A stretch of DNA of 64,000 bases from a virus. The position numbers and the translations under genes are program-made. Shown here in pieces: positions 1 through 64,000 of the stretch. The stretch lies in IMG/VR virus record IMGVR_UViG_3300009151_009564, positions 9,525 through 73,524 of that record. The stretch is one strand, 5' to 3'. A model generated the notes under the pieces. That model was not told where the DNA came from. It saw nothing but the letters and a program-made list of their open reading frames with translations, and did not search any database. How positions within the stretch are numbered: the stretch's first letter is position 1; each line of letters starts with the position of its first letter.

Positions 1-13
1 TGGTAAGAATAGA

Positions 14-2887
14 TTGTCATATTATAATGGCAATACGTTTGTTATTGACGGATTTGAAAATGCGGATGTTTGGTTAATACAAATAGGTGATATGTTTCAC
101 AATATTGTTAAGAATCAAGATGGTGAATATTATATCCAATCTGATTATGCTTTCTCACAGTCTTTGGAAAAGTTTGATTATTACGTCAATGATCCAGATC
201 CTAAATACAGGACTTCAATAGATTTGAAGATCACATCTGATAATGTGATTACTAAATTTGGTATTTATAGTTGTAAGTTTAGTGATATCAAAGATTTTGA
301 TACAGATATCATTGAGACAAAGTTTGCTAAACATGAATATGAGAAAAAAGCTGAGTTAACTTTAACTGATGAGCCTAAATTCCATACTATAAATCACCAA
401 TCTTTAACACATCCTAAGGACTTAAATGATTATAAGATAAGTGGTGTAGTTACAAACATACCGGCGGCTTCTGAATATACAGCAAATGCTGAGACATTTA
501 GATTAGTTGATAATAAGTTGTCTACTATATGGAGAAAGAACTCTGAAAGGTTGAAGTGGGGATTTAAAGGATCTGTTTCAGCAAATGATTACCCTTATTT
601 ATTGAACAACTCTTTTTCAGCAGAAGATCATAACAGAACGACTAATGTCTTTGCTATGCATCCACATAGACCGGATCGTAATCTAGATTATTTTATGAGT
701 GTTAACTCATCAAGTAAGGATTATCTACACCATAGTTTACATGTTCAAAAACATTTACCAACTGGTGAGATAGATACTTCGTTTAACTTTGAGTTAGATA
801 AGTATCTTGGTGTAAACTATGATTTAGATTATTTTGACTACTTCTTCAGTATGAAGTCTTACTTCGATGGTGGTAATATTACTGCTAATACGGCTAAGTA
901 TTCTTATTTCAATACTGGTGATAATGTTACTCCTAACCTTACTTTATACAGAGGTATGAAGTTTAAGATCTCTGATGTTGATACGGTTAAGATAACTAAT
1001 GGACAAATTGAAAATATCAACCTAAAGAACTCAAATAATTGGGAAGACTATAGATTTGGCGTTCTTATTAGTAAGAATAACTGGGTTGTTAACTCGGTTA
1101 TAGATAACCTAAATATAGGTACTATTTCATATACTCAGAATATTCTACAATGGAATATCATAGATAACTGGAAGCATGATCAGATTTATACATCAGGTAG
1201 TGTTGTATCTTGGAACGAAATACTTTGGATATCAACTACACAATCACAGATAATAGATCCAAATTATGATCCTTCTAACTCAAGTGATTGGCAGTTATTT
1301 ACATATTATAACTTATTATCTTATCCAACTATATTCTGGTCACCAGCATTTGATGGGACGAACCCAACGAGTTCAAATAATATGTATGGTCAGTTTAGTG
1401 GTAACTTACCACCACTTGTTTGGAATAGTGGTGAGTATTACTACTCAACTGGTGCGTCAGGTAGTAACTTTTGGAATCCTAACTTATCTTATGACATGGG
1501 AGATGTTGTGTTGTATAATAATACGACTTGGATTTCTAATACTTCAAGTAATACTATAACTCCGGGTAATCAATTATTTACCTTAACAACACCGTATGTA
1601 GATTCAAATGGTGTAACTATATCATATCAACCTTATTGGAGTTCAACATCTACATCTTCAACTATTTGGAACGTGGTTGAGCTTTGGAAGCAAGATTTTC
1701 TTTATACTCCTACCGACACTAACTGGTCGTCATCGTTTGATTCGGGTCATTATGTTGTTTATAATGATGTTGTTTATGCTACTAGTGTAACAGCTTCAGC
1801 TGGAGTTATTCCACCAAATGATTCATCATGGACTAGGATTTATAGTATGGTGGCTGATACTGATTATAAGTATGGTACTACTTTCTCTCGTAATAATATA
1901 ATACATTTTAATAATAGGTATTATTGGTGTAATGATTTATTACCGTTGACAACTAATGTTAACCAAACATTGGATAATGGTATAGTAGTTTACTTTAATA
2001 AAAAGTGGCAAAACGTATTGGTAAACATTTATGTTAATGATAATACGTATAGTAAGTTAGCTAATACGGATAGAGATGATCTTTATACTGATATACATTC
2101 TAAATTATCAGCTGCTAATTTTATGACTGCTATAAATGATCTTTCTAATAAATATGACTTTAGTGATTACATAAAGTATGTTATTATTAATGATGATAAC
2201 AGTTTAAATATTTATGACTTTAAGAATCTATCTTCAATAAAGAACTTACCAGTGTTATTAACATGTGAAGGACCGGATGAGTTTTACTCAAGGGTTCAAT
2301 CAATAACTATATCACCGGTTAGTCTTGAGAGTAGTCAAATTAAACCTAAACGTAAGCTACCCGATGGTAATATTGACTCATTAGATCAGTTAAACTATTT
2401 TAATGATATCCACTTGGCAACTACTATTGAAAGACGAACAGATGATACCAAGATAATACCAAACTACAGTGGTTTAAAGAATGAAGTGTTTAATATAATG
2501 AATAGACACAGTGGTCCTTATGATCCTATATTCCACACCATAGAGCTATTTAAAACTCATACGGCTACATATAGTTATGATAACTATCAGTTTGATGTTG
2601 ATTTAACTCATTTTGGTACAATAAAAGAGAGAGTTGTATCTAAAGTTAATAGAAGTAAGAATATCTTAAAACTAAGAAACAATCCAAATCTATCATCAGT
2701 TTATCCTATGTTGGATGAGTATGGATATCATACCACTGATTTTTATATATTCAAACCTACTTGGGATTTTGAGTATCATATTGAGTGTGTAGATGTACCT
2801 CAGTTAGCACCAGTGGTTGCTAATCAGTCTTTGGTATTCCCGGTTGTTAATAACAACTCAAATAATAATAATTTAAATCTATTATAA
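14..2887 (+). CDS. Large putative virion/structural protein, 5' end probably outside the window; contains ChtBD3/CBM5-12-like repeats
   Basis: Frame is open upstream of the TTG to the window edge; N/T/S/Y-rich; repeats WKHDQIYTSGSVVSWNEILW and WNPNLSYDMGDVVLYNNTTW resemble the W-x4-Y-x2-G-D-x-V carbohydrate-binding module. Confidence 0.5.
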   Translation: MSYYNGNTFVIDGFENADVWLIQIGDMFHNIVKNQDGEYYIQSDYAFSQSLEKFDYYVNDPDPKYRTSIDLKITSDNVITKFGIYSCKFSDIKDFDTDIIETKFAKHEYEKKAELTLTDEPKFHTINHQSLTHPKDLNDYKISGVVTNIPAASEYTANAETFRLVDNKLSTIWRKNSERLKWGFKGSVSANDYPYLLNNSFSAEDHNRTTNVFAMHPHRPDRNLDYFMSVNSSSKDYLHHSLHVQKHLPTGEIDTSFNFELDKYLGVNYDLDYFDYFFSMKSYFDGGNITANTAKYSYFNTGDNVTPNLTLYRGMKFKISDVDTVKITNGQIENINLKNSNNWEDYRFGVLISKNNWVVNSVIDNLNIGTISYTQNILQWNIIDNWKHDQIYTSGSVVSWNEILWISTTQSQIIDPNYDPSNSSDWQLFTYYNLLSYPTIFWSPAFDGTNPTSSNNMYGQFSGNLPPLVWNSGEYYYSTGASGSNFWNPNLSYDMGDVVLYNNTTWISNTSSNTITPGNQLFTLTTPYVDSNGVTISYQPYWSSTSTSSTIWNVVELWKQDFLYTPTDTNWSSSFDSGHYVVYNDVVYATSVTASAGVIPPNDSSWTRIYSMVADTDYKYGTTFSRNNIIHFNNRYYWCNDLLPLTTNVNQTLDNGIVVYFNKKWQNVLVNIYVNDNTYSKLANTDRDDLYTDIHSKLSAANFMTAINDLSNKYDFSDYIKYVIINDDNSLNIYDFKNLSSIKNLPVLLTCEGPDEFYSRVQSITISPVSLESSQIKPKRKLPDGNIDSLDQLNYFNDIHLATTIERRTDDTKIIPNYSGLKNEVFNIMNRHSGPYDPIFHTIELFKTHTATYSYDNYQFDVDLTHFGTIKERVVSKVNRSKNILKLRNNPNLSSVYPMLDEYGYHTTDFYIFKPTWDFEYHIECVDVPQLAPVVANQSLVFPVVNNNSNNNNLNLL

Positions 2888-3576
2888 TGAAAAGAAACTA
2901 TATAAGTCCGGAGTTTATTTATCAAAAAGTACATGGTAGTCTCAACATGGTTGAACATAGTTCTTTTTTTGGATCGAAAATGTTATCTATTGATGATAGT
3001 GTATCAATACTAAATGATAATATCATTTATTATCAACTTGCTAGTGGTGAGCAGTTAGATTTCAACTCTGAAAGTTCTTTACCACAGGTTATATACGATG
3101 CTGTTTTGGATAAGAAATCAAATCATACTTTAATATTAGACCCAGCTCAAACTGATATTCAAAAGGAAGGTAATGCTGCTTGGATACTAGATGTTAATCT
3201 TAAAAGTGTTTTAACTGATTATATTTTTGCTACATTAAAAAAGTGGCGTACATTCGAGGGTATTAGAAATAATATGACTATTGGTAATAATGTTGACTCC
3301 TCTATAAAACAGTATATTACTGCTAATGTTATTGATAGATATAAGTTTACAAAACTAGAGTTATTTATTAAATCAGTAGATTTAGTAAATGTAGGTGGTC
3401 TTAAATATGATAATGTTTATGATGTTAGTATAGATTTATCAAATAATCTTTTTACTAAGTTTCAAACTATAACTGACTCATATGATAAGGATTTAAGGGT
3501 TAAGTTTTATCAACCAGATCCAGCTGGTTTATATGCTTTTAATTATTATTTTAATTTATATTTTGATAGAGTGTAA
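2887..3576 (+). CDS. Hypothetical protein, probably virion-associated
   Basis: 229 aa ORF coupled (TAATG) to the upstream structural-type gene. Confidence 0.45.
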   Translation: MKRNYISPEFIYQKVHGSLNMVEHSSFFGSKMLSIDDSVSILNDNIIYYQLASGEQLDFNSESSLPQVIYDAVLDKKSNHTLILDPAQTDIQKEGNAAWILDVNLKSVLTDYIFATLKKWRTFEGIRNNMTIGNNVDSSIKQYITANVIDRYKFTKLELFIKSVDLVNVGGLKYDNVYDVSIDLSNNLFTKFQTITDSYDKDLRVKFYQPDPAGLYAFNYYFNLYFDRV

Positions 3577-3609
3577 AAAACTTTTATCTTGTGACAACAT
3601 ATACATACT

Positions 3610-4017
3610 ATGGAAGAATTTAAAAATAATGAACAGTTATATCGCAATCTAATCGCGGTACTGAAACTATTTAAGAATCGTCCTTATCATTTAGCAAAGT
3701 ACTTCATAGAAAATGACGCTTTTAATGATAGGTTTATTAATAAGTTACTTGAGAGTGATAAACTCAATGAGATCGGACAAGAAGAGTCGAAAGCTCTTGT
3801 AAAAGCAGTCTATTTTGTTGATATATCTCAAATGACTGACTATTTCAATTCTCTTACTCAAGAAGACTTTAAATCGAAAAGAAAGTCTATTAGTAATCTA
3901 ACACCAGAACAACTTAATCAAAAACTGGAACAATATCTTAAAGAAGAAAGATATGAGGATGCTATACGCATTCGTGATTATATGGTTAAACGTAATATTA
4001 AAAGAAATTCTGAATAA
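3610..4017 (+). CDS. Protein with C-terminal UVR (UvrB/UvrC) coiled-coil motif
   Basis: LNQKLEQYLKEERYEDAIRIRD matches the UVR consensus (E.YE.Aa.lRD). Confidence 0.75.
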   Translation: MEEFKNNEQLYRNLIAVLKLFKNRPYHLAKYFIENDAFNDRFINKLLESDKLNEIGQEESKALVKAVYFVDISQMTDYFNSLTQEDFKSKRKSISNLTPEQLNQKLEQYLKEERYEDAIRIRDYMVKRNIKRNSE

Positions 4018-4076
4018 CTTTTAAACTTTTAACCTTCCTTAAATACAATAACTTGTAACTCTTTAAAAACAAATAT

Positions 4077-5171
4077 ATGGGTAAAAAAATAATGTACGGC
4101 GATCCTCGGAAAATGGATCTTGGAATTGACACGTTAGACATGTTCGATGACGTTGTTGTCGAAAAAGCTTTAGCTGAAAGAAATAAGCAACAAAAAGCTT
4201 ATGACGCTTTTGAAATAAAAGCTCCAAAAGAAGGAACAGTTGCTAACGTGAAATACGTTGGCGTTAATGGAAACTATTTAGTTTTTGATGGTGGATTCAA
4301 AGACTATGTTAGGATTGAAAATCGCCTTTCTGAGGCAAAATACCTCAAGAACACTAATATTGGTGATTCAGTAGACGTTTATCTACTTGAAATAAACAAC
4401 ACCAACTTTATCATCAAGGGTTCAATAGCTGAACTATATGAAAGCAGAGCTCGTAAGAGTCTTACTTCTCTTGAAGAAGGAATATCTGTATCCGCTACAG
4501 TTCGTGAACTTACACCAGCTGGTTACAATGTTGACATCTCTTTTGAGGGTGTTACACTCCCAGGTTTTATGCCAAATACATTGGCAGGTATCAACAAACT
4601 ACACGATCCTATTTCGATTGTAGGTTTAACATTCGATGTTATGATCGAGTCTTTCTCAAGGGACGAAGGTACTTACATCGTGAGCCGTAGAAAGTATCTA
4701 CAAACTCTTATTCCACACGCCATCAAGGAATTAAAACATGGTCATGTTTATACTGGTCACGTTACTGGTACTACTGACTTCGGTGTATTCGTTGAGTTTA
4801 ACGATTGTCTTACTGGTATGATCCATAAGACAAATATTGACCCAGCTTGGTCTGATAGATTGACTTCAATCACTCCAGGTTTCCAGATTGAGTTCTATAT
4901 CAAGGAAATCATTAAGGATAAGATTATTCTTACACAAATCCTTCGTGAGTCTCTTTGGGACACAATCAAGATAGGTCAGACTATCTCTGGTAAGGTAAGG
5001 GATATCAAACCATTCGGAGCATTGGTTATTCTTGACGAAGAAACTAACGGATTGGTTCACACGTCTGAACTTGAAAAGAGTTCACGTAAGTTAACAAGTG
5101 GTGAAACCGTAAAGGTAAAAGTAATCGCTGTTGATAGGTCAAATCGCAAAATTTTTCTTAGTGTAGCTTAA
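4077..5171 (+). CDS. rpsA: Ribosomal protein S1-like protein with about four S1 domains
   Basis: Repeated S1 signatures: GHVTGTTDFGVFVEF..GMIH and GKVRDIKPFGALVIL..GLVHTSEL..VKVKVIAVDRSNRKIFLS. Confidence 0.8.
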   Translation: MGKKIMYGDPRKMDLGIDTLDMFDDVVVEKALAERNKQQKAYDAFEIKAPKEGTVANVKYVGVNGNYLVFDGGFKDYVRIENRLSEAKYLKNTNIGDSVDVYLLEINNTNFIIKGSIAELYESRARKSLTSLEEGISVSATVRELTPAGYNVDISFEGVTLPGFMPNTLAGINKLHDPISIVGLTFDVMIESFSRDEGTYIVSRRKYLQTLIPHAIKELKHGHVYTGHVTGTTDFGVFVEFNDCLTGMIHKTNIDPAWSDRLTSITPGFQIEFYIKEIIKDKIILTQILRESLWDTIKIGQTISGKVRDIKPFGALVILDEETNGLVHTSELEKSSRKLTSGETVKVKVIAVDRSNRKIFLSVA

Positions 5172-5190
5172 TACTTTTAGGAGTTAAAAT

Positions 5191-5220
5191 AAAAGTCCAG
5201 TTTTTATAGACTGGACTTTT
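5191..5220 (+). terminator. Intrinsic terminator after the S1 gene
   Basis: AAAAGTCCAGT...ACTGGACTTTT inverted repeat. Confidence 0.75.
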
Positions 5221-5241
5221 GTATTTTAAATATATATCGGG

Positions 5242-6846
5242 ATGGCAAGAAAGAAATCCAACTCGAATAAGAAACAACAACTCGGTCAGTTTATGACCCC
5301 TGATAACCTATCTAAAGACATTCTAGATAATATAACCTTCAGTAAAACAGATAAAGTATTAGAACCTTCATTTGGTGACGGTTCATTTCTAATAAAACTT
5401 ATACACAAGTTTATACCTTTATACAAAAGTGGGACTATTCAAGATAAGCTTGAGTGGATTTTAAGCTATAACATATGGGGATATGAGATAGATGAACTCA
5501 TGTTTGACGATTGTGTAGATAAGATCATTGAGGAGTGGGGTTATATACCTAAGTCTAACAACTTACATTGTCAAGACTTTCTAACATCTGAACTAAAAGT
5601 TGAGTTTGACTGGATAATTGGAAACCCACCATTCGGTGGTACAATAAGTCCAGAGTATGATAGAGATTTTGAAAGACTATATGGACGTAGGAATAATGAA
5701 AAGATTAAAAAGGAAACCTATTCATATTTTATTGTTAAATGTGTTGAGTTGTTATCAGAAGATGGTAAACTAGTCTTTATATGTTCAGACACATTCAAAA
5801 CCATTAAAACTATGGAAGGTTTAAGAAAATGGCTAATGACTATAGGATTTATAAATATCTACGATATTGGTTCTTTTTCCGAGGAAACAAAGTATTCCAT
5901 GTTAGCATTTGAGTTTATTAATAATAAAATCGAGTCACATATTATAGTAAACAACAATATAATACCTTATGATAGTATTTACTCAACTCCAAATACAAGT
6001 TGGTCTATTAACGAAGAGTTGTCGTCATTCTTTGGTGGTGAGTTATTAGGACATTATATAGTTTGTTCAGGTGGTTTAACAACCGGTAAAAATGAATACT
6101 TTATTAAGGACTTAGATACATCTACAATTCCATTTACTCTTATAGAGGAGTATAAATATACTTATTATGATGATATGATTACTTTACATAATGAGTTAAT
6201 GAGGGCTAAAAATAATATCCTTTCTAAGGAAAAGATAAGAGAGATAAAGAAGGCAGAAGAAAGAGGTGATACTATCATAGATGTTGATATACAGAAGGTG
6301 GAACCTAAGACTATACAACTACCACATCCAGATTATTGTTATTATAATGTTTCAAGTCCTGATATTTTATGGTGTAATCCAACTAAGGCTATTTACTGGG
6401 ATGATGATGGAACAGCAGTTAGAACATTTAAAAGAAATGGTAACTGGTATTTACAGGGTATGGGTGGTCAGAAGTTCTATAAGAAGGAAGGTATGACTTG
6501 GCAACTTATTGCTAATAAGATAAGACCTCGTTATATACCGGAAGGTTATATCATAGATAATGGATCTCCGATTGCTATTCTAAGAGAAGGTGTAGATGAT
6601 ATGGAGTTATATTTTATAATTGGATGGTGTCTTAGTAATAAGTGTAATGATATATTGAAAATGGTAATCAATCACACTAGAAATATTCAGAATAAGGATA
6701 TAGAAAAATTGCCCTACCCGACTTGGGTAGGACAATCAGATAAAATATTTATCAGTAAGTTTATCAAAGATAAAATCTCAGATAAGAAGAGAGGGGTTCA
6801 AATAGATGAAGATCAAGTCATAGGGGTTATAAACCGTATGTTTTAA
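5242..6846 (+). CDS. N6-adenine DNA methyltransferase (Eco57I/TaqI-like gamma class), orphan
   Basis: GQFMTP, motif I LEPSFGDGSF, motif IV IGNPPF; no nuclease domain recognised. Confidence 0.85.
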   Translation: MARKKSNSNKKQQLGQFMTPDNLSKDILDNITFSKTDKVLEPSFGDGSFLIKLIHKFIPLYKSGTIQDKLEWILSYNIWGYEIDELMFDDCVDKIIEEWGYIPKSNNLHCQDFLTSELKVEFDWIIGNPPFGGTISPEYDRDFERLYGRRNNEKIKKETYSYFIVKCVELLSEDGKLVFICSDTFKTIKTMEGLRKWLMTIGFINIYDIGSFSEETKYSMLAFEFINNKIESHIIVNNNIIPYDSIYSTPNTSWSINEELSSFFGGELLGHYIVCSGGLTTGKNEYFIKDLDTSTIPFTLIEEYKYTYYDDMITLHNELMRAKNNILSKEKIREIKKAEERGDTIIDVDIQKVEPKTIQLPHPDYCYYNVSSPDILWCNPTKAIYWDDDGTAVRTFKRNGNWYLQGMGGQKFYKKEGMTWQLIANKIRPRYIPEGYIIDNGSPIAILREGVDDMELYFIIGWCLSNKCNDILKMVINHTRNIQNKDIEKLPYPTWVGQSDKIFISKFIKDKISDKKRGVQIDEDQVIGVINRMF

Positions 6847-7580
6847 ACCCAAGTTTCTAATATAGAAGTCAGGTTCTTTTCTAAAATCGGAGCAAAATCT
6901 TCTACTGTTAGAGAATAAAGTGAACCAGTCTTATTTGCTGCCCATTCTACAACAGTCATGTTATTCCTTGACTTATCAAGCATAGCTTGTAATAAGCAAG
7001 TGATTAAAATTTTATCACGTTCAAATCCCTCAAAGTGATCGATTTTACGTTTTGTTTTATCAACTTTTTCTACACCGGTAGCTTCATCAAATACTTCTTT
7101 CAAGTGTAAATCACGAGCTTCCTGTGTTGATAGTTTTCTAAAAGTCCTTGAACTAAGCCATCTGTTGGAACCCTCTATTTTTAGAAAGATATCATACCAA
7201 TCATATGAAACACCTCCTTTTTTGATTACATTAACATCGGTTATCTTATAAGTTTTATCTTGTACAAGAGTTTTTGAGCTCTTGAACTTATAGACTACAT
7301 AATCACCTGCTTTAGGTAAGTTATCCTCGTCAATCCAACCATCTCTCCAATTTGGTCGGGTAAATCCAGCAACTTGCCAGTTGATTTCTGGTATTGGAGT
7401 ACCATCAGTTTGAGTAAAGTTATTTACACTAAATGAGGAATTTACTTCATCATTAATCTTGATGACTATATTTGGGTGAAAAAATTTATTACCACCAGGA
7501 TTTTGGTTTTGTAAAGACAAAACATCATATATAACACCCTTTACTATTTGTTTGGTAGCTCTTTTACAAAGTACTTTCAT
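6843..7580 (-). CDS. Hypothetical protein (internal RD motif RDLHLKEVF)
   Basis: 245 aa ORF overlapping the end of the upstream gene. Confidence 0.6.
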   Translation of the reverse strand: MKVLCKRATKQIVKGVIYDVLSLQNQNPGGNKFFHPNIVIKINDEVNSSFSVNNFTQTDGTPIPEINWQVAGFTRPNWRDGWIDEDNLPKAGDYVVYKFKSSKTLVQDKTYKITDVNVIKKGGVSYDWYDIFLKIEGSNRWLSSRTFRKLSTQEARDLHLKEVFDEATGVEKVDKTKRKIDHFEGFERDKILITCLLQAMLDKSRNNMTVVEWAANKTGSLYSLTVEDFAPILEKNLTSILETWV

Positions 7581-8094
7581 TTTGAATATTTAATATTTTT
7601 AGCAGTTCTTCTTCTGGAATATGTGTGTAACGTGATTTAAGAATGTTCTTAATCAGTTCAAAATTATCTTTATTAGCAAATATATTGAAAATATCTGACT
7701 CCACAATTTCATCAACGAGTTGGTCTTTTTCATAAAGACCGAGTTGCATCAACTTTACATCACGAATTTTCTGTTGATCAGTCATATCAAAGGTACAACC
7801 TTCGCAATCGGTGAGATATTTTTTATAACGAGTTATTTCACTTGCTGTAAGTGGTACTCTTATTTTCTGTGGGGAGGTTACTAAACCATCGACTATATCT
7901 TTTGCTTCTTTCAAACCCATTCCGGTTATATCTTTAATAACCTTAACTAGATTAAGCTTAGATGTACCAGTGGTATAGATAGTTATATCAACACTATATC
8001 GGTGTTCTGTTGAAGTAACAGTTTCCTGACCACCAGACATATGTGTCCATATAGCGATATTTGATCGATCTGTTATTATATGAACGTTACTCAT
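7564..8094 (-). CDS. Protein with ribosomal L7/L12 C-terminal-like domain
   Basis: KLNLVKVIKDITGMGLKEAKDIVD matches the L7/L12 CTD motif K..VIK.VR.ITGLGLKEAKDLVE. Confidence 0.75.
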   Translation of the reverse strand: MSNVHIITDRSNIAIWTHMSGGQETVTSTEHRYSVDITIYTTGTSKLNLVKVIKDITGMGLKEAKDIVDGLVTSPQKIRVPLTASEITRYKKYLTDCEGCTFDMTDQQKIRDVKLMQLGLYEKDQLVDEIVESDIFNIFANKDNFELIKNILKSRYTHIPEEELLKILNIQNESTL

Positions 8095-8098
8095 TTTA

Positions 8099-8129
8099 CA
8101 AATATAATAAAATTTATCTTGAAAACAAA
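8099..8129 (-). promoter_or_regulatory. Bacteroidota housekeeping-type promoter (-33 TTTG / -7 TAnnTTTG)
   Basis: Minus strand TTTG-N19-TATATTTG just upstream of the ATG at 8094. Confidence 0.65.
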
Positions 8130-8167
8130 AGGATATTAATACATATAAATTAAAAATATAAATTTAT

Positions 8168-8509
8168 ATGTCCGAACAACAACTAAATGACATGGAACCA
8201 CAGGCAGAAGCTCCTGAATTAAGTCCAGAAGAACAAGAAAGGATTAACGAGATAAACGAACTAATCCAAGCTGAAAAATTAGATCCAACTACATCTATGA
8301 ATATCTTAATCAATGCGGTTCAAGTATCTTTTGATAAACCACATTTTAATGATTTAGATCGTTATTTGATTGGTAAAGCACTTAACTGTTTCAAAGAGAA
8401 AGTAGACGCTGGTGAGAACTTTACTATTAATGTAACTGGTGAAGAAATGGAAACATCTGAAACATCTGAAACACCACCAATTGAAACTCCAACTCAATTT
8501 GAGTTCTAA
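8168..8509 (+). CDS. Acidic hypothetical protein
   Basis: 113 aa, E/T/P-rich termini. Confidence 0.6.
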   Translation: MSEQQLNDMEPQAEAPELSPEEQERINEINELIQAEKLDPTTSMNILINAVQVSFDKPHFNDLDRYLIGKALNCFKEKVDAGENFTINVTGEEMETSETSETPPIETPTQFEF

Positions 8510-9160
8510 TTACATCATCATGTTTTTATAACTTTCGGTTCTATTATAATCATGATAGTCCGGTGTACCCCTCTTCAAGAGAGCTTTATTGATATTGTTA
8601 AGCTGTATCGTTAAGCTCTCTTGTCGATGTTTATAAGAAGTATCAGCAGAACCATAGTTATGAATAGTATAACTTGCTTTTTTACTTTTTAAGACTTCAT
8701 CCATCTCACCGTAAAGTATTTCATCTATTTTAGAATCCGGTAAATCTGTTTCATCAAGTAAATCATTCTTCCTAAGATTAGACGGTCTTAGAGTTGAGAT
8801 TGTAAAGTTCATAGACTCATCCAACTTCCGTTCAAATAGAACAGAACATTTAAAAATAGTATAGATAGAGTTCCAGTGACGTATTCTCCACTTCTCATAC
8901 ATCTTAATGAGGTCAAGTTGAATAATATCCAATAGTTTATCCATACCTTCTGTATCAATTTTCTTGAGGTCAATAAGTCCGAAGTAATAAATGTCTTTAC
9001 CAAACTTATCTTCAATACGTTTAATATATTTATTAGAATAGTTAATCATGAACTTAATGGCTAAGTCCGCATCAAATACAGGTACACCCATTTCTTCGAA
9101 CATATCGGAGACTTCATTATAACCAGAATAGTAGTTTCCTGTTAAACCAACTTTAAGCAT
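8510..9160 (-). CDS. Dephospho-CoA kinase (CoaE)-like protein with degenerate P-loop
   Basis: MLKVGLTGN...GVPVFDAD...FG...IHN pattern; start moved to ATG 9160 because a TATTTTTG promoter element occupies 9175-9182. Confidence 0.7.
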   Translation of the reverse strand: MLKVGLTGNYYSGYNEVSDMFEEMGVPVFDADLAIKFMINYSNKYIKRIEDKFGKDIYYFGLIDLKKIDTEGMDKLLDIIQLDLIKMYEKWRIRHWNSIYTIFKCSVLFERKLDESMNFTISTLRPSNLRKNDLLDETDLPDSKIDEILYGEMDEVLKSKKASYTIHNYGSADTSYKHRQESLTIQLNNINKALLKRGTPDYHDYNRTESYKNMMM

Positions 9161-9226
9161 TTCTTGTTTTTTTACAAAAATAATCATTTTTGACTAACTA
9201 AAAAAATCATATATACTATAACACTT

Positions 9227-10189
9227 ATGAAATGGACACCCCAACAATTAGCCTTTATACTTTATAACAACCGTTCTGTAGAAGGAGTGGTTCAAAACTT
9301 TTTACCTATTATTAACGGATTTGAAATGATCGATTTAGAAAAAAAACTTGATTGGTGTAAAGGTTTTTATGAACAGAATCAACGATTTCTTGAGATCGAA
9401 TCTTCTAGATTAGATCTAACATCAGATGACGTTATAGTCACTAAACAAGAGTTAGAAGATTTAAGCCAAATAGTATTAGATAGTCATATCAATCTATCAG
9501 GTATAGAGTTGGAATACTTATTAAATCGTGGTATTACCAAAGACATTATAGATAAATATAAAATCGGTGGTTTGTCTTTTATTAAAGATCTTAAACATTT
9601 GGAGATCCTGAACGCTACTTGTCATCCAATACTTAAACCGATTTTAGAAGATGGTATAGAAGGTGGTGGAATAATAATACCGTTATGGAATGGTGATGTG
9701 TTAGAAAACTGTGCTATTAGAAAACTATCGGATATAGGTAAGTTGAAATACTCGTTAGCCTGTCCTGATTTACCAGTCTGGGGGTTGGATTCATTTAATT
9801 CAGGAGAGGATGTTTGGATTTGTGAAGGGTTATTTGATATGATGGCTTTACATAATTTAGGATTTAGAGCAGTTTCGGTATCAAGTGCTATGTGGTCTGG
9901 TCCCCAGTTATGGTCTCTTTTACAAAAGAAACCTGGGTTTATTCATATATTATGTGATAAAGATCAAGTTGGATTAAAAACCGGTTTGATTTTATCAAAA
10001 TTCTTTAATATATCCGGAATTCCAAATCATACATGTATATGTAACTCTGGTAAAGATGCTGCTGAAATATTATTTGAGAAGAAGTTGGATATGGACGATA
10101 TTGATATCATACATATAACAAAGGAAATGATAGAGAAACAAGATGATAGCTTTAACTTCTTAAAGTATTTAGAAAATCGTAGGTTTTAA
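9227..10189 (+). CDS. DNA primase-like TOPRIM protein
   Basis: YLLNRGI, IIIPL, WICEGLFDMMAL, CDKDQVG, KDAAE. Confidence 0.75.
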   Translation: MKWTPQQLAFILYNNRSVEGVVQNFLPIINGFEMIDLEKKLDWCKGFYEQNQRFLEIESSRLDLTSDDVIVTKQELEDLSQIVLDSHINLSGIELEYLLNRGITKDIIDKYKIGGLSFIKDLKHLEILNATCHPILKPILEDGIEGGGIIIPLWNGDVLENCAIRKLSDIGKLKYSLACPDLPVWGLDSFNSGEDVWICEGLFDMMALHNLGFRAVSVSSAMWSGPQLWSLLQKKPGFIHILCDKDQVGLKTGLILSKFFNISGIPNHTCICNSGKDAAEILFEKKLDMDDIDIIHITKEMIEKQDDSFNFLKYLENRRF

Positions 10190-10191
10190 TT

Positions 10192-10200
10192 TAATATATA
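10192..10200 (+). promoter_or_regulatory. TAATATATA putative phage late promoter (representative copy)
   Basis: Same 9-mer just upstream of starts at 13037(-), 13063, 20182(-), 21428, 22621, 35838, 37254(-), 43482(-), 51426(-), 58920(-), 58933. Confidence 0.6.
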
Positions 10201-10205
10201 GGTAT

Positions 10206-11108
10206 ATGATTAAAAAATATCAAAAGTTCTTAGAGGAACTAACCATTACAATGGAACTAAATCCTCAGGAAGCATTTAGATCTTTTGTTGAGATTTTGAA
10301 TATGGTTATTCGTAAATTACGTGACGATTCTAAAAATGGTGAAGTGCTTAATGGTCTTTCGTCATACTCAGATGTTGCTAAACAAAAAAGGAAATGGAAT
10401 AAAAATTGGACATCATTTACTATACTCGAACAACCAGATCCAGAGGATAATTTTAAACAGATTAATGATTTAATGTCTAAAAAGGGTTGGAATTTTGAAG
10501 TAGTTAAACAACTTATTAGTGAGTTCCCTAACTTTTGGCATGAAATATCTCATGCTATACGACCTGATCCAGGTGAGGATATTGAAAGATTAAGTGTATG
10601 TGCGGTAGTTGATTATTATTTATATAAATTATCTGAAGGTAAATGGCAGTTAGGTGGTCAAACTTGGGGTATTAAGCCTGATGATTCGGATAGATTCCCA
10701 GATCCATACACAAATGAAGTTTTATTTAAGGTAGGATATGGTTGGCATAAAACACCATATGGTCAATTGTTTATTAATCAAATGTTTAAAGAAAGGGGTA
10801 TTAAAGGATTTTTAGAAAAAGCTTTATATTATGCTCCTAAATTTATTGGTGATTTATTATCAAGAAGTCTTGGATATGCTGAGGAAAGTTTATATGATCT
10901 CGATGAGGAGGAAGGATTTAGTGATTGCTTTACAGTAGAGGGAGGTTCCTGTTATATAGAAACTGATACTCTTTGGGAGTTCTTAAAAGACACAGTAGCT
11001 CATAAGAAACTTGACTATAAGTCGTTTATTGATCTAATCAAGAAAAAGGTAGAAGAAGACGGATTTAAAACATTATACACTACAAACTCATTAAAAATCT
11101 ATATATGA
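10206..11108 (+). CDS. Hypothetical protein with CTS-like N-terminus; paralog of the next gene
   Basis: Starts MIKKYQKFLEE; EVLFKVGYGWHKTPYG shared with 11105 (EVMIKYAYGWSKTKYG). Confidence 0.6.
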   Translation: MIKKYQKFLEELTITMELNPQEAFRSFVEILNMVIRKLRDDSKNGEVLNGLSSYSDVAKQKRKWNKNWTSFTILEQPDPEDNFKQINDLMSKKGWNFEVVKQLISEFPNFWHEISHAIRPDPGEDIERLSVCAVVDYYLYKLSEGKWQLGGQTWGIKPDDSDRFPDPYTNEVLFKVGYGWHKTPYGQLFINQMFKERGIKGFLEKALYYAPKFIGDLLSRSLGYAEESLYDLDEEEGFSDCFTVEGGSCYIETDTLWEFLKDTVAHKKLDYKSFIDLIKKKVEEDGFKTLYTTNSLKIYI

Positions 11109-11950
11109 AATATACAATAAGAGATAATCAATATACGTTAGAAGAAGCATTTAAACTATTTATAGAAGATTTTGAGAATCTCATTGATAAGTTTAAAGAA
11201 GGTGATGGTATATCTGAAGATGAAAGACATTTAGTTTATTACTATAGGAATAACTTATGCCAAAGCAATCATGATCCCATGGATGATGCTTATATAATTG
11301 AGGGTGAGTTATATGATTTAGGATGGAAAGGTACATTACTTAAAGAGTTATTTGAGGTGTATGGAACCGATATTTGTGATGATTTAGATACCACTAGTCG
11401 TGGAGCTTTTGATGTTTTCTTATGGAAATTTACAAAAGGATTTTTTCCTTTATCTGGTTATGATTTGGAGAATCTTAATGGACCTGATGGGCATTCGGAA
11501 GTGATGATTAAGTATGCTTATGGTTGGAGTAAAACGAAATATGGTAAATTACTATTACAACAAAATGGGGTTGATCCTAAAGAGTTTGATATAATGGCTG
11601 CTAAAATATTCCTAACTGAAGATAACTATGGACTTTATGATATTTTATTTCAAGAAACTGTAAAAATTAAACCTTTTAAGGATTTGAAAATTGAGGATAG
11701 ATATGGTTTAACCAAAATACATAAAAGCATTGAAAAAATGTGCTCTTTAGATAATACATCAGTTCATATACCTTATGTGAAAATAACGGATATGTTTAAT
11801 ACTTTTGCTCTTATAACTCTAATGGGAGATAACTCATCTGAAGAAGAAGCTATCACTTATGAGGAAATGAAAGAAAAAATATTTAATCTATTTGTTATAA
11901 AAAAGTGTAAGAAAGAGGTTGTTAATGAAACAATTATTGTTACCTTTTAG
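11105..11950 (+). CDS. Hypothetical protein, paralog of 10206..11108
   Basis: Shared EAF..F, D..L.K, YGW.KT.YG blocks; ATGA overlap. Confidence 0.6.
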   Translation: MKYTIRDNQYTLEEAFKLFIEDFENLIDKFKEGDGISEDERHLVYYYRNNLCQSNHDPMDDAYIIEGELYDLGWKGTLLKELFEVYGTDICDDLDTTSRGAFDVFLWKFTKGFFPLSGYDLENLNGPDGHSEVMIKYAYGWSKTKYGKLLLQQNGVDPKEFDIMAAKIFLTEDNYGLYDILFQETVKIKPFKDLKIEDRYGLTKIHKSIEKMCSLDNTSVHIPYVKITDMFNTFALITLMGDNSSEEEAITYEEMKEKIFNLFVIKKCKKEVVNETIIVTF

Positions 11951-12722
11951 TCATTATTCTTTGTCCTTGATACTTTTTAATATCAACATCCTGGTGTTCA
12001 GTTAAAAACTCAACCATTTTTTCTAACATAGATTTGGCGAGCCGTGTATCTGTTAAGGCATCATGATAGTTAGTCATATTGATTCCCAATGCTGGACCTA
12101 TCTTACTTAATGATGAACTAATAAGACCGTTATCTCTATCGGATGTACCAATCTTTTTAATCATACTATCAAACTCAGGTTCGGTTTCAGCAAGCTTTTG
12201 TAGAGTTGGTAAATAGAATAACTGAGCTATTTGTTTAGTATCAATAACTTCATTGTCAAATCTAACAATAGGACTTCTTGTATTTAAGAAAGTCATATCA
12301 AACTCAGCATTTTGTATAACAAGAATAGGATTCTCATATTTAGAAATAAACTTAAAGAAATCTTCTAATACATTTTGTTCGTCATGATATTCTGTACCAC
12401 TTTTGCCATAGTGATTAAAAGAAAGAACTTTCTTTATTCTAACTGTAGGATCTTTCATTAAAGAAAGGGTTTCTGGTGTAAGCTTTATTTTCTTATCATA
12501 AGTATCAACTTCTTCAAAAGAGTTTGAGTTAGGGTTATATTTAACAATCAAACATGATACTTGAGTTAGTTGAACTTCATATGGATCTTCTCTGAGGCCT
12601 GTTGTTTCTACATCAATGAAAACCCAATATCTATCAGATTTTGATTTTAACCAGTTTAAAAATTCCGGTATAGATTTTCCCCAGAACTTATGTTCGAGTA
12701 TGAATTGTTGATATTTTTTCAT
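11940..12722 (-). CDS. DEDDh 3'-5' exonuclease (DnaQ-like)
   Basis: FIDVETTGL, QNAEFD, IDT, YHDALTD. Confidence 0.9.
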   Translation of the reverse strand: MKKYQQFILEHKFWGKSIPEFLNWLKSKSDRYWVFIDVETTGLREDPYEVQLTQVSCLIVKYNPNSNSFEEVDTYDKKIKLTPETLSLMKDPTVRIKKVLSFNHYGKSGTEYHDEQNVLEDFFKFISKYENPILVIQNAEFDMTFLNTRSPIVRFDNEVIDTKQIAQLFYLPTLQKLAETEPEFDSMIKKIGTSDRDNGLISSSLSKIGPALGINMTNYHDALTDTRLAKSMLEKMVEFLTEHQDVDIKKYQGQRIMTKR

Positions 12723-12729
12723 AATTATA

Positions 12730-13032
12730 TTATTTATTAAATAGTTCGTCTAATATTCCTAATCCTTTAGCAGAGTGATAAGCGCCTGAAGCTAATCTAG
12801 AGAACTGACCTTTTGATTTATATTTTTTAGCTTCTTCTCTTACTGCTTCTTCACTCCATTTTTTATTTCTTGGAAAAATAGATTGTTGAAGTCCTCTTTT
12901 TTGAATATTTCTATATAAGTCAGGATTATTACGTCTTAACTCCTCATATGATTTATATTTAGAAGCTTTATCCCTAAGTTCTTCTATTTCCGTCTTTGAT
13001 TCAAAAACTTTGAATGTTTCAATATGTTTCAT
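12730..13032 (-). CDS. Small protein with CTS-like N-terminus and endonuclease-type helical repeats
   Basis: MKHIETFKVFES; ASKYKSYEEL / AKKYKSKGQF repeats. Confidence 0.6.
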   Translation of the reverse strand: MKHIETFKVFESKTEIEELRDKASKYKSYEELRRNNPDLYRNIQKRGLQQSIFPRNKKWSEEAVREEAKKYKSKGQFSRLASGAYHSAKGLGILDELFNK

Positions 13033-13075
13033 ACCATATATATTAAAAGTGAAAATAATATTTAATATATATGAT

Positions 13076-14182
13076 ATGATTGTTAATTTAAAAAGTCAAA
13101 CCGAAATGTCTGGTTTTTATATAGTCTTTCAAGGATCTACTAATTTAGAAAGACCTGGAATCTATGGAATATCACATCTTTTAGAACATTGTGTTTGCCA
13201 TAGCTTTGAAAATCTAAGAGAGGAACTAGAAAGGGATGGTATAGACTGGAATTTTTATACATCTTCAAATGAGATAGTTGGTTATTTTACTGGATTGGAT
13301 AGTTATTTAAATAAATGGAAATCCAAACTGTTAGACTTGATTGGGGAATTCAAAACAACAAAGGATAAATTTGAAAACGAAAAGAATATAGTTCTACAAG
13401 AATATACAAATTACTTTGCGGATCAAGGTGAGGCTCATGCCTTGAACTTATCCAGAAAGTTATTTAAAGATTTTGACCCAATAGGAGTTAAAGAAGATTT
13501 AGAAAAACTAAAATTTATGGACGCTCTTAACTTTTGGGAACTTCAGTTTTCAAATCCTTCCAAAATAATTAATATATCAGCAAGCAGTCCATTTAAATCT
13601 GATATAGAATTCTCCATACCAAAAAATGATAGAACTTATAAATTCGGTCCTTATAATGATGTTGTTTTAGAAAAGATGAATGATTATGGTGATAAAGCTT
13701 CAGTTATGATGGTTGGTCCGTTAGCTGATTCCGACTTTGCGTATATTTCATTTATTAATGGTATGTTATCAACTGGTTTATCTTCTCCTTTATATACTGA
13801 AGTTAGAGAGAAAAAAGGTTTAGTTTATTATATTAGATGTTCTCAATCTAGGTTGAATAATCAGGGTGTTACTTCAATAACAACTCAAACATCGACTGAT
13901 AATGTTGAAAAGGTTTATGATGCGGTCAAAGGGGTTTTAGATAATCCTAAAAAGTTTATGACTAAAAGTAGGTTTGAGACTATTAAAGATTCTCATCTTA
14001 TAAGACTTAAAAAAGAAAAGATAAATAGATTTGCTAATATTCAAAAATGGATAACTCCACCAGAATGGTCTATATCTTCTATAATAGAAACTGTAACATT
14101 AGATAAACTAATGGAGGTATATGATAAGTATTATAAATCTGATGATTTTTATTTATCGAGTGATAAAAATGAATTTAAATAA
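13076..14182 (+). CDS. M16 family zinc peptidase (insulinase-like)
   Basis: GISHLLEH inverted HxxEH, SSPLYTEVREKKGLVY; start at 13076 follows TAATATATA. Confidence 0.9.
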   Translation: MIVNLKSQTEMSGFYIVFQGSTNLERPGIYGISHLLEHCVCHSFENLREELERDGIDWNFYTSSNEIVGYFTGLDSYLNKWKSKLLDLIGEFKTTKDKFENEKNIVLQEYTNYFADQGEAHALNLSRKLFKDFDPIGVKEDLEKLKFMDALNFWELQFSNPSKIINISASSPFKSDIEFSIPKNDRTYKFGPYNDVVLEKMNDYGDKASVMMVGPLADSDFAYISFINGMLSTGLSSPLYTEVREKKGLVYYIRCSQSRLNNQGVTSITTQTSTDNVEKVYDAVKGVLDNPKKFMTKSRFETIKDSHLIRLKKEKINRFANIQKWITPPEWSISSIIETVTLDKLMEVYDKYYKSDDFYLSSDKNEFK

Positions 14183-14661
14183 ATGAAACATTTAAGATTA
14201 TTTGATAGTTATTTAGATTCTAGTGAAACTTTATATAAAGAAATAGAATGGAGTGAGTATTATAAAAATGTGGCGTTAGATAGATTTGGAGAACCTTTTA
14301 AAGATCGTTCTGGTAAGTTGATTGTTAAGGAACACAAACCAGTAGCAAATTTTAGAAAAACGGAAATTGATATATTAAATAGTCTTATGGTTAATAACCC
14401 AAATATAATGGAGAGTCCTAAATCTGGATATAATAAGTATCCATCTGAGATATATGGGGTTTTAGATTATTTTGAGATTTATAAACGTAGTGGTTTTGAT
14501 ATTAGATATCTAATAACCAAAACAGAAGATGATTGGTTCTGGGTGATATATTTTGATAGTGAAAAAGATTGGAAGCATTTATATAGATGTGACCAATTTG
14601 AAGGACTACTTCAGTTTTTAACTGATAAAGGTATTATAAAAAATGAATTTAAATAAATGAA
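14165..14661. repeat. 23-bp direct repeat flanking gene 14183..14656
   Basis: AAAAATGAATTTAAATAAATGAA at 14165-14187 and 14639-14661. Confidence 0.8.
14183..14656 (+). CDS. Hypothetical protein with CTS-like N-terminus; related to 35852..36190
   Basis: MKHLRLFDS; DDWFWV..YRCDQFEGLLQFL vs DDLWFTV..FICDDETELYDFL. Confidence 0.6.
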   Translation: MKHLRLFDSYLDSSETLYKEIEWSEYYKNVALDRFGEPFKDRSGKLIVKEHKPVANFRKTEIDILNSLMVNNPNIMESPKSGYNKYPSEIYGVLDYFEIYKRSGFDIRYLITKTEDDWFWVIYFDSEKDWKHLYRCDQFEGLLQFLTDKGIIKNEFK

Positions 14662-14866
14662 GAAATTTAGTTCTCTATCTGAAGCGGTAAAGACTCCATG
14701 TCAAACACCCGACGCTGTATTTCATATTGAAATAAAAGATAAGTCTATAGAGTGTTCTATTGATCTACCATTTAAATTAGATCTATCGGAAAAGGAAGAT
14801 AAGGAGTTAGAAGGTAATATTCACAATGCTATTGAGTTAGCGTTAAGTAAATATTTCGTTAAATAG
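14657..14866 (+). CDS. Small hypothetical protein with CTS-like N-terminus
   Basis: MKKFSSLSEA, abuts the upstream stop. Confidence 0.55.
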   Translation: MKKFSSLSEAVKTPCQTPDAVFHIEIKDKSIECSIDLPFKLDLSEKEDKELEGNIHNAIELALSKYFVK

Positions 14867-14902
14867 TATAAAAGTCGTAACTTTATAAAATAAAATAATA
14901 AT

Positions 14903-15469
14903 ATGGATTTACAAAATATCTTAAACAAATACTCTATAAAAGCAAATGTTAATATGTTGCTTGACATGTGGAATGAATCTCACCGTAGTTTCCACAATTT
15001 AAATCACTTAAATGATATTATAAGTCAGATCAACGAAGGTTACTTTAATGGTACTATTAATGATAAGCAAATGGAGAAGTTATCATTAACTGCTCTTTTT
15101 CATGACATTGTTTATGAGCCATCTAGACCAGATAACGAGGAAAGAAGTGCGGATTTCTTTATGAATCTTTGTGAGAATAAGTCTAATAAGGATATATTAG
15201 ATATACGTGATGCTATTTTAGATACTAAAACTCACAAATCATCAACTCCACTTGCTGAGACCTTCAATCGTTTTGATATGTCTATTGTCGAAAGGGATTT
15301 CGATAACTTATTAGAGTGGGAAAAGGGAATCCACGAAGAGTATTCAGTATATGGTAATGACGCTTATAAAGTGGGTAGAGTACAGTTTTTAGAGTCTTTA
15401 TTGGATAAGTATCCAGATAACTATACTAATCTAACACAACTGATTGATTGGGTTAAAACTAACTATTAA
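14903..15469 (+). CDS. HD-superfamily predicted metal-dependent phosphohydrolase
   Basis: RSFHNLNHL, ALFHDIVYEP, DNEERSA, TKTH, DMSI. Confidence 0.85.
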   Translation: MDLQNILNKYSIKANVNMLLDMWNESHRSFHNLNHLNDIISQINEGYFNGTINDKQMEKLSLTALFHDIVYEPSRPDNEERSADFFMNLCENKSNKDILDIRDAILDTKTHKSSTPLAETFNRFDMSIVERDFDNLLEWEKGIHEEYSVYGNDAYKVGRVQFLESLLDKYPDNYTNLTQLIDWVKTNY

Positions 15470-15471
15470 TA

Positions 15472-15501
15472 AAAAAGTCCTCTCAAAAGAGAGGACTTTT
15501 T
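15472..15501. terminator. Bidirectional intrinsic terminator
   Basis: AAAAAGTCCTCTC-AAAA-GAGAGGACTTTTT between convergent genes. Confidence 0.85.
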
Positions 15502-15503
15502 AT

Positions 15504-16232
15504 TTAAAAATTCATAATTAAGTATTCTGTCCCCATTAAACCATTATTATGAATAATTCTACAATCTTTATACCACTCTTTCATTTCATCAAAAGAGTAA
15601 TAACTTAAAACAAATCTACCTTTAATATTTTTTAATATCTCTGATAACTCATAATGTGATTCATTCGTAAATGGATGATTAATATAATAGTGTTCTCTTT
15701 CTTTATAAGGTGGATCTAAATAGAATAAAGTTTCTTTACTATCATACTTACTTATAACGGATTGATAGTCTTGATTTAAGACTTCATTAATCTTGTCTAA
15801 ATTGAAATTGTTCCATTTGAGTTTCATTTTGAATACTTCAAACTCACTATCTCCTCTCCACTCACCATCAAGTATTTTATATCTCGAATAAGAACAGCAA
15901 AGTAAGATTATCCAGTTAATAGTCCATTCATCATCTGTCCAGTTGTTAATACTCCAATCTTTTTGGATTTGGTAATATCTTTTGGGGTTAGCTTTTTCGT
16001 TTTGTATTTTATTTACGAAATAGGGATCTTTTGATTTACTAAAAATTAAATAGTTTAAGCGATTAATATCGTTATAAATGAAATTAGTATTGGGATATTT
16101 TGATAAATCTAAGCAAAAGAAAATACCAAACATTCCTCCGAAAGGTTCAACAAATGTTGAAATATCCGTAGGTATGTTTGGTATTATAAAATTGGAGAAC
16201 TTAGATTTTTCACCTAAATAGGGTATAAACAT
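15504..16232 (-). CDS. D12-class N6-adenine DNA methyltransferase (Dam-like)
   Basis: YLGEKSK, FVEPFGG, YNDIN, FYLDPPY. Confidence 0.85.
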   Translation of the reverse strand: MFIPYLGEKSKFSNFIIPNIPTDISTFVEPFGGMFGIFFCLDLSKYPNTNFIYNDINRLNYLIFSKSKDPYFVNKIQNEKANPKRYYQIQKDWSINNWTDDEWTINWIILLCCSYSRYKILDGEWRGDSEFEVFKMKLKWNNFNLDKINEVLNQDYQSVISKYDSKETLFYLDPPYKEREHYYINHPFTNESHYELSEILKNIKGRFVLSYYSFDEMKEWYKDCRIIHNNGLMGTEYLIMNF

Positions 16233-16244
16233 ATACTCTATATA

Positions 16245-16811
16245 TTAGAGAATTTCATCCACCACTCCGAGCTCGAGTGCTTCTTCAGCTGGCATGAACC
16301 AATCAACTTTACCATCATAGATTTCTTTCAATTTCTTTCTGGTGATTTTAGTCTTTTCGATTGTCATGTTTTCAATCTGTTTCTGAAGACGTTTAGACTC
16401 TTCCAATCTTTCTTCCATTTGCTTAACAGTACCAATCACTCCACCTGATACCTGATGGTATAGTGGGGTTGAATACTTGTGAGCAAATCTTCTGTGTCCA
16501 TGAATAAGGATCATAAATCCACAACTCATAGCTGCTCCGGTTACTATAGTGTGTATTGGAGTTTTTGATTTCTCCATAACAGACAATAGACCAAAACACT
16601 GATAAACAAGTCCGCCATAGGAGTCAATATAAATATTGATTGGCTTTGGTTTATAGTTTAAACCATAAACATCGTAAAGCTTTTTAAGATGCTCGTCATC
16701 CTCATTTATTTCGAGGATGTTCTTAGTTAAATCTCCCATAGATGCTTGATCTACTTGTTTGTTTAGATAAAGATTTCTTTCCTTTGGTAAGGGTAAATTT
16801 CCTGTTGCCAT
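16245..16811 (-). CDS. clpP: ClpP-like serine protease
   Basis: IYIDSYGG, GAAMSCG (catalytic Ser), YHQ (His), DWFMPAEEALELGVVDEIL. Confidence 0.85.
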   Translation of the reverse strand: MATGNLPLPKERNLYLNKQVDQASMGDLTKNILEINEDDEHLKKLYDVYGLNYKPKPINIYIDSYGGLVYQCFGLLSVMEKSKTPIHTIVTGAAMSCGFMILIHGHRRFAHKYSTPLYHQVSGGVIGTVKQMEERLEESKRLQKQIENMTIEKTKITRKKLKEIYDGKVDWFMPAEEALELGVVDEIL

Positions 16812-16849
16812 ATTTTATTATTTAGATATTTTATATGACTGAAATTGAA

Positions 16850-17533
16850 TTAGTTTAGTAACTCAATTTTACCACGACAAATTTCTTTATAAGTTGCTGT
16901 TCTACCGGTCTCATGATCGATAACCACATCTTCTTTTACTCTAAAAGTTCTTTTTTTATCTGACCTTTCAGAGTTTCCAATTTGGTTATATCTATCAGTA
17001 TAAGTTTTTTTATTGAATTTTTCTTCTTCAACAACTTTTAACTTTTCTTCAAGTCTTGTCCAAGCGATTAACTCATTTTCCTTTTGATTTCTGGTGTCTT
17101 GTACCTTAACCTGTGTTCCACTAGGGACATGGGTTAATATGACGCAGGTTTCGACCTTATTGACGTTCTGACCCCCTTTACCACCACTACGGGTATATTG
17201 GCGAGTTACTTTAGAACGGTCAAGTTTGTATTCAAACTTTTTGCTTGGATCAGTTATAGCAACTGTTATTGTAGATGTTTGGGTTCTACCGTTTCGTTCA
17301 GTAGGTGGGATGCGAATCCATCTATGACATCCTGATTCGTTTTTGTAAAACTTATTTACTCCATCACCGGTTAGTCAGATAGAAGCATAACCTTCTCTTT
17401 GTTCGTAGATTTTACAATCGAACCCTTGGTTTCTTGCTGATTTACAGTAGATGTTTAATGTGTCTATGACTAATAGTTTAGAGTCACTTCCGCCTTCTCC
17501 GGCGCGAATTTCTAGTATAATTTCTTGTTTCAT
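16850..17533 (-). CDS. Class I peptide chain release factor, RF1-type, lacking domain 1, with in-frame TGA at codon 53 (absent from ORF track)
   Basis: Manual translation: MKQEIILEIRAGEGG...YASI*LTGDGV..ESGCHRWIRIPPTERNGRTQTS...SGGKGGQNVNKVET...IGNSERSDKKRTF..VIDH; TGA at 17377-17375; same frame to TAA at 16852-16850. Confidence 0.92.
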
Positions 17534-17592
17534 ATTTTTGTAATTTTTTTAGTTAATAAATGGTAAAAAAATTACTTATGCTACAAGAATGT

Positions 17593-17793
17593 TCATGGAT
17601 GACCAAAACGGTTGATTCTAGTACGATTGGATTTTAATTGGGATTCTGTTTCAGCGAGTTTAAGCCAGTCTTGGAACTTTTTGAACTCTTCAGGACTTAA
17701 TTTTTCAGCAATAGTATTAGCCACTTCGTTAGTTAAACGAGAGTTGTTACTTATTGTAACCATTTGTGGTAATATTTCTCTATAATGTCCCAT
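17593..17793 (-). CDS. Small hypothetical protein upstream of the release factor
   Basis: 66 aa ORF after a TTATATATA element. Confidence 0.5.
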   Translation of the reverse strand: MGHYREILPQMVTISNNSRLTNEVANTIAEKLSPEEFKKFQDWLKLAETESQLKSNRTRINRFGHP

Positions 17794-17844
17794 GTTGTAA
17801 AGTTATGATTTATATTATATATAAAAAAATTAAAAGGTTAAAAA

Positions 17845-18405
17845 TTAGCCGGTTGGTGGTTTATAATCTGGTTTTATTTTTGTTAAAATATGTATTATAT
17901 CGTATATATCTTTAGTCTGTTTTTTGGGTGTTCCAGATCTTAAAGATGATATTCTTGCTTTTGTTTCAATGATTTCAAATGGGTGGTGAAATAGAAATCC
18001 ATCCTTTTCAATCACTATACTGTTATTCAGTGGAAAGAAATCAACATTATATCCTAATTTATAATTAGGATAATAACCAAGTAACTCAATCTCTCCTTCC
18101 ATTCCCGGATATCGGTTATGATATAGCTTTACATCTGGTTTTTCTTTAACCAAGAAGTCAATATCTTCTGGTAGTCTATCTAATAGTCCAAAAGCATAAA
18201 GAGCTGCTGAGCCGGTTAATACAGCCTTTCCTTTCCATTGCTTAATAATACTCCAGTGTTTATGATTCTGTATTATATTTTTTTTTCTTAATCTTTTAAG
18301 ATCTGGTGTAAATTCTGGGGATTCTCCTAATACCATTGATAATTTTATATCTCTAATATCGGATTCTAAATCTTTTAGTTGTGGGGGTAAGGTTATATTA
18401 ATCAT
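17845..18405 (-). CDS. Nucleotidyltransferase-like protein
   Basis: LTGSAAL..G...DIDF, VDFF, KD.YD pattern; N-terminal RDIKLSMVL motif. Confidence 0.6.
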   Translation of the reverse strand: MINITLPPQLKDLESDIRDIKLSMVLGESPEFTPDLKRLRKKNIIQNHKHWSIIKQWKGKAVLTGSAALYAFGLLDRLPEDIDFLVKEKPDVKLYHNRYPGMEGEIELLGYYPNYKLGYNVDFFPLNNSIVIEKDGFLFHHPFEIIETKARISSLRSGTPKKQTKDIYDIIHILTKIKPDYKPPTG

Positions 18406-18629
18406 AAAATTTTGCTTATCTGGTTATCTCTGTGTTCGTCTAAAAATATGAAATTTTCTCTAAATGTTGAAGGGGTCATTATTATACCATTTATATTAGC
18501 CATAATAACTTCATCACATAAAAACTCTAAACTATCTAGTCTAAAGTGATACTTCTCTCCCTTTAGGAAAGAATGTGTTTTACCAATCGTTTCAATCAAA
18601 AAATCTTCTATACATAATACTCGTTTCAT
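18402..18629 (-). CDS. Small protein ending in RD motif
   Basis: Ends HRDNQISKIL. Confidence 0.65.
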   Translation of the reverse strand: MKRVLCIEDFLIETIGKTHSFLKGEKYHFRLDSLEFLCDEVIMANINGIIMTPSTFRENFIFLDEHRDNQISKIL

Positions 18630-18661
18630 ATAAGACTATGTATAAAAAAAACTGAAGTTGT

Positions 18662-19237
18662 TTATACAACAACCTCAGTTTTTTTAAGTTTTTTTATTAC
18701 TTCTTTTGCGTTTTTAAAGTTTTCAATTGCTTCTATCGGTGTAGGTATTTTAGCGTATGTTTTTGTAGTCCAATCATATCTACCATTTCTTGACTCTTTT
18801 GGAGGCATGAAATTGTGAAACTTAACTAAGATTTCATACCATTCCTGTGTATTACTAACCTCATAAATCAACCATTCACGATGATGTGAAACCAATGTTT
18901 TCACGGTGGATTGAGTCATTCCACCCATTTTAAGAAGTCTAACAATTTGTTTAGTTCTTTTTTCATCTGGTTTTAACTCTTGTAGTTTACTTCTAAAATC
19001 GGTTAAATACTGAACCAAGGTATTATTATCAAGTAATACAGATAATTGTTCATCACGCTCACGAGTTGTTAGAATACCTTTTTTAAGGTCACCTGCTTTA
19101 GCAGATTCTACAAACTCATAGATTACAACTTCTCTCATATCAGCTTCATTAGCTGCTTCAAGAAATGATCTTTCTGTTTTATAGTATCGACCTCTGTAAT
19201 TCCAGAGTTTTTGTGGAAATTTTGATTTTGTTGCCAT
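18662..19237 (-). CDS. Hypothetical protein (internal RDEQLSVLL)
   Basis: 191 aa ORF. Confidence 0.6.
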   Translation of the reverse strand: MATKSKFPQKLWNYRGRYYKTERSFLEAANEADMREVVIYEFVESAKAGDLKKGILTTRERDEQLSVLLDNNTLVQYLTDFRSKLQELKPDEKRTKQIVRLLKMGGMTQSTVKTLVSHHREWLIYEVSNTQEWYEILVKFHNFMPPKESRNGRYDWTTKTYAKIPTPIEAIENFKNAKEVIKKLKKTEVVV

Positions 19238-19410
19238 TAAATTTTACTTAATATTTTTTTGATTTTTTCTATTTTATAGAATCTACTAAAATCTATATTA
19301 ACTCCCATTCCATCATCATGGGGTGAGAATTTTATATTAGCATACTTTTTATTATTTCTTTGAAGACCAATAAATAGTTGATTCATTAGTCTAATTTCTT
19401 CTTCTAACAT
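19237..19410 (-). CDS. 57-aa hypothetical protein (not in ORF track)
   Basis: MLEEEIRLMN...KIEKIKKILSKI; TAATG coupling to the next gene. Confidence 0.55.
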   Translation of the reverse strand: MLEEEIRLMNQLFIGLQRNNKKYANIKFSPHDDGMGVNIDFSRFYKIEKIKKILSKI

Positions 19411-19440
19411 ACTTTACCATATTTAAATTATATAAAGAAT

Positions 19441-20160
19441 TCAACTAAAGTTTAGTTCTTTTATTCTATTCCTAATAACAAAAACTGATTTATTTATTAA
19501 TACAGACATTTGTTTGGGTGTTAACCCATCATTAATCATTTCTCTCAATTTATCCTCATCTATACTAACATATCTAGAAGCTTTTTTACCGGTTCTATAA
19601 CTTGCCTTCTCACTAATGAGTTTTTTTGTTTCATCTTTTTGTGATCTACCAAACATTCCATTTTTATTACCACCATGTACTTTTTTATGTTTCTCAACAT
19701 AATCAATCATTTTTTTATCTGCCTCTTCAATGCCATATAATTCAACCCATTTATTATATAAAGATATACCGTACATAGGATTTTTTGTCCCACTAACTGA
19801 ATTTCTTATTTTTTCAATTGTTTCTGGTTTATGTTTTATTAATTTGTTTGATGAAATTGTACTATTTCTACCACCTTTTTGAAGATTGTATCCATACATT
19901 GGATCACTTGATCTATAGTAGTCAATCCAATATTTTTCTCTTTCGTTTAATAATTCGAAAATATTTTCACCATCTATTGTCTCTAGTATTGAAAATTCAA
20001 ATTTATGTTTGAGTAATGCTCTGTGAAAGTAAGTTTTAGATCCACTTTTGGAGTGGTACATGTGTTCCCTTTCTCTTATTTTAAGATCTTTTTTTGTCTG
20101 TCCGATGTAGTATTTGTTTTCACAAATACAAAATGCGTAATATATAATTCCATATTCCAT
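19441..20160 (-). CDS. GIY-YIG homing endonuclease with NUMOD3-like repeats
   Basis: GIIY..KYYIGQT, R.REH, EREKYWI, GYNL, KNPMYG, NGMFG. Confidence 0.85.
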   Translation of the reverse strand: MEYGIIYYAFCICENKYYIGQTKKDLKIREREHMYHSKSGSKTYFHRALLKHKFEFSILETIDGENIFELLNEREKYWIDYYRSSDPMYGYNLQKGGRNSTISSNKLIKHKPETIEKIRNSVSGTKNPMYGISLYNKWVELYGIEEADKKMIDYVEKHKKVHGGNKNGMFGRSQKDETKKLISEKASYRTGKKASRYVSIDEDKLREMINDGLTPKQMSVLINKSVFVIRNRIKELNFS

Positions 20161-20165
20161 AAATA

Positions 20166-20216
20166 TTAAGTTCTTTTCCAGTATATATTAAAAATATAAA
20201 CTGGAAAAGAACTTAA
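20166..20216 (-). promoter_or_regulatory. 17-bp hairpin enclosing TAATATATA immediately upstream of the GIY-YIG start
   Basis: TTAAGTTCTTTTCCAGT (20166-20182) / ACTGGAAAAGAACTTAA (20200-20216). Confidence 0.75.
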
Positions 20217-20220
20217 ATGT

Positions 20221-21312
20221 TTATGAAATCTCATCACCCGTCTCCTTATAGGCTGGGTTAATAATCTTCAACCTAAGTGGAGTACCATCAACAGCTTTCC
20301 TATCGATATATGGACGAATTACTACGCCTTCACGAATATGAAGTGTCTTACCAGACACAAGTTCCATTCCCTTACAAAGGTCAACTACTTCTTTTGGAAG
20401 AAGGTAATCAATCTTTGTCTTGTGAATACCCTTTTCTGGATCAGAATAGATAACCACTTCTTTCTTATCAAGAGTAAGAGTACCATCGAATACTATAGGG
20501 ACCCACATAGTCTTAAATACTTCCGGAACCATATCGTAAGGGATAGAATCCCCATTGAACCTAATGTCGAATAGACGAGCTGTTGGTTTTGTTTGTCCGT
20601 AAGAGTATCCAGATTGAATAGGTACTACTTCACCAAATACCTGAATAATGCCCATACCAGACCAGTTAGACTTAATCTTATTAACCAATCCGTCATTTTT
20701 AGCAGCTTCCCAGTAAGAGTTACCCTCAGCATCTTCGAGAACTAAACCCTTTTTAAGTTGTCCTTTAGACGATACAATAGTTTCTCCGGTCTCAAGGTTA
20801 TGAGCTAGGATGAACTGAGAACCGTGTACTTTTTCGGTAATGACTACCCTTTCACCATCGATAAGTTCGTTAACATAAACACCAGCGTGTTCACAATCGT
20901 GATGACCGATGAAAGGCATATCGAATGATTTAACCTTACCAGCAAGTTGAGCTGGGATTGGTGGTTCGTACTTGGTAATACCAAGTAGTTCAGCAACATC
21001 TTCGTCCAGACTGATCTGATCGAAATTTGGTACAAGAGAGTTTGGAATGATAATACCACTTGAGATTTCACCACGAAGGCGAACTGCTTTAACACGGTCT
21101 TTGTTAGGACCGCTAAGGTACTTCTCGTATTCGGTTTTAAGTTGTCCGGTAAGTACAGACTTTTCCGGTGCGAAGATAACTTCGTCACCATCGTTATAAA
21201 GTCCTTTCTGGACTACTACTTGGTATGATCCAACACGACCCAACATTAGGGCATCTGCGTTTGGATGTGTAAAAAGTGCGATTTTTTGTTTTGATACTCT
21301 GAAATTACTCAT
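20221..21312 (-). CDS. RNA ligase, DRB0094/Rnl5 family
   Basis: N-terminal HPNADAL..VVQKG.Y..GD, LRGEISSG, ITKYEPP, motif I TEKVHG, FGE, FDI, REGVVIR, LKIINPAY. Confidence 0.9.
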   Translation of the reverse strand: MSNFRVSKQKIALFTHPNADALMLGRVGSYQVVVQKGLYNDGDEVIFAPEKSVLTGQLKTEYEKYLSGPNKDRVKAVRLRGEISSGIIIPNSLVPNFDQISLDEDVAELLGITKYEPPIPAQLAGKVKSFDMPFIGHHDCEHAGVYVNELIDGERVVITEKVHGSQFILAHNLETGETIVSSKGQLKKGLVLEDAEGNSYWEAAKNDGLVNKIKSNWSGMGIIQVFGEVVPIQSGYSYGQTKPTARLFDIRFNGDSIPYDMVPEVFKTMWVPIVFDGTLTLDKKEVVIYSDPEKGIHKTKIDYLLPKEVVDLCKGMELVSGKTLHIREGVVIRPYIDRKAVDGTPLRLKIINPAYKETGDEIS

Positions 21313-21330
21313 TAGATACTTTTATTTCTA

Positions 21331-21362
21331 CAAAAATAGGAAAAATACTCTAATCTTCCAAA
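21331..21362 (-). promoter_or_regulatory. Bacteroidota-type promoter for the RNA ligase operon
   Basis: Minus strand TTTG-N20-TATTTTTG. Confidence 0.65.
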
Positions 21363-21448
21363 ATAATTTGGAGATTTTATTATATTTCTACATAGACATA
21401 TTGGATTAAAAAATGACTTTCTGGAAATAATATATAATAAAAAACAAT

Positions 21449-22615
21449 ATGTGGTTAAAAGAGGAGGAAGAATATTTACTTAGTTATTATTCTTCGATTG
21501 ATAATATAATCTTGGAAAAAAAATTAAATAAAAATATAGGTTGTATAGTCAGAAAAGCTAATTCAATGGGATTGAGGAAGTCAAAAGAGTATATCTCATT
21601 AATGAAGAGGAAAATAAACCCAAAATTATATTGGAATGATCGTGATTTGGATTATTTAGTCAATAATTATAAACAAAAAAGTAATAGTGAAATATCTGAT
21701 TATCTTAAAAAAACGAAAAGATCTGTTTGTAGAAAATTAAAAGAGCTAAATTTAAGAAGGACAAAGGATGAAAAAGACTTAATAACATCAAGATTTTGTA
21801 AAAAATCAGGACGTGATTTAAATTTTGAATTCGTTAAGAATGAAGCTCTCAAATATTCCAGTAAACAAGAATTTTATATATTAGATTCTGGTTCCTATTC
21901 AGCATCCATTCGTAATGGATGGTATGATGAAATATGTAAACACATGAGGAAGAAAAAACAAAGTATTCCCCAATTGATGTTAAAAGATATTTTAGAAAAA
22001 ATTCTAAAAACCGAATGTAGTTTTAATAATAGAAAAATTATATACCCAAAAGAAATTGATTGTTATTTTGAGGAATATAAAATGGGATTTGAATATGACG
22101 GAAGATATTTTCACTCTAGTCCGGATATTGAAAAAATAAAAATTTGTGAGAATAAAGGATTAAAAATATTCATAATAGATGAGAATAATGATATTTATAG
22201 AAATTATGAAAGAAATATAAAAACTCAACTAATTAAAATATTACCTGAGATAAATAAAATTACTAATTTAAGTATAAATATAAATGATATTATAGAATAT
22301 AAACCTGTCATCAAATTTGATGATGTGTTGGATTGTGAAGAAATAGAATTTGTTTTTGGTAAAAAAATGTCTTTAATAAAATCGGAAAATGTTTCGTTAT
22401 ACAATAGATTAAAAAGGTATAAATTTAATATTTCTGATTTAGGTATAATAAATGATGATAAGAAAATAAAAAAGTTTAAATCTCTAGAAGATTATATGTT
22501 TTTTTTAAAAAAAACATATAATTCTTTTACGGAGGCTTCAAAAATCGAACATGTTTATAGAAATGCTATAAAATATAATATTAGTATATTAGAAATTAAA
22601 TCCATATGGACTTAG
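21449..22615 (+). CDS. Putative homing endonuclease (HTH-like repeats plus PD-(D/E)xK/Vsr-like domain)
   Basis: W..EE..YL repeats; EIDCYFEEYKMGFEYDGRYFH; extremely AT- and Lys-rich. Confidence 0.65.
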   Translation: MWLKEEEEYLLSYYSSIDNIILEKKLNKNIGCIVRKANSMGLRKSKEYISLMKRKINPKLYWNDRDLDYLVNNYKQKSNSEISDYLKKTKRSVCRKLKELNLRRTKDEKDLITSRFCKKSGRDLNFEFVKNEALKYSSKQEFYILDSGSYSASIRNGWYDEICKHMRKKKQSIPQLMLKDILEKILKTECSFNNRKIIYPKEIDCYFEEYKMGFEYDGRYFHSSPDIEKIKICENKGLKIFIIDENNDIYRNYERNIKTQLIKILPEINKITNLSININDIIEYKPVIKFDDVLDCEEIEFVFGKKMSLIKSENVSLYNRLKRYKFNISDLGIINDDKKIKKFKSLEDYMFFLKKTYNSFTEASKIEHVYRNAIKYNISILEIKSIWT

Positions 22616-22651
22616 ACATTTAATATATAATCAAAAGAATAGAAAGTTTTA

Positions 22652-25600
22652 ATGGCATCAACATTATTTTCAAAACCTATAGTATCTAAAATACCTACAT
22701 CGACTTTAACTAAAAATACGACTTATTTAAAATCTATTGCTAATAAGCAAAGTAAGTTCTATAGTTCAAAGATCCTTAATTATGTTGAGCCTGTTAATAT
22801 TGGTTCTTTTGTAAAAACTGCGTTTTGGAGCGAGATCAATACTAATTTTAACTATGGTGATACTGTATTTATAATCAATGGTAATTATGACTCTGATAGT
22901 CTAATATCAGTTGATAAATATGCTCCAAATACAACTGGATATAAAGTATTGGGAGTTGACGGATGTAAGATCATCTTGGATATTGATTATACAGGAGTTC
23001 TTCCATTTCAAGATACAGATGTTGAGCAATATATTAAAGTAAATCATATCTCTTCTCAAAGACAGTTTGATTATATCAATAGTATATTAACTCCTATTAA
23101 TGTTACTCCATTTAGTGGAATGTATTCAAAATTCTTTGGTAACGTTCCTTATGGTAGTTTGACTGCTTCATTATATACAAATGATATAATATTTTCTTCT
23201 GGTACTTTTAGTGGAAACACATCTTATAGTGGTATAGGAGTAGGTTTTTTTGTTAGGGATGATTCATCAACTAATACATGGGTAAACATTACTTCTCAAT
23301 TTTTAGATAATAGATTAGGTGGTGTTAATCCAGACTATACAAACGATGGTAGAATTTATATTGTTGGTGAGGATTTCACATACAATGGTACTGATTATAA
23401 ACAAAGATTGGTATATGAAGACGTTAATAATAAATGGATTATAGACACGGTTTATAAACAACCAATAATATCTAAGTTAAATTTTAGATATGGTACATTT
23501 AAGGGAACACATAATGATGGTGTATTTGGTAGTGAGAATAAAGTCGCAACGTGGAATAATGCGACTTGGAATTCTGGTATATTAACAAATGCCACATGGA
23601 AGTCGGGTTCAATGAACTCAAAGTCTAATACCGGAGACCGTTCATATTATTCACATTTAAAAAATGGTAAACCAGTTCAAACATCGGATGTTTCAAATAA
23701 CAATGGTTATGGGTATAACTTTATAATAGATTCTGATGTTCAGGGTGGTACATTTTTAAATGGGTTATTTGACAACTGTAATATAGGTTTATCAAGTACT
23801 TTTTCTGCCCTTGATTCTTACTTTGGTATTACTCAATCACCTAGTGTTTCTATTAAGAAAGGACAGTATACTCTTTGTAATATAACTGACTCAAGTCTAT
23901 TAAATGGTTTATTTACTAATACGGATATAAACAATACTAATATTGTAAACTCCAAGATAGTTAATAGTCAACTTAATAAGAGTACAGTTGATACAAGTGA
24001 CTATAACTCTGATAGTGGTATACAAGTAATAGGTGCTGATATATGGTCATATGATTCAAATCCTGGTATTTCTGGTATATCTCCAGATATATCTACTACA
24101 ATAAGAGGTATTTTAAAACTTTACATATCTGCGAAAGATTTATTTAAGTTAATCCCCGGTGATAGTTTTTATATAACTAAACTAAATAAGGATTATGTAT
24201 TATCGTCATTAACAAATGATCAAAAAGTTTATTTGCCAATAGAAACAAGATATACTTTAGATACTTATTTTGATTCAAGTTTAAGCTCTAAGACTATAAC
24301 AGTTAGTTTAAAGACTAAAATGGATAATATATGGAAGACTTATGTTACTGGTACAACAACTACTGTTAATACATTAGTATCAAATAGTCAAGTATATGAT
24401 TCAATTGATATTGATTGTAGTGATTTTGGATATTACTATTCTACATCAGGTAATCCAGTTTATAAGTCGTCTATCCTAGGTCCAATTAATCTATCTGATG
24501 TTAATAACTTATTTTCTAATACTTATTTATATGACTCTGATTTTAAAGATGGTATTTTCAATAACTCTAATTGGATTAGTGGTAATAACTTAAACTATCA
24601 ACAAAACCAAATTAAGAATCTTACGTCTGATGTATTAGACATTTCTTTATACACTTCATTAGATTCATTTATAGTTAAACTAAACTATGATCCAATGAAT
24701 AGTGCTTATTCTATTCCTAGTTTTGATACTATTAACGGTGAGTATGTTTGGTTAAATAATATTACATATGTAAATGGTACTTTTAGTGTATCACTTGATG
24801 GTAGATATAAAGTTAACGGTTTGGATAGTCATCTTCCACCATTTATTGCTCCTTACTGGGTTTCTTTAAGATTGTTCCCACAAGACACTACAATGTCTGC
24901 TTTGGGGGTTACATCTAGTGCGGGATCTTATAAGGTAATAGGTGCTGAAAATAATACTTATGCTTCTATTGATAAGTTTATCATAAAGAACTCTACAATA
25001 AGTTCTGGTTTATTTAAGAAAACTGGTATTGTAAATAGTATAGTATCAAGTAATGAATTTGATAATACTGATACCAATTTGGTAATATCAAATAATAACA
25101 TACTTAGGTTTATTAATATTATATTCAGTACCAATAAAAATACTATTAATGATGGTGTTATTTATAAGTCACACGTAATAAACACAACTTGGAATAATGG
25201 TGTTCTATTCAATAGTATTTGGAATGGTCCTTTATTTAGTAATGGGGTTGTTAAATCAAGTTATTGGTTAAATGGTACATTTAATAGTGGTAAGTTTTAT
25301 GATAGTGGATTAACATCCTCTATTGTTCTTGATTATGACTCTGTATCAAGATATCAAGCTTGGTTAAATGGTACATTTAGTATAGGTGAGTTTTATAACT
25401 CAGTCTGGTTAAATGGTACTTTTAATAATGGTCGTTTATATAAGTCAACATGGTATGGTGGTATATGGAATAATGGAGTATTAGGTTCTAATAATCTTAG
25501 TTTATCTGATACTACATTTGGTACACTTGCTCCTCTTCCTTATTCAGCTACGGTGAGTTATTGGAATAATGGTATAGTAGAGAATGCTCTTGTTGGTGGT

Positions 25601-28600
25601 GATGGTTTAGTTTACTGGTATGGTGGTAAATTTAACAAAGGTGAGTTTACTAGTAATGGTACGTCATCTACTAACCAGTCTATTTGGTATAATGGTGATT
25701 TCAATGGTGGTAAGTTTACCAACTTAGCTAGATGGAAAGGTGGTAACTTCTTTAATGGTAAGTTCTTATCATATTATGGATATAATAATGTATCTCCTAC
25801 TAACTTTTCTACATATTCAACTGATTATGGATGGGAAGGTGGTAGTTTCTATGGTGGGGTATTTGGTAATGCTAATACGGGTACTAACTCTGTTTGGTAT
25901 TCTGGTGACTTTAATGGTGGTATATTCCAAGGAAGATTTTGGAATACCGGATTATTCTACAATGGTACATTCTTAGGTAGTGGTAGAGTTAGTGCGACTC
26001 CTTCTTCAGTATCATCTATAGGTGAGTTTGATTTTGCTAACTCATTTACATCATCGTATTATGGTTTATGGAACTCCGGATATGTTTCTGATAAAAAGTA
26101 TGAGGTTAAGACTAAAGAAAGAGTGTTTACTCAGTTGGTAAGAAAGGTAGATGAGAAGAAGATAAATATAAGTGTAAATATGTCAAATGTCTTATGGATG
26201 GATGGTATGTTTAATCACAACTTTGGTAATATACAAGATTCATTATTCATAGGTGGTACTTTTTCTAATGGTCAGTTTACTCGTGGGGTATTTAATCCTT
26301 ATATAGATCAAAACTTTACTGGTTCATTCTCTAGATCTTCGTTTAATACACAATCTTGTGTATGGACTGGTGGTATATTTGCTTCAGGTTCGTTCTATTA
26401 TTCAGAGTGGCAAAATGGTATATTCCAAGATGGATATATGTCTGGTGCTATTTGGGATAATGGTCTTTGGAATTATGGATCTGCTGATAATATTTACTGG
26501 AAAGGGGGTCGTTGGAGAAATGGTAACTGGAATGGATCTCCTTATGATTCAACATTAATATCGACATATTCTACTCCTAATATAATGAAGAGTGGTAGGG
26601 AAAAAGATTTGATATTGAATATATCAAATGCCTTAGGTACATCGTCAATACATATAATAAATGTATTTAGTGCTTCAGTGACTCCTATACAGATTTTATC
26701 TGATATACCAGTGGGTTCATTGGGTAGTACAGGAAGCTGGACTTATTCACATGAAACTTATTATGGAGTATTATATTATAGTGGGTTTGCGGGGACTCCA
26801 CACTATGATTACCTTGCTTGTTCAGATTGGAGAATTGGTTCTACATTTAGTTATATTACCGCAACAACGTCAACATCTATATCAACTGGTGTTGTGACAG
26901 ATTCAAATGCTTATACTAAAGGGGGTACTATGTCAGCATCGAGTGGATCATCTTCATATGACTCCACTAATAGGTATTATGGTTATAATATAAATGCGAC
27001 TGCATCGGCAAATACACCACCAAGTAGTAAGTTATATGCTGTAAAAAGTTCTGGAGGACCCACTACTAGTGTGTTTGTCGATACCGCAACAACTTATACT
27101 GTTAAATTACAGGTTACGGTTGAGTTAACGCCAACAGTTTCTATTGAAGTTGGGTATGGTGGTAGTGTACAAACATTTACATTATCGTCAGACCATTGGG
27201 GTTGGACAACTAATACTACTGGTTATTCATATCTTGGTGTACCATATACCATAACCAACCACTACGATTATTATTATCCAAAGTTATATAACTTAACATT
27301 CACTATTAACACAACAGACGCTTCTCTTGCGTCTCCGGGTGGTCAACAATTTTATATTAAGAAGACATCCAATGGTATAATGAGGTTATTAAGGGGAGAG
27401 ATTACCGAAAGGTTAACTGAGTATCATGATACTTATAATAATACATTATATAATGGTATAGTTGGATCTACAGTATCTCTACCAAATGATAATCATTTGG
27501 CTTTGACCGCAGGTGCGTCTGATGGTAATGTCGTAAGTATTGCTTATGGTAATGGTGTTTTCCAATCTGGAATTTGGGAGAATGGTGTTTGGAATAATGG
27601 ATATAGGGCTTCTGATTGGTTTGGAACAAGTGATACATTAATATTTAGTGATGTTAATCAAAGTATGACATATCAAACGGACACGTCAACTGCTTGGAAA
27701 AAGAACTGGATCATAACCTTAGTTTCGTTAGGTTCTATGAATAGTTTATCCATAGGTGATAAAGTATCCATCGGAAATATTGTTGGTATTAATATAAATG
27801 GTAGTAGAGTTCTTATAAAAGATTACTATACAATAGTAGATATTAATAACACAGTTTCAACTGATTGGCCTAATGGTTACCTTAAAGTAAGTTTAACTAC
27901 AAACTTCCCATTAAGACAAATTGTTAAAGACTCATCATATCACCTTATATATGTAACTAAAAATGTTTGGTTGTCTGGAGCGTTCTTGAATGGTTATTTT
28001 AGAGGAGTATGGAATACTGGATTATTCCAAGGTTATCCAAACATAACAGAGATGCAGGACACTCACTGGATTGATGGTAAGTTTAATGGAGGTCATTACA
28101 TTTCAAATAATGTACCAGCTAGTCTTACATTACCTTCATATAATACTGGTGTAATACAAAACTTTACATTTATAGATAGAAATATAGCTGATCCTTATAA
28201 CTTCTTATACGAATCTTGGATTGATGTAAATTATACAGCTGATTCACAATCTAATTTGTATCAAGATACTATCTATTGGGAGCAAGGTACTGGTTATTAT
28301 TCTATTAATGGTGTTAGTAGTAAACCAAATCTTAATGGTTTAATTACATACGATGTTTTATCTAGCTTATCAACGTTTAGGAATGGATATGATACTAGTA
28401 GTAAGGATTATAGTTTAGGTGTCAAGTGGACAAAGTATGATAATTATTTACCAGAAGGAAGCTTTAATAACCTCTTTAGTAAAAGTATACATTCACTTGG
28501 TTTAGATAACTTCTATAACGACGGATGGGATATACAATCGTGGGCACAAGGGTCGACTGGGGTTTCAGTTTTAGATCTTGGTATTTATGGGTCTTGGAGT

Positions 28601-29362
28601 TTATATCCAGAAGATTTTGTCCTAGAGAATACAGATAATACTTTAAAATATATATCAAGTACACATGCGGAGGTATATAGCACCGGTGGGGCGACTGCTT
28701 GGCCATCTTCTGCAATACAGACTTATACAATATTGAAAAATTCAAATACTACCAATATACCAGTTAAAAGGTATTCTATGATGGAGTATAATTTGATAAG
28801 TTTCAAAGGATTTACCGGACCGGATCCTGTTCCGGGTGGATATAATCACGCTAGGAGTGTACATAATAGTCCTTCTTTCTATCCACCTGCTATTAACACA
28901 CTTTCATTCCCAGCTACTTGGTCTATAAGTCAGTTAATTGCTAATCCAGTGTATAGTTCAGATCCTATAAAGAGAGAGTATTTTTATAACAAACACTCTT
29001 TATCAATGATGTTTGTCGGTGGTGGTATAGCAACATCACCAGCTGATTATTATCCACTTACAATTCAGATGGATAACTTATCATTCTATGAAGTAGATAT
29101 GATTCCATTCTTCCAATATTTTGTTGCTTATGATGAGTATGCGAATACTTCATTAGCTATTGATATGGCTATTAAAACACCATACTCAGCAGTTGCTCCA
29201 CATATTGATTATGGTAGTGGAGCATTTAGTTTCATTGGTACAGTAGATATTGTTATTGATTCCTCTGGGGTTGTATCAAGTGGAGCAGGTTCAGTTGGTG
29301 GTTCAACTTTAGGGACAACAACAACCACATGGACTACATATTTATCAGCTCCTACTTTTTGA
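22652..29362 (+). CDS. 2236-aa putative virion protein with W/F-x-x-G-x pentapeptide-like repeats
   Basis: Long tracts such as WLNGTFNSGKF, WYNGDFNGGKF, WKGGRWRNGNWNG; S/T-rich; TAATATATA upstream. Confidence 0.55.
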   Translation: MASTLFSKPIVSKIPTSTLTKNTTYLKSIANKQSKFYSSKILNYVEPVNIGSFVKTAFWSEINTNFNYGDTVFIINGNYDSDSLISVDKYAPNTTGYKVLGVDGCKIILDIDYTGVLPFQDTDVEQYIKVNHISSQRQFDYINSILTPINVTPFSGMYSKFFGNVPYGSLTASLYTNDIIFSSGTFSGNTSYSGIGVGFFVRDDSSTNTWVNITSQFLDNRLGGVNPDYTNDGRIYIVGEDFTYNGTDYKQRLVYEDVNNKWIIDTVYKQPIISKLNFRYGTFKGTHNDGVFGSENKVATWNNATWNSGILTNATWKSGSMNSKSNTGDRSYYSHLKNGKPVQTSDVSNNNGYGYNFIIDSDVQGGTFLNGLFDNCNIGLSSTFSALDSYFGITQSPSVSIKKGQYTLCNITDSSLLNGLFTNTDINNTNIVNSKIVNSQLNKSTVDTSDYNSDSGIQVIGADIWSYDSNPGISGISPDISTTIRGILKLYISAKDLFKLIPGDSFYITKLNKDYVLSSLTNDQKVYLPIETRYTLDTYFDSSLSSKTITVSLKTKMDNIWKTYVTGTTTTVNTLVSNSQVYDSIDIDCSDFGYYYSTSGNPVYKSSILGPINLSDVNNLFSNTYLYDSDFKDGIFNNSNWISGNNLNYQQNQIKNLTSDVLDISLYTSLDSFIVKLNYDPMNSAYSIPSFDTINGEYVWLNNITYVNGTFSVSLDGRYKVNGLDSHLPPFIAPYWVSLRLFPQDTTMSALGVTSSAGSYKVIGAENNTYASIDKFIIKNSTISSGLFKKTGIVNSIVSSNEFDNTDTNLVISNNNILRFINIIFSTNKNTINDGVIYKSHVINTTWNNGVLFNSIWNGPLFSNGVVKSSYWLNGTFNSGKFYDSGLTSSIVLDYDSVSRYQAWLNGTFSIGEFYNSVWLNGTFNNGRLYKSTWYGGIWNNGVLGSNNLSLSDTTFGTLAPLPYSATVSYWNNGIVENALVGGDGLVYWYGGKFNKGEFTSNGTSSTNQSIWYNGDFNGGKFTNLARWKGGNFFNGKFLSYYGYNNVSPTNFSTYSTDYGWEGGSFYGGVFGNANTGTNSVWYSGDFNGGIFQGRFWNTGLFYNGTFLGSGRVSATPSSVSSIGEFDFANSFTSSYYGLWNSGYVSDKKYEVKTKERVFTQLVRKVDEKKINISVNMSNVLWMDGMFNHNFGNIQDSLFIGGTFSNGQFTRGVFNPYIDQNFTGSFSRSSFNTQSCVWTGGIFASGSFYYSEWQNGIFQDGYMSGAIWDNGLWNYGSADNIYWKGGRWRNGNWNGSPYDSTLISTYSTPNIMKSGREKDLILNISNALGTSSIHIINVFSASVTPIQILSDIPVGSLGSTGSWTYSHETYYGVLYYSGFAGTPHYDYLACSDWRIGSTFSYITATTSTSISTGVVTDSNAYTKGGTMSASSGSSSYDSTNRYYGYNINATASANTPPSSKLYAVKSSGGPTTSVFVDTATTYTVKLQVTVELTPTVSIEVGYGGSVQTFTLSSDHWGWTTNTTGYSYLGVPYTITNHYDYYYPKLYNLTFTINTTDASLASPGGQQFYIKKTSNGIMRLLRGEITERLTEYHDTYNNTLYNGIVGSTVSLPNDNHLALTAGASDGNVVSIAYGNGVFQSGIWENGVWNNGYRASDWFGTSDTLIFSDVNQSMTYQTDTSTAWKKNWIITLVSLGSMNSLSIGDKVSIGNIVGININGSRVLIKDYYTIVDINNTVSTDWPNGYLKVSLTTNFPLRQIVKDSSYHLIYVTKNVWLSGAFLNGYFRGVWNTGLFQGYPNITEMQDTHWIDGKFNGGHYISNNVPASLTLPSYNTGVIQNFTFIDRNIADPYNFLYESWIDVNYTADSQSNLYQDTIYWEQGTGYYSINGVSSKPNLNGLITYDVLSSLSTFRNGYDTSSKDYSLGVKWTKYDNYLPEGSFNNLFSKSIHSLGLDNFYNDGWDIQSWAQGSTGVSVLDLGIYGSWSLYPEDFVLENTDNTLKYISSTHAEVYSTGGATAWPSSAIQTYTILKNSNTTNIPVKRYSMMEYNLISFKGFTGPDPVPGGYNHARSVHNSPSFYPPAINTLSFPATWSISQLIANPVYSSDPIKREYFYNKHSLSMMFVGGGIATSPADYYPLTIQMDNLSFYEVDMIPFFQYFVAYDEYANTSLAIDMAIKTPYSAVAPHIDYGSGAFSFIGTVDIVIDSSGVVSSGAGSVGGSTLGTTTTTWTTYLSAPTF

Positions 29363-30068
29363 TAACCCATAAGTGACCAACTTTTCCATGTTCATCCACA
29401 GAAAAGTGTCCCATATATTCAACTTGAAAAGCTTTCTCACCGTCCGGTATTTTTATACCGGACAATTTTTGCTTACCTAAAATCCTTTTTTGACCTTTAC
29501 AAGACTTACAATCAGTCCATCCCACTTGTCCTTTACCACCACAGAAGTAACACGGGTCACCATTCCAGTTCTTTCCGGAACCTTCACAGAAATCACATCC
29601 GTCAGATCCATCAAAGTATCTAACATTGCCTTCAGTATCCCTAATTTCTATCTTAGAAGTTATATCCCTACCATCACCACCACAAGTTTTACAGATAACC
29701 CATCTTTCATATTCAACAGAACCGTCAAATTTTTCATCAACATAGTGTAGAATGTTTAACTGATTCTTATCAATCCAAGATTTTAGTTTTTCTTCATCCC
29801 AAGTCTTGGCGTTATTATTAAACTCATAGTTTAATATTTCTGATGATTCATCATAGTTAGAACCCCATCTACTTCTTCTATCATATTCCTGTTTTTTATC
29901 AGATGTTAAGATATCATATGCTTCTGTTATTTCACCAAATAGGATAGGATCTCCACCTTTATCTGGGTGGAGGGTAAATGATAGCTTATAGTATGATTTC
30001 TTAATCTCCCTTTCGGTAGAAGTATGACTTACACCTAGAGTAAGATAGTAGTTCTTATTAAAGTCCAT
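29352..30068 (-). CDS. dnaJ: DnaJ-like co-chaperone
   Basis: J-domain with HPDKGG; four CxxCxGxG(-like) zinc-finger repeats; truncated C-terminal domain. Confidence 0.8.
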   Translation of the reverse strand: MDFNKNYYLTLGVSHTSTEREIKKSYYKLSFTLHPDKGGDPILFGEITEAYDILTSDKKQEYDRRSRWGSNYDESSEILNYEFNNNAKTWDEEKLKSWIDKNQLNILHYVDEKFDGSVEYERWVICKTCGGDGRDITSKIEIRDTEGNVRYFDGSDGCDFCEGSGKNWNGDPCYFCGGKGQVGWTDCKSCKGQKRILGKQKLSGIKIPDGEKAFQVEYMGHFSVDEHGKVGHLWVIKK

Positions 30069-30363
30069 TATTGATTTGATTTATTTTATAATCTCTTATA
30101 TTGTCTTTGCCTATTATAAGTTTATCTTCATGGTATTCTTTACCATCTTTGGTGGTATAATACCAACCTTCTGGCTTAATATCATGGTGTGTAAATGTCA
30201 TAGTTTCTCCTTCCATATCCATATCAGGTATATCGTCAAAATTATAAGTAAAACTTACATTATAAGTAGCAACCCCATAAGAATCTTGAATAGTATTTTC
30301 CTCTCCTGTTTCTTTTATTATGATTTTATCACCCGTAGATCCGTGATTTCTATTTAAGTTCAT
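30058..30363 (-). CDS. Small protein ending in RD motif
   Basis: IRDYKINQINNGL. Confidence 0.6.
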   Translation of the reverse strand: MNLNRNHGSTGDKIIIKETGEENTIQDSYGVATYNVSFTYNFDDIPDMDMEGETMTFTHHDIKPEGWYYTTKDGKEYHEDKLIIGKDNIRDYKINQINNGL

Positions 30364-30426
30364 ATATTTAATAGTTTTTTAATAGTAATATCTCTTTCTA
30401 ATGATGATATACCGGGACGTTTGTAT

Positions 30427-30684
30427 TCATTTATTAGTATTGGTTTCACAGTGTTCGTGTTTACATTTTTTGTGACGGCATTTATAGGATGCAAAAATTG
30501 CGGGTAATAAACAACAAAATATATGGAATTTAAATCCATATAGTATCATAAGGCCTAACCATCCCCATTTGAGATTGTTAAGATCTATATGAAATATATT
30601 CTCTAATAACCTTTCTATACCTTCCATTACTATAAAAGAAAGTATGAATATGATTATAAACTTAATAATCGATTTTCTTTTCAT
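30427..30684 (-). CDS. Small membrane protein with Cys/His-rich tail
   Basis: Hydrophobic segments; CRHKKCKHEHC. Confidence 0.55.
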   Translation of the reverse strand: MKRKSIIKFIIIFILSFIVMEGIERLLENIFHIDLNNLKWGWLGLMILYGFKFHIFCCLLPAIFASYKCRHKKCKHEHCETNTNK

Positions 30685-30883
30685 CTAAAATAAAATTTAT
30701 TAAACTATCTCTTGAATCGATTAAATCAAGTAAATGATTCACTGGTTCTAGAAAAGTTTGTTTTGTTTCAGTATCTTGTATGATATAGTGTGAAGGAGTA
30801 ACCTGTTCAACTACTTTGAACTTTTTACCACTTATATGAGTATGTACTACCCAATCACCTATATTAAAAGATTTAGTTTTCAT
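30662..30883 (-). CDS. Small SH3/KOW-like protein with RD motif
   Basis: FNIGDWVVH; RDSLINFIL. Confidence 0.55.
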   Translation of the reverse strand: MKTKSFNIGDWVVHTHISGKKFKVVEQVTPSHYIIQDTETKQTFLEPVNHLLDLIDSRDSLINFILDEKKIDY

Positions 30884-31118
30884 CTATAATAGTATTTATC
30901 TTTTCGTCACGCCTACGCTTGATACAATAATCTTTAAGATTCTCACTATATTGCCAATCTACATCTATATCAGGATAAATTCTTATTATTTCTATCTCTT
31001 TTTCTCTGAGTTTAGCAGCTTCTTTATACCTCTGACTTTTAACTGATTCACGTTTTTTCAACTTTAGAAAAAGATAGTACTCAATAGTTTCTAAAGGTAT
31101 TTTATCCAAATTATTCAC
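30873..31118 (-). CDS. UVR-motif mini-protein with RD motif
   Basis: KRESVKSQRYKEAAKLREKE; RDEKINTII. Confidence 0.7.
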   Translation of the reverse strand: MNNLDKIPLETIEYYLFLKLKKRESVKSQRYKEAAKLREKEIEIIRIYPDIDVDWQYSENLKDYCIKRRRDEKINTIIDEN

Positions 31119-31449
31119 TTATAATAGTATTTATTTGACGTTCCCGAATAGTTTCTAATAGATCTTTCATTTCATGAAGTCTTAAATTAATTGGTAGTCC
31201 ATTTTTCTCATAGATCATTTTTTCTTTATCACGTAACTCTGCAGCTTTTTGAAACTGCATTTCTTTAACACATTTATTCTTTTCCAAATAAATATCACGA
31301 ATTTCCTGTAAAGTAGTAATAGGTACTTTACACAACATATCTAGTATGTCTTCTTCATTCATCTTAGAAGAATCTTCTAAAAGATTTGGTGGAGAAATAG
31401 TGAGTGAATATGTAAGACCTGAGATATTTATAGTTGTTGTTTTACTCAT
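31111..31449 (-). CDS. UVR-motif mini-protein with RD motif
   Basis: KNKCVKEMQFQKAAELRDKEK; RERQINTII. Confidence 0.7.
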   Translation of the reverse strand: MSKTTTINISGLTYSLTISPPNLLEDSSKMNEEDILDMLCKVPITTLQEIRDIYLEKNKCVKEMQFQKAAELRDKEKMIYEKNGLPINLRLHEMKDLLETIRERQINTIISE

Positions 31450-31501
31450 ATAATAATCTATTTAATTTAATTTAGACTTATAAATTTATCTATTATTTCC
31501 A

Positions 31502-33481
31502 TTATTGAAAAAGTGTTTCTAATCTTAAATCTCTACCTTCAGTAGTTACATATTCATTGATAGTAGTGAATACTTCTTTGTTAATATTCAATATTCTATC
31601 AAATAACTCCTGATTTAAAATAGCGTGATGTACTACAAATATATTAATATTATAATCATTAGCAAAAGATTTTAACAAATTAAGTATATCTTCACATCCC
31701 TCAATATCTATGGAAGAAAAAATCTCATCCAAGAAGAGTATATTAATATGTTTCTTTGTCCTTATTAATTTTAGGTATGCAATGAGTATAGATATGTTTA
31801 TTTTCTTTGTTTCTCCGCAACTTAATGTATCATGATCCACTATATTTCCAAAGTTCTTAATCTGAGCCGTAAATGTTTCATCCAATTCCACTTGAAATGG
31901 TAACCTCATTTTCTTAATATTCTCACTAATAAAGAAGTTAATAGGTTTAATAATACCAGATATAATACTACGTTTAACACCATCTTCTCCAAAGACTTTA
32001 GTTAACTCTTTATAATAAACTTCTTTTTCCTTACAAACAGTTGAATAATCAATACTAATAGACTTCTTTTCACTTAGTTCTTTAATGGTATCTTCAAACT
32101 CAGACATATCAACTGACTTACCCGATTCTCTATCTTTTTGAGTTTGTAACTTCTCAAGTTGGGATTTATAACTCTTTAATAAGTAAGTAATATCATTAAA
32201 AGCTTTATTAGTCTTATCAGACATTTCTTGAAGCTTTGCTTGTTTCTCTCTAATAGATTTAATAGTAGTCTCTATTTCGGTTCTAATACCTTCTAATGAC
32301 TTCTTTTTTTCCAATAAGACATCTTTTAGATTATGAAAGTGATCGTTGTCAAAATCAGTGCCACAAGTAGGACATTTACCAGAATCATAAAGATCAATAT
32401 CTTTTTGAGCAGACTTAATCTCACCATTTATAGTAATAAACTGTTCTCTTTCCTTATCCATTTCAGATTTAAGTTCAGATTCCTTTTGTTTTATCTTTTC
32501 AACTCTTTCCTTCAAAGCTTGATATTCATCTTTCTTAGACTCCATATCCGTCTTAATTTGATCGATCTCGGATTGGATATTTAACTTTTCTTTTTCAAGA
32601 GCTTTTTCGATAGACCTTCTTATAGATTCAATAGAGTCATCTAATGTAGATATTTCTGAATCGTATTTAGTCATTTGTATCTTATTAGCTTTAGCTAAGT
32701 CTTTTAGTATCTGGTTTAAGATATTAATAACTTCAAGATTAAATAACTTATCTAATAACAGTTGTTTCTCCTCATTAGATAAGCTAATAAAGTTTTTGAA
32801 GTCATTAATAGACATAGATATAAAAGATTTGAAGGTTTCAATATCCATTCCAATATAGTTTTCAATCTTTTCATCTATATTAGCTTTACCCGCCCTATCA
32901 TTTTCAATTCCGTTTTCGATTAACTTGAGTGTACTTGGATTAATACCACGCACAACTTCCACCTCACTTCCATTGGATTTGAATTTGATTTTATTTTGTA
33001 ACTCGTTATTAATACGATTAGGTAGAGTAGATAGAGTAGCCCACTTTTTCTTCTTCATTGACTTTACGCGCCCGTAAAGTACATACTCAAAACTTTCAAT
33101 AAAAGATGAGTTATGACTTACTATACCATTAGAATAATATTCTTCTCCATCCACTTCTATATCCCATAGATCCTCTATGTTCGGGTCATGATTTATAGAA
33201 TTTAATTTTTGATATCCATCTTTTGTTAAAATTTTGTCACCTATATTTAAATCTTCCAAAAAAGTCCAACTATTGTTTCTAATTACTCTATGTGTTGGTG
33301 ATCCAGTTATTTCAAATTTTTCTGTTTTAATATTTATCTTACATGAATTCGGAGATGTTATTCCGATATTTTTAATCGACTTATATCCATTTTTTGTATC
33401 TACTTCAACATTATATTTTTTTAAAATACTAAATTTAGATTGTAAGTTATTTAACTCATTAAGTGATATTTTCAATTTCAT
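31502..33481 (-). CDS. sbcC: C-terminal split intein (aa 1-124) fused to C-extein of SbcC/gp46 (Rad50-like) ATPase
   Basis: Intein block B SPTH, block F LWDIEV, terminal SHN|S; extein has coiled coil, CPTC hook, LSCGE signature, ILFLDE Walker B, VVHH. Confidence 0.9.
   Translation of the reverse strand: MKLKISLNELNNLQSKFSILKKYNVEVDTKNGYKSIKNIGITSPNSCKINIKTEKFEITGSPTHRVIRNNSWTFLEDLNIGDKILTKDGYQKLNSINHDPNIEDLWDIEVDGEEYYSNGIVSHNSSFIESFEYVLYGRVKSMKKKKWATLSTLPNRINNELQNKIKFKSNGSEVEVVRGINPSTLKLIENGIENDRAGKANIDEKIENYIGMDIETFKSFISMSINDFKNFISLSNEEKQLLLDKLFNLEVINILNQILKDLAKANKIQMTKYDSEISTLDDSIESIRRSIEKALEKEKLNIQSEIDQIKTDMESKKDEYQALKERVEKIKQKESELKSEMDKEREQFITINGEIKSAQKDIDLYDSGKCPTCGTDFDNDHFHNLKDVLLEKKKSLEGIRTEIETTIKSIREKQAKLQEMSDKTNKAFNDITYLLKSYKSQLEKLQTQKDRESGKSVDMSEFEDTIKELSEKKSISIDYSTVCKEKEVYYKELTKVFGEDGVKRSIISGIIKPINFFISENIKKMRLPFQVELDETFTAQIKNFGNIVDHDTLSCGETKKINISILIAYLKLIRTKKHINILFLDEIFSSIDIEGCEDILNLLKSFANDYNINIFVVHHAILNQELFDRILNINKEVFTTINEYVTTEGRDLRLETLFQ
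33110..33481 (-). mobile_element. IntC half of split intein (124 aa)
   Basis: Ends GIVSHN followed by Ser+1. Confidence 0.85.
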
Positions 33482-35018
33482 TTTTCAAATAATTTTTAAT
33501 TTCTTCTACCGAAGAAGAATATATATGTTTAAGATTACCACTAACACATAAGGTTTTCTTTCTTTTATACTTGTTCTTATATTCAATGTTGTTGAACATT
33601 CCCATATATTCTACATAGCAATCTAATATTGGTATAAAAAAATCACATTTGTAATTTGAATTAGGATATTTTTTTTCATATTTGTATTCAATATTATTTT
33701 CAACTAAAAATCTAGCTATTATAAACTCAGAATCACTTCTACAAAGATGATTATTAAAATATCTCATATTTCCATATTTTGATTTTATATAAATAGAAAG
33801 GGACATTAAATAATTAAGCATGTCTTCTATAGTACAATTATAGTATGTTTGTATAATTTTATTTTGAATCTTCAATGTTATTTCGGTAATGGAAAGGTTT
33901 TTACTAACTAAGAAATCTACCAATTGTGTATATGTGTTAAATTTTAACATATCATAAATCTCATTTTTATCTTTAAATGAGGTTTCTTCAATAAATTTTG
34001 ATGGCCAATCTTCTCCATATTTATGGATATAATAGTCAATACTATTTCCTTTTTTATAGAATGGAAATTTCGATATTAGATATTTATGTAGATCAATATA
34101 TTCGATATTGTAAAACTCAGGAATTAATCTATTATGAATTTTAAGAAAAATATCACCAAATGAATATTTCTTATTGATTAAATAATCGATCAAATCCATA
34201 TAATTTTTAAATTTGAGTAAAAATTTAACAAATTCTTTATTCTTTATAGATTGACAATCTATAAATTTTTCTACCCAATTATCCCCATAATTTTTTTTAA
34301 AGTAATCTATAGATTTAGAGTCCTTACCATCTTTACCATTGTAATTAGATTTATATAGAGATTGTAACCATTTTTCTTGTCTATTTCTCCAGACTATTAA
34401 CCCTTGTTCTTTTCCATACTTAGAAACACATTTTTCTAAAGAAAATGTGTGTTGTCGTTCAGATAGTTTATTTTTTGCTTCTTCGATCGAAAATCCAGAA
34501 CTTAACCAATATTCAATATTTGTAGGTTGTTTTGATTTGATTATATTTCTAAACTTTTCATCTTCTCGATATTTAACACCGCGTTTGAAGCTATTTTCAG
34601 ATTGAAATTCTTTTATTTTAAGATTTGATTCTTCAACAGAAAAACCCCTCGAAGTCCAATATTCCAAATTTGTTTTTCTTTGGGATTTTATTTTTTTATT
34701 TGCCTCTTCTATAGAAAATCCTTTTGATACCCAATACTCTATTCTCATAGGTGATTTATTACCAACAATTGGTTTAGTTCTTTTTAGTTCAGCTTCATAT
34801 TCATCCCAACCCCTAGCTATCCAATAATTTATTGATGATTTACCTATTTTAGGCATATTAATTTTCGATTTCATTAATCTTATAAAAACAAATTTACCAA
34901 CCGTAAAATCATCTTCAACAAACATGGAATTATAGAAATATATTTTTGATGGGTGGAACTCCATCAAGTAATTTTCCAATTGCTTTTTATTTATCTCTAT
35001 ATTTGATATATTCTTCAT
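33459..35018 (-). CDS. Free-standing putative endonuclease between the split-intein halves
   Basis: YW..RG.S.EEA repeats; C-terminal PD-(D/E)xK-like CDFFIPILDCYVEYMG; overlaps both flanking half-genes. Confidence 0.7.
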   Translation of the reverse strand: MKNISNIEINKKQLENYLMEFHPSKIYFYNSMFVEDDFTVGKFVFIRLMKSKINMPKIGKSSINYWIARGWDEYEAELKRTKPIVGNKSPMRIEYWVSKGFSIEEANKKIKSQRKTNLEYWTSRGFSVEESNLKIKEFQSENSFKRGVKYREDEKFRNIIKSKQPTNIEYWLSSGFSIEEAKNKLSERQHTFSLEKCVSKYGKEQGLIVWRNRQEKWLQSLYKSNYNGKDGKDSKSIDYFKKNYGDNWVEKFIDCQSIKNKEFVKFLLKFKNYMDLIDYLINKKYSFGDIFLKIHNRLIPEFYNIEYIDLHKYLISKFPFYKKGNSIDYYIHKYGEDWPSKFIEETSFKDKNEIYDMLKFNTYTQLVDFLVSKNLSITEITLKIQNKIIQTYYNCTIEDMLNYLMSLSIYIKSKYGNMRYFNNHLCRSDSEFIIARFLVENNIEYKYEKKYPNSNYKCDFFIPILDCYVEYMGMFNNIEYKNKYKRKKTLCVSGNLKHIYSSSVEEIKNYLKNEIENIT

Positions 35019-35280
35019 ATAATTTTATGTTTTTTTCTTTTATATATAAAATATATGAACTTTCCTCTCCCATTACTTCCAAAAAATATAAAAGATCTTG
35101 TAGAGTAAATAATTCTATTGGAATATTAACCTCTATTGTGGTCGATGGGATTAAGCTTTTACCATTACCATTAGATCCGGTTAAAAGAATAAGTTCTCCC
35201 TTTTCAGTGTTTAGTTTAATGGTTTGTTCGTTATTTCCAAAGGATTTAAACCCTTTAATAGTTATTTCATTGATTAACAT
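34987..35280 (-). CDS. sbcC: N-extein of SbcC/gp46 (aa 1-41) plus IntN
   Basis: IKGFKSFGN...LLTGSNGNGK then SLIPSTTIEV (intein block A) starting at 35157. Confidence 0.85.
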   Translation of the reverse strand: MLINEITIKGFKSFGNNEQTIKLNTEKGELILLTGSNGNGKSLIPSTTIEVNIPIELFTLQDLLYFLEVMGEESSYILYIKEKNIKLYEEYIKYRDK

Positions 35281-35819
35281 TTATCATCATTATTTTCATT
35301 GTTTAGAAGTTCTTCTAAATTAGATTCTCTGGATAGTTTAGTAGATATACATATTTCATCAATCTCATTAAGAAAAGCTTCCCTATGTGACTCTTGTTTA
35401 ATAGAATTTAAAAAAGGACTAAGTCTATCAAACATTTTATCGTCATTATATGATAGTGGATGTTTAACTGGAGTGTTTCCAAGTGTGAACATTCCACTTG
35501 AGTTATATCGATTTATTCTAAATCCTTTTTTATGGATTATAATATCTATTGTATCATTGCCTATGTGTCCAGTAATGGTCATCCTTTCCGATGAAGTAGA
35601 TGTGGTAAACTTATCGGTTGCTTTACCAGCTCTAATAGCAAACTTATAGAAGTTCTCAGATATTTCTTCATCATAATAACTCATAGGATCTTCATATGTA
35701 GTAGGGTTAGAGACTGTCAGGTATTTATTACTGGTGGTATAGGGTGAGGTATTTTCTGTACTTTTATTGTACTCACTGATTGTTTCTTCGATTATTTTCT
35801 TTAATTTACTTTTTTTCAT
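35274..35819 (-). CDS. Hypothetical protein with RE-variant motif
   Basis: RESNLEELL near C-terminus. Confidence 0.55.
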   Translation of the reverse strand: MKKSKLKKIIEETISEYNKSTENTSPYTTSNKYLTVSNPTTYEDPMSYYDEEISENFYKFAIRAGKATDKFTTSTSSERMTITGHIGNDTIDIIIHKKGFRINRYNSSGMFTLGNTPVKHPLSYNDDKMFDRLSPFLNSIKQESHREAFLNEIDEICISTKLSRESNLEELLNNENNDDKC

Positions 35820-35851
35820 AATACTTATATCTATTTTTAATATATAGTTTT

Positions 35852-36190
35852 ATGAGAATAAAGAGGTTTAATGAGTCAAGAAAAGCTACGAAAGTAAATC
35901 AAGTTTCCTTTATGGATAAGAAAAGAAATCACATAATGGATGATTTCCTTTCTGTTGAAAGGAAAAAGATTATTGAAATTTTAATGGATAGAAAGAAAAG
36001 ACAATATATTCGTTGGTCTTTTAATTCCGATTTTCTCGAAATATGGACTGATAATAACTCCACCGAAGTGGTGAAGTTAGACGACCTATGGTTTACTGTA
36101 ATAAGGACAGATAAATGGGGGCAAAATGATTACTTTATCTGTGATGATGAAACCGAGTTATATGACTTTTTGAAGAATGAATACTTATAG
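35852..36190 (+). CDS. Hypothetical protein with CTS-like N-terminus
   Basis: MRIKRFNES; TAATATATA at 35838; related to 14183. Confidence 0.6.
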   Translation: MRIKRFNESRKATKVNQVSFMDKKRNHIMDDFLSVERKKIIEILMDRKKRQYIRWSFNSDFLEIWTDNNSTEVVKLDDLWFTVIRTDKWGQNDYFICDDETELYDFLKNEYL

Positions 36191-37249
36191 GTTACAATTT
36201 TTTATTGTATTATAATTTTTATCTATTATGAATAAAAAATTATAACCATTTAATTTTGAATATTTTTCTTTGGCTAAATTTTTGTCTAAATCAACACTGT
36301 ATGTATAATTAGATTTAACCTCAATTATCAAATTATATTTTTCTATATAAAAATCTGCATGATAAACATGTTTTTTACCATTTAATTCATATTCTAATGA
36401 AGGACCATTTGAAACTAAATCTATAATATTACTTTCTTGACAATAATTCAAAAAATCTAATTCATATGTTCCCTGACTAAATAATTCTTCATTATAATAG
36501 GTTATCTTATAAGCCGATAATAACATCTTTTCAAAAATCTCTTTTCTTTGCATTGGATGTTCCACACCATATTTTTCCAAATAGTTCTCTTTATATGCAA
36601 TGATTTGTTTATTGGATATTTCTTTATTCTGACTAGGATTTTTAACACCATAGTTTTTAAAACAAGTCTCTTCTTTCTTCTTTTTTATATCTAATAATTT
36701 TGAAACATTATTAACACCATATTTGAATAATAAATCCTCATACATTTTATTTTTTATAACATCTGATTGTAAAGGAAACTCAAATCCATATTTATTTAAC
36801 ATACCGTTTTTAACTTTATCTCTTAATTTAAGACCGTTTTTAACACCGTAATTTTTTAAACATGTTTCTATTTTTTTATCTTTTATACTTTGTGATTTAG
36901 AAGGATTATCAACACCATAATTTTTAATAAAAGTTTGTTTCTTTTTTTCTTGCCAATTTGAATTTAAAGATAAATTATTTTTCTTCATCATTTCGGTTCT
37001 TTTTAATAATCCACATTCCTTACATGAATAAAAACTATTTCTTTTAATATTTTTTACATATTTAGCATATTGAATATTATATTCATTTTTACATAAATCA
37101 CAAATAACATCTATTTTTTGGTTTGATACCTCTTTTAAATCTACAATTTTAAATTCAACCTCTTTTTTACTTAAATCATATCCTAAATTGGAATAATTTT
37201 GTTTTAAACCTGACGATACTTTTAATTTTATTGTTTCATTTTTTATCAT
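36185..37249 (-). CDS. Putative homing endonuclease with KYGV.N repeats; paralog of 59792
   Basis: CDLC..C, KNYGVDNPS repeats, QGTYELDF, YHADFYI..IIEVKS; start 37249 follows TAATATATA. Confidence 0.7.
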   Translation of the reverse strand: MIKNETIKLKVSSGLKQNYSNLGYDLSKKEVEFKIVDLKEVSNQKIDVICDLCKNEYNIQYAKYVKNIKRNSFYSCKECGLLKRTEMMKKNNLSLNSNWQEKKKQTFIKNYGVDNPSKSQSIKDKKIETCLKNYGVKNGLKLRDKVKNGMLNKYGFEFPLQSDVIKNKMYEDLLFKYGVNNVSKLLDIKKKKEETCFKNYGVKNPSQNKEISNKQIIAYKENYLEKYGVEHPMQRKEIFEKMLLSAYKITYYNEELFSQGTYELDFLNYCQESNIIDLVSNGPSLEYELNGKKHVYHADFYIEKYNLIIEVKSNYTYSVDLDKNLAKEKYSKLNGYNFLFIIDKNYNTIKNCNL

Positions 37250-37259
37250 AAAGTATATA

Positions 37260-37955
37260 TTAAAAGTTCCAACTCCTGTCGAGGATATTATACAAAATCC
37301 TTGCATCATTTATATCTTCAAATGGCTTAGGGACTTTCGAGAGCGACATTATATCAGATTTTAAATTTCTACATAAGTTAACCCACTCGTCTACTAGTTC
37401 ATCATTATCAACTATTGCTAAAAACATCTCTCTCTTTGTAAAGTTACCACCAGCAACCCCATCATTATTTTTATAAACCCACTTTTCTTTCTTCTTACCT
37501 ATGTTAATTGGTTTGTAAGTAAGTTTACAAGCTTCTTGTTTTAGTGAAGAAGGTGATAAAACTAATATGTCTTTAGTAACATAATCCCATAACTTCTTTC
37601 TTAATAAAGTTGAAAATGCCACCAAATCTATTAGATCTCCAGCAGAAGAACCAAAAGAAAATCCTTCAATACCGACTTTAGTTTCTTGATCCTTATCTAT
37701 ATTTTCTAATATATCACTGATAATCATATCAGTGATTAAGTCATAATCTTTTAATTTAGTTAGTTCACCTTCTGAATAGTTTTCAAAATGACGGTAAGTA
37801 ATATATCTTAACTCCATTTTTCCTTCACAAAGTTTAAACCATTTACTAAGTCCACTTTTATTATTTGCGTCACTTTCACGACAATAGTTAAAAATTTTAC
37901 CATTTACTACTAAACCAGTTGAGATTAAACTGGGATCTATTCCTATTATATTCAT
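37260..37955 (-). CDS. RuvC-like Holliday junction resolvase
   Basis: IIGIDPSLISTG, VGIEGFS, PSSLK, DINDA. Confidence 0.75.
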   Translation of the reverse strand: MNIIGIDPSLISTGLVVNGKIFNYCRESDANNKSGLSKWFKLCEGKMELRYITYRHFENYSEGELTKLKDYDLITDMIISDILENIDKDQETKVGIEGFSFGSSAGDLIDLVAFSTLLRKKLWDYVTKDILVLSPSSLKQEACKLTYKPINIGKKKEKWVYKNNDGVAGGNFTKREMFLAIVDNDELVDEWVNLCRNLKSDIMSLSKVPKPFEDINDARILYNILDRSWNF

Positions 37956-38012
37956 AATAGTATCTATTTAAAATTTGTTTTCTCCTTTCAAATATTTTAC
38001 ATATTTTTGTAT

Positions 38013-38186
38013 ATGGATTGGATTGAACGTAAGAAAATACGAACTGAAAAGTATCAGAAAAATCACGGAAAAAAACTAATCAAATGTATAGCCTGTAATG
38101 GCAGTGGTTATTATGATACAACAATTAATGGTAAAATTCCAAAGTGTTCTTCCTGTATGGGAACGGGTTTGGAGAGGGAAAAATAA
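38013..38186 (+). CDS. 57-aa DnaJ-type zinc-finger protein (not in ORF track)
   Basis: CIACNGSG...CSSCMGTG; TATTTTTG at 38002-38009. Confidence 0.65.
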   Translation: MDWIERKKIRTEKYQKNHGKKLIKCIACNGSGYYDTTINGKIPKCSSCMGTGLEREK

Positions 38187-38237
38187 TTTTATTATTTACC
38201 AAAATTGTCGTATCTTTGTGTAACAAAACAATCAAAT

Positions 38238-38696
38238 ATGAGCGGTATTATAAAACACGAAATGGGTCTTAAATTTATCTTTGGTGGTAAGTCATTTGTT
38301 ACGTTTCTTAATACCAACACTTCAAACCGTTTCACATATAAAGTTGTTAAACACAAGACTGACGACATTTACTTTATCAATGTTTTAACAAGTCCAGATA
38401 CATATACCTTTTTTGGTACATATAGGAACGGACAGTTTAAACACTCCCCTAAAGCTAGAATAAGTGCGGAAGCTCAGTCGGTTAAAGTATTTCAGTTTGT
38501 TATTGCTAAGTTAGCAACAAACACATTAAGTAACTTGATTGAAATCTACCACGATGGTCGTTGTGGTAAATGTGGTAAACAACTGACTGTACCGGAATCA
38601 GTAGAAACCGGGTTCGGACCAGAATGTTACAAACGTATTGCTTCTAAACAAGATATTCGTGACTCAAAACTCACACAACTATTAAAAGGAATGTAA
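38238..38696 (+). CDS. DUF6011-like zinc-finger protein with terminal RD motif
   Basis: GRCGKCGKQLTVPESVETGFGPEC; RDSKLTQLL; start 38238 lies after TATCTTTG at 38211-38218. Confidence 0.7.
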   Translation: MSGIIKHEMGLKFIFGGKSFVTFLNTNTSNRFTYKVVKHKTDDIYFINVLTSPDTYTFFGTYRNGQFKHSPKARISAEAQSVKVFQFVIAKLATNTLSNLIEIYHDGRCGKCGKQLTVPESVETGFGPECYKRIASKQDIRDSKLTQLLKGM

Positions 38697-38697
38697 A

Positions 38698-38949
38698 ATG
38701 ATAAACACAATAATTTATCTACTCACTATTGTAGGAGTATTTTTCAGTATTCGATTTTTTATTAAGCTAATCAAGAATGAAAAAATGGCTAATGTATTTC
38801 GCCAAAATCTCCGGAAAGGAGACAAAGTTACCTTTCATGTGATGCGATCTCAAAGACCAGAAGGAGAGATTCTAGATCTAGATCCACTTGGTGATGGACA
38901 ATTTGTTAAGATAACTACTGTTGTGCCTAAACGATTTATATATCCATGA
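38698..38949 (+). CDS. Small membrane-anchored protein (YajC-like architecture)
   Basis: N-terminal TM helix then FRQNLRKGDKV. Confidence 0.5.
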   Translation: MINTIIYLLTIVGVFFSIRFFIKLIKNEKMANVFRQNLRKGDKVTFHVMRSQRPEGEILDLDPLGDGQFVKITTVVPKRFIYP

Positions 38950-39425
38950 TTATTCCTATGATAATTCAGTTTTTTACTTTAGGTAGTTTCTATTTTATTT
39001 TCAGGTATATGAGAATGATGAAGAAACGTGATTTTATTCAAGGATCCCTAGAAAAGGGATTAATATGTTATCATTGTAATGAAGATATATTTGATACAAG
39101 TGATGACCCACAAAGAGCAATAAATCTTTGGGAGAAAGAAGGTATAAATAGGGAATTATGTGTTCCATGTAAAAGAGATGAATCGTTAAATAACCTTTTG
39201 AATAAAAAGAGTATTAGATCGATTGTGGAAGATTTATCTACATCCAAAAACTATAAAAAGATATATTTCCCTCTACTGTTTGGTTCTATGGTTTTTAACA
39301 TACTTGGTGTTCTTATCAAGATTCCAATACTTGGATTGATGGGATCTATATTTTTATTTTCAGGACAGTGGTTCTTCTATATAAGAACACTTAGAACAAC
39401 AAGGGAAAAAAAGACCCAATCATAA
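38946..39425 (+). CDS. Membrane protein with CxxC pairs and internal RD motif
   Basis: CYHC, CVPC, RDESLNNLL, TM segments. Confidence 0.6.
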   Translation: MIIPMIIQFFTLGSFYFIFRYMRMMKKRDFIQGSLEKGLICYHCNEDIFDTSDDPQRAINLWEKEGINRELCVPCKRDESLNNLLNKKSIRSIVEDLSTSKNYKKIYFPLLFGSMVFNILGVLIKIPILGLMGSIFLFSGQWFFYIRTLRTTREKKTQS

Positions 39426-39442
39426 TCTTGATTGGGTCTTTT
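39409..39442. terminator. Bidirectional terminator hairpin overlapping two convergent gene ends
   Basis: AAAAGACCCAATCA / TGATTGGGTCTTTT 14-bp stem. Confidence 0.7.
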
Positions 39443-39629
39443 CAATTTGTTCCAAAACTCCTCGTTTAAACAGTTCTTCTAGGACAGACTCACACGTATA
39501 AGGTTTGTCTATATAGAACTCTATATTATCAACTATATTGTTGATACCAGCCTTATATAAAATCTCTACATTAAATCTCTTAGTATCAAGATTTCTTTCC
39601 CTTAAAATGTTTAAAATTCGTTGTTTCAT
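39420..39629 (-). CDS. Small hypothetical protein
   Basis: 69 aa ORF downstream of the recombinase. Confidence 0.45.
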   Translation of the reverse strand: MKQRILNILRERNLDTKRFNVEILYKAGINNIVDNIEFYIDKPYTCESVLEELFKRGVLEQIEKTQSRL

Positions 39630-39672
39630 GGTCTAAAGATTGTTTGATTTATTGTATATTATTTTTTATTTA

Positions 39673-40899
39673 TTAACTGAATAAATCATCAGCACTTATT
39701 TCATCAGAGAATCCATTTTCATCTAGTTCGTCATCACCAACTATAGAATTAAATTCCTTTTCAACTTGTTCGATTTCATCTAAAGATTTGAATCTAAAGT
39801 AATCATTAACAATCGGTTCCATTTTCTTCAAAATATCCATAGTGAATATTTGTGGAGTAAATAAATTCTTAGTCGTAAATGATTTATCTAAATGTGATAC
39901 ATACCAACGATTTCCACCCGGTTTAAACGTCATCTCACCAGTTGATTTATCAACTTCCATCTTACCACAAGCAATACCAATTTGACTAAAATATTCTGGA
40001 CGACAGAAAGCATCAAGACCTGTATAAGGATTCATACCATGTGCGAATGATATATCAAAACGGATTTTCTTTGGTTTTGCTAATCTTGACTTTTGTGTTT
40101 TAAATAGAACTGTAATACCAGATGATCCCAGATCCATATCATCTTCCTCACCAGTTTTTAACTGAGACTTAGACATCATACCTATAACTGAAGCTGAATA
40201 TAGGAGACCATTCCCGCCTTTCATGACGGATTTGGGATACATGTCGAGTGTTAGATAGGTATGGTTGGCTACTAAAAGTGGAATATCTAAATATCCCAAG
40301 TCAGTATTTATGCTTCTAAAAAGGGATCCCAATGCTTTTGCTTTTGTCATATCCTGTTTGATATCTCCTTTTAATAAGTCTGCTTTTTCTTTATTAGACG
40401 CCATCTGACCGAGTGAGTCTATTACTATCATTAATTTTGGTAATTCATATCCTTCTAATTTTTGAGTCTTTAAGTCATCCACCAATTGAGTTAATAACAT
40501 ATTAACATCCTCCACTTTATTAGAACGAATGAGTCTGAATTTTTCAAGTGAGTTATCTACCCCAAATTTTGGTAAATCTTCCAGATCAATAGCTTGTTCT
40601 GTATCAATATAGATAACAGAGTATCCCATTTTTTGGGCATTTTTAGCACATGAATAACACATAAATGACTTACCTGCTCCGGACTCACCCGCAAATACTG
40701 AAATTCTATTAGTTGCTATACCTCCACCTAGTAATCTACCAGACATTGCTGCGTCTACTAGATAAACACCAGTAGTTATGAATGTCTTTTCTTTTATTTC
40801 CTTCTCAACTAAAATTGGAATACTCTTTGCTATATTATCTATTATAGACCCGACTTTACTGAATTCGAACTTTTTAACTTCTTTAGTTGCTTTTGCCAT
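39673..40899 (-). CDS. uvsX: RecA/UvsX recombinase
   Basis: AGESGAGKS, YIDTE, IVIDSLG, NHTY, GGNGLLYSAS; the NHTY and DMT.AK motifs are T4 UvsX-like. Confidence 0.9.
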   Translation of the reverse strand: MAKATKEVKKFEFSKVGSIIDNIAKSIPILVEKEIKEKTFITTGVYLVDAAMSGRLLGGGIATNRISVFAGESGAGKSFMCYSCAKNAQKMGYSVIYIDTEQAIDLEDLPKFGVDNSLEKFRLIRSNKVEDVNMLLTQLVDDLKTQKLEGYELPKLMIVIDSLGQMASNKEKADLLKGDIKQDMTKAKALGSLFRSINTDLGYLDIPLLVANHTYLTLDMYPKSVMKGGNGLLYSASVIGMMSKSQLKTGEEDDMDLGSSGITVLFKTQKSRLAKPKKIRFDISFAHGMNPYTGLDAFCRPEYFSQIGIACGKMEVDKSTGEMTFKPGGNRWYVSHLDKSFTTKNLFTPQIFTMDILKKMEPIVNDYFRFKSLDEIEQVEKEFNSIVGDDELDENGFSDEISADDLFS

Positions 40900-41016
40900 T
40901 TTATATATTTCTTATTTTTAATTATATATAAAGAAATCGTTCCCCCCTTTTATACTTTTTTTAAAAAACCCTTTATAAAAAATCAAAGGGGGGAATATAT
41001 TTTTTATATATACTTT

Positions 41017-42069
41017 ATGACTAAACAAGAATTTTTAGATAGAGCGAGAGACGTTCATGGGTATAAATATCAGTATCCAAATTTACCAGATAAGGTATTA
41101 TCAAATAATACTATTGATATTGTATATCAAGGAGTTTCTTACAAACAAAAAGTTGTTAAACATATTTTATTGGGTAGGTGTCCGGAAAAGAATACACCGA
41201 CCAAAACAACAGAACAATTTATATCAGAGGCAAAGGAAGTATGGGGTGATAAGTATGATTATTCGTTATCTGAATATACTGGGGCATTAAATAAAGTTAA
41301 AATCATATATGATGGTATTGTATTTGAACAGGTGGCTATTTCACATTTAAGAAAATTATCACCGGAAGAGCATATGAATCTTGAATACTTTAAGAAGAAA
41401 TCAAGGGATAAGTGGGGAGATAAGTATGATTATTCTTTAGTAGAATATGTTGATTGTAAAACTAAAGTTAAGATTATACATAATGGGGTTTTATATAATC
41501 AGATTCCAGAGTGTCATCTAATACATGCTCCGGAGAAATTAAATCTTAGAAAAACAACAGAACAATTTATTGAGGAGTCAAATAGAGTTCATGAGTTTAA
41601 GTATAACTATGATAAAACTGAATATAAAAAGAATCAAGTAAAAGTTATAATAACGTGTCTAATACATGGTGACTTTAATCAAATCCCATTATCTCACTTA
41701 CAAGGTAGTGGTTGTCCAAATTGTAGTGAGTCTAAGGGCGAAAAGGAAGTATCGAAATTCTTAAAGAAGTGGAATATAAATTTTGATAGACAAAAGAAAT
41801 TTCCGGATTGTAGGAATAAGTTTGAATTACCATTTGATTTCTATATTCCATCTATGAGGACGTGTATTGAGTTTGATGGAAAACAGCATTTTCAACCGAT
41901 GGAATTTTTTGGTGGGATGAAGGCATTTGAGTCTATCAAAATAAATGATAAGATAAAGTCGGATTATTGTGAGGACAACTATATTGATTTAATAAGAATA
42001 AGATATGACCAGATAGATGATATTCATCAAATTTTGTGGGATAACTTAAAGAATAGGATTAAGAAGTGA
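41017..42069 (+). CDS. Putative homing endonuclease (KYDYS repeats plus Vsr/PD-(D/E)xK-like domain)
   Basis: T.EQFI..A..V.G.KYDYS repeats, GCPNC, PFDFYIP..CIEFDGKQHF. Confidence 0.75.
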   Translation: MTKQEFLDRARDVHGYKYQYPNLPDKVLSNNTIDIVYQGVSYKQKVVKHILLGRCPEKNTPTKTTEQFISEAKEVWGDKYDYSLSEYTGALNKVKIIYDGIVFEQVAISHLRKLSPEEHMNLEYFKKKSRDKWGDKYDYSLVEYVDCKTKVKIIHNGVLYNQIPECHLIHAPEKLNLRKTTEQFIEESNRVHEFKYNYDKTEYKKNQVKVIITCLIHGDFNQIPLSHLQGSGCPNCSESKGEKEVSKFLKKWNINFDRQKKFPDCRNKFELPFDFYIPSMRTCIEFDGKQHFQPMEFFGGMKAFESIKINDKIKSDYCEDNYIDLIRIRYDQIDDIHQILWDNLKNRIKK

Positions 42070-42498
42070 TTATCTTCTTTTTTTTGTTCTAAATGCTTTT
42101 CGGTAGTCATCTACTGGGTCATATTCTTCTTCCATTTCTTGTCTTTGAATGGGTCTTGTTAGTTGTGACCAGTTTTTTTGGCAGTACTCATGTATTTTTT
42201 TTGAGATATACCTAGAACACTTTATAATCTTTGAATCTACTAGGAGAACATAATCAGATGAACCCATTGGATTATAATGTTCTTGAATACTTATTACCCA
42301 GTCATCTATTTTGAATTGGTATTTTGGTTGTAGTATTGACCAAGGATCTAAATCAGGACCGGTTGGATCTACTATAGTATATTTTTTAGATTTAACTCTA
42401 TTTAAAATATCCATCGCTATATCTTCATCAGAGTTAAATTTCTTTCTGAAAAAGGTATTGATTCCAAATAGTTCATTTACTGATTTAATGTGATTCAT
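42070..42498 (-). CDS. Hypothetical protein with CTS-like N-terminus, tandem paralog
   Basis: MNHIKSVNELFGI. Confidence 0.65.
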   Translation of the reverse strand: MNHIKSVNELFGINTFFRKKFNSDEDIAMDILNRVKSKKYTIVDPTGPDLDPWSILQPKYQFKIDDWVISIQEHYNPMGSSDYVLLVDSKIIKCSRYISKKIHEYCQKNWSQLTRPIQRQEMEEEYDPVDDYRKAFRTKKRR

Positions 42499-42893
42499 CT
42501 TGTTCTATATGCTTTTCTAAAATCAGATATTGGGGATTGTGATTCAATAATAGATTCTAGTTTTTTCCAAATTTTTTTATTTATATAGTCTGAAGATTTT
42601 AACTTTCTATCGTCAATGTATAGGCTATACACAATTGTAGTTATAGAATGTGGACCCTCTTCGTTTACTTTACTTTCACCAACACCACCGGATCGAATAG
42701 TTTCTCTTTCTGATTTTATATTAAATCCATCAATACTAAATTTAAAGGTGTGTATTTTATCATCCTTATCTTCTTCTATATACAAAGATGATTTTATCAT
42801 GAGTAAGATTTCCTTAGCCACACCTTCGTCTTTATTGAATTTAGATCTTAATCTATCTCCTATTCCAAATAGTTCATTTACTGATTTAATGTG
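42461..42893. repeat. 32-bp direct repeat at the 5' ends of two tandem paralogs
   Basis: ATTCCAAATAGTTCATTTACTGATTTAATGTG at 42461-42492 and 42862-42893. Confidence 0.8.
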
Positions 42894-42899
42894 TTTCAT
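42495..42899 (-). CDS. Hypothetical protein with CTS-like N-terminus, tandem paralog
   Basis: MKHIKSVNELFGI; both paralogs end D[FY]RKA[YF]RT. Confidence 0.65.
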   Translation of the reverse strand: MKHIKSVNELFGIGDRLRSKFNKDEGVAKEILLMIKSSLYIEEDKDDKIHTFKFSIDGFNIKSERETIRSGGVGESKVNEEGPHSITTIVYSLYIDDRKLKSSDYINKKIWKKLESIIESQSPISDFRKAYRTR

Positions 42900-43476
42900 C
42901 TGTATCAGATTTTAATGTGTTTTTATCGATTTCTAAATACATATCTAGGGTATCAATTGTTTCTTGATCTTTTTTATTAAAATGTACTTTCTTATTGGTT
43001 AGTTTTACTTTACCGCTTCTGATTAAATCTTGTAAAGGTTCTTCTTTGGCGAATTGTCTCATTTCATCATCAGATATTTCTATCTCATGATCAAAATTAA
43101 CTTTATTCTCACCTATTCTAAATGAGGCTGTATGGCTAGTTCCGCCAACATTGTTAGTTCTTGGAATTCCGTCACCTCCACTTACTGGATAAGTTTCCAT
43201 ATTTACTTCACCTGGAACACCGTGTTTAGCGTAGTATTCAATGGCTTTCTCTCTTATTTCGTCATCAAAGTACTTATCCATATCTTTGCCTTCTAAATCT
43301 TTGGGTGGTTCTATTTTAAGATCATCCATTATATCTTTATAGTTAGTACTATAAAGAACTTTATCAACATACTCAGTTGCTTTTTGCTTATCTAAAGCGT
43401 CAGATTTAGGATAACTTCCTTCGTCACCTCTGTTATCGTCATTGACGAATGTTTCGTATTTTTTAATCCATTTCAT
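42886..43476 (-). CDS. Acidic hypothetical protein with CTS-like N-terminus
   Basis: MKWIKKYETF; TAATATATA at 43482-43490. Confidence 0.6.
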   Translation of the reverse strand: MKWIKKYETFVNDDNRGDEGSYPKSDALDKQKATEYVDKVLYSTNYKDIMDDLKIEPPKDLEGKDMDKYFDDEIREKAIEYYAKHGVPGEVNMETYPVSGGDGIPRTNNVGGTSHTASFRIGENKVNFDHEIEISDDEMRQFAKEEPLQDLIRSGKVKLTNKKVHFNKKDQETIDTLDMYLEIDKNTLKSDTDETH

Positions 43477-43527
43477 ATAAGTATATATTAATTTTGATTT
43501 ATCATTTATTATTTATAATTTTGTTTA

Positions 43528-43893
43528 ATGATGAAAGATGGAATTTTTATTGAACCAAGCGATGGGATTAACCTTTATGTTAATGGTAAGTCTCATCATT
43601 ATGACTCTTTCTATCAATCTGGTAGGGATAAGTCATGTTTCCTCATTCCAAAAACTCATTTGGAATCATTTGAGACAGATCTAAAAATCGGAAACGTTAT
43701 TGTTTTTAGGAACTCTAAAAAAGAGTGGATAATGGTGGAAGGTAAACAACAGTCTATTCATGAGAATATTTGGAGAAATGAGGATCATTTTGAATATGTT
43801 GTTTGGGGAGATTTTACTACATTGGATGAAGTTGCGTTACGAGACTTGAAGTTGTCATTCCTTTTGGATGATAAGTATCAATACTTCTTCTAA
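43528..43893 (+). CDS. Hypothetical protein with terminal RD motif
   Basis: RDLKLSFLL; TTTG-N19-TAATTTTG promoter at 43493-43523. Confidence 0.6.
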   Translation: MMKDGIFIEPSDGINLYVNGKSHHYDSFYQSGRDKSCFLIPKTHLESFETDLKIGNVIVFRNSKKEWIMVEGKQQSIHENIWRNEDHFEYVVWGDFTTLDEVALRDLKLSFLLDDKYQYFF

Positions 43894-43894
43894 T

Positions 43895-43925
43895 AAAAAG
43901 AGAGACCATATGGTCTCTCTTTTTT
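43895..43925. terminator. Bidirectional intrinsic terminator
   Basis: AAAAAGAGAGACCA-TA-TGGTCTCTCTTTTT. Confidence 0.8.
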
Positions 43926-43926
43926 T

Positions 43927-46173
43927 TTATCTTATCAATGTTATATCTCCTTTCTGTAGTCTTTCTTTTCCGTCACATTCATATATAATGAAGTAAAAGT
44001 ATGTTCCTAAATCTTGAGGAACTCCACCGAATGTTCCATTCCATTTCTCACTTGGATTAGCTGTTTCAAAAACTGTTTCACCGAATCTATTCTTTATAAC
44101 AAACTCATGTAACTTATAGTATTGTCCTATTGGTCCAAACTTATCGTTCTTACCATCTCCATTTGGTGAAAAGGCGGATGGTAACGTTAGTTGGCAACAA
44201 GAATGTCCATCAACCCAAACACTATCAGAAGAATGGCAACCATATGGGGTTGTTACTGTTAGTATAGCCCATCCTGATGTGTCCATTACACCGTAAGCAG
44301 CTCCATTATATAAAGATTCTGATTCTGATTCATAGAAAAATCTAAAGGGTGTCCATCTATAAAAATCCATGTAAGTTATATTTAGAGGTCTAAACATAAC
44401 TGTTTCACCAAAGCAAATATTATTTTGGAAAGGGGCTATTCTTGAATCTGGATAGTCTCCTATCTTAATAGTATCTTGGGATGTTTTTGTACATAATCCA
44501 TTTGTTGCGGATACTGATATAGTATATATTCCACCATTATTAAATAATATGGTATATGGTCCTCCATGATCAGCGGACGTTATTATGTTTGTACTTGAAG
44601 GCCAAGTCCATACATAGTCTATAACATCATTACTATGATATGTAAGAGCCACGGTAACTGTATCTCCAATACAAGCATATGGTTTTACATAAAAATCAAC
44701 TGATGGTAGTGGTGTAACTGTTAGGTTTAGTGTTACTAAGGAATCACATCCTTTTATTGTTGTAAAGGTGTGAGTATATGACCCAGCAGATGTATAGTTA
44801 TATCCCGCAAAATTAAATGTATCTCCTTGGCATATATTTGCTGATATAGTGTTGTTATAAGTTGGATTAACTGTTAAATTCAGGGTTAGAATAGAATCAC
44901 ATCCTTTTACGGTATAGAAATGATTTACAAATGTTCCTGATGTATTGTATGTGTTTCCCGCAAATGTATATGTTTGATTATCACATATAGTTGATGTTGT
45001 TGTTGATGTATATGAAGGATTAACTGTTATCATTACAGAATCCGAACATAAACCATTTACATATTTAATAATAGATGTTCCAGATGAAATACCAGTTACT
45101 ACACCACTTAAAGATACATTAGCTACACCTGTATTTGTACTTGACCACACTCCGCCAGTACCCGTTGTTGATAGTGTAATGGTATTTCCTTGACAAACGG
45201 TTGTCGGGCCAGTTATTGAAATTGGAGTTGATGTAACGGTTACTATTGTTGGGTTAGTTAAAGTTACTATACCACATGAAGTAGTTGTTGTGGCAGTTGC
45301 GGTATATGTTGTTGTTACTGTTGGACACACGGTAGCTGTTGTAGGACCACTTGGGCCGCTCCAAGTATAAGTCCAAGTATATGGGGTACCGGAAGGTGAA
45401 AATCTCCATCCTTCTGGTGTGGTAGTTGGTACAGTAAATGTAGTACCATTTTCACCGGGTGCTGTATAGAATAATGTACCAGCTAAATTTTCTATTCCAG
45501 TAACTGCTCTACCGCTATTCCAAGATGAACAGCTATGGTGTTCTCCGATATAGATTTCAATAATGTTAGATGTTTCGTATAAAACAATTTGACTTGTTTC
45601 TACACCAGTACAAGAAGAAGAGAACATTTGTAATTTATAATAAGATACGACAAATGCTCTACAAGGCGAAGTCCCTATTGTTTGATATTTAATTGTACCT
45701 GTACCAGTTGGATATGTTGTATATCCAGGTGGGTAAATATCACACCATGGTGACATAATTGCATCATAAGTGGCATTACTATTAGAACCTGGTAAAGATC
45801 CACTTATTGCCCATGGGTCGTAGGCTCCTGACATACTAGGGTTAAATGTGATATTACCATTTGATCCTATGTATAAAGTGGTATAGTTATTTCCAAAAAA
45901 GTTGAAACAAAAGGGAATAGATATACCAGTGGTGTAAATATCATCAGTTGTAGTTGATACATTGGTTCCGGCAGTATATGAATAAGGAGCATAAGCAATA
46001 GAACTAACCGCATATGTGCTAGTTGCGTTGATTGGAGTTGCTGCTGATGTCATTGTAACACAAGGAGTTGAACAATTAACTGTTCCACCGGTGCTGTTCA
46101 AGATAGGACAAGTTTGTGCTACCATCTTGAATGTACTTAGAAGTACAAATAGTAAAATGAGTATTTTTTTCAT
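43927..46173 (-). CDS. Secreted protein with Ig/PKD-like repeats and T9SS type-B (gliding motility-associated) C-terminal domain
   Basis: Signal peptide MKKILILLFVLLSTFKMVA|Q; GCDS..TLNLTV repeats; CTD LPSAFSPNGDGKND.F..NRFGE.VF..WNG..GTYFY..KGDITLIR. Confidence 0.88.
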   Translation of the reverse strand: MKKILILLFVLLSTFKMVAQTCPILNSTGGTVNCSTPCVTMTSAATPINATSTYAVSSIAYAPYSYTAGTNVSTTTDDIYTTGISIPFCFNFFGNNYTTLYIGSNGNITFNPSMSGAYDPWAISGSLPGSNSNATYDAIMSPWCDIYPPGYTTYPTGTGTIKYQTIGTSPCRAFVVSYYKLQMFSSSCTGVETSQIVLYETSNIIEIYIGEHHSCSSWNSGRAVTGIENLAGTLFYTAPGENGTTFTVPTTTPEGWRFSPSGTPYTWTYTWSGPSGPTTATVCPTVTTTYTATATTTTSCGIVTLTNPTIVTVTSTPISITGPTTVCQGNTITLSTTGTGGVWSSTNTGVANVSLSGVVTGISSGTSIIKYVNGLCSDSVMITVNPSYTSTTTSTICDNQTYTFAGNTYNTSGTFVNHFYTVKGCDSILTLNLTVNPTYNNTISANICQGDTFNFAGYNYTSAGSYTHTFTTIKGCDSLVTLNLTVTPLPSVDFYVKPYACIGDTVTVALTYHSNDVIDYVWTWPSSTNIITSADHGGPYTILFNNGGIYTISVSATNGLCTKTSQDTIKIGDYPDSRIAPFQNNICFGETVMFRPLNITYMDFYRWTPFRFFYESESESLYNGAAYGVMDTSGWAILTVTTPYGCHSSDSVWVDGHSCCQLTLPSAFSPNGDGKNDKFGPIGQYYKLHEFVIKNRFGETVFETANPSEKWNGTFGGVPQDLGTYFYFIIYECDGKERLQKGDITLIR

Positions 46174-46204
46174 TTTAACAAAATATTTTTTATTATATAT
46201 AATT

Positions 46205-46236
46205 TTTGGTACTCTGTGATTTTATTTATACATTTG
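46205..46236 (+). promoter_or_regulatory. Bacteroidota-type promoter
   Basis: TTTG-N20-TACATTTG ahead of an operon of RD-motif genes. Confidence 0.7.
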
Positions 46237-46243
46237 TGGTATT

Positions 46244-46855
46244 ATGAAATTTGAAACACAAAACTTATTCTTTATATCTGATTTTCATGTAGGTCATGAT
46301 AATGTTATTCGTTTCGATGGTCGTCCTTTTAAGGACACTTCAGAGATGAACGAGGCACTCATATCCAACTGGAATAGGGTTGTTGCGGAAGACGATATAG
46401 TATTTTATTTAGGTGACCTTTCAATGCGATGTCATCCATCTACCGTTAAGTGGTTTGTCGAACAACTTAATGGTAAAATACATTTCTTTATGGGCAACCA
46501 TGACCGTTATCGTGATATTCGTAACCTAAACCGATTTGAAAAGATTTGGGGAGATGACGATGTTCAGGGTGCAGGTAAGATACAGGTTAAAGACTTAGAT
46601 GTTAAAGGTGGATACCAACACATTGAAATGTCTCACTATCCTATTCTTTCTTGGAACAAAGGACATCACGGAGCTTGGCATATACATGGTCATTGTCATC
46701 AGTCAATGACTAAGAACCCAGATATGTCTTGGTATTATAAGAGAAAAGTAATCGATGCTGGTTGTAACGGTTGGGATTACACCCCGATTTCTTATACACA
46801 GTTGAAGTCTATTATGGATCAGAAATCAATCTCATCTGTAGACCATCATGAATAA
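46244..46855 (+). CDS. Calcineurin-like metallophosphoesterase
   Basis: SDFHVGH, LGD, GNHD, SHYP, HGHCH. Confidence 0.9.
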   Translation: MKFETQNLFFISDFHVGHDNVIRFDGRPFKDTSEMNEALISNWNRVVAEDDIVFYLGDLSMRCHPSTVKWFVEQLNGKIHFFMGNHDRYRDIRNLNRFEKIWGDDDVQGAGKIQVKDLDVKGGYQHIEMSHYPILSWNKGHHGAWHIHGHCHQSMTKNPDMSWYYKRKVIDAGCNGWDYTPISYTQLKSIMDQKSISSVDHHE

Positions 46856-47165
46856 GTATGAAATTTGCCTTCATTATATGAAGTACCTTTCTAGGTATAA
46901 TAAAAGCTGGACATTTCGTTCATTGGTTGACTCCATCATAAAAAGTGAGATGAGCAACGAAGATCTTGTTGGTATCTTACACATGCAATGGTTAGAAACG
47001 GTTGAGATGTATGAAAGAGGTTCAATAGAAAGTGTTAATTATACATTAACAGGTATTATGTCTCCGGAAGAGTATTTATCTAAAGTATTACAGAGTGTAA
47101 GAGATAATAAAATAACCGAAATATTAAATGAGAATGAGAGGACAGATACCGGAGAGTTGGGATAG
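46848..47165 (+). CDS. Hypothetical protein, RD motif
   Basis: RDNKITEIL. Confidence 0.6.
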   Translation: MNKYEICLHYMKYLSRYNKSWTFRSLVDSIIKSEMSNEDLVGILHMQWLETVEMYERGSIESVNYTLTGIMSPEEYLSKVLQSVRDNKITEILNENERTDTGELG

Positions 47166-47439
47166 ATATGAGGTTATAAGGTTTATAGAAGAAAGGATTA
47201 TTATAGAAAGGTTTAGAACAATAAAACCTCATTATATAAGAGTAACTTCTGTTGAGGAAACAGATGATTTTGGTAAGCATTCTATCTATGTTAGATATCA
47301 GGTAAAACTTACTACAAAAAGGTTTGAGTTACCTAAACCAGATGAATATATTATGTTTGATTTTAACTTAATCGAAAGTCATATGAAAACATATATGAGA
47401 GATGAAAAACTAAAAAAGATATTTGATGATGATGTTTGA
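47128..47439 (+). CDS. Hypothetical protein, RD motif
   Basis: RDEKLKKIF. Confidence 0.6.
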   Translation: MRMRGQIPESWDRYEVIRFIEERIIIERFRTIKPHYIRVTSVEETDDFGKHSIYVRYQVKLTTKRFELPKPDEYIMFDFNLIESHMKTYMRDEKLKKIFDDDV

Positions 47440-47725
47440 TCCACAAAAATATAGTTTTATGAGGGCTCCCGCAGTTTCTCTTGATTTCATTCTATATGAA
47501 ACTAAACCGGTGGAAGGATATATTATTGGGTGTTATACTTTAATTGATTACATGGATGGTGACTTTCTCTTAGAAGAAGTAACTAAAAAGTCTATGAAAG
47601 ACTATGCAATAGTACTTTATCGAGGTAAAATACCAAGTGATGAATTTGCGTTTGAGTTGTTTAAAAACATTGGATTAGAAGTTCCAATAATACAAAGGGA
47701 TCTTAAATTAGATACATTACTATGA
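47423..47725 (+). CDS. Hypothetical protein, RD motif
   Basis: Ends RDLKLDTLL. Confidence 0.6.
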   Translation: MMMMFDPQKYSFMRAPAVSLDFILYETKPVEGYIIGCYTLIDYMDGDFLLEEVTKKSMKDYAIVLYRGKIPSDEFAFELFKNIGLEVPIIQRDLKLDTLL

Positions 47726-48081
47726 ATAAGCAAGAAGCAAGAGAAAGAAAGAAATATCTTAAAGATAATCCAAAATATCCAATTATTTTAGAAGCTTTAA
47801 TCGCATGGCATAAATGGGACTTTGAAACCTCAAGGGAAGAAACCCTGCGAACAAAACAACAAGTTTGGAACTCACATTTCTGGGACTATGGTGAGTTTGT
47901 AGAGTATATTGGTGTAAATAAAAATGGACTTATATGGTATAGAGAAACACAACCAGGAACTAAACCTGATGATGAAAATCATATCATAGGTGTATCTACT
48001 TGGTATGATGATTATAAACCATTTCATGATAAATGGATGTTACAATTAGATAGGGATAAAAAATTAAATACAGTACTATGA
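47722..48081 (+). CDS. Hypothetical protein, RD motif
   Basis: Ends RDKKLNTVL. Confidence 0.6.
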   Translation: MNKQEARERKKYLKDNPKYPIILEALIAWHKWDFETSREETLRTKQQVWNSHFWDYGEFVEYIGVNKNGLIWYRETQPGTKPDDENHIIGVSTWYDDYKPFHDKWMLQLDRDKKLNTVL

Positions 48082-48133
48082 ATATAGAATTTATTTTTTT
48101 AACATATAAACAAAATTAAAATTAGAAAACACA

Positions 48134-48604
48134 ATGGAAAAAATACCAATGACTCGTGAGGGTTATTTAAAAATGGAAAAAGAGTATCAACAAATGCGTA
48201 ATGTTGATCTTAAAGAGTGTCTACAGAACCTCACCGACGCAAGAGACAAAGGAGATTTGAGTGAGAACGCTGAGTATGAAGTTGCTAAACAAGCATTAGA
48301 CGACCTTAACGCTAAACTAAGTAAGGTAAATTCTTTACTAGCTAACTGTCAGATAGTTGATGGTATAGTTGATGATGGAACTGTTCAACTTTTAACATGG
48401 GTTAAGTTTAAAAACTTAAACATCAATAAAGAAATTGAGTACCGCATTGTACCGGAATATGAAATCAACTTAAAAGAAGGTAGAATTTCACAAAATAGTC
48501 CAATCGGTAAGGCGCTAATGGGAAAGAAGGTAGGAGACAAAACTCAAGTTGATACACCTAAGGGTAAGTTAGACTTGGAGATTACTAACATAAGAGTTAT
48601 ATAA
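48134..48604 (+). CDS. greA: Transcription elongation factor GreA
   Basis: MTREGY, ARDKGDLSENAEY, ISQNSPIGKALMGKKVGD, TPKG. Confidence 0.92.
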   Translation: MEKIPMTREGYLKMEKEYQQMRNVDLKECLQNLTDARDKGDLSENAEYEVAKQALDDLNAKLSKVNSLLANCQIVDGIVDDGTVQLLTWVKFKNLNINKEIEYRIVPEYEINLKEGRISQNSPIGKALMGKKVGDKTQVDTPKGKLDLEITNIRVI

Positions 48605-48605
48605 T

Positions 48606-49004
48606 ATGAAATTTGAACCAAAATTATCCCAAAGTAAGATATCATTCGACTTTGACGGAACATTAGATGACGACTTCGGTGGTGAGTTTAATCCACAGAA
48701 AGAAGAAGTAAGGGAGATATGTAAGTATCTTGTTGAACAAGGAAAGGATGTATGTATCATAACCAAAAGATATGGTCCAGACACAGGGATGGGAGAGGCT
48801 GATAAAGTTTATGCAGTTGCTTTGGAATGTGGTGTAAAAGATGTTTATTTTACGGATCGTGAGTTAAAAGATGCTAAGGTAAAGGAACTGGGTATTCAAG
48901 TTCATTTTGAGAACAATCCACATGAAGCTGGTGTTATATCCCAAAAATCATCAGCATTAGTAATCTGTATAGAAGATCCTTATTGGAGAGATCTAGTTTA
49001 TTAA
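48606..49004 (+). CDS. HAD-like hydrolase
   Basis: ISFDFDGTL, IITKR, K, HFEN. Confidence 0.7.
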   Translation: MKFEPKLSQSKISFDFDGTLDDDFGGEFNPQKEEVREICKYLVEQGKDVCIITKRYGPDTGMGEADKVYAVALECGVKDVYFTDRELKDAKVKELGIQVHFENNPHEAGVISQKSSALVICIEDPYWRDLVY

Positions 49005-49005
49005 T

Positions 49006-49320
49006 ATGGAAGGGATAAAGAATTGGGAAATAATTGGATTATATAAAAAGTATATTTTTTCCAAAAATTCAGGTGGTAAATTGGGTGGGATCCCTTTAGT
49101 TAAGTTTCACGGGATTTGGAAGGGAACTGAAGAAGAGTTTGTTAATAAACATAAGAAAGAGTTCCCTAACTCTCGTATTGAGATCTTTAAACATACTAGG
49201 AAACCAATGTCATCTAATTTTAGATTTGTAGTTGAACACTTTATGTCGAAGAATTCAGAGTTTAAGATATTTAATCGAGATGAAATTATTAATGAGTTAT
49301 TAGATGAACGAGTTGATTGA
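49006..49320 (+). CDS. Hypothetical protein, RD motif
   Basis: RDEIINELL. Confidence 0.55.
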   Translation: MEGIKNWEIIGLYKKYIFSKNSGGKLGGIPLVKFHGIWKGTEEEFVNKHKKEFPNSRIEIFKHTRKPMSSNFRFVVEHFMSKNSEFKIFNRDEIINELLDERVD

Positions 49321-49651
49321 AATAGAAAAAAAATATTGTAGAGAAATTGTTGAATTTTTCTGTAAAGAAATTCCAAAGTTGTTAATACCTTCTTCAAATG
49401 ACTTAAATCAGTTAAAATCTTATATACATAGTAGGCTTTGTTCGCAGTTTCAATCTAGGTTATATGGTACTCAACTAGTAAAAGAATTTCGGGTAGAAGT
49501 AAATCTATTGGATAAAGACAAAAGAAGGGATTCTGTTATTGATAATATCCTAGATGATTCCAAAATATTAGAACCTAATATAATAGTTGTTTTGAAATAT
49601 AATGATTTTACATTTGAAACATTAGAACAAAGAATCGATTTTTTAATATAA
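49304..49651 (+). CDS. Hypothetical protein, internal RD motif
   Basis: RDSVIDNIL. Confidence 0.55.
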   Translation: MNELIEIEKKYCREIVEFFCKEIPKLLIPSSNDLNQLKSYIHSRLCSQFQSRLYGTQLVKEFRVEVNLLDKDKRRDSVIDNILDDSKILEPNIIVVLKYNDFTFETLEQRIDFLI

Positions 49652-49655
49652 AAAT

Positions 49656-50177
49656 ATGAAAAAAACAATATTTATAAATTTATTTGGTGGTCCGGGTACG
49701 GGTAAGTCAACCCTATGTGCAGCTATTTTTACTGAGTTAAAAACTCGTAGTGTTGATTGTGAGATGGCACTTGAATATGTTAAAGACCTTGTGTGGGAAG
49801 AATCATTCAAGAAGATTGAAAACCAGATTTATATTTTTGGTAAGCAACAAAACCGTTTATTTAGACTTAATGATAAAGTTAATGTTGTTATAACAGACTC
49901 ACCTTTATTGAATAGTATTGTTTATTACACCGGTGATAATCCACATTTCAAGGATTGTGTTATGTGGGAGTTTAAAAAGTTAGATTCTATCAACTATTAT
50001 TTAAGTCGTTCTTTTGAATATGTTAATAATGGTAGGATGCAAACTTTGGAAGAAGCTAAAAAGGTTGATGACAACTATAAGAAGTTACTTGATGATAATG
50101 GAGTAGATTATATTCTATTAGATGCTGGATTGGAAAATGTTCCAAGGATAGTTAATGATATATTAAAATTACTATAA
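49656..50177 (+). CDS. P-loop NadR/AAA_28-like kinase
   Basis: INLFGGPGTGKST, EYVK, ITDSPL, GRMQT. Confidence 0.75.
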   Translation: MKKTIFINLFGGPGTGKSTLCAAIFTELKTRSVDCEMALEYVKDLVWEESFKKIENQIYIFGKQQNRLFRLNDKVNVVITDSPLLNSIVYYTGDNPHFKDCVMWEFKKLDSINYYLSRSFEYVNNGRMQTLEEAKKVDDNYKKLLDDNGVDYILLDAGLENVPRIVNDILKLL

Positions 50178-50377
50178 TGAAAAAAATAATTATATTACTT
50201 GTTTTACTTATTGTATCCGTTGAGGTTAATGCTCAATGTGGATTTCGATATAATTATATTATTTGGTTGAAAAGTCAGGATACTGCTCGTAAGTGTCATC
50301 GAGATACTCCTAAAGTAGATCTTAAAACGACTAAAATGATTAAACCGGTTAAAGACACAAGAAAATTTGTTAAATAA
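50177..50377 (+). CDS. Small secreted protein
   Basis: Signal peptide MKKIIILLVLLIVSVEVNA|Q. Confidence 0.55.
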   Translation: MKKIIILLVLLIVSVEVNAQCGFRYNYIIWLKSQDTARKCHRDTPKVDLKTTKMIKPVKDTRKFVK

Positions 50378-50397
50378 AAAACTTAGTCATATATTTG
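50366..50397 (+). promoter_or_regulatory. Bacteroidota-type promoter upstream of tRNA-Arg
   Basis: TTTG-N20-TATATTTG; overlapped by a TAATATATA element. Confidence 0.6.
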
Positions 50398-50414
50398 TAA
50401 TATATATGATAAAT

Positions 50415-50487
50415 GGTTCCATCTTTCAATGGATCAGGAAATGGAGCTTCTACCTCCACAATACAGGTTCGAATCCTGTTGGAACCA
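50415..50487 (+). tRNA. tRNA-Arg(UCU)
   Basis: GGTTCCA/TGGAACC acceptor, TGGAG-CT TCT AC-CTCCA anticodon arm, ACAGG-TTCGAAT-CCTGT T arm; CCA not encoded. Confidence 0.9.
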
Positions 50488-50489
50488 CA

Positions 50490-50521
50490 AAAAAATCCTA
50501 AATTTCATTTAGGATTTTTTT
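50490..50521. terminator. Terminator hairpin after the tRNA
   Basis: AAAAAATCCTAAAT...ATTTAGGATTTTTT. Confidence 0.65.
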
Positions 50522-51421
50522 TATCCATTTACGAATAGACGTATCTGATACTCCATATTTTCTACCTGTCCCACAGTAACCAAGTTCTTCTACTTGTTTT
50601 AGTAACTGTTCTAAAGGTGGTCTATCCAACTTTTCTCTTGATTTATCAAAGCACTTTTTACAACGGTTGTTACCTGTCCAGACCTGTATTCCACAAGAAC
50701 AAAAACTTTTATTTTTTGGTTTGTTTAGACTTTCTAATAAATATTTATCATAATCAAAATGTTCTAGTGGTTTATTATCAATAATAGATCTAATTAAATG
50801 GGTCATTTTTTCTTCATTAAAAAATAAACTATAGTGTAATTCATACACCTTATATCCAAGATTGGAAATAAAATCGTGTCTTTCTTGATAGTATGGTTTT
50901 AGTGATCCGTCCTTATTGTAATGTTGATTACCATTTACCTCTATTGCTATTTTATATTGTGGTAATGATATATCAATAGAAAATGATCTTTCATCTGACG
51001 GTGAGTGTTCTGGTAAGTATTTAATACTTAGCCCGTCTAATACTTTCTTAAAATTTTCACACGGAGCTGATTTAAACTTTGTATTTTTTTTCCATGGATG
51101 TTTATCCGGGTTTTCCTTTAGATATTGTTTTCTTTTTTCGGATATTTTTAATTTAGTTTCATCACTAGGTTTACATCGAGGTTTTATTTTATACATAATC
51201 ATCCTTGTCTCTTCTTCAGTTCTCATTCTAACATTATTATCTTCTAAAAACTTTCTTAGTATAGTAAAGGTTGATTTATAATTGATACTTAATTGAGTTA
51301 AACTCAAACCAGAATTATATTCTTCTATAATAGAAGTATTCAAATTACAATTGTTTTGATGTCTTATACAAGCACCATTATTCTTGAATAAGATATTACA
51401 TTTATTACATTTATATTCCAT
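50498..51421 (-). CDS. Putative homing endonuclease (DUF559/Vsr-like) next to tRNA-Arg
   Basis: SDETKLKISE NUMOD3-like, FSIDISLP..IAIEVNGNQHY, C-terminal HTH GRKYGVSDTSIRKW. Confidence 0.7.
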   Translation of the reverse strand: MEYKCNKCNILFKNNGACIRHQNNCNLNTSIIEEYNSGLSLTQLSINYKSTFTILRKFLEDNNVRMRTEEETRMIMYKIKPRCKPSDETKLKISEKRKQYLKENPDKHPWKKNTKFKSAPCENFKKVLDGLSIKYLPEHSPSDERSFSIDISLPQYKIAIEVNGNQHYNKDGSLKPYYQERHDFISNLGYKVYELHYSLFFNEEKMTHLIRSIIDNKPLEHFDYDKYLLESLNKPKNKSFCSCGIQVWTGNNRCKKCFDKSREKLDRPPLEQLLKQVEELGYCGTGRKYGVSDTSIRKWIKKILNEI

Positions 51422-51533
51422 ATTATATATATTAGTATAAGTCTGTTCCGTTGTTCGATTTTTTATTAATCGGGACTTTTTTTTATGGATTTTTTTTAGT
51501 ATTTTTGATACTACATGATATGATATATATTAT

Positions 51534-51998
51534 ATGGATAAATTTTCAAAAATAACAGAAAGTGTTACTAATCCAATAAAAATCGGATTAGATTTACACG
51601 GTGTGATAGACTCAATGCCTGAGTTCTTTGCTTTCTTCACAAAGGCTATGATTACATCGGGAGCAGAGGTACACATTATTACGGGTGGAGCATCAGAAGA
51701 TGATAAAAAACTATTGAAGGAATATAATATACAATATACCCACATATTCTCGATTTCGGATCATCACAGAGAGTTAGGTACACCAACTACAAAACTTCAC
51801 CCAAAACATGGGTTTATGATGGTTAGTGATGAAGAATGGGATAAAACAAAAGGTGAGTATTGTCGTAAAAATAACATATCTTTACATATAGATGATACAT
51901 TAGTTTATAATGATTACTTTACAACTCCTTTTGCAAGGTTGTGGACACACAATAACCGTCCTAAAGGAGATCATAAGGATTCCAAACACTTATTATAA
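51534..51998 (+). CDS. HAD-like protein with CTS-like N-terminus
   Basis: MDKFSKITES; IGLDLHGVID, IITG, K, HIDD. Confidence 0.65.
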   Translation: MDKFSKITESVTNPIKIGLDLHGVIDSMPEFFAFFTKAMITSGAEVHIITGGASEDDKKLLKEYNIQYTHIFSISDHHRELGTPTTKLHPKHGFMMVSDEEWDKTKGEYCRKNNISLHIDDTLVYNDYFTTPFARLWTHNNRPKGDHKDSKHLL

Positions 51999-52165
51999 TG
52001 AATAGATATTGTAAGAAATGTGATTCATTGGTACAACCGGACTCAAAAATAGGTTCTGGTACATTACCAGATTGGTATAAGTGTCCGAAGTGTGGTAGAG
52101 TACATTCAGCGACCACTATGAATAAACAAAAACATAGAGATAAAATTTTAAAAAAGATATTATGA
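51998..52165 (+). CDS. 55-aa zinc-ribbon protein ending in RD motif (not in ORF track)
   Basis: YCKKC..KCPKC..HRDKILKKIL; coupled at both ends (TAATG, ATGA). Confidence 0.65.
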   Translation: MNRYCKKCDSLVQPDSKIGSGTLPDWYKCPKCGRVHSATTMNKQKHRDKILKKIL

Positions 52166-52608
52166 AGATAAGTGCAGGAACTGCTATAATTTACAGAAAT
52201 AAAATATTACTATGTCATCCAACGAATAACAGTTGGGTGAATTCTTTCTCTTTACCTAAAGGTGGTGTTGATGAAGGAGAAACTATTATAGATGCTGCAC
52301 TTCGGGAGACAATGGAAGAAGTAGGTATTGCTATTAAGCGTACTCAAATATCAAACTTAAACAGTCCACTTGAGTTTGATTATATAAATAAGAAGAATGA
52401 ACTTTTCAAAAGGGTTTATGTTTATGTTGTCAAGATCGATGACTTGTCTGAAATAGGATTAAAGTCTGAGATACTACCAACCGATCAGTTGCAGATATCG
52501 GAGGTCGATTGGGCTGGGTTCTTGAATATTGAGGAAGCTCATATTAAGATTTTCTACAGGTTTAAATCACTTTTAACTGATTTCTTACATGAAGATCAAA
52601 CAGTATAA
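52162..52608 (+). CDS. Nudix hydrolase
   Basis: PKGGVDEGETIIDAALRETMEEVGI Nudix box. Confidence 0.9.
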   Translation: MKISAGTAIIYRNKILLCHPTNNSWVNSFSLPKGGVDEGETIIDAALRETMEEVGIAIKRTQISNLNSPLEFDYINKKNELFKRVYVYVVKIDDLSEIGLKSEILPTDQLQISEVDWAGFLNIEEAHIKIFYRFKSLLTDFLHEDQTV

Positions 52609-53167
52609 TTTTATTAGAGGTAAGTCGAATACAGGTAAAAGTATGGCGGTTATTTCGTTGGTTAAAAACCTTCGTAATATAACAATATACTTTGACCTTG
52701 ATTTAGGTAATCCGTCTAAATTTAAATCTCTAAAGGGTAGTAATGTGACGGTTATTACTATGCAGAACCCAACATATACTACATTGTTAAAAACTATAGT
52801 TTCTCTTAATGAGAACTGTTTTGAAATGTATAATTTTGTGTTTGATTCTACGGATAGGTTGGATGGTAGTTTTACTGAGTTCTTAGAAGTTTTACCTAAA
52901 AACCATCGATATTTCTTCGTTACAAACAATATATCAGTTAAACCGGATAATGCTTATAACTGGGAACAAAGTGAGATTATGTCTTATCATGATTTTTATA
53001 TTATTCCTCCTAATAGTGTATCTGTTTTTGATATGATTAGAAAAGAGGATGGTGATATTCATATGTATAATCTGAATACAAAGGAATCTTATAATATTGG
53101 TGATATATCACAGGCTATAAGAAACATGAAAATAAATGAAGTGTTGTCAAATGAAACCGAAACTTAA
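52589..53167 (+). CDS. P-loop-containing protein with RN-variant terminal motif
   Basis: GKSNTGKS, IYFDLD, FVFDS; RNMKINEVL. Confidence 0.55.
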   Translation: MKIKQYNFIRGKSNTGKSMAVISLVKNLRNITIYFDLDLGNPSKFKSLKGSNVTVITMQNPTYTTLLKTIVSLNENCFEMYNFVFDSTDRLDGSFTEFLEVLPKNHRYFFVTNNISVKPDNAYNWEQSEIMSYHDFYIIPPNSVSVFDMIRKEDGDIHMYNLNTKESYNIGDISQAIRNMKINEVLSNETET

Positions 53168-53423
53168 ATATCTTGATGAGTTATATCTAAAAGAAGCCAA
53201 ATCCTCTAAAAGAATTGGTTATTGGTGGTATTATGATAGTGATTATTATAATGACTATTTTGATAGGTTTGAGCACTATGATTGTTCTGATGCTTATTAC
53301 TGGTATTATGATTGGTTGGAAGACCCGACTAGGTGGCGGGATGAGAAAATATCGGAAATTTTAGGAGAGAAAACCAAGCCTACATTGGGTGATATTTTTC
53401 CAGAAAGTTTGACTATCAAATAA
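53136..53423 (+). CDS. Tyr/Asp/Trp-rich small protein with RD motif
   Basis: YWWYYDSDYYNDYF..; RDEKISEIL; true start probably ATG 53151. Confidence 0.55.
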   Translation: MKCCQMKPKLKYLDELYLKEAKSSKRIGYWWYYDSDYYNDYFDRFEHYDCSDAYYWYYDWLEDPTRWRDEKISEILGEKTKPTLGDIFPESLTIK

Positions 53424-53439
53424 ATTTGATTTATCTTTG
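53408..53439 (+). promoter_or_regulatory. Bacteroidota-type promoter
   Basis: TTTG-N20-TATCTTTG. Confidence 0.7.
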
Positions 53440-53453
53440 TTTAAACAAACGAT

Positions 53454-53594
53454 ATGAACGAGTTACTTAATATTGAATATATCAGGGAAAACATTGTTTC
53501 GGATTCATTATATAATGATTTTAATGTAATGACATCTGACTTCTTAATGAAGCAAGAAATGAATAAACTTTTATATGAAATGGAACAGTCCTAA
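53454..53594 (+). CDS. 46-aa hypothetical protein (not in ORF track)
   Basis: MNELLNIEYI...YEMEQS, first ORF after the promoter. Confidence 0.45.
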   Translation: MNELLNIEYIRENIVSDSLYNDFNVMTSDFLMKQEMNKLLYEMEQS

Positions 53595-53763
53595 GTTCAA
53601 CTTAGTAATCGGTATTATTTGTGGTTTGGTAGCGACCTTACATACTTTCTATGGTTTAAATCATGGATTTGATGATAAAACTACTTTTCACGCAAGTATA
53701 TCAGGATTTTTATCTGGTTTAAACTTATTTATTTATATCAGGTCGGGTGGCCGAGTGAAGTAG
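53575..53763 (+). CDS. Small two-TM membrane protein whose 3' end overlaps tRNA-Cys
   Basis: Two hydrophobic segments; last 23 nt lie inside the tRNA. Confidence 0.5.
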   Translation: MKWNSPKFNLVIGIICGLVATLHTFYGLNHGFDDKTTFHASISGFLSGLNLFIYIRSGGRVK

Positions 53764-53812
53764 GCGTAGGATTGCAAATCCTATAACGGTGGTTTGAATC
53801 CATCCCTGACCT
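53741..53812 (+). tRNA. tRNA-Cys(GCA)
   Basis: GGTCGGG/CCTGACC acceptor, TAGGA-TT GCA AA-TCCTA, GGTGG-TTTGAAT-CCATC, U discriminator. Confidence 0.88.
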
Positions 53813-53824
53813 CAAATCTTTTTT

Positions 53825-54052
53825 ATGGAAGAAATTATATTACAAAATGGTTATCAGAAACTTAGCCATGGTTATAAGAAAGTGATAGTTCAGGATGGAT
53901 GTTCAATAGAACACTTTATTACTTTATTTACAGAATCCAAGGTTCAATTATTCTCCTTCTATGAAGATGGTGAAGAGAAGATTTATGATACCTCCGTTGT
54001 TGAAATGACACCGGAGATTTTACAAACATTTATTAACGTATTAGTTAAATAA
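53825..54052 (+). CDS. Small hypothetical protein
   Basis: 75 aa ORF in operon. Confidence 0.5.
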   Translation: MEEIILQNGYQKLSHGYKKVIVQDGCSIEHFITLFTESKVQLFSFYEDGEEKIYDTSVVEMTPEILQTFINVLVK

Positions 54053-54059
54053 CTATATT

Positions 54060-54464
54060 ATGACAATCGAAATGAAAATTAACGCTGATTTTATGGTAGC
54101 TTTCAAAGCACGTAATACAACAGCAAAGACCCTTTTGGGAACGGTAAAGGGTGAGATGCAGAACCTTAAAAAAGTCCTTATGGTTGAAAGTCTTTCAGAT
54201 GAGAAATCTATTGAACTTCTGAATAAGTTTGCAAAAAACATGAAGGAAACAATTCGATTAACTAATGACGAAGCAACCAAAGATGAACTTGCTATTATCG
54301 AATCATACCTTCCAAAACAAATGTCTGAAGATGAAGTAAACGCTAAGCTTGACGAAGTATTAGCATCAGGTGCAACAAACATCGGAGCTATTATGAAAGC
54401 ATTTGCTGGTCTTCCAGTCGACAAGAAAGTATTGTCTGAACTTGCTAAATCTAAAATGGCATGA
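54060..54464 (+). CDS. GatB/YqeY domain protein
   Basis: AFKAR...ELAIIESYLPKQMSEDE...IGAIMK. Confidence 0.85.
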   Translation: MTIEMKINADFMVAFKARNTTAKTLLGTVKGEMQNLKKVLMVESLSDEKSIELLNKFAKNMKETIRLTNDEATKDELAIIESYLPKQMSEDEVNAKLDEVLASGATNIGAIMKAFAGLPVDKKVLSELAKSKMA

Positions 54465-55150
54465 TTAAAGTATCAAAAGAATCATTTAAACAGCTTTTAG
54501 AAGCTGGTGTAACCCTTCAATTCCCCTACAAAACTAAAATATCTAGTTGGTATGGGGAATTGAAAGCTTATAAACAGTATGATGGGTTTTATCATGTTGA
54601 CCATACTCGATTTTCTGATATTGATCAGGCTGTTGATTTTTTCATAACAGAAGCTTTTACCTCTAAAAATGTTGGTTATATTCAGTCAAGATTGATGAAC
54701 AAGAACCTTTTAGGTGAATACGACTTAGAAAAACCTACTTCAAAGATTAAAAATCTCTTTCAGGAAGAGGGTAAAGTTGTTGATGAAGAATCCAAAGTTT
54801 GGAATCTACAACCAATTGTTTTTCCGAAAGCAAAAGATGCTGTTTCAGAATTCAAAAAATTAGTTAAACTCCTAACGCCTGAAAATATCAAATCTTCTTT
54901 GGGAGACTTTGAGAAAAAATATGCTACCCTTGATCCTTATATCAGTATTTCATATAAGTATGATATTGAGGGAGTTGATCATGGGTATAGAATAACTTTT
55001 GAGTATGAAGATTTTTCAATAGAGGGGTTAAATGAGGCTAAAAATAGAAGTGATTTACCTCAACATAAGATGACTTGGAATTGTCTTCATATTAGCTTCA
55101 GAGTTAAAGGAGATAACGGAAATTTTCATTTTTTTGATTTAAATTTTTAA
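54461..55150 (+). CDS. Hypothetical protein
   Basis: 229 aa, ATGA-coupled. Confidence 0.6.
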   Translation: MIKVSKESFKQLLEAGVTLQFPYKTKISSWYGELKAYKQYDGFYHVDHTRFSDIDQAVDFFITEAFTSKNVGYIQSRLMNKNLLGEYDLEKPTSKIKNLFQEEGKVVDEESKVWNLQPIVFPKAKDAVSEFKKLVKLLTPENIKSSLGDFEKKYATLDPYISISYKYDIEGVDHGYRITFEYEDFSIEGLNEAKNRSDLPQHKMTWNCLHISFRVKGDNGNFHFFDLNF

Positions 55151-55151
55151 T

Positions 55152-55676
55152 ATGTGGTATATAACTTGGTGTGAGCCTTATGTAAATTACAGTAAAATAC
55201 AAGGTGGTGGATATTATGTAAATTGGAAGTCAAAAACAGAAGATGAGTTTACTGATAACTGGATAACTGCAAAGAAGTATAAAACCTTCAATTCTGCTGT
55301 TACTCGATTGGGTCTTCGTATTACTCAACATATAGATTCTGTTGATAAATTTATCGAACATAATATATCTTATGATGATAAGCAGGCTAAGCGAGATTTT
55401 CGTTTATCTAAACTATTAGGTGATACTCAAGATTTAAGAAACTTCCTATTGACCAAAGGTCGTATTGATAAAATAGATGAGAAAGGGAACTTTATGGGTG
55501 ACGCAACCGATGAAATAATCGATTGGGTTATGTCTAGTATTAAAGGTAATATAAAACGCAAAGAGGATCTCAAAAAGAAACAGGATAAACTTCTATTGGA
55601 AAGTGGATTTAAAAATGAAACAGTAGATGTTACTACTCAAAAATATGCGGATGACTTTTTAGACTTTTTTAAATAA
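55152..55676 (+). CDS. Hypothetical protein, internal RD motif
   Basis: RDFRLSKLL. Confidence 0.6.
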   Translation: MWYITWCEPYVNYSKIQGGGYYVNWKSKTEDEFTDNWITAKKYKTFNSAVTRLGLRITQHIDSVDKFIEHNISYDDKQAKRDFRLSKLLGDTQDLRNFLLTKGRIDKIDEKGNFMGDATDEIIDWVMSSIKGNIKRKEDLKKKQDKLLLESGFKNETVDVTTQKYADDFLDFFK

Positions 55677-55685
55677 AACCATAAA

Positions 55686-56057
55686 ATGAAGAAAGATACA
55701 AATTATAAATACCACCAAAAAGAATGGGACAAAAATAACGGAAATGTCTCCGCTACCGCTAGATCTATTCGTAGATCTCAGAAAATCAAGTTTGATAAGT
55801 TGAGATTATCCATATCTGATAAGATATGGTTTGATTCACTTAGTATGGACGAAAAAGAATCGGTTCATTCAAATTGGTATTTTACTTATCCAAACTTTAC
55901 TGATCGAACAAAATGGTCTTTTGTTACCTGGTCATCTGGTCATGATAATGCTCCACTAGAAGGGGAAAAAATTGAACAATATTGTAAAAGAATGACTCCG
56001 GGTTGTAAGAATACTCAAAGAGATTTAAAACTAAATAAGTTATTAAGTCTAAAATAG
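55686..56057 (+). CDS. Hypothetical protein, RD motif
   Basis: RDLKLNKLL. Confidence 0.6.
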   Translation: MKKDTNYKYHQKEWDKNNGNVSATARSIRRSQKIKFDKLRLSISDKIWFDSLSMDEKESVHSNWYFTYPNFTDRTKWSFVTWSSGHDNAPLEGEKIEQYCKRMTPGCKNTQRDLKLNKLLSLK

Positions 56058-56064
56058 AATAAAT

Positions 56065-56391
56065 ATGTCTAATTTTCTTGAAGATAATTATATTGAACCA
56101 TTAATATCAAAGGGGTATATTGAGGTACTTAGTATAAATCTACCGGATGGTACTTATTATAAGACCGGTGGTGGTTATGAGTTTCATATACATGAAAAAA
56201 CAGGTAATAATTCTTATGATTTTACTTCCTATACTATAGTTACTAATGATGGTATAAGAGGATCATGGAATCATGAAAGAGATATGGTTATTATAAATGA
56301 TGGTCTGCCATTAGATGAAAATGTTTATAAAATAATGACTTGTGCTTTATCTGATATAAGAGATGAAAAAATTAATAAGATTATTTTATGA
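56065..56391 (+). CDS. Hypothetical protein, RD motif
   Basis: Ends RDEKINKIIL. Confidence 0.6.
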   Translation: MSNFLEDNYIEPLISKGYIEVLSINLPDGTYYKTGGGYEFHIHEKTGNNSYDFTSYTIVTNDGIRGSWNHERDMVIINDGLPLDENVYKIMTCALSDIRDEKINKIIL

Positions 56392-57158
56392 TTTTTATTT
56401 CCAAAGAAAACAATGGATACTTTAATAAGGGAGAACATTATGAGGTAGTTCCATCCCCAAATCAGTGGAATGATAACTGGTTAAAGGTTTTAGATGGAAA
56501 TGGAAAGGAAATTATTGATATACAAAAAAAATTACTTGATTTCTATTTCATACCTATTGATGAATATAGAGACGAACAAATAAATAAAATTTTAGATATG
56601 TATAAAGGAAATATTATAATGTTGGGTAAACCAGCATGTGGTAAAGGAACCCTCGCAAAATCTCTTATAGATAAGTACAACTATTCACTTATCTCGACCG
56701 GTGACATCCTTCGTGATGAAAAGAAATCCGGTTCCGAAATCGGTAAGAAAATAAATCACTTAATAGGTAAGGGAAACCTTGTACCAGATGAGTTGATTTT
56801 TGAAATCATCGAGAATAAGTTAAAAACTATTGATGGTCAAGTCATCATAGATGGTACTCCAAGAACTATACCACAGGGTGAGTTTTTAGATAAAGTAGTT
56901 GATGTTAAATTAGTTTTGTTTATTGATGTTTCTGATGAAACTACTAAAGAACGAATTAAACAACGTGGTAAAACATCTGGTCGTGACGACGACCAAAGTC
57001 CTGAAATTGTTGAACGTAGGTTAAAACAGTATAAGGATGAGACTGAACCATTGGTTGACTTCTATAAAAAGAAGGGTATTCTATCTTATATTGACGGTGA
57101 AAAGTCGAAGGAAGAAGTCTTAAAACAAGTCGAGAATATACTAAAACTCTGGAAATAA
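56388..57158 (+). CDS. adk: Adenylate kinase (short LID) with a 70-aa N-terminal RD-motif module
   Basis: LGKPACGKGT, ISTGDILR, GNLVPD, IDGTPRT, GRDDD; kinase domain starts at Met 56598. Confidence 0.88.
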   Translation: MIFISKENNGYFNKGEHYEVVPSPNQWNDNWLKVLDGNGKEIIDIQKKLLDFYFIPIDEYRDEQINKILDMYKGNIIMLGKPACGKGTLAKSLIDKYNYSLISTGDILRDEKKSGSEIGKKINHLIGKGNLVPDELIFEIIENKLKTIDGQVIIDGTPRTIPQGEFLDKVVDVKLVLFIDVSDETTKERIKQRGKTSGRDDDQSPEIVERRLKQYKDETEPLVDFYKKKGILSYIDGEKSKEEVLKQVENILKLWK

Positions 57159-57169
57159 TCCAGAGTTTT

Positions 57170-57201
57170 TTTGTTATTTATCAATAAATTTCGTATCTTT
57201 G
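57170..57201 (+). promoter_or_regulatory. Bacteroidota-type promoter preceded by a terminator hairpin (about 57144-57170)
   Basis: TTTG-N20-TATCTTTG; AAACTCTGGA..TCCAGAGTTT upstream. Confidence 0.7.
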
Positions 57202-57215
57202 ATTAAATTAATCAT

Positions 57216-57851
57216 ATGGTACGATTTGAATCATTTCATTATATATATCCACCTCGTCCAAAAAATGCTGTTCCTGTTGGAGAGCTTGACTTTTGGGATG
57301 ATGGTTCTATGATTGCTCAGCCTAAACTTAATGGGTCTAATGCTGTTATTTTCATGAACGGTAAGGATGTTTATGTTTATAATCGTCATAATCAAAGACT
57401 TACTAACTTCAATCTTTCTAAAGAAGAACTACTTCGATTATACAGTGGTTCTGGTTGGATGGTTATAAATGGTGAGTATCTTAACAAGAGTAAGAAGGAT
57501 GAAACCGGTGAAACTTTTAATCATAAGTTGATTATTTTTGATATACTGGTTCATAACTCAAACTATCTCTTGGGTTCTTCTTTCCAAGAAAGGGTCAATC
57601 TTTTGGATTCTTTGTATGGAAAAAACGACTCCGATAAGTCTTACTTATATTCTGTTGGTGAAAATGTTTATCGTGTTAAATCGTTTGAAAAGGGGTTTAA
57701 AGAAGCTTTCGACACTTTGACCAAAATAGATATGATTGAAGGGTTTGTTATGAAACGTAGAAATGGTAAACTTGAGATTGGTAATACGGAAAATAACAAC
57801 AGTAACTCACAAATTAAATTTCGTAAAGCAACCCGCAATTATAAATACTAA
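57216..57851 (+). CDS. ATP-dependent ligase-like adenylation domain, no OB domain
   Basis: AQPKLNG (motif I), NRH, INGE, IFDIL, EGFVMK, KFR. Confidence 0.75.
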   Translation: MVRFESFHYIYPPRPKNAVPVGELDFWDDGSMIAQPKLNGSNAVIFMNGKDVYVYNRHNQRLTNFNLSKEELLRLYSGSGWMVINGEYLNKSKKDETGETFNHKLIIFDILVHNSNYLLGSSFQERVNLLDSLYGKNDSDKSYLYSVGENVYRVKSFEKGFKEAFDTLTKIDMIEGFVMKRRNGKLEIGNTENNNSNSQIKFRKATRNYKY

Positions 57852-58120
57852 TGACTACTAGACATACACAAGGAGCAGACGATGTGGTTTGCTCCTTACT
57901 AGTTAATGATAAAGATGTAAATGGATGTATTCGTCATGAACGTGACGTTATGATTTCATTTGGAGTTGAAGTTTCCCCAACTGATTTTGCTGGGAGAGAA
58001 GTTATTTTCCATGACTTCTTTTTGACTTCCGGTCAGGCTTATCGTCTTTTGGGACAATTAGAAGTGATTTTGGGTAAGGAAGAAATAAGGGATCAAAAAA
58101 TAAATGATTTACTTACTTAG
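57851..58120 (+). CDS. Hypothetical protein, RD motif
   Basis: Ends RDQKINDLLT. Confidence 0.6.
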   Translation: MTTRHTQGADDVVCSLLVNDKDVNGCIRHERDVMISFGVEVSPTDFAGREVIFHDFFLTSGQAYRLLGQLEVILGKEEIRDQKINDLLT

Positions 58121-58331
58121 CTTTTCTTTCACATTTATCACAACAATATTTAGGGTTTTTACTTGTTGGTAAGAATTTCTTATTACAAAGGGGGCATTTA
58201 ACCATTGAATCATTAAGAAATTTAGTAACTCTATCATCTAAATCTCCTTCCCCTGGAAGCATCTTATTCAAGTAGTCATTAATTCTAGTATTTAAATCTT
58301 TCGATTCATTAAATAATTTTAGATGTTTCAT
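58113..58331 (-). CDS. Small zinc-finger protein with CTS-like N-terminus
   Basis: MKHLKLFNES; CPLC..KYCCDKC. Confidence 0.65.
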   Translation of the reverse strand: MKHLKLFNESKDLNTRINDYLNKMLPGEGDLDDRVTKFLNDSMVKCPLCNKKFLPTSKNPKYCCDKCERKAK

Positions 58332-58335
58332 ATTA

Positions 58336-58920
58336 TTAATTATGTTTTGATACAACTTCCCAAAAATCTTCTGGTAAATTTTCTTGTAAAATTTTCATAG
58401 TTGTTTGATTGAATCTTTCCATATTATCTCCAAGTGCGTCTCTTAACTCTCGTATGACTTGTTTACCATCTTTCGATCCATAATATACTTGTTCTTCAGA
58501 GTCGTAAACCATTAGGAAAGGATATTCTTTACCTTTATGATCTACAACACAATCAAATATAACGCAGTTATTATCCATCTCCATTGTTTTAACAACAATA
58601 TCAAAGATCATAGCATCATAGATTCTATCTATTTTCTTTTTATTAAAAAAGTACTTGTTATTTGATGCAAATTGTCCTAAATTTAATGACTTGAAAGCTT
58701 CTGGATCTACCATTTCAAAGAATCGGCGTATTCTTTCGTTCATAACTGGTTCATAATTTTTTATTTTACCTTCTTCTTGAAGAGTGTCTAAAATAGAATA
58801 AATCTTTTCTAGTTCTAAACCGGTTTCTTGTGATATATATTCTGTATCTTGTGATACATCTTTCCAGTATCCAAGAACAGTTTCTAGCTCTCCAGCGGTA
58901 AAATCTATATTCATAAACAT
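58336..58920 (-). CDS. Hypothetical protein with N-terminal wHTH-like segment
   Basis: EYISQETGLELEKIYSILDTLQEEGKI. Confidence 0.55.
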   Translation of the reverse strand: MFMNIDFTAGELETVLGYWKDVSQDTEYISQETGLELEKIYSILDTLQEEGKIKNYEPVMNERIRRFFEMVDPEAFKSLNLGQFASNNKYFFNKKKIDRIYDAMIFDIVVKTMEMDNNCVIFDCVVDHKGKEYPFLMVYDSEEQVYYGSKDGKQVIRELRDALGDNMERFNQTTMKILQENLPEDFWEVVSKHN

Positions 58921-58962
58921 ATATATTAAAAATAATATATAATAAAAATACTATAAAATAAT

Positions 58963-59529
58963 ATGAAGCGTTTCTCAACACTAAGACCAGAAGAAGAAAA
59001 GAATTTCAAAGGTGATGAAGTACTCTATAAAGACCCATTTATAAAACTTATTAAGTTTGAAGATTGGACTATGGTTACAGGTAAAGACGCAGTTATTTGT
59101 ATTCCTTATCTTATTGAGTTGAATAAGTTTATTGTTCGTCAGGAATATATCCCACCTTATAAATGGGCAGATGGTCAGGAACTACACTTATCATGTGTTG
59201 GTGGTGGTATGGAGCAAGGTGAATCACCAGAGGTTGCTCTTTTAAGAGAACTTCAAGAAGAAGCTGGTATTGTTCTAAGGGATAATTTTCATATTGAATT
59301 TGATAAACCACTTTTCCTAGGTAAGTTTACTTCTATGAAGTTACATTTCTGTATTTTACCACTTAATGAAAATGATTATCATGAGATTTCTATTTCCACA
59401 GACGGAACAAGATGTGAGAAATTGAGTTCGACTGCTAAATTAGATGTTAAGTATCTTAACTCTCTTAATTCTTCCGATATTGTTACTGAGTTTATGCTGA
59501 TGAAATTTAAATCTTATTTGAATTTGTAA
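58963..59529 (+). CDS. Nudix hydrolase (ADP-ribose pyrophosphatase-like)
   Basis: GGGMEQGESPEVALLRELQEEAGI; RQEY.PP. Confidence 0.85.
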   Translation: MKRFSTLRPEEEKNFKGDEVLYKDPFIKLIKFEDWTMVTGKDAVICIPYLIELNKFIVRQEYIPPYKWADGQELHLSCVGGGMEQGESPEVALLRELQEEAGIVLRDNFHIEFDKPLFLGKFTSMKLHFCILPLNENDYHEISISTDGTRCEKLSSTAKLDVKYLNSLNSSDIVTEFMLMKFKSYLNL

Positions 59530-59714
59530 ATTCTATTAAATAGTTCTAGCACATCTACCGTCCCTTCACGGTATAGAAACTCTTTTAATCTTCTTTCTGG
59601 GAAAGATTTATTCCTCCATTTTGAGGAAACAGATTTATTAACTTCAAAATATTCCTCTAATTTTTTATTATATCTTTTGTATAAATAAAATTCTATAAAA
59701 TCAATATCAATCAT
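59514..59714 (-). CDS. Small HTH-like protein
   Basis: LEEYFEVNKSVSSKWRNKSFP. Confidence 0.5.
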   Translation of the reverse strand: MIDIDFIEFYLYKRYNKKLEEYFEVNKSVSSKWRNKSFPERRLKEFLYREGTVDVLELFNRIYKFK

Positions 59715-59755
59715 TAGTATTTTAATGAAAAAACAAAAAAAGTTTAAAGGTATTG

Positions 59756-59788
59756 GAAACTTTTTTATATATACAATAAAAAAGTTTC
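59756..59788 (+). promoter_or_regulatory. 13-bp hairpin overlapping TTATATATA just before the endonuclease start
   Basis: GAAACTTTTTTAT-ATATACA-ATAAAAAAGTTTC, ATG at 59792. Confidence 0.65.
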
Positions 59789-59791
59789 AAG

Positions 59792-60796
59792 ATGATTAAA
59801 ATTTGTGAAATAGATATTGTGGGTAATAGTAAAACTCTTAAATATTATAGGGATAAGGGTTATGATATAAATCATGGAGATAAAATATCTATAAAATTAT
59901 ATGATTTAATACCAACATCATCAATAAAGATTGATTGTTATTGTGATATATGTAATATGTGTTATAATATAACATATTATAACTACATAGGTAATGTGAA
60001 TAGAAATGGGTTATATCGATGTAATAATTGTTCTAAAATAATAAGAAGTGATAAAATTAAAAATTTGCACAAAGATTTATCGAAAAGTGAGGTGATAATA
60101 AATAAGTCCAAAAAAACAAATACTGATCGATATGGAGTTGATAGTCCTATGAAATTAGATTTCTTCAAAAAGAAACTTAAAAATTCATTTATTGATAAGT
60201 ATGGAGTTGATAGTCCGCTTAAAAATATAAATATAAAAAATAAAATGTTCGCTACTAATACTGATCGATATGGAGTTTATTCTTGTTTCAAGTCTATTGA
60301 ATTTAGAGATAAGGTTAAGAAAATAATAGTTGATAAATATGGTGTTGAAAACGTATTTCAAAATGAAGAGATAAAAATACAAATTAAAAACACTCTTATG
60401 GATAAGTATCAAGTGGATAACCCAACTAAAAATATAAACATTTTTAATAAAGCTCAAAAAAATTCATATAGAATATTTCAATTTGGAGATACTGAAATTT
60501 CATATCAAGGGACATATGAGTTGGATTTTATTAAATTTTGTATATCAAATAATATAGATTTTATGAGAGGCCCAACAATAGATTATTTATTAGAAAATAA
60601 AAATAGAAAATATCACTCTGATTTTTTTATCCCATCTGAAAATTTGGTATGTGAGATAAAGTCATCATGGACGTTTAATAAAGACTATAATGAAAATATA
60701 GCTAAGATGAATTTTACTATAGAGAGTGGTTATAATTTTTTATTTATAATAGATAAAGATTATACAAAGTTTAAGGCTTATTTGAATTTGAAATAA
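59792..60796 (+). CDS. Putative homing endonuclease with KYGV repeats; paralog of 36185
   Basis: CDIC, DRYGVDSP repeats, QGTYELDF, YHSDFFI..CEIKS, GYNFLFIIDK. Confidence 0.7.
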   Translation: MIKICEIDIVGNSKTLKYYRDKGYDINHGDKISIKLYDLIPTSSIKIDCYCDICNMCYNITYYNYIGNVNRNGLYRCNNCSKIIRSDKIKNLHKDLSKSEVIINKSKKTNTDRYGVDSPMKLDFFKKKLKNSFIDKYGVDSPLKNINIKNKMFATNTDRYGVYSCFKSIEFRDKVKKIIVDKYGVENVFQNEEIKIQIKNTLMDKYQVDNPTKNINIFNKAQKNSYRIFQFGDTEISYQGTYELDFIKFCISNNIDFMRGPTIDYLLENKNRKYHSDFFIPSENLVCEIKSSWTFNKDYNENIAKMNFTIESGYNFLFIIDKDYTKFKAYLNLK

Positions 60797-62090
60797 TAAC
60801 TTTCGCTTCTTTATTAAATTCTTTTCTATCTACACTAGCATAATCACGGAAATAAGGATTTAGTGTTTCACCTTCGTAGTTGTTATTATTAAGAATTTCA
60901 TATAAATCATCCGTTTTCAATAGATCTGAATCATCAACATCAGAGAACCAGTTAAAATTAAATACTATTCTGTAATAAGGAACATGATCATTAAATTTTT
61001 TGCCATTTTTATATATTTCTTCTTCTTTGAAGAATTTCTCTTCAATAGAAGTTTCTAAGTTACTTGTTACTATTTTATCAAATGAGTCCATGATTGATTC
61101 ATAGTCTTGATCTGCTTTTTGTTGTGATTCCCAATCCGACCATATAGATTTAAGTTCGTTATATAAATCAAAATCACTTAAAAAATTACCAAGTTCTCTC
61201 CATTTATTTCTTCTGGAAATTCCTTGTATGGCTTCCTCTAGATTTGAGTATCCTTCAAAAGCTGCAACATCATGATATATATTAATAATATTATAAACTT
61301 TTATAATTTTTTCTATTAACATAACTATAGTATCAATATCAAGGTTATACCTTAACATAGATTCATCTTCCGGATAAAAATCCGGATTATCATACAAATC
61401 TAATAAATCATATTCGTTTGAATCGATTACATCTCGGTAGTCAGTATTTGGATCTAATAATAGATCTGCTAAGTCTTTTCTTCTAAAAGATATTAAGGCA
61501 TTACCTTTTTCATCATATGTTATATCTTCTCTATTAGTAAACCCATAATAGTCCATTATCATTTTATCGGTAAAAGACTCTTCATCTTGAATTAAGAGTA
61601 TAGACAAATTTCCGTCTATTTCTTCTACTTCACCATTAAGTAGAACTCCTATATAACCATTATCTATTCTAATTTTATTGATATCTAATTGATTATTATC
61701 ATCAACAATATCTATTCTTTTGAATATTCTCTTCATTTGATTTATGAATGTCTTAAATGAAGAAGTCATGTTTTCTACAAACTCTCCTTTATTATTTACA
61801 CCCTCAGTCACCGCTATGGTGACTGATATACATGGGGACTCGGTTCTACTTTTTATTCTTTCATCATAACATACTCTATCATCTTCTTCGACTAAAAATC
61901 CGTAATTAATATCGATGATAAAACTACTATTTTCATCAAAATCTATTAAGTCATCTAAGAGATTTTCCTCAGTTTTTATGAATATACCTAGATGTTCCTT
62001 TTTTGGTTTTCGTCCAGTTGGGAAATTTCTGTATGGTTCAAATAAATCTAATTGTTGAGATTCTAAAAAAGATTTCCAGTTCTTTATCAT
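60771..62090 (-). CDS. Acidic hypothetical protein with CTS-like N-terminus followed by QLDLF
   Basis: MIKNWKSFLESQQLDLF; TTATATATA at 62095-62103. Confidence 0.6.
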   Translation of the reverse strand: MIKNWKSFLESQQLDLFEPYRNFPTGRKPKKEHLGIFIKTEENLLDDLIDFDENSSFIIDINYGFLVEEDDRVCYDERIKSRTESPCISVTIAVTEGVNNKGEFVENMTSSFKTFINQMKRIFKRIDIVDDNNQLDINKIRIDNGYIGVLLNGEVEEIDGNLSILLIQDEESFTDKMIMDYYGFTNREDITYDEKGNALISFRRKDLADLLLDPNTDYRDVIDSNEYDLLDLYDNPDFYPEDESMLRYNLDIDTIVMLIEKIIKVYNIINIYHDVAAFEGYSNLEEAIQGISRRNKWRELGNFLSDFDLYNELKSIWSDWESQQKADQDYESIMDSFDKIVTSNLETSIEEKFFKEEEIYKNGKKFNDHVPYYRIVFNFNWFSDVDDSDLLKTDDLYEILNNNNYEGETLNPYFRDYASVDRKEFNKEAKVIISNSNKP

Positions 62091-62106
62091 ATAGTATATA
62101 TAAAAA

Positions 62107-62133
62107 AAAGAGACCAGATAATTTGGTCTCTTT
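62107..62133 (-). terminator. Intrinsic terminator after 62154..63113
   Basis: AAAGAGACCA..TGGTCTCTTT stem followed by a T-run on the minus strand. Confidence 0.7.
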
Positions 62134-62153
62134 AACTGTTCGTCTTTTTTGTT

Positions 62154-63113
62154 TTAGAATTTTGTTCCACATTCGTGGCAGAATTTTGAAGTTTCTTTTA
62201 AGATTTTACTTCCACATTCATCGCAGAACTTCTTTTTTATTTCAGTAGTTTCTACTGGTTTTTGACTTTCTGGGAGTATTTGATATAATACTGATGATAT
62301 ATGGTATTTTTGGAATTCTAAATCTACATCAGTAAACTCTTGTTTTGATTCCTCACCTTTTTCAACTCTCCCTGTTTCCATTTTTGTATTAAAAACCTCA
62401 TTTAGTGAGTTCGAATCACCACTACTATAATTTGCTTGTAGTAAGTTATTTAATGAAGACGTATTAAAAGAACCATCATTAATAAGTGATACATTAGAAT
62501 TTATACTGGAACTGAATATATTTGGACTATTAGTAGAACTTGTATTTGAGCTACCTATAATATTGTTTGTAGTATATCCACCTATAGTATTAATATTCTG
62601 ATATTTTTCAGATGTGTTATTGAACCATATTACAGGTATTGGATTTAACGGATATATCGGGTAGTTTGGATAATACTGAGGGTAATACATAGGATAATAG
62701 TGTTTTTCTATTATTCTGTCGAATTTATTCGTCCAGTTTTTAATACTAAATGTTTCTTCTTTGTAGAAATAAACCTCAATGGTTCCGTTTTTTGAAATGG
62801 ATTGTTTTGATTCGGAGGTATCTTCAACTTCATATGTTTTGAAAACAAACTTCTTTTTATCATCAATAAAACAATCTAAATAGAATCGTTGAGCTGGTCG
62901 AATTACAATACCTGTTTTAGATACAGAATTACCATTAACACGAATGTCAGCTAATACTGATTCGGTAAGTGGATTATGTAGTTCTATTTCAAATGAAAAT
63001 TCATTTGGTAGAAAAACTTTATTTTTCGTTTTTATAGAGAATCTTCCTCTATCTTTTGGATTAACAATCCAAGCATTTGGTTTTTGACTTTCGGTCATTC
63101 TTTGCTTTTGCAT
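62154..63113 (-). CDS. Hypothetical protein with low-complexity middle and C-terminal double zinc ribbon
   Basis: FSFEIELHNP..NG..G.VIRP; FCDECG..KFCHECG. Confidence 0.65.
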   Translation of the reverse strand: MQKQRMTESQKPNAWIVNPKDRGRFSIKTKNKVFLPNEFSFEIELHNPLTESVLADIRVNGNSVSKTGIVIRPAQRFYLDCFIDDKKKFVFKTYEVEDTSESKQSISKNGTIEVYFYKEETFSIKNWTNKFDRIIEKHYYPMYYPQYYPNYPIYPLNPIPVIWFNNTSEKYQNINTIGGYTTNNIIGSSNTSSTNSPNIFSSSINSNVSLINDGSFNTSSLNNLLQANYSSGDSNSLNEVFNTKMETGRVEKGEESKQEFTDVDLEFQKYHISSVLYQILPESQKPVETTEIKKKFCDECGSKILKETSKFCHECGTKF

Positions 63114-63178
63114 TTTTTTACTTAATTTTTATAGACTTGCATTAATTTTTCATTTCTAAAATAATAGCATAAAACTAT

Positions 63179-64000
63179 CTAACACAAATCTTCTTTATAT
63201 CTCCATATGAATCCATATGCAGTTTTTTGTTTTTTATTACAACAATTGCTTATATTACCTTGACTAATATTAAGAACTCGTCCTACTTCACCCGATGATG
63301 ACCACTCTTTAATTAAAACATTATCTAAACTAAACTGCAATACTGGTTTTGAATTTTTATTATTATATCCACTATTTGATATCCCTATTTTTCTTTTAGT
63401 CTCATTTGACATTTTTTTACCTTTCATTGGTCCTATTCCATAATGTGGATTATTTTTACCTTTCTTTTTTTCTGACATTATTTTTTTAGTATAATCTGTG
63501 TGTTTTCTGTTAAAAAAAGGATTATTAATATCTTTTATCTTTGAGGTATTATATAATATAATGTTATTTCTGCATGAATATTCAATAATAATTGAATTAA
63601 AATCAATATCTTTTAGTTTATTGCTTTTAATAGATTTTGATTTAGACATTTTATCTTTTGTCTCTTGTGTGTGATTTAATCCAATTGTACTACCTGATCT
63701 ATTAACCAAATTATACCCAAGTTCTTTAAATTTCATATCATCTGAACTAGCATAAAGTAAAGTGTCTAGATAGTATTGTTCTCTTATTAGGAGAATTTCA
63801 ATATTTGAATATTCAATTATATTGAATATAAAAGACTCTTCGGAATATTTATTCCAAGCAGATTGGAGTTTTTTATTTGGATGTGAATTAGATCTTAACT
63901 TTCTCTTGTGTGAAGCCCATCTTTTTTTGATATTGATAGATGATCCAATATATATTTTATTATTTAGTATATTTACTATACTATAAATGCCTGATTTCAA
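63179..64000 (-). CDS. GIY-YIG homing endonuclease with NUMOD3/NUMOD1 (start at window edge)
   Basis: SGIYSI..KIYIGSS, HPNKKLQ.AWNKY, REQYY, GYNL, HTQETKDKMS, KTAYGFIWRY. Confidence 0.88.
   Translation of the reverse strand: MKSGIYSIVNILNNKIYIGSSINIKKRWASHKRKLRSNSHPNKKLQSAWNKYSEESFIFNIIEYSNIEILLIREQYYLDTLLYASSDDMKFKELGYNLVNRSGSTIGLNHTQETKDKMSKSKSIKSNKLKDIDFNSIIIEYSCRNNIILYNTSKIKDINNPFFNRKHTDYTKKIMSEKKKGKNNPHYGIGPMKGKKMSNETKRKIGISNSGYNNKNSKPVLQFSLDNVLIKEWSSSGEVGRVLNISQGNISNCCNKKQKTAYGFIWRYKEDLC

Follow-up and report, generated by a model that had tools for sequence, protein, structure and literature searches.

A 64,000-nucleotide stretch of viral DNA (the window; positions 9,525 to 73,524 of IMG/VR record IMGVR_UViG_3300009151_009564) raises the question of why many of its mostly unrelated proteins share one short peptide. 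The window covers part of the roughly 0.5 Mb genome of a Mahaphage-type phage that probably infects a member of the Bacteroidota. A first-pass annotation of the sequence had listed 28 ORFs with this peptide and interpreted it as a helical address label that docks many proteins on one hub. As detailed below, this interpretation as a whole is partly supported.

Mechanical ORF calling (longest non-overlapping ORFs of at least 40 aa, so that some called ORFs may be no genes) yielded 93 non-overlapping ORFs in the window. The pattern R-[DE]-x-x-[IL]-x-x-[ILV]-[ILF] has 25 matches in 25 of these ORFs, with 18 located within 20 residues of the C-terminus. The respective means in 1000 per-protein residue shuffles of the window are 0.83 (maximum 6) and 0.10 (maximum 2), a comparison which the first-pass annotation had called for and which bears out both the frequency and the terminal bias of the motif. 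The strict form RD.K[IL]..[IL]L has seven window matches versus 0.009 in shuffles, reversed window proteins give one match to the broader pattern, and all six reading frames combined contain 29. No match was present in 77 ORFs from the first 50 kb of Campylobacter phage PC14, an AT-rich control (25% GC).

A position matrix trained on 61 distinct C-terminal 9-mers, taken only from the related genomes G001 and G005, recovered all 28 of the previously listed ORFs. Specifically, the score is at least 9.4 bits for 27 of them, while ORF 7564-8094 is marginal at 7.2 bits, a score within the shuffled-protein range, and its 9-mer is probably no real member of the tag set. At a threshold of at least 10 bits, 27 of the 93 window ORFs are retained versus 0.86 per shuffled proteome. 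This set consists of 26 ORFs from the earlier list plus ORF 8510-9187, which we take to be a false positive as its 9-mer lacks the Arg. The consensus on the 28 listed ORFs is R-[DE]-x-[KQ]-[IL]-x-x-[ILV]-[ILF], to which ORF 7564-8094 conforms only marginally. The individual tags are as follows; note that ORF 38205-38696 was previously called 38238, its start now being placed earlier.

18405..18431, minus: tag at exact C-terminus of ORF 18402-18629 (75 aa); 18.6 bits, 0 residues after
30070..30096, minus: tag with Asn at last position, ORF 30058-30363 (101 aa); 17.4 bits, 3 residues after
30686..30712, minus: tag, ORF 30662-30883 (73 aa); 11.7 bits, 7 residues after; kept in 1/1 ortholog
30885..30911, minus: tag, UVR-motif ORF 30873-31118 (81 aa); 19.4 bits, 3 residues after
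31120..31146, minus: tag, UVR-motif ORF 31111-31449 (112 aa); 15.2 bits, 2 residues after
31508..31534, minus: tag, SbcC/Rad50-like Walker-B ORF 31502-33481 (659 aa); 12.0 bits, 1 residue after
35304..35330, minus: tag, ORF 35274-35819 (181 aa); 13.8 bits, 9 residues after
38658..38684, plus: tag, zinc-ribbon (DUF6011) ORF 38205-38696 (163 aa); 19.5 bits, 3 residues after
43840..43866, plus: tag, ORF 43528-43893 (121 aa); 12.6 bits, 8 residues after; kept in 2/2 orthologs
47100..47126, plus: tag, ORF 46848-47165 (105 aa); 20.3 bits, 12 residues after
47398..47424, plus: tag, ORF 47128-47439 (103 aa); 20.8 bits, 4 residues after
47696..47722, plus: tag at exact C-terminus of ORF 47423-47725 (100 aa); 17.5 bits, 0 residues after
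48052..48078, plus: tag at exact C-terminus of ORF 47722-48081 (119 aa); 17.5 bits, 0 residues after
49276..49302, plus: tag, ORF 49006-49320 (104 aa); 18.7 bits, 5 residues after; kept in 4/4 orthologs
52136..52162, plus: tag at exact C-terminus of ORF 51998-52165 (55 aa); 19.1 bits, 0 residues after
53120..53146, plus: tag with Asn at position 2, ORF 52589-53167 (192 aa); 11.7 bits, 6 residues after
53337..53363, plus: tag, ORF 53136-53423 (95 aa); 20.2 bits, 19 residues after
56019..56045, plus: tag, ORF 55686-56057 (123 aa); 22.1 bits, 3 residues after
56359..56385, plus: tag, ORF 56065-56391 (108 aa); 22.6 bits, 1 residue after
58088..58114, plus: tag, ORF 57851-58120 (89 aa); 21.3 bits, 1 residue after
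56568..56594, plus: internal tag (residues 61-69), adenylate-kinase ORF 56388-57158; 21.4 bits
39174..39200, plus: internal tag, ORF 38946-39425; 15.9 bits; kept in 9/12 orthologs
49526..49552, plus: internal tag, ORF 49304-49651, 32 residues before the end; 15.9 bits
55392..55418, plus: internal tag (residues 81-89), ORF 55152-55676; 15.8 bits
18328..18354, minus: doubtful N-proximal tag-like 9-mer, nucleotidyltransferase-like ORF 17845-18405; 12.0 bits
19031..19057, minus: internal tag (residues 61-69), ORF 18662-19237; 10.1 bits
7089..7115, minus: internal weaker tag, ORF 6843-7580; 9.4 bits
7738..7764, minus: marginal tag-like 9-mer, L7/L12-like ORF 7564-8094; 7.2 bits

Twenty of these tags thus lie 0-19 residues from the C-terminus and eight are internal, in keeping with the earlier description of the tag as mostly C-terminal. 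The carriers sit amid replication and nucleotide-metabolism genes and are mutually unrelated by BLASTP except for the pair 30873/31111, and 24 of 25 window carriers have no match in PHROGs. The carrier types named previously were recovered as well, namely UVR proteins (30873, 31111), an SbcC Walker B part (31502), adenylate kinase (56388), a DUF6011 zinc ribbon (38205) and a membrane protein (38946), the latter having a hydrophobic segment at its C-terminal end with the tag located between this segment and a soluble N-terminal part. The Arg of the tag is encoded by AGA, AGG, CGT, CGA or CGG and the Leu by TTA, CTA, CTT, CTC or TTG in different copies, which indicates that conservation is at the level of the peptide, as had been claimed, and not that of a DNA repeat.

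The tag is not confined to the window. Across 65 related loci (1751 ORFs) there are 129 matches, 101 of them C-terminal, versus 14.4 and 1.55 in shuffles. The original pattern gives 45 matches in G001 (33 C-terminal; 5.7 and 0.6 expected), 42 in G005 (29 C-terminal; 4.1 and 0.3 expected) and 44 in G006 (28 C-terminal; 4.9 and 0.6 expected). G006 tags often end in -L-G-I at the exact protein end, where this form is nearly always found, and a looser pattern admitting a -G-[ILV] ending detects 90 C-terminal tags among the 508 ORFs of this 344 kb genome versus 2.3 expected. These 90 carriers form 80 BLASTP clusters, and their number stayed at 80 when three profile iterations were run without the tag. 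Pfam had no match for 84 of the 86 G006 carriers scanned, or for 40 of 45 G001 carriers. Overall, nearly all carriers are soluble-type ORFans, mostly small, in about 80 unrelated families, and 93% of tagged ORFs of 60-200 aa lack a hydrophobic segment. The stop codons of the tagged G006 genes also vary (46 TGA, 35 TAA, 9 TAG) and the genes downstream of them have no N-terminal partner motif, which together with the variable Arg and Leu codons indicates that the constraint acts on the peptide. We conclude that these huge phages share a genuine peptide tag that is specific to their clade. A search of the literature found no published description of it, as the first-pass annotation had surmised.

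Comparison of orthologs points to selection on the tag. In 37 of 48 reciprocal-best-hit pairs that include a tagged protein, the tag is present on both partners, so that the conservation between related phages for which the first-pass annotation had asked is observed, and about six of the other 11 pairs involve near-variants that narrowly miss the pattern. Orthologs retain the tag even as their other parts diverge: the five key tag positions are conserved above the remaining protein in five of seven families with an aligned tag (38205, 38946, 49006, 43528 and 30662), the remaining two families being small or doubtful. The single ortholog of ORF 6843-7580 has a tag at the aligned place, and in ORF 17845-18405 the hydrophobic last position is kept in none of seven orthologs. 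There is also evidence that the tag behaves as a module. In the 38205 family it is kept in 20 of 23 orthologs, and the other three end right behind the zinc ribbon. The tag of SbcC is a lineage-specific gain of this genome only, being found in none of six orthologs. In adenylate kinase the tag ends a 60-residue N-terminal extension, with the ADK domain starting at residue 78, and the single homolog found lacks the tag-bearing stretch. Judged from these alignments, the tag is under selection and is a module that has been gained and lost.

An AF2 model of the 38205 protein (mean pLDDT 86.8) places the tag in a terminal helix, residues 148-162, consistent with the helical nature proposed for it, although the tag has a pLDDT of about 75 versus above 90 for the core. 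The tag forms the end of a longer helix in this model, and residues preceding tags are generally poor in Gly, Pro and Asn. The preceding region thus looks helical and not like a flexible linker, so that some packing of the tag against the domain that bears it is possible. In most cases the protein continues for just 0-5 residues beyond the tag, and these tails are rich in Asp, Asn, Glu and Lys.

The reading that we favor, with a probability of roughly 0.6, is that the tag is a modular docking helix that would address many accessory proteins to one putative receptor. A short helix of the form R-[DE]-x-[KRQ]-[IL]-x-x-[IL]-[LI] with a small number of polar residues behind it, or in its second form ending in L-G-I at the very last residue, is appended as a module to many unrelated, mostly small soluble-type proteins that lack a known function. 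The invariant Arg, the acidic residue and three hydrophobic side chains on the same face would bind a groove of a single receptor, and each carrier would have a task of its own, performed by its variable body. We infer the receptor binding itself; the modular gain and loss, the retention in orthologs and the spread over about 80 families fit the earlier claim of an 'address label' for one hub, although no hub was identified.

Several other readings account for part of these observations. One is that the tag is a loading signal that binds the procapsid interior or a scaffold, so that many small proteins are taken into the particle and injected along with the DNA. Its position at or near the C-terminus, with -L-G-I at the exact end, does resemble encapsulin cargo peptides, and small diverse ORFans are what one expects of injected anti-defence proteins. 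However, G001 has a gp23-type capsid gene near 139 kb and a weak terminase match near 118 kb, and its 80-140 kb bins (67 ORFs) hold just one of the 45 tag matches. In the window the carriers lie instead amid replication and nucleotide-metabolism genes and include an SbcC part, adenylate kinase and a protein that has a hydrophobic anchor at its C-terminus; tagging of 18% of all ORFs seems excessive for capsid cargo, and T4-type heads use N-terminal signals for internal proteins. We regard virion loading as unlikely. Also improbable is that there is no common receptor and the 9-mer is an intrinsic functional or structural element repeatedly favored in this clade, which might cap a helix and so stabilize small domains, mediate self-association as a helix or make weak contact with membranes or nucleic acids. 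The helical, Gly- and Pro-poor approach to the tag, its place at the end of a longer helix in the AF2 model and the fact that only three hydrophobic positions are fixed would suit such an element, but stability alone would hardly yield an invariant Arg followed by Asp/Glu in about 80 unrelated families. Three 38205 orthologs do entirely without the tag, the unrelated AT-rich phage has none, and the rarity of hydrophobic segments among tagged ORFs also argues against it.

The following protease genes lie in the window.

13010-14182: M16-family peptidase
16245..16811, minus: short ClpP-family protease with a Ser-His-Asp triad, lacking the N-terminal axial region

Their presence would be compatible with the tag being a recognition or cleavage site of a phage protease (the M16-family peptidase or a ClpP-like enzyme), with internal tags serving as processing sites between domains; several of the eight internal window tags do lie at apparent domain junctions, such as that preceding the adenylate-kinase domain. 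But only polar composition is conserved downstream of the tag, and with 0-5 residues behind most tags cleavage there would remove almost nothing, which leaves this reading with little probability. Even less probable is a nascent-peptide signal acting in the ribosome at termination, for example by slowing release in favor of re-initiation at an overlapping next start, perhaps with participation of the release-factor gene that the phage carries. A release-factor-like gene is present in the window, and 28 of 59 G006 cases with a close downstream gene overlap the following start by 4 or 8 bases. Against this, the tag-to-stop distance ranges from 0 to 19 residues with eight tags internal, stop codons vary, the tagged genes 43528 and 57851 precede a convergent gene, and tag-less orthologs exist in the same gene context. 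Finally, the codons used most often in the tag are AT-rich and found shortly before the next gene, as would be expected if the motif were a by-product of a DNA/RNA element or of AT richness where genes end. This is already close to refuted by codon variation, given that five Arg and five Leu codons are in use, and the 0.8 matches in per-protein shuffles versus 25 observed, the single match in reversed sequences and the absence of matches in 77 ORFs of a 25% GC phage argue against it as well.

Known systems offer several parallels to a docking helix. The ssrA tag, which has SspB as its adaptor, and further C-terminal degrons read by AAA+ proteases are short peptides that send unrelated proteins to one machine, and the phage tag is likewise C-terminal, short and movable between unrelated proteins, in a clade that has its own ClpC-like unfoldase and ClpP. 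It differs in being encoded in each gene, whereas ssrA is added by tmRNA (a search of the window, G001 and G006 yielded none), and in often having 1-19 variable residues behind it or being internal. We know of no degron with the helical spacing and Arg-acid-x-basic start of this tag. Encapsulin cargo-loading peptides and the T4 capsid-targeting sequence are terminal labels read by one shell or scaffold protein and similarly constitute labels of about 10 residues on unrelated proteins, but the phage carriers are not beside capsid genes and include cytoplasmic enzymes, and the T4 signal is N-terminal and cleaved off. The poxvirus ankyrin-repeat proteins with a C-terminal PRANC/F-box-like domain, like other viral substrate adaptors for host degradation machines, also form a large fast-evolving set with variable target-binding bodies and a constant C-terminal docking element. 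PRANC, however, is a folded domain whereas the phage element has 9-10 residues, the host is bacterial and the receptor is only putative. PIP-boxes and the clamp-binding motifs of bacteria and T4 are short, terminal on many proteins and have hydrophobics at i, i+3 and i+4, as does the phage tag, which in contrast lacks the Gln or aromatic-pair signature and is mostly not on replication proteins; the beta-clamp family is absent from all five near-complete genomes. Dockerins, which assemble the extracellular cellulosome through cohesin, also give many different proteins one common C-terminal docking element, but they are folded and about 70 residues long whereas the tag is a 9-mer, and no repeated receptor module was found here.

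If the tag is a docking handle, its receptor could tentatively be the ClpC-like unfoldase of the phage itself, either alone or together with ClpP, which we infer to be the leading candidate; a host protein is a somewhat less favored possibility, and another phage protein or scaffold is less likely still. A two-ring AAA+ ClpC-like unfoldase of about 705 aa is present in all five near-complete genomes and in five of ten further records searched (G006, G009, G013, G014 and G015). The protein has a middle domain of UVR type and, in D2, a G-V-G-F loop, there is no space for an N-domain, and in G001, G005 and G006 a conserved gene for a tagged protein of 120-140 aa lies directly upstream of it. ClpP-family genes occur in four of the five near-complete genomes, and the one in the window, which has a 70% identical ortholog in the tag-rich G006, is a possible proteolytic partner of this unfoldase. 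What links ClpC to the tag is thus co-occurrence and synteny, and support for the earlier option of a Clp adaptor or degron is only circumstantial. The window fragment itself contains no ClpC-like gene, and the distant huge phage LR756508.1 has one (51% identity) with no C-terminal tag among 70 surrounding ORFs. G005 has 29 to 48 C-terminal tags yet no ClpP match, indicating that a phage ClpP is unnecessary. The eight internal tags are at odds with a degron read from a free end, and SbcC and adenylate kinase would be odd candidates for degradation. Were the ClpC-like unfoldase the receptor, the tag would be a phage-private delivery signal and its carriers would be timed substrates, or adaptors that recruit host targets for proteolysis. 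The share of tagged ORFs varies about tenfold by lineage, being lowest in the fragments G011 and G012 (1.6-3%) and highest in G006 (18%).

We called 93 non-overlapping ORFs in the window and found that the pattern R-[DE]-x-x-[IL]-x-x-[ILV]-[ILF] occurs 25 times among them, with 18 of the occurrences lying within 20 residues of the C-terminus, as against means of 0.83 in total and 0.10 C-terminal when the residues of these ORFs are shuffled (n = 1000). The reversed window proteins gave one match, and a control Campylobacter phage (GC 25%) gave none in 77 ORFs. The first-pass annotation had listed 28 window ORFs as carriers of this tag, and a position matrix that was trained solely on two relatives and then applied to the window recovered all 28, with 20 tags C-terminal and 8 internal, the tag of the ORF starting at 7564 being marginal at 7.2 bits. 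At a score of at least 10 bits there are 27 real window ORFs compared with 0.86 per shuffled proteome. Both the list and the proposal that the tag is mostly C-terminal above the level of shuffles thus held up. Within the 9-mer, Arg and then an acidic residue (Asp/Glu) each have a frequency of 1.00 at their positions and Lys one of 0.60, followed by I/L, I/L/V and L/I/F. No common sequence lies N-terminal to the 9-mer among the tagged proteins compared, and C-terminal to it there are one or a few polar residues, with tails of 1-19 variable polar residues being common in the window; the only window copy near an N-terminus is a doubtful one. In the window tags Arg is written five ways and Leu five ways, which indicates that the constraint acts on the peptide, as had been proposed, and not on a DNA repeat. 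No prior description of the tag was found in the literature searched.

The window (64 kb, GC ~30%) belongs to a virus record of 73.5 kb for which CheckV gives a completeness of 13%, which indicates that the record covers just part of a genome of about half a megabase. By Pfam its gene set is of the huge-phage type, with a T4-type UvsX/RecA-like recombinase, SbcC pieces, GreA, S1 and L7/L12-like proteins, a release-factor-like gene, a ClpP-family protease, a J-domain protein, adenylate kinase, ligases, homing endonucleases and a CHU_C (type IX secretion) domain. The window genes and tRNAs that are taken up individually are these:

16245-16811: short ClpP-family protein, ~188 aa, Ser-His-Asp triad kept (in the related phage genome G006, 15462-16028)
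16850-17548, minus strand: class-I release-factor-like gene (PCRF domain, GGQ motif), with one in-frame TGA at 17375-17377
19441-20160 and 63179-64000: two GIY-YIG/NUMOD3 homing-endonuclease-like genes
22652-29362: 2236-aa ORF, Thr-rich at its C-terminus, without a Pfam family
29352-30068: short J-domain protein, 237 aa (in the related phage genome G001, 238548-240323, 591 aa)
31502-35280, minus strand: SbcC/Rad50-like gene as three consecutive ORFs, namely the Walker A piece (34987-35280), a middle 519-aa ORF of no family (33459-35018) and the Walker B piece (31502-33481)
36185-37309 and 59792-60796: two DUF7487 (TnsA-like endonuclease) genes
50415-50488 and 53741-53813: tRNA-Arg (anticodon TCT) and tRNA-Cys

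Relatives of the window recombinase are found on 65 viral contigs (up to 483 kb) at identities of 49-92%, and the copy in GenBank LR756502.1, an uncultured phage genome of 642 kb, is 79% identical to it. Al-Shayeb et al. (2020; PMC7162821) assign their largest genomes, one of 642 kb among them, to the ‘Mahaphage’ clade and predict Bacteroidetes as the hosts; LR756502.1 is probably this 642-kb genome. A search of the phage collection with the window DNA at near-identity gave no match.

Tagging extends across the clade. In the 1751 ORFs of the 65 related loci there are 129 matches versus 14.4 in shuffles, 101 of them C-terminal versus 1.55, and the strict pattern has no match in 20 of these loci. 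With the pattern used on the window, G001 (483 kb, 98% complete) has 45 matches versus 5.7 in shuffles and 33 C-terminal ones versus 0.6, and G005, another related genome, has 42 versus 4.1 and 29 versus 0.3. For G006, the genome behind one of the ‘empty’ loci, the pattern was widened to admit a -G-[ILV] ending, and 90 C-terminal tags were then found in 508 ORFs versus 2.3 expected from shuffles. A second form, R-[DE]-x-[KR]-L-x-E-[LI]-G-I, accounts for 54 of these 90 tags and nearly always makes up the terminal residues. This -L-G-I form is infrequent in G001 (6 copies, 5 ending exactly at the C-terminus) and in G005 (5 copies, all ending there). The tagged share of ORFs of 60-150 aa is 38% in the record that holds the window, 35% in G006, 19% in G005 and 14% in G001, and there are also tag-poor fragments (8 of 247 ORFs in G011, 3 of 183 in G012). 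Tagged genes form arrays, with 38 adjacent tagged pairs in G006 versus 15.8 expected.

The tag is also a module under selection. In the family of the zinc-ribbon (DUF6011) ORF at 38205-38696, the tag is present in 20 of 23 orthologs; the other three stop directly after the zinc ribbon. Among 522 pairs of reciprocal best hits between four genomes, 37 are doubly tagged, 11 singly tagged and 474 untagged, and in about 6 of the 11 singly tagged pairs the partner carries a near-variant that barely misses the pattern. Conservation in related phages, which the first-pass annotation had made a check on its proposal, is thus borne out by these orthologs and doubly tagged pairs, and so is its view that the carriers are mostly unrelated, since BLASTP links only a single paralogous pair in the window, the two UVR-motif proteins. 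The 90 carriers of G006 fall into 80 clusters by BLASTP and again into 80 after three profile-search rounds on sequences stripped of the tag; one diverged paralogous family was rejected as an explanation, there being no homology detected outside the tag among these clusters. The SbcC tag is unique to this genome (none of six orthologs is tagged), and the adenylate kinase tag sits on an extra N-terminal piece that is absent from its one homolog. Of the 86 G006 carriers scanned (the remaining 4 cross piece boundaries), 84 have no Pfam match, as is the case for 40 of the 45 in G001, and 24 of 25 window carriers are without a PHROGs match. A hydrophobic 19-mer is present in just 7% of tagged ORFs of 60-200 aa, indicating that carriers are mostly of soluble type, and in 10.7% of untagged ones, a difference that is not significant. 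The stop codons after the G006 tags are 46 TGA, 35 TAA and 9 TAG, and the genes downstream share no N-terminal (partner) motif. The motif is therefore real and widespread in the clade.

In regards to its shape, the hydrophobic positions of the tag at i, i+3 and i+4 form a single helix face, Gly, Asn and Pro are depleted in the 12 residues preceding tags, and Asp, Asn, Glu and Lys are enriched in the tails after them. An AF2 model of the 38205 protein (20 sequences as input; mean pLDDT 86.8) places the tag within a terminal helix at residues 148-162 with a pLDDT of ~75, the core being above 90. In the PDB, Foldseek found nothing similar to this model at E ≤ 0.001, and its ESM Atlas matches were only unnamed viral clusters, below 0.9.

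Because so many proteins carry the tag, a machine with many clients was sought as its receptor in five near-complete relatives. All five encode a ClpC-like two-ring AAA+ protein of ~705 aa, here called the unfoldase, which is also found in five of ten further records (G006, G009, G013, G014, G015). ClpP-family genes are present in four of the five (none found in G005), Hsp70 in four (none found in G004) and J-domain proteins in all five. The unfoldase family, named ClpC by JGI, counts at least 120 close homologs, which measure 697-725 aa and lie on contigs reaching 634 kb. Its conserved D1 starts at about residue 43 and its Walker A lies near residue 90, too early for the usual N-domain to fit in ahead of them, and Clp_N is not among the matches listed for it (25 of 29 families). 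It has a UVR-type middle domain (UVR match at residues 298-332) and, in D2, a G-V-G-F stretch that is invariant in 25 sequences and that we take to be the loop with which ClpC would dock ClpP. In three genomes the gene immediately before that of the unfoldase, on its upstream side, encodes a conserved tagged protein of 120-140 aa whose tag Arg is invariant across its family, in the order ~200-aa protein of unknown function, tagged protein, unfoldase:

G001, 314287-317453
G005, 284169-287292
G006, 92550-95922

Further upstream in G005 and G006 there is a gene that reads as CYTH-like from its N-terminus. A profile of the tagged upstream protein has a weak match in the PDB to 8qkh_S (E 0.0035, domain E 0.05), a chain of a Staphylococcus phage 812 neck entry that we treat as a mere lead.

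The identity of the receptor is something we infer, and solely by association the unfoldase is the leading candidate, given its presence in all five near-complete relatives, its predicted ClpC features and the conserved tagged gene directly upstream of it. Three observations go against a simple link: LR756508.1 of a more distant huge phage encodes a ClpC-like protein (51% identity) with no C-terminal tag in 70 surrounding ORFs (locus L156, 435058-476956), G005 is tagged though it has no ClpP match, and internal tags misfit a degron that is read from a free end. Neither the unfoldase nor Hsp70 was found in the fragment that holds the window. In L156, three of the 70 ORFs sampled, all of them small, end in [ED]-D-S, either by chance or perhaps as another terminal motif.

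Other candidate receptors were tried and rejected. The tag-rich G006 lacks an ortholog of the short J-protein, whose window gene adjoins a cluster of tagged genes, and G004 lacks the phage Hsp70 although its locus L023 is tagged. GroEL, the McsB kinase (PF00217, with control Bacillus subtilis matched) and the beta clamp (PF00712) were each found in none of five genomes searched, as were the PDZ domains PDZ_2 and PDZ_6 in the phage genomes G001-G003, G005 and G006. A search for the gp45 family matched nothing anywhere, controls included, and is uninformative.

The tag probably works like a terminal address tag with a putative receptor as its partner, and we class it apart from known tag families because it lacks defining features of each family compared. 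An ssrA-type degron, which causes degradation by an AAA+ protease, is added C-terminally by tmRNA, whereas here the tag is encoded within each ORF; the window, G001 and G006 yielded no tmRNA in an ARAGORN search, so a tmRNA-encoded version was set aside. The ssrA-type degron also occupies the extreme C-terminus with conserved last residues; of the tags here, the exact end is reached by 50 of 90 in G006 (mostly of the -L-G-I form) and by 5 of the 20 C-terminal ones in the window, and 8 window tags are internal. In MecA/McsB-type systems the ClpC N-domain binds adaptors or phospho-arginine; the clade’s unfoldase appears to share the UVR-type middle domain and [LIV]-G-F loop of that ClpC but not its N-domain, and McsB itself is missing from the five genomes searched. 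PIP-box or clamp-binding motifs follow Q-x-x-[LIM]-x-x-[FY]-[FY] or Q-L-x-L-F, and their aromatic pair is not present in the tag. A class II PDZ ligand is hydrophobic-x-hydrophobic at a free C-terminus that is read by a PDZ domain; the -L-G-I form fits this pattern, but the reader domain is missing from the phage genomes searched.

Use of the tag as a capsid loading signal is weakened by the position and kind of its carriers. Encapsulin cargo is encoded beside the shell or packaged in it; just 1 of the 45 G001 matches lies within the 80-140 kb stretch that is home to a gp23-type capsid gene and a weak terminase match, and the carriers include SbcC, adenylate kinase and an anchored membrane protein. 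The T4 capsid-targeting sequence is N-terminal and is removed by the prohead protease, whereas 20 of 28 window tags are C-terminal. Were the tag a protease cleavage site, cutting would take almost nothing off most carriers. A purely structural helix does not explain the invariant Arg-acid pair in 80 families, and some orthologs manage without the tag. A nascent-peptide role sits poorly with the varying distance between tag and stop codon, with internal copies and with tagged genes that have a convergent gene next, and a nucleic-acid element is excluded by codon variation among tags.

A bolder reading, to which we give a probability of only about one in five, is a private targeting system in which up to a third of the small accessory proteins would be modular adaptors for the phage ClpC-like unfoldase and ClpP. 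The fast-evolving adaptor body would grip differing host or phage targets, while the constant helix of 9-10 residues would plug into the phage’s own N-domain-less unfoldase and ClpP, making the system a possible bacterial-virus counterpart of viral F-box/PRANC adaptor families. Under the same reading the tag could instead be an orthogonal degron, encoded by the phage, that sets when early proteins are removed. We know of no earlier phage-private degron or adaptor system, and the tag would be the first if the Clp receptor is true. Most huge-phage genes are small ORFans without a handle for study, and one peptide that marks 14-38% of the ORFs of 60-150 aa in four clade genomes is such a handle, as it defines a functional class, predicts a single receptor and provides a portable experimental tag. 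If the receptor is the phage’s own Clp machine, very large phages would order part of their proteome via an addressing code; if it is a host protein, the tag would point to a weak spot that is central to Bacteroidota cells and is exploited by these phages.

Several other genes were noted. The short ClpP-family protein is without the N-terminal axial region and carries an insertion; its G006 ortholog is 70% identical, G001 has only paralogs (≤36%) and G005 has none. The G001 J-domain protein is longer through an insertion of ~350 residues between two conserved parts. The TGA of the release-factor-like gene splits it into halves in the same frame while the rest of the window fits the standard code, and it could reflect regulated read-through, local recoding or a pseudogene. 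The GIY-YIG/NUMOD3 and DUF7487 genes are scattered amid core genes. Finally, the tRNA-Arg (TCT) reads AGA, the commonest Arg codon of the tags.

Follow-up and report, generated by a model that had tools for sequence, protein, structure and literature searches.

Candidate programmed UGA readthrough in an RF1-type release factor gene of huge phages

Can a release factor gene that is interrupted by an early stop codon still yield its protein, and what would the stop then be for? The question is raised by a 227-codon frame in the window (the whole 64,000-nucleotide stretch of viral DNA analysed here, which belongs to a 73.5-kb genome fragment). The frame lies on the minus strand, from an ATG at 17533-17531 to a TAA at 16852-16850, and contains a single internal stop, a TGA at 17377-17375 that is codon 53 of 227 (context ATC TGA CTA ACC). 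Beyond this TGA we found no further lesions, and the frame contains the release factor motifs LEIRAGEGG, GDGV..ESGCHRWIRIPPTERNGRTQTS and GGQNVNK. A preliminary description of this DNA had reported the interrupted frame, its absence from the ORF track and the motifs on both sides of the TGA; all of this is confirmed by the sequence, and profile homology to release factors is also present both N- and C-terminal to codon 53. The ORF list lacks the frame because there is no Met among residues 54-227, and it gives only a 52-aa N-terminal ORF and a 32-aa TTG ORF in its place. A separate start of the C-terminal part was ruled out, as codons 54-227 have no ATG. The features of the locus are as follows.

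17534..17573, minus strand: A-rich leader without a Shine-Dalgarno (SD) sequence, 5' of the ATG (window sequence)
17378..17533, minus strand: codons 1-52, start of release factor domain 2 (strand; helix with N-terminal tip GGSD; first hairpin strand), from alignment and profiles
17483..17494, minus strand: codons 14-17, GGSD, corresponding to the RF1 G116..E119 helix tip (alignment, G14=G116 and D17=E119)
17366..17422, minus strand: codons 38-56, predicted beta-hairpin and recoding hot-spot of the family (AF2 strands 39-46 and 49-56; stop columns in relatives)
17375..17377, minus strand: codon 53, TGA (ATC TGA C), putative programmed readthrough site (sequence, relatives)
16853..17374, minus strand: codons 54-227, remainder of domain 2 followed by domains 3 (GGQ) and 4, without ATG (alignment, profiles, AF2)
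17315..17317, minus strand: codon 73, Ile, opposite Gln181 of RF1 (alignment)
17300..17308, minus strand: codons 76-78, PPT, at the position of the RF1 PxT tripeptide (aligned with P184-V185-T186 of Thermus thermophilus RF1)
17168..17176, minus strand: codons 120-122, GGQ catalytic motif (sequence)
16850..16852, minus strand: TAA, true stop codon (sequence)

Judged by profile scores, the similarity of the predicted protein to release factors is far above chance (NCBIfam RF1, E 2.9e-51; Pfam PCRF, E 3.7e-20; Pfam RF-1, E 1.6e-23). RF1 was the top-scoring family and T. thermophilus RF1 the best PDB match (E 4.9e-33); the RF1 equivalog cut-offs were not reached (NF001859 and TIGR00019, 174.6 bits vs 400 and 166.8 vs 423.25). 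The GGQ domain is present (PF00472, 83.3 bits vs a cut-off of 35, residues 100-207), and the PCRF domain is incomplete: PF03462 matched with 73 bits over profile positions 100-194 of 194 only, the missing N-terminal half being domain 1. Consistently, the alignment to T. thermophilus RF1 begins at RF1 residue 105. An in-frame TAA six codons 5' of the ATG precludes an in-frame domain 1. A 66-aa ORF 5' of the gene (17593-17793) was considered as a detached domain 1 and rejected, having no Pfam match at E 1e-3 or better. Other factors of the superfamily fit less well. RF2 has the tripeptide SPF instead of PPT and scored 113.5 bits vs 370 (TIGR00020); PrfH (RFH) has SXY and scored 80.8 bits vs 166.65 (TIGR03072); ArfB scored 34.3 bits vs 100 over 33 residues only (NF006718), and homology to domains 2 and 4 is present in the window protein. 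A scan of the 10 neighbouring ORFs gave no RtcB-family match. The AF2 model of the window protein is a confident one (pLDDT 90, pTM 0.73).

The alignment also suggests what the protein reads. P76-P77-T78 is a PxT tripeptide, which bears out the earlier assignment to the RF1 type, and from this motif the protein should recognize UAA and UAG but not UGA. PPT prevails across the family, with SPT, PST, PDT or PPN in a few members. The GGSD residues occupy a position that we take to be involved in reading U1, and Asp17 is almost invariant across the family. The position of Gln181, which presumably has a role in third-base reading in RF1, is occupied by Q, V, I, L, N, H or other residues across the family (Ile in the window), and the His193 position is Gln in the window protein. 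GGQ is invariant both in the family alignment and across the 81 tabulated sequences. These sequence features are best explained by a functional class-I release factor of the RF1 type without domain 1.

The immediate neighbours of the gene encode ClpP and a protein without Pfam match, and an ATP-type RNA ligase gene (PF09414) lies 2.7 kb away. No conserved gene neighbourhood was detected by Pfam among 53 neighbouring ORFs at 12 loci, and no conserved RNA structure was detected 3' of the stop in eight sequences (z -2.5 to +0.8). A-rich, SD-less leaders were seen in 9/9 AT-rich relatives shown, and GGAG-type SDs precede the gene in GC-rich relatives.

The TGA itself is well attested. Contigs of four runs from four studies (one of which may be the source of the window) span 17375-17377 and show no difference at this codon, and so the base, which the preliminary description had marked for confirmation, is upheld. 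A variant strain also retains the TGA and differs by 12 substitutions (9 synonymous, 3 not; codons 1-52 contain 9 substitutions, 7 of them synonymous) and one added codon; these classes are based on the 12 changes of one close strain, synonymous sites being saturated among relatives at 40-65% protein identity. On short contigs, gene callers adopt code 4 without notice and translate the stop as Trp. None of the runs listed for this sequence was RNA-based.

We surveyed 84 distinct relatives with DNA from 100 loci, which were chosen non-randomly by similarity to the window protein (for example, the 80 most similar of 385). The wider family counts 385 IMG/VR relatives and 2,526 database relatives. 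A recoding signal was found within codons 38-55 in 75 of the 84: 53 had in-frame stops only, 20 a +1 CTT-stop site, one both, and one stops plus an extra frame break, with six uninterrupted and three odd genes making up the rest. The in-frame stops (80 in 55 relatives, two per gene in 25 of these) comprised 76 TGA, 4 TAG and no TAA, all of them between columns 38 and 53, and with one exception they occurred in columns 38, 39, 40, 45, 49 or 53; all +1 sites were at columns 39 or 53-55. At column 53, 39 of the 82 aligned relatives had TGA and three had TAG. TGG was absent (0/82) from this and every other recoding column, and the conserved Trp column 72 had TGG in 61/82 and never TGA. The base following the in-frame stops was A in 42 cases, C in 36, G in two and T in none, whereas C followed only 6 and T 111 of the 285 genuine gene-terminating TGA codons of three genomes. 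The leaky context suggested earlier for the window thus recurs in the family (A or C in 78/80), but the idea of UGA-CUA as a specific signal does not hold, since CTA, CTG, ATA, ATT and ATG all follow the stop in relatives and only C/A at +4 is kept.

These data bear directly on whether the gene is a recent pseudogene or an assembly error. One nonsense codon is the simplest of lesions, and a few relatives have additional ones (an extra -1 break before GGQ in L017 and L018, a deletion in L227, TAG plus TAA in L236), so that, given such decayed-looking members, not every interrupted copy need be functional. For the window gene, this explanation is barely credible and is effectively refuted by the run contigs and the stops of the relatives: the TGA is retained in four runs and a diverged strain, a stop occupies the same column in 42/82 relatives at 40-65% protein identity, neither the type of stop (only TGA or TAG) nor the +4 base is random, other lesions are absent and the strain changes are mainly synonymous. 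Conservation of recoding, with TGG never at the recoding columns, likewise favours selection over recent decay, and supports an intact, selected RF1-type gene without domain 1. Insertion of selenocysteine or pyrrolysine is unlikely given a stop that occurs in any of six columns, is replaced by many different sense codons and may be TAG as well as TGA.

A second type of recoding occurs at the homologous place. In 21 of the 84 relatives, mostly GC-rich, we found a +1 cassette consisting of GGAGG, 3 nt, and CTT-TGA or CTT-TAG; at column 39 the GC-rich genes read CGG AGG GGT CTT TGA (or TAG). The window lacks both the SD-like element and a CTT-T +1 site, and its frame continues in phase 0. The preliminary description had set the locus apart from RF2 frameshifting; the RF2-type cassette in these relatives contradicts this for the family, which shares the logic of prfB and departs from it only in how the stop is bypassed. 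A readthrough stop and a frameshift site occur together in L248, and both TGA and TAG are found within a single gene in L198 and L201. In a tree based on the part downstream of the sites, the type of recoding switches at least 6-7 times, with some recoding retained. Five complete huge-phage genomes each contained exactly one release factor homolog, which was the counterpart of the window gene.

An alternative genetic code was ruled out by coding density, TGA-ended genes and the absence of TGA from conserved Trp columns; the contig and the two complete relatives compared (LR756502 and LR745206, huge phages of 642 and 635 kb) use the standard code. Greedy ORF coverage under code 11 and with TGA as sense was 0.895 vs 0.926 in the window (code 4 ORFs being more numerous but shorter), 0.902 vs 0.900 in LR756502 and 0.895 vs 0.896 in LR745206. 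Genes ending in TGA amounted to 16/86, 121/830 and 151/798, respectively (15-19%). The release factor gene was the only ORF of at least 120 aa in the 73.5-kb contig that was rescued by TGA as sense; candidates requiring TGA vs TAG (control) as sense numbered 1 vs 0 in the contig and 6 vs 7 in LR756502. The codon-53 stop is real, position-specific, conserved, gene-specific and biased towards a leaky context. In the relatives, a backup TAA within five codons was found after 50-52% of TGA-ended genes vs 25-31% of genes that end in TAG or TAA (Fisher p 1e-3 and 3e-4), and thus UGA leakiness matters in these phages.

The stop might also be decoded by a phage tRNA, possibly a non-canonical one, at some stage of infection, with the factor made only then. 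Recoded phages encode RF1 beside suppressor tRNAs, and standard tools often miss suppressors, according to the cited passages of bioRxiv 10.1101/2021.08.26.457843. We consider this very improbable here. The hallmarks of recoded phages are lacking: there is no genome-wide in-frame TGA/TAG with denser coding, and no tRNA with a UCA anticodon, the object of an earlier suggested search, was detected by ARAGORN in the contig (2 tRNAs), LR756502 or LR745206 (46 and 59 tRNAs), which disposes of a canonical opal suppressor in these three sequences. In the contig and LR756502, no other gene needs TGA as sense beyond the level of the TAG control, 15-19% of genes end in TGA, and efficient sense decoding would destroy the +1 frameshifting of the GC-rich and bacterial members. 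The relatives do have odd tRNA-like genes that may be counted in its favour. LR756502 has a non-canonical one at 435101-435174 with a 6-nt anticodon loop, TTTTCA, which looks more like a damaged Glu/Lys tRNA. LR745206 has two non-canonical tRNA-like genes and encodes tRNA-Trp(CCA).

The family extends to bacteria (Nannocystis, Minicystis, Thiobacillus and others), in which 74 of 80 loci were recoded; 64 of the 80 had a +1 site, with TAG at 21 of these 64. The site is CTT-TGA in Nannocystis exedens, Minicystis rosea and Thiobacillus denitrificans, and CTT-TAG in Pyxidicoccus fallax. In public annotation such members appear only as a C-terminal ORF of about 190 aa, as "release factor-like protein", or as a split gene. 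A metagenome scan with the single window protein, which served as a control set of 80 loci, returned mostly cellular full-length RF1 genes. None of the 80 had an in-frame stop inside the match, and in most of them the frame stayed open for about 40-130 codons or more upstream, which fits the presence of a domain 1. The exceptions were L102, a further +1 member, and about eight unrecoded domain-1-less forms.

Taken together, programmed readthrough of UGA probably couples synthesis of this phage RF1-type factor to the termination capacity of the infected cell. The phage, present in freshwater samples, is a huge phage of the Mahaphage kind, and a published prediction places the replication of its nearest complete relatives in Bacteroidetes. 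The decoding mechanism at codon 53, the direction of regulation and the entity sensed are what we infer as follows. The majority of ribosomes would stop at the codon-53 UGA and release a 52-residue peptide, and a minority would read through UGA-C, presumably via a near-cognate tRNA, to give the 227-residue factor. Since readthrough competes with termination, output would rise when UGA termination is slow and fall when it is fast, and the gene would thereby be both sensor and effector of termination capacity, a readthrough counterpart of the prfB +1 frameshift loop. If the product does not read UGA, as PPT predicts, it should not regulate itself directly at this codon, and feedback must be indirect. 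In the version we prefer, the phage factor would handle UAA (and UAG) and leave host RF2 free to serve UGA codons, the sensor among them, extending the idea of 'communicating vessels' to an RF1-type factor. A UGA sensor reports total termination capacity since RF1 and RF2 share UAA (PMC7530605, section 14). The earlier interpretation, a readthrough-controlled RF1 that senses host RF2, is partly supported: the inverse link to UGA termination efficiency fits, but a pure RF2 sensor is too narrow for relatives with TAG, including L198 and L201. TAG-sensor variants would be read by their own product, if the predicted specificity applies. Ordinary readthrough rates range from about 1e-4 to a few per cent, and at such rates a gene with two stops would yield next to no product, barring severe impairment of termination or a suppressor that has escaped recognition.

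Alternatively, the truncated factor may have a widened or changed specificity, read UGA (and UAG) and end its own synthesis directly, as RF2 does. TGA and TAG sensors occur within one family despite near-identical recognition loops, and even within one gene (L198 and L201), and TAG is used at 21/64 bacterial +1 sites as compared with 0/8,164 for prfB in the cited passages of PMC12421855; with a factor able to recognize both codons, each variant would regulate itself. The Gln181 position is variable, and SPT replaces PPT in four members. Against this, PPT is an RF1-type PxT tripeptide, the profiles favour RF1 (174.6 bits) over RF2 (113.5), and no tabulated residue tracks the TGA or TAG sensor, specificity not being readable from sequence. 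We regard direct autoregulation as rather unlikely.

Less likely again is a leaky stop that serves simply to keep a potentially toxic release factor scarce, with no sensing at all. Every early leaky stop reduces output, and overexpression of a release factor harms B. subtilis, as stated in the cited passages of PMC12421855. However, the device is essentially confined to the release factor gene in two phage genomes, relatives have another stop-dependent mechanism in its stead at the homologous site, TAA, which would attenuate equally well, is never used, and a lower dose could be achieved more simply by weak promoters or start sites.

Stop-dependent recoding of a release factor gene is textbook translational autoregulation, and to our knowledge the bacterial cases are prfB alone and +1 frameshifting alone. 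The window gene resembles prfB in being a class-I release factor gene with an early in-frame stop that has to be bypassed (codon 53 of 227, with recoding in 75/84 relatives), where slow decoding permits the full protein. The cassette of GC-rich phage and bacterial relatives (GGAGG, 3 nt, CTT TGA) resembles that of prfB (SD-like AGGGGG, 3 nt, CTT TGA C) and fits the prfB motif as described in the cited passages of PMC12421855. In contrast to prfB, the window gene uses in-frame readthrough, is of the RF1 type (PPT) and lacks domain 1, and a sizeable minority of the family has TAG sensors, which prfB never uses according to the same passages. The prfB site lies in domain 1, which is absent here, and the site in the domain 2 hairpin therefore arose independently. 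For prfA, those passages of the 2025 survey of >12,000 genomes report no programmed frameshift.

Related arrangements occur elsewhere. PrfH also lacks domain 1 and retains a codon-recognition-like domain and GGQ. We know of no recoding in PrfH, which is also paired with RtcB, unlike the window gene with its 10 RtcB-free neighbouring ORFs; its SXY tripeptide is taken from the cited passages of PMC1586002. Mimivirus and Megavirus are likewise giant viruses with their own termination factor, whose internal stops are passed by readthrough and frameshifting, a device that its authors read as bacterial-like autoregulation (Jeudy et al. 2012, cited passages of PMC3521657). As presented there, that factor is of the eRF1/aRF1 type in an amoebal virus, whereas here a bacterial-type RF1 without domain 1 is found in phages and bacteria, with readthrough and frameshifting mostly in separate lineages (together in L248). 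Code-4 phages have an RF1 'code-change module', a phage RF1 amid many translation genes, in which the RF1 gene is in standard code and the genome contains in-frame TGA and a suppressor tRNA (Borges et al., cited passages of 10.1101/2021.08.26.457843). The present case is the inverse, a standard genome with TGA in the release factor gene only. In plants, the eRF1 level is set via readthrough of a stop that reports termination efficiency, in what the cited passages of PMC5397192 present as a eukaryotic 3'-UTR/NMD circuit; unlike the window gene, it does not involve an interrupted reading frame of a bacterial-type factor. A release factor gene that needs readthrough of an internal UGA, and in which this is kept in most phage and bacterial relatives, has apparently not been described previously.

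The family adds two missing cases to release factor recoding: in-frame UGA/UAG readthrough, and RF2-like +1 UGA/UAG sites in an RF1-type gene. Hundreds of phage and bacterial sequences are involved, including those of culturable Nannocystis, Minicystis rosea, Thiobacillus denitrificans and Pyxidicoccus fallax, and for annotation the stake is that recoded genes are recorded as the C-terminal ORF only, split, or given a false Trp. For phage biology, the finding means that the largest known phages carry a regulated termination factor of their own. More tentatively, and with less than even confidence, we propose that these proteins form a third, hitherto unrecognised class-I release factor lineage of bacteria and huge phages, domain-1-less and PPT-bearing, that would act as a stress- or infection-induced backup terminator made when ribosomes linger at UGA/UAG. 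If so, the AT-rich phage branch would represent the 'readthrough autoregulation' once suggested for release factors, ahead of the sequencing of prfB, which a 2016 review states to be unknown for bacterial release factor genes. Such a factor may act independently of RF3, and its codon range may be altered (UAA alone or all three stops), in which case the phage could seize host termination.

The preliminary description had placed a release-factor gene in a 227-codon frame broken only by TGA at codon 53, and we confirmed this frame, finding one internal stop:

16850..17533, minus strand: RF1-type release-factor gene (RF gene), ATG 17533 to TAA 16850, 227 codons with one internal stop
17377-17375, minus strand: internal stop TGA, codon 53, context ATC TGA CTA ACC

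An in-frame TAA precedes the ATG by six codons, and a 66-aa ORF lying before the gene had no match in a Pfam scan. The best family of the readthrough product was RF1 (NCBIfam NF001859, 174.6 bits, E 2.9e-51), followed by RF2 (113.5 bits), PrfH (80.8) and ArfB (34.3), with all four scores under the curated cut-offs. Pfam recognized the RF-1 (GGQ) domain but, of PCRF, just the final half (profile positions 100–194 of 194), so that the product begins where domain 2 of RF1 begins; its alignment with Thermus thermophilus RF1 starts at residue 105. Met is absent from residues 54–227, and thus the conserved C-terminal 174 codons could not start independently. A confident AlphaFold2 model (27-sequence alignment, pLDDT 90, pTM 0.73) placed codons 39–56 in a beta-hairpin, after a long helix (16–36).

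In the alignment with T. thermophilus RF1, the tripeptide P76-P77-T78 corresponded to P184-V185-T186, Thr86 to Thr194 and Asp17 to Glu119, whereas Gln181 was replaced by Ile73 and His193 by Gln85; the roles of these RF1 residues are those described from ribosome-RF1 structures. By motif, the window factor is RF1-like. Four family members had SPT in place of PPT and a few had PPN, PST or PDT; in LR745208, the PPTE stretch was seemingly missing from the tblastn alignment.

An assembly error was rejected. The preliminary description had called for a check of the base, and positions 17375-17377 were identical, reading TGA, in contigs from four runs of four studies, one of which may be the window's source. 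The TGA was also retained in a diverged strain with 12 substitutions in the RF gene (9 synonymous, 3 not) and one added codon, and these mostly synonymous changes together with the retained TGA led us to reject a pseudogene. At position 17312, the window has G on the plus strand and the four runs, including the probable source, have A, a synonymous difference (CGC to CGT, Arg74).

An alternative genetic code was rejected on coding density, TGA-ended genes, rescued ORFs and tRNAs. The genome available for the window is a single 73.5-kb contig; two complete huge-phage relatives, LR756502 and LR745206, were reassembled from public records. Coding density of the window under the standard code was 0.895, 16 of its 86 greedily selected genes ended in TGA, and the only long gap in its gene map was the RF gene itself, which was also the one ORF in the contig rescued by reading TGA as sense. 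Coding density under code 11 and under TGA as sense was 0.902 and 0.900 in LR756502 and 0.895 and 0.896 in LR745206, with 121 of 830 and 151 of 798 genes, respectively, ending in TGA; in LR756502, TGA as sense rescued six ORFs vs seven for the TAG control, i.e., no excess. The UCA-anticodon tRNA proposed as a search target was not found by ARAGORN in the contig or among the 46 (LR756502) and 59 (LR745206) tRNAs of the relatives. The contig had two tRNAs and no others, and the relatives had three non-canonical tRNA-like genes, among which a suppressor could be concealed:

Window 50415-50488, plus strand: tRNA-Arg(tct)
Window 53741-53813, plus strand: tRNA-Cys(gca)
LR756502 435101-435174: tRNA-like gene, 6-nt anticodon loop TTTTCA
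LR745206 407364-407437 and 419836-419923: tRNA-like genes, anticodon called by ARAGORN as 4-base 'gtag' and 2-base 'gt'

A tRNA-Trp was absent from LR756502, and one (CCA) was present in LR745206.

Best matches of the RF product were uncultured huge phages (44–58% identity), and two other large window proteins matched only huge phages of the same set (LR756502, LR745206, LR756504, LR756501/3) among 50,697 phage records. These relatives are 634–735 kb genomes of the 'Mahaphage' clade, predicted in the accessible part of Al-Shayeb et al. 2020 (PMC7162821) to replicate in Bacteroidetes; on termination factors, that part states only that release factors 1 and 2 are encoded. Each of five complete huge-phage genomes had exactly one RF-1-domain gene, always the homolog of the window gene. 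The stretch was present in 20 metagenome runs (freshwater or aquatic; 11 studies). The neighbors of the RF gene in the window are a ClpP-like gene on one side and, on the other, a small ORF without a Pfam match; features of the region are as follows:

13010-14182, plus strand: M16 peptidase (Pfam)
15504-16232, minus strand: Dam-type N6-adenine methyltransferase (Pfam)
16245-16811, minus strand: ClpP-like protease (Pfam), 38 nt downstream of the RF gene
17845-18405, minus strand: AbiEii-like nucleotidyltransferase, weak match (Pfam)
19441-20160, minus strand: GIY-YIG/NUMOD3 homing-endonuclease-like gene (Pfam)
20221-21312, minus strand: ATP-dependent RNA ligase (Pfam)
22652-29362, plus strand: very long ORF, 2,236 aa, TGA-ended

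No conserved neighbors were detected by Pfam among 53 adjoining ORFs at 12 loci. At one locus only (L018, 3695-4033), a cREC_REC 'cyclic-phosphate processing receiver' domain (PF20274) was found downstream of the RF gene.

The codon-53 position was TGA in LR756502, LR756501 and LR745206, and further TGAs occurred at columns 40 or 45 (window-codon numbering) in LR756501, LR745206 and LR756504. We compared 100 DNA loci (the window, 6 phage records, 92 IMG/VR loci and one metagenome locus), representing 84 distinct sequences; because relatives were chosen by similarity, the fractions hold for the sampled neighborhood rather than the entire family. Recoding was seen in 75 of the 84: 53 had in-frame stops only, 20 a +1 frameshift at CTT-stop, one (L248) both, and one (L017/L018) in-frame stops with an extra -1 break before GGQ. 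Six were uninterrupted and three were odd (a deletion in L227, TAG plus TAA in L236, an unaligned 5' part in L245). The homolog comparison suggested in the preliminary description thus found the stop recurring at these columns, and its core idea of a readthrough-controlled RF1-type gene gained strong comparative support.

The 80 in-frame stops comprised 76 TGA, 4 TAG and no TAA, at columns 38 (5), 39 (2), 40 (18), 45 (11), 49 (2) and 53 (42), with one stop in 30 genes and two in 25; the only in-frame stop beyond these columns was in L236. The next base was A in 42, C in 36, G in 2 and T in none, which does not support UGA-CUA as the signal, as had been proposed. Where TGA truly ends a gene (in the contig, LR756502 and LR745206), the next base was C in 6 and T in 111 of 285; TGA-C was nearly missing there (5 of 121 in LR756502, 1 of 151 in LR745206). 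UGA-C and UGA-A are weak termination contexts. TGAC is described as such in PMC12421855. TGG was found in 0 of 82 sequences at each of the six recoding columns, and the conserved Trp column 72 had TGG in 61 of 82 and TGA in none. As judged from these alignments, selection is keeping a stop rather than tryptophan, in poorly terminating contexts. No stimulatory RNA structure was detected 3' of the stop in eight sequences (z -2.5 to +0.8).

Seemingly uninterrupted database proteins of 225–229 aa had W at the recoding columns (59 of 72 at column 53), and contig DNA of the nearest one (P0002) showed that its W is TGA; gene callers evidently picked code 4 for short AT-rich contigs. On long contigs, gene calls were limited to C-terminal fragments of 155–182 aa. 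The sequences of a few family members suggest decay. In L017/L018 (two IMG/VR contigs from different samples), there were two in-frame TGAs, and one base was missing immediately ahead of the GGQ codons (~3340-3360; GGAAGGG vs GGAAAGGG in relatives), such that a -1 shift is needed, reflecting either decay or an additional recoding event.

GC-rich relatives (51–64% GC) had a +1 frame change at column 39, in a cassette of CGG AGG GGT CTT TGA with C or G as the next base, and with TAG replacing TGA in some. This cassette fits the prfB (RF2) cassette as described by Prince et al. 2025 (SD-like element, three nucleotides, CTT T, stop, C; PMC12421855), and the proposed contrast with RF2 frameshifting is therefore not supported. 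However, it lies in domain 2, whereas the prfB site is in the domain that the relatives' protein lacks, so its origin is independent. Three AT-rich lineages had TGC CTT TAG C at columns 53–55 without SD, and in L248 a TGA in frame at column 40 was followed, at columns 54–55, by a +1 site of the form CTT TAG C. Leaders were A-rich and SD-less in AT-rich genes and had a GGAG-type SD in GC-rich genes. According to PMC10798248 and PMC12421855, SD pairing is not used by the ribosomes of Bacteroidia, and Flavobacterium johnsoniae frameshifts inefficiently at prfB, which may be why SD-less lineages mostly use readthrough. In a maximum-likelihood tree of the region downstream of all sites (quick search, arbitrary outgroup root), the family was recovered as an 80-row clade (SH-aLRT 88), the window fell within a 17-row readthrough clade (support 97), and the readthrough and frameshift labels required at least 6–7 changes.

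We also scanned prokaryote genomes, one for each species, and obtained 80 loci. Myxococcota contributed many of them (six named Nannocystis species, the Minicystis rosea chromosome, Pyxidicoccus fallax); the others included Thiobacillus denitrificans, Variovorax, Achromobacter, a Cupriavidus plasmid, and MAGs with the labels Planctomycetota and Acidobacteriota, among whose small contigs some may in fact belong to phages. Tallied by reading alignments with duplicates kept, 64 had CTT-stop +1 sites (43 TGA, 21 TAG), 10 in-frame stops, one another kind of break, one was uninterrupted and 4 were only partly aligned. The bacterial genes begin at the EIRAAEGG motif, without domain 1; +1 members (L313, L304, L303, L320 and others in L264–L340) had PPT with CTT TGA or CTT TAG. 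Public annotation covers only the downstream ORF of ~190 aa: a Nannocystis entry at NCBI, 'peptide chain release factor-like protein' (196 aa), is the +1 part only. At E 1e-20 or better, 2,526 database proteins matched. Among 80 control metagenome loci, mostly full-length cellular RF1, none had an in-frame stop within the match. Six metagenome contigs (L127, L136, L155, L157, L161, L163) encoded domain-1-less RF1-like proteins with PKT, PST or PTT and no recoding signal.

The comparisons show that the full-length factor is made only by passing a selected, weak-context stop, in this gene only. Near-cognate decoding would compete with release-factor-dependent termination at the stop, so that more factor would be made when UGA termination is slow; the frameshifting relatives support such prfB-like logic. 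In LR756502 and LR745206, TAA followed within five codons in 50–52% of TGA-ended vs 25–31% of TAG/TAA-ended genes (Fisher p 1e-3 and 3e-4), and these backup stops point to UGA leakiness as a real force in these phages. Since the factor is RF1-like by motif, a UGA sensor would report host RF2. In the 'communicating vessels' model (PMC7530605), UAA is shared by RF1 and RF2, and a UGA sensor could thereby feed back on an RF1-type factor, the reading we prefer. It is also possible that the window factor reads both UGA and UAG, as close relatives that share its recognition loop have TAG as their sensor, and both stops occur within one gene (TGA at column 45 and TAG at column 53 in L198 and L201/L202). 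Of the 55 genes interrupted in frame, 25 have two serial stops, and with these, output would be very low unless termination is badly impaired, which suits a backup or stress-induced factor.

Compared with prfB autoregulation, the logic is shared, but the protein is of another type, and the site, the mode and the sensor codons differ. A close system is the Mimivirus/Megavirus eRF1-type gene, whose translation involves one readthrough and one frameshift event (PMC3521657). In TGA-recoded phages, the RF1 genes present the reverse situation (10.1101/2021.08.26.457843), and PrfH also lacks domain 1 yet is a separate family (PMC1586002, PMC6514570). Atkins et al. 2016 (PMC5009743) report no RF2 gene with an early in-frame UGA after which the ORF goes on in the same frame, and give a UAG/RF1-gene counterpart as unknown. 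No prior description was found in the literature searched; subscription-only papers and supplements lay outside the search and may mention it. The finding extends from the window gene to a large family of release factors, present in huge phages and in bacteria, that are recoded, lack domain 1 and have gone unannotated.
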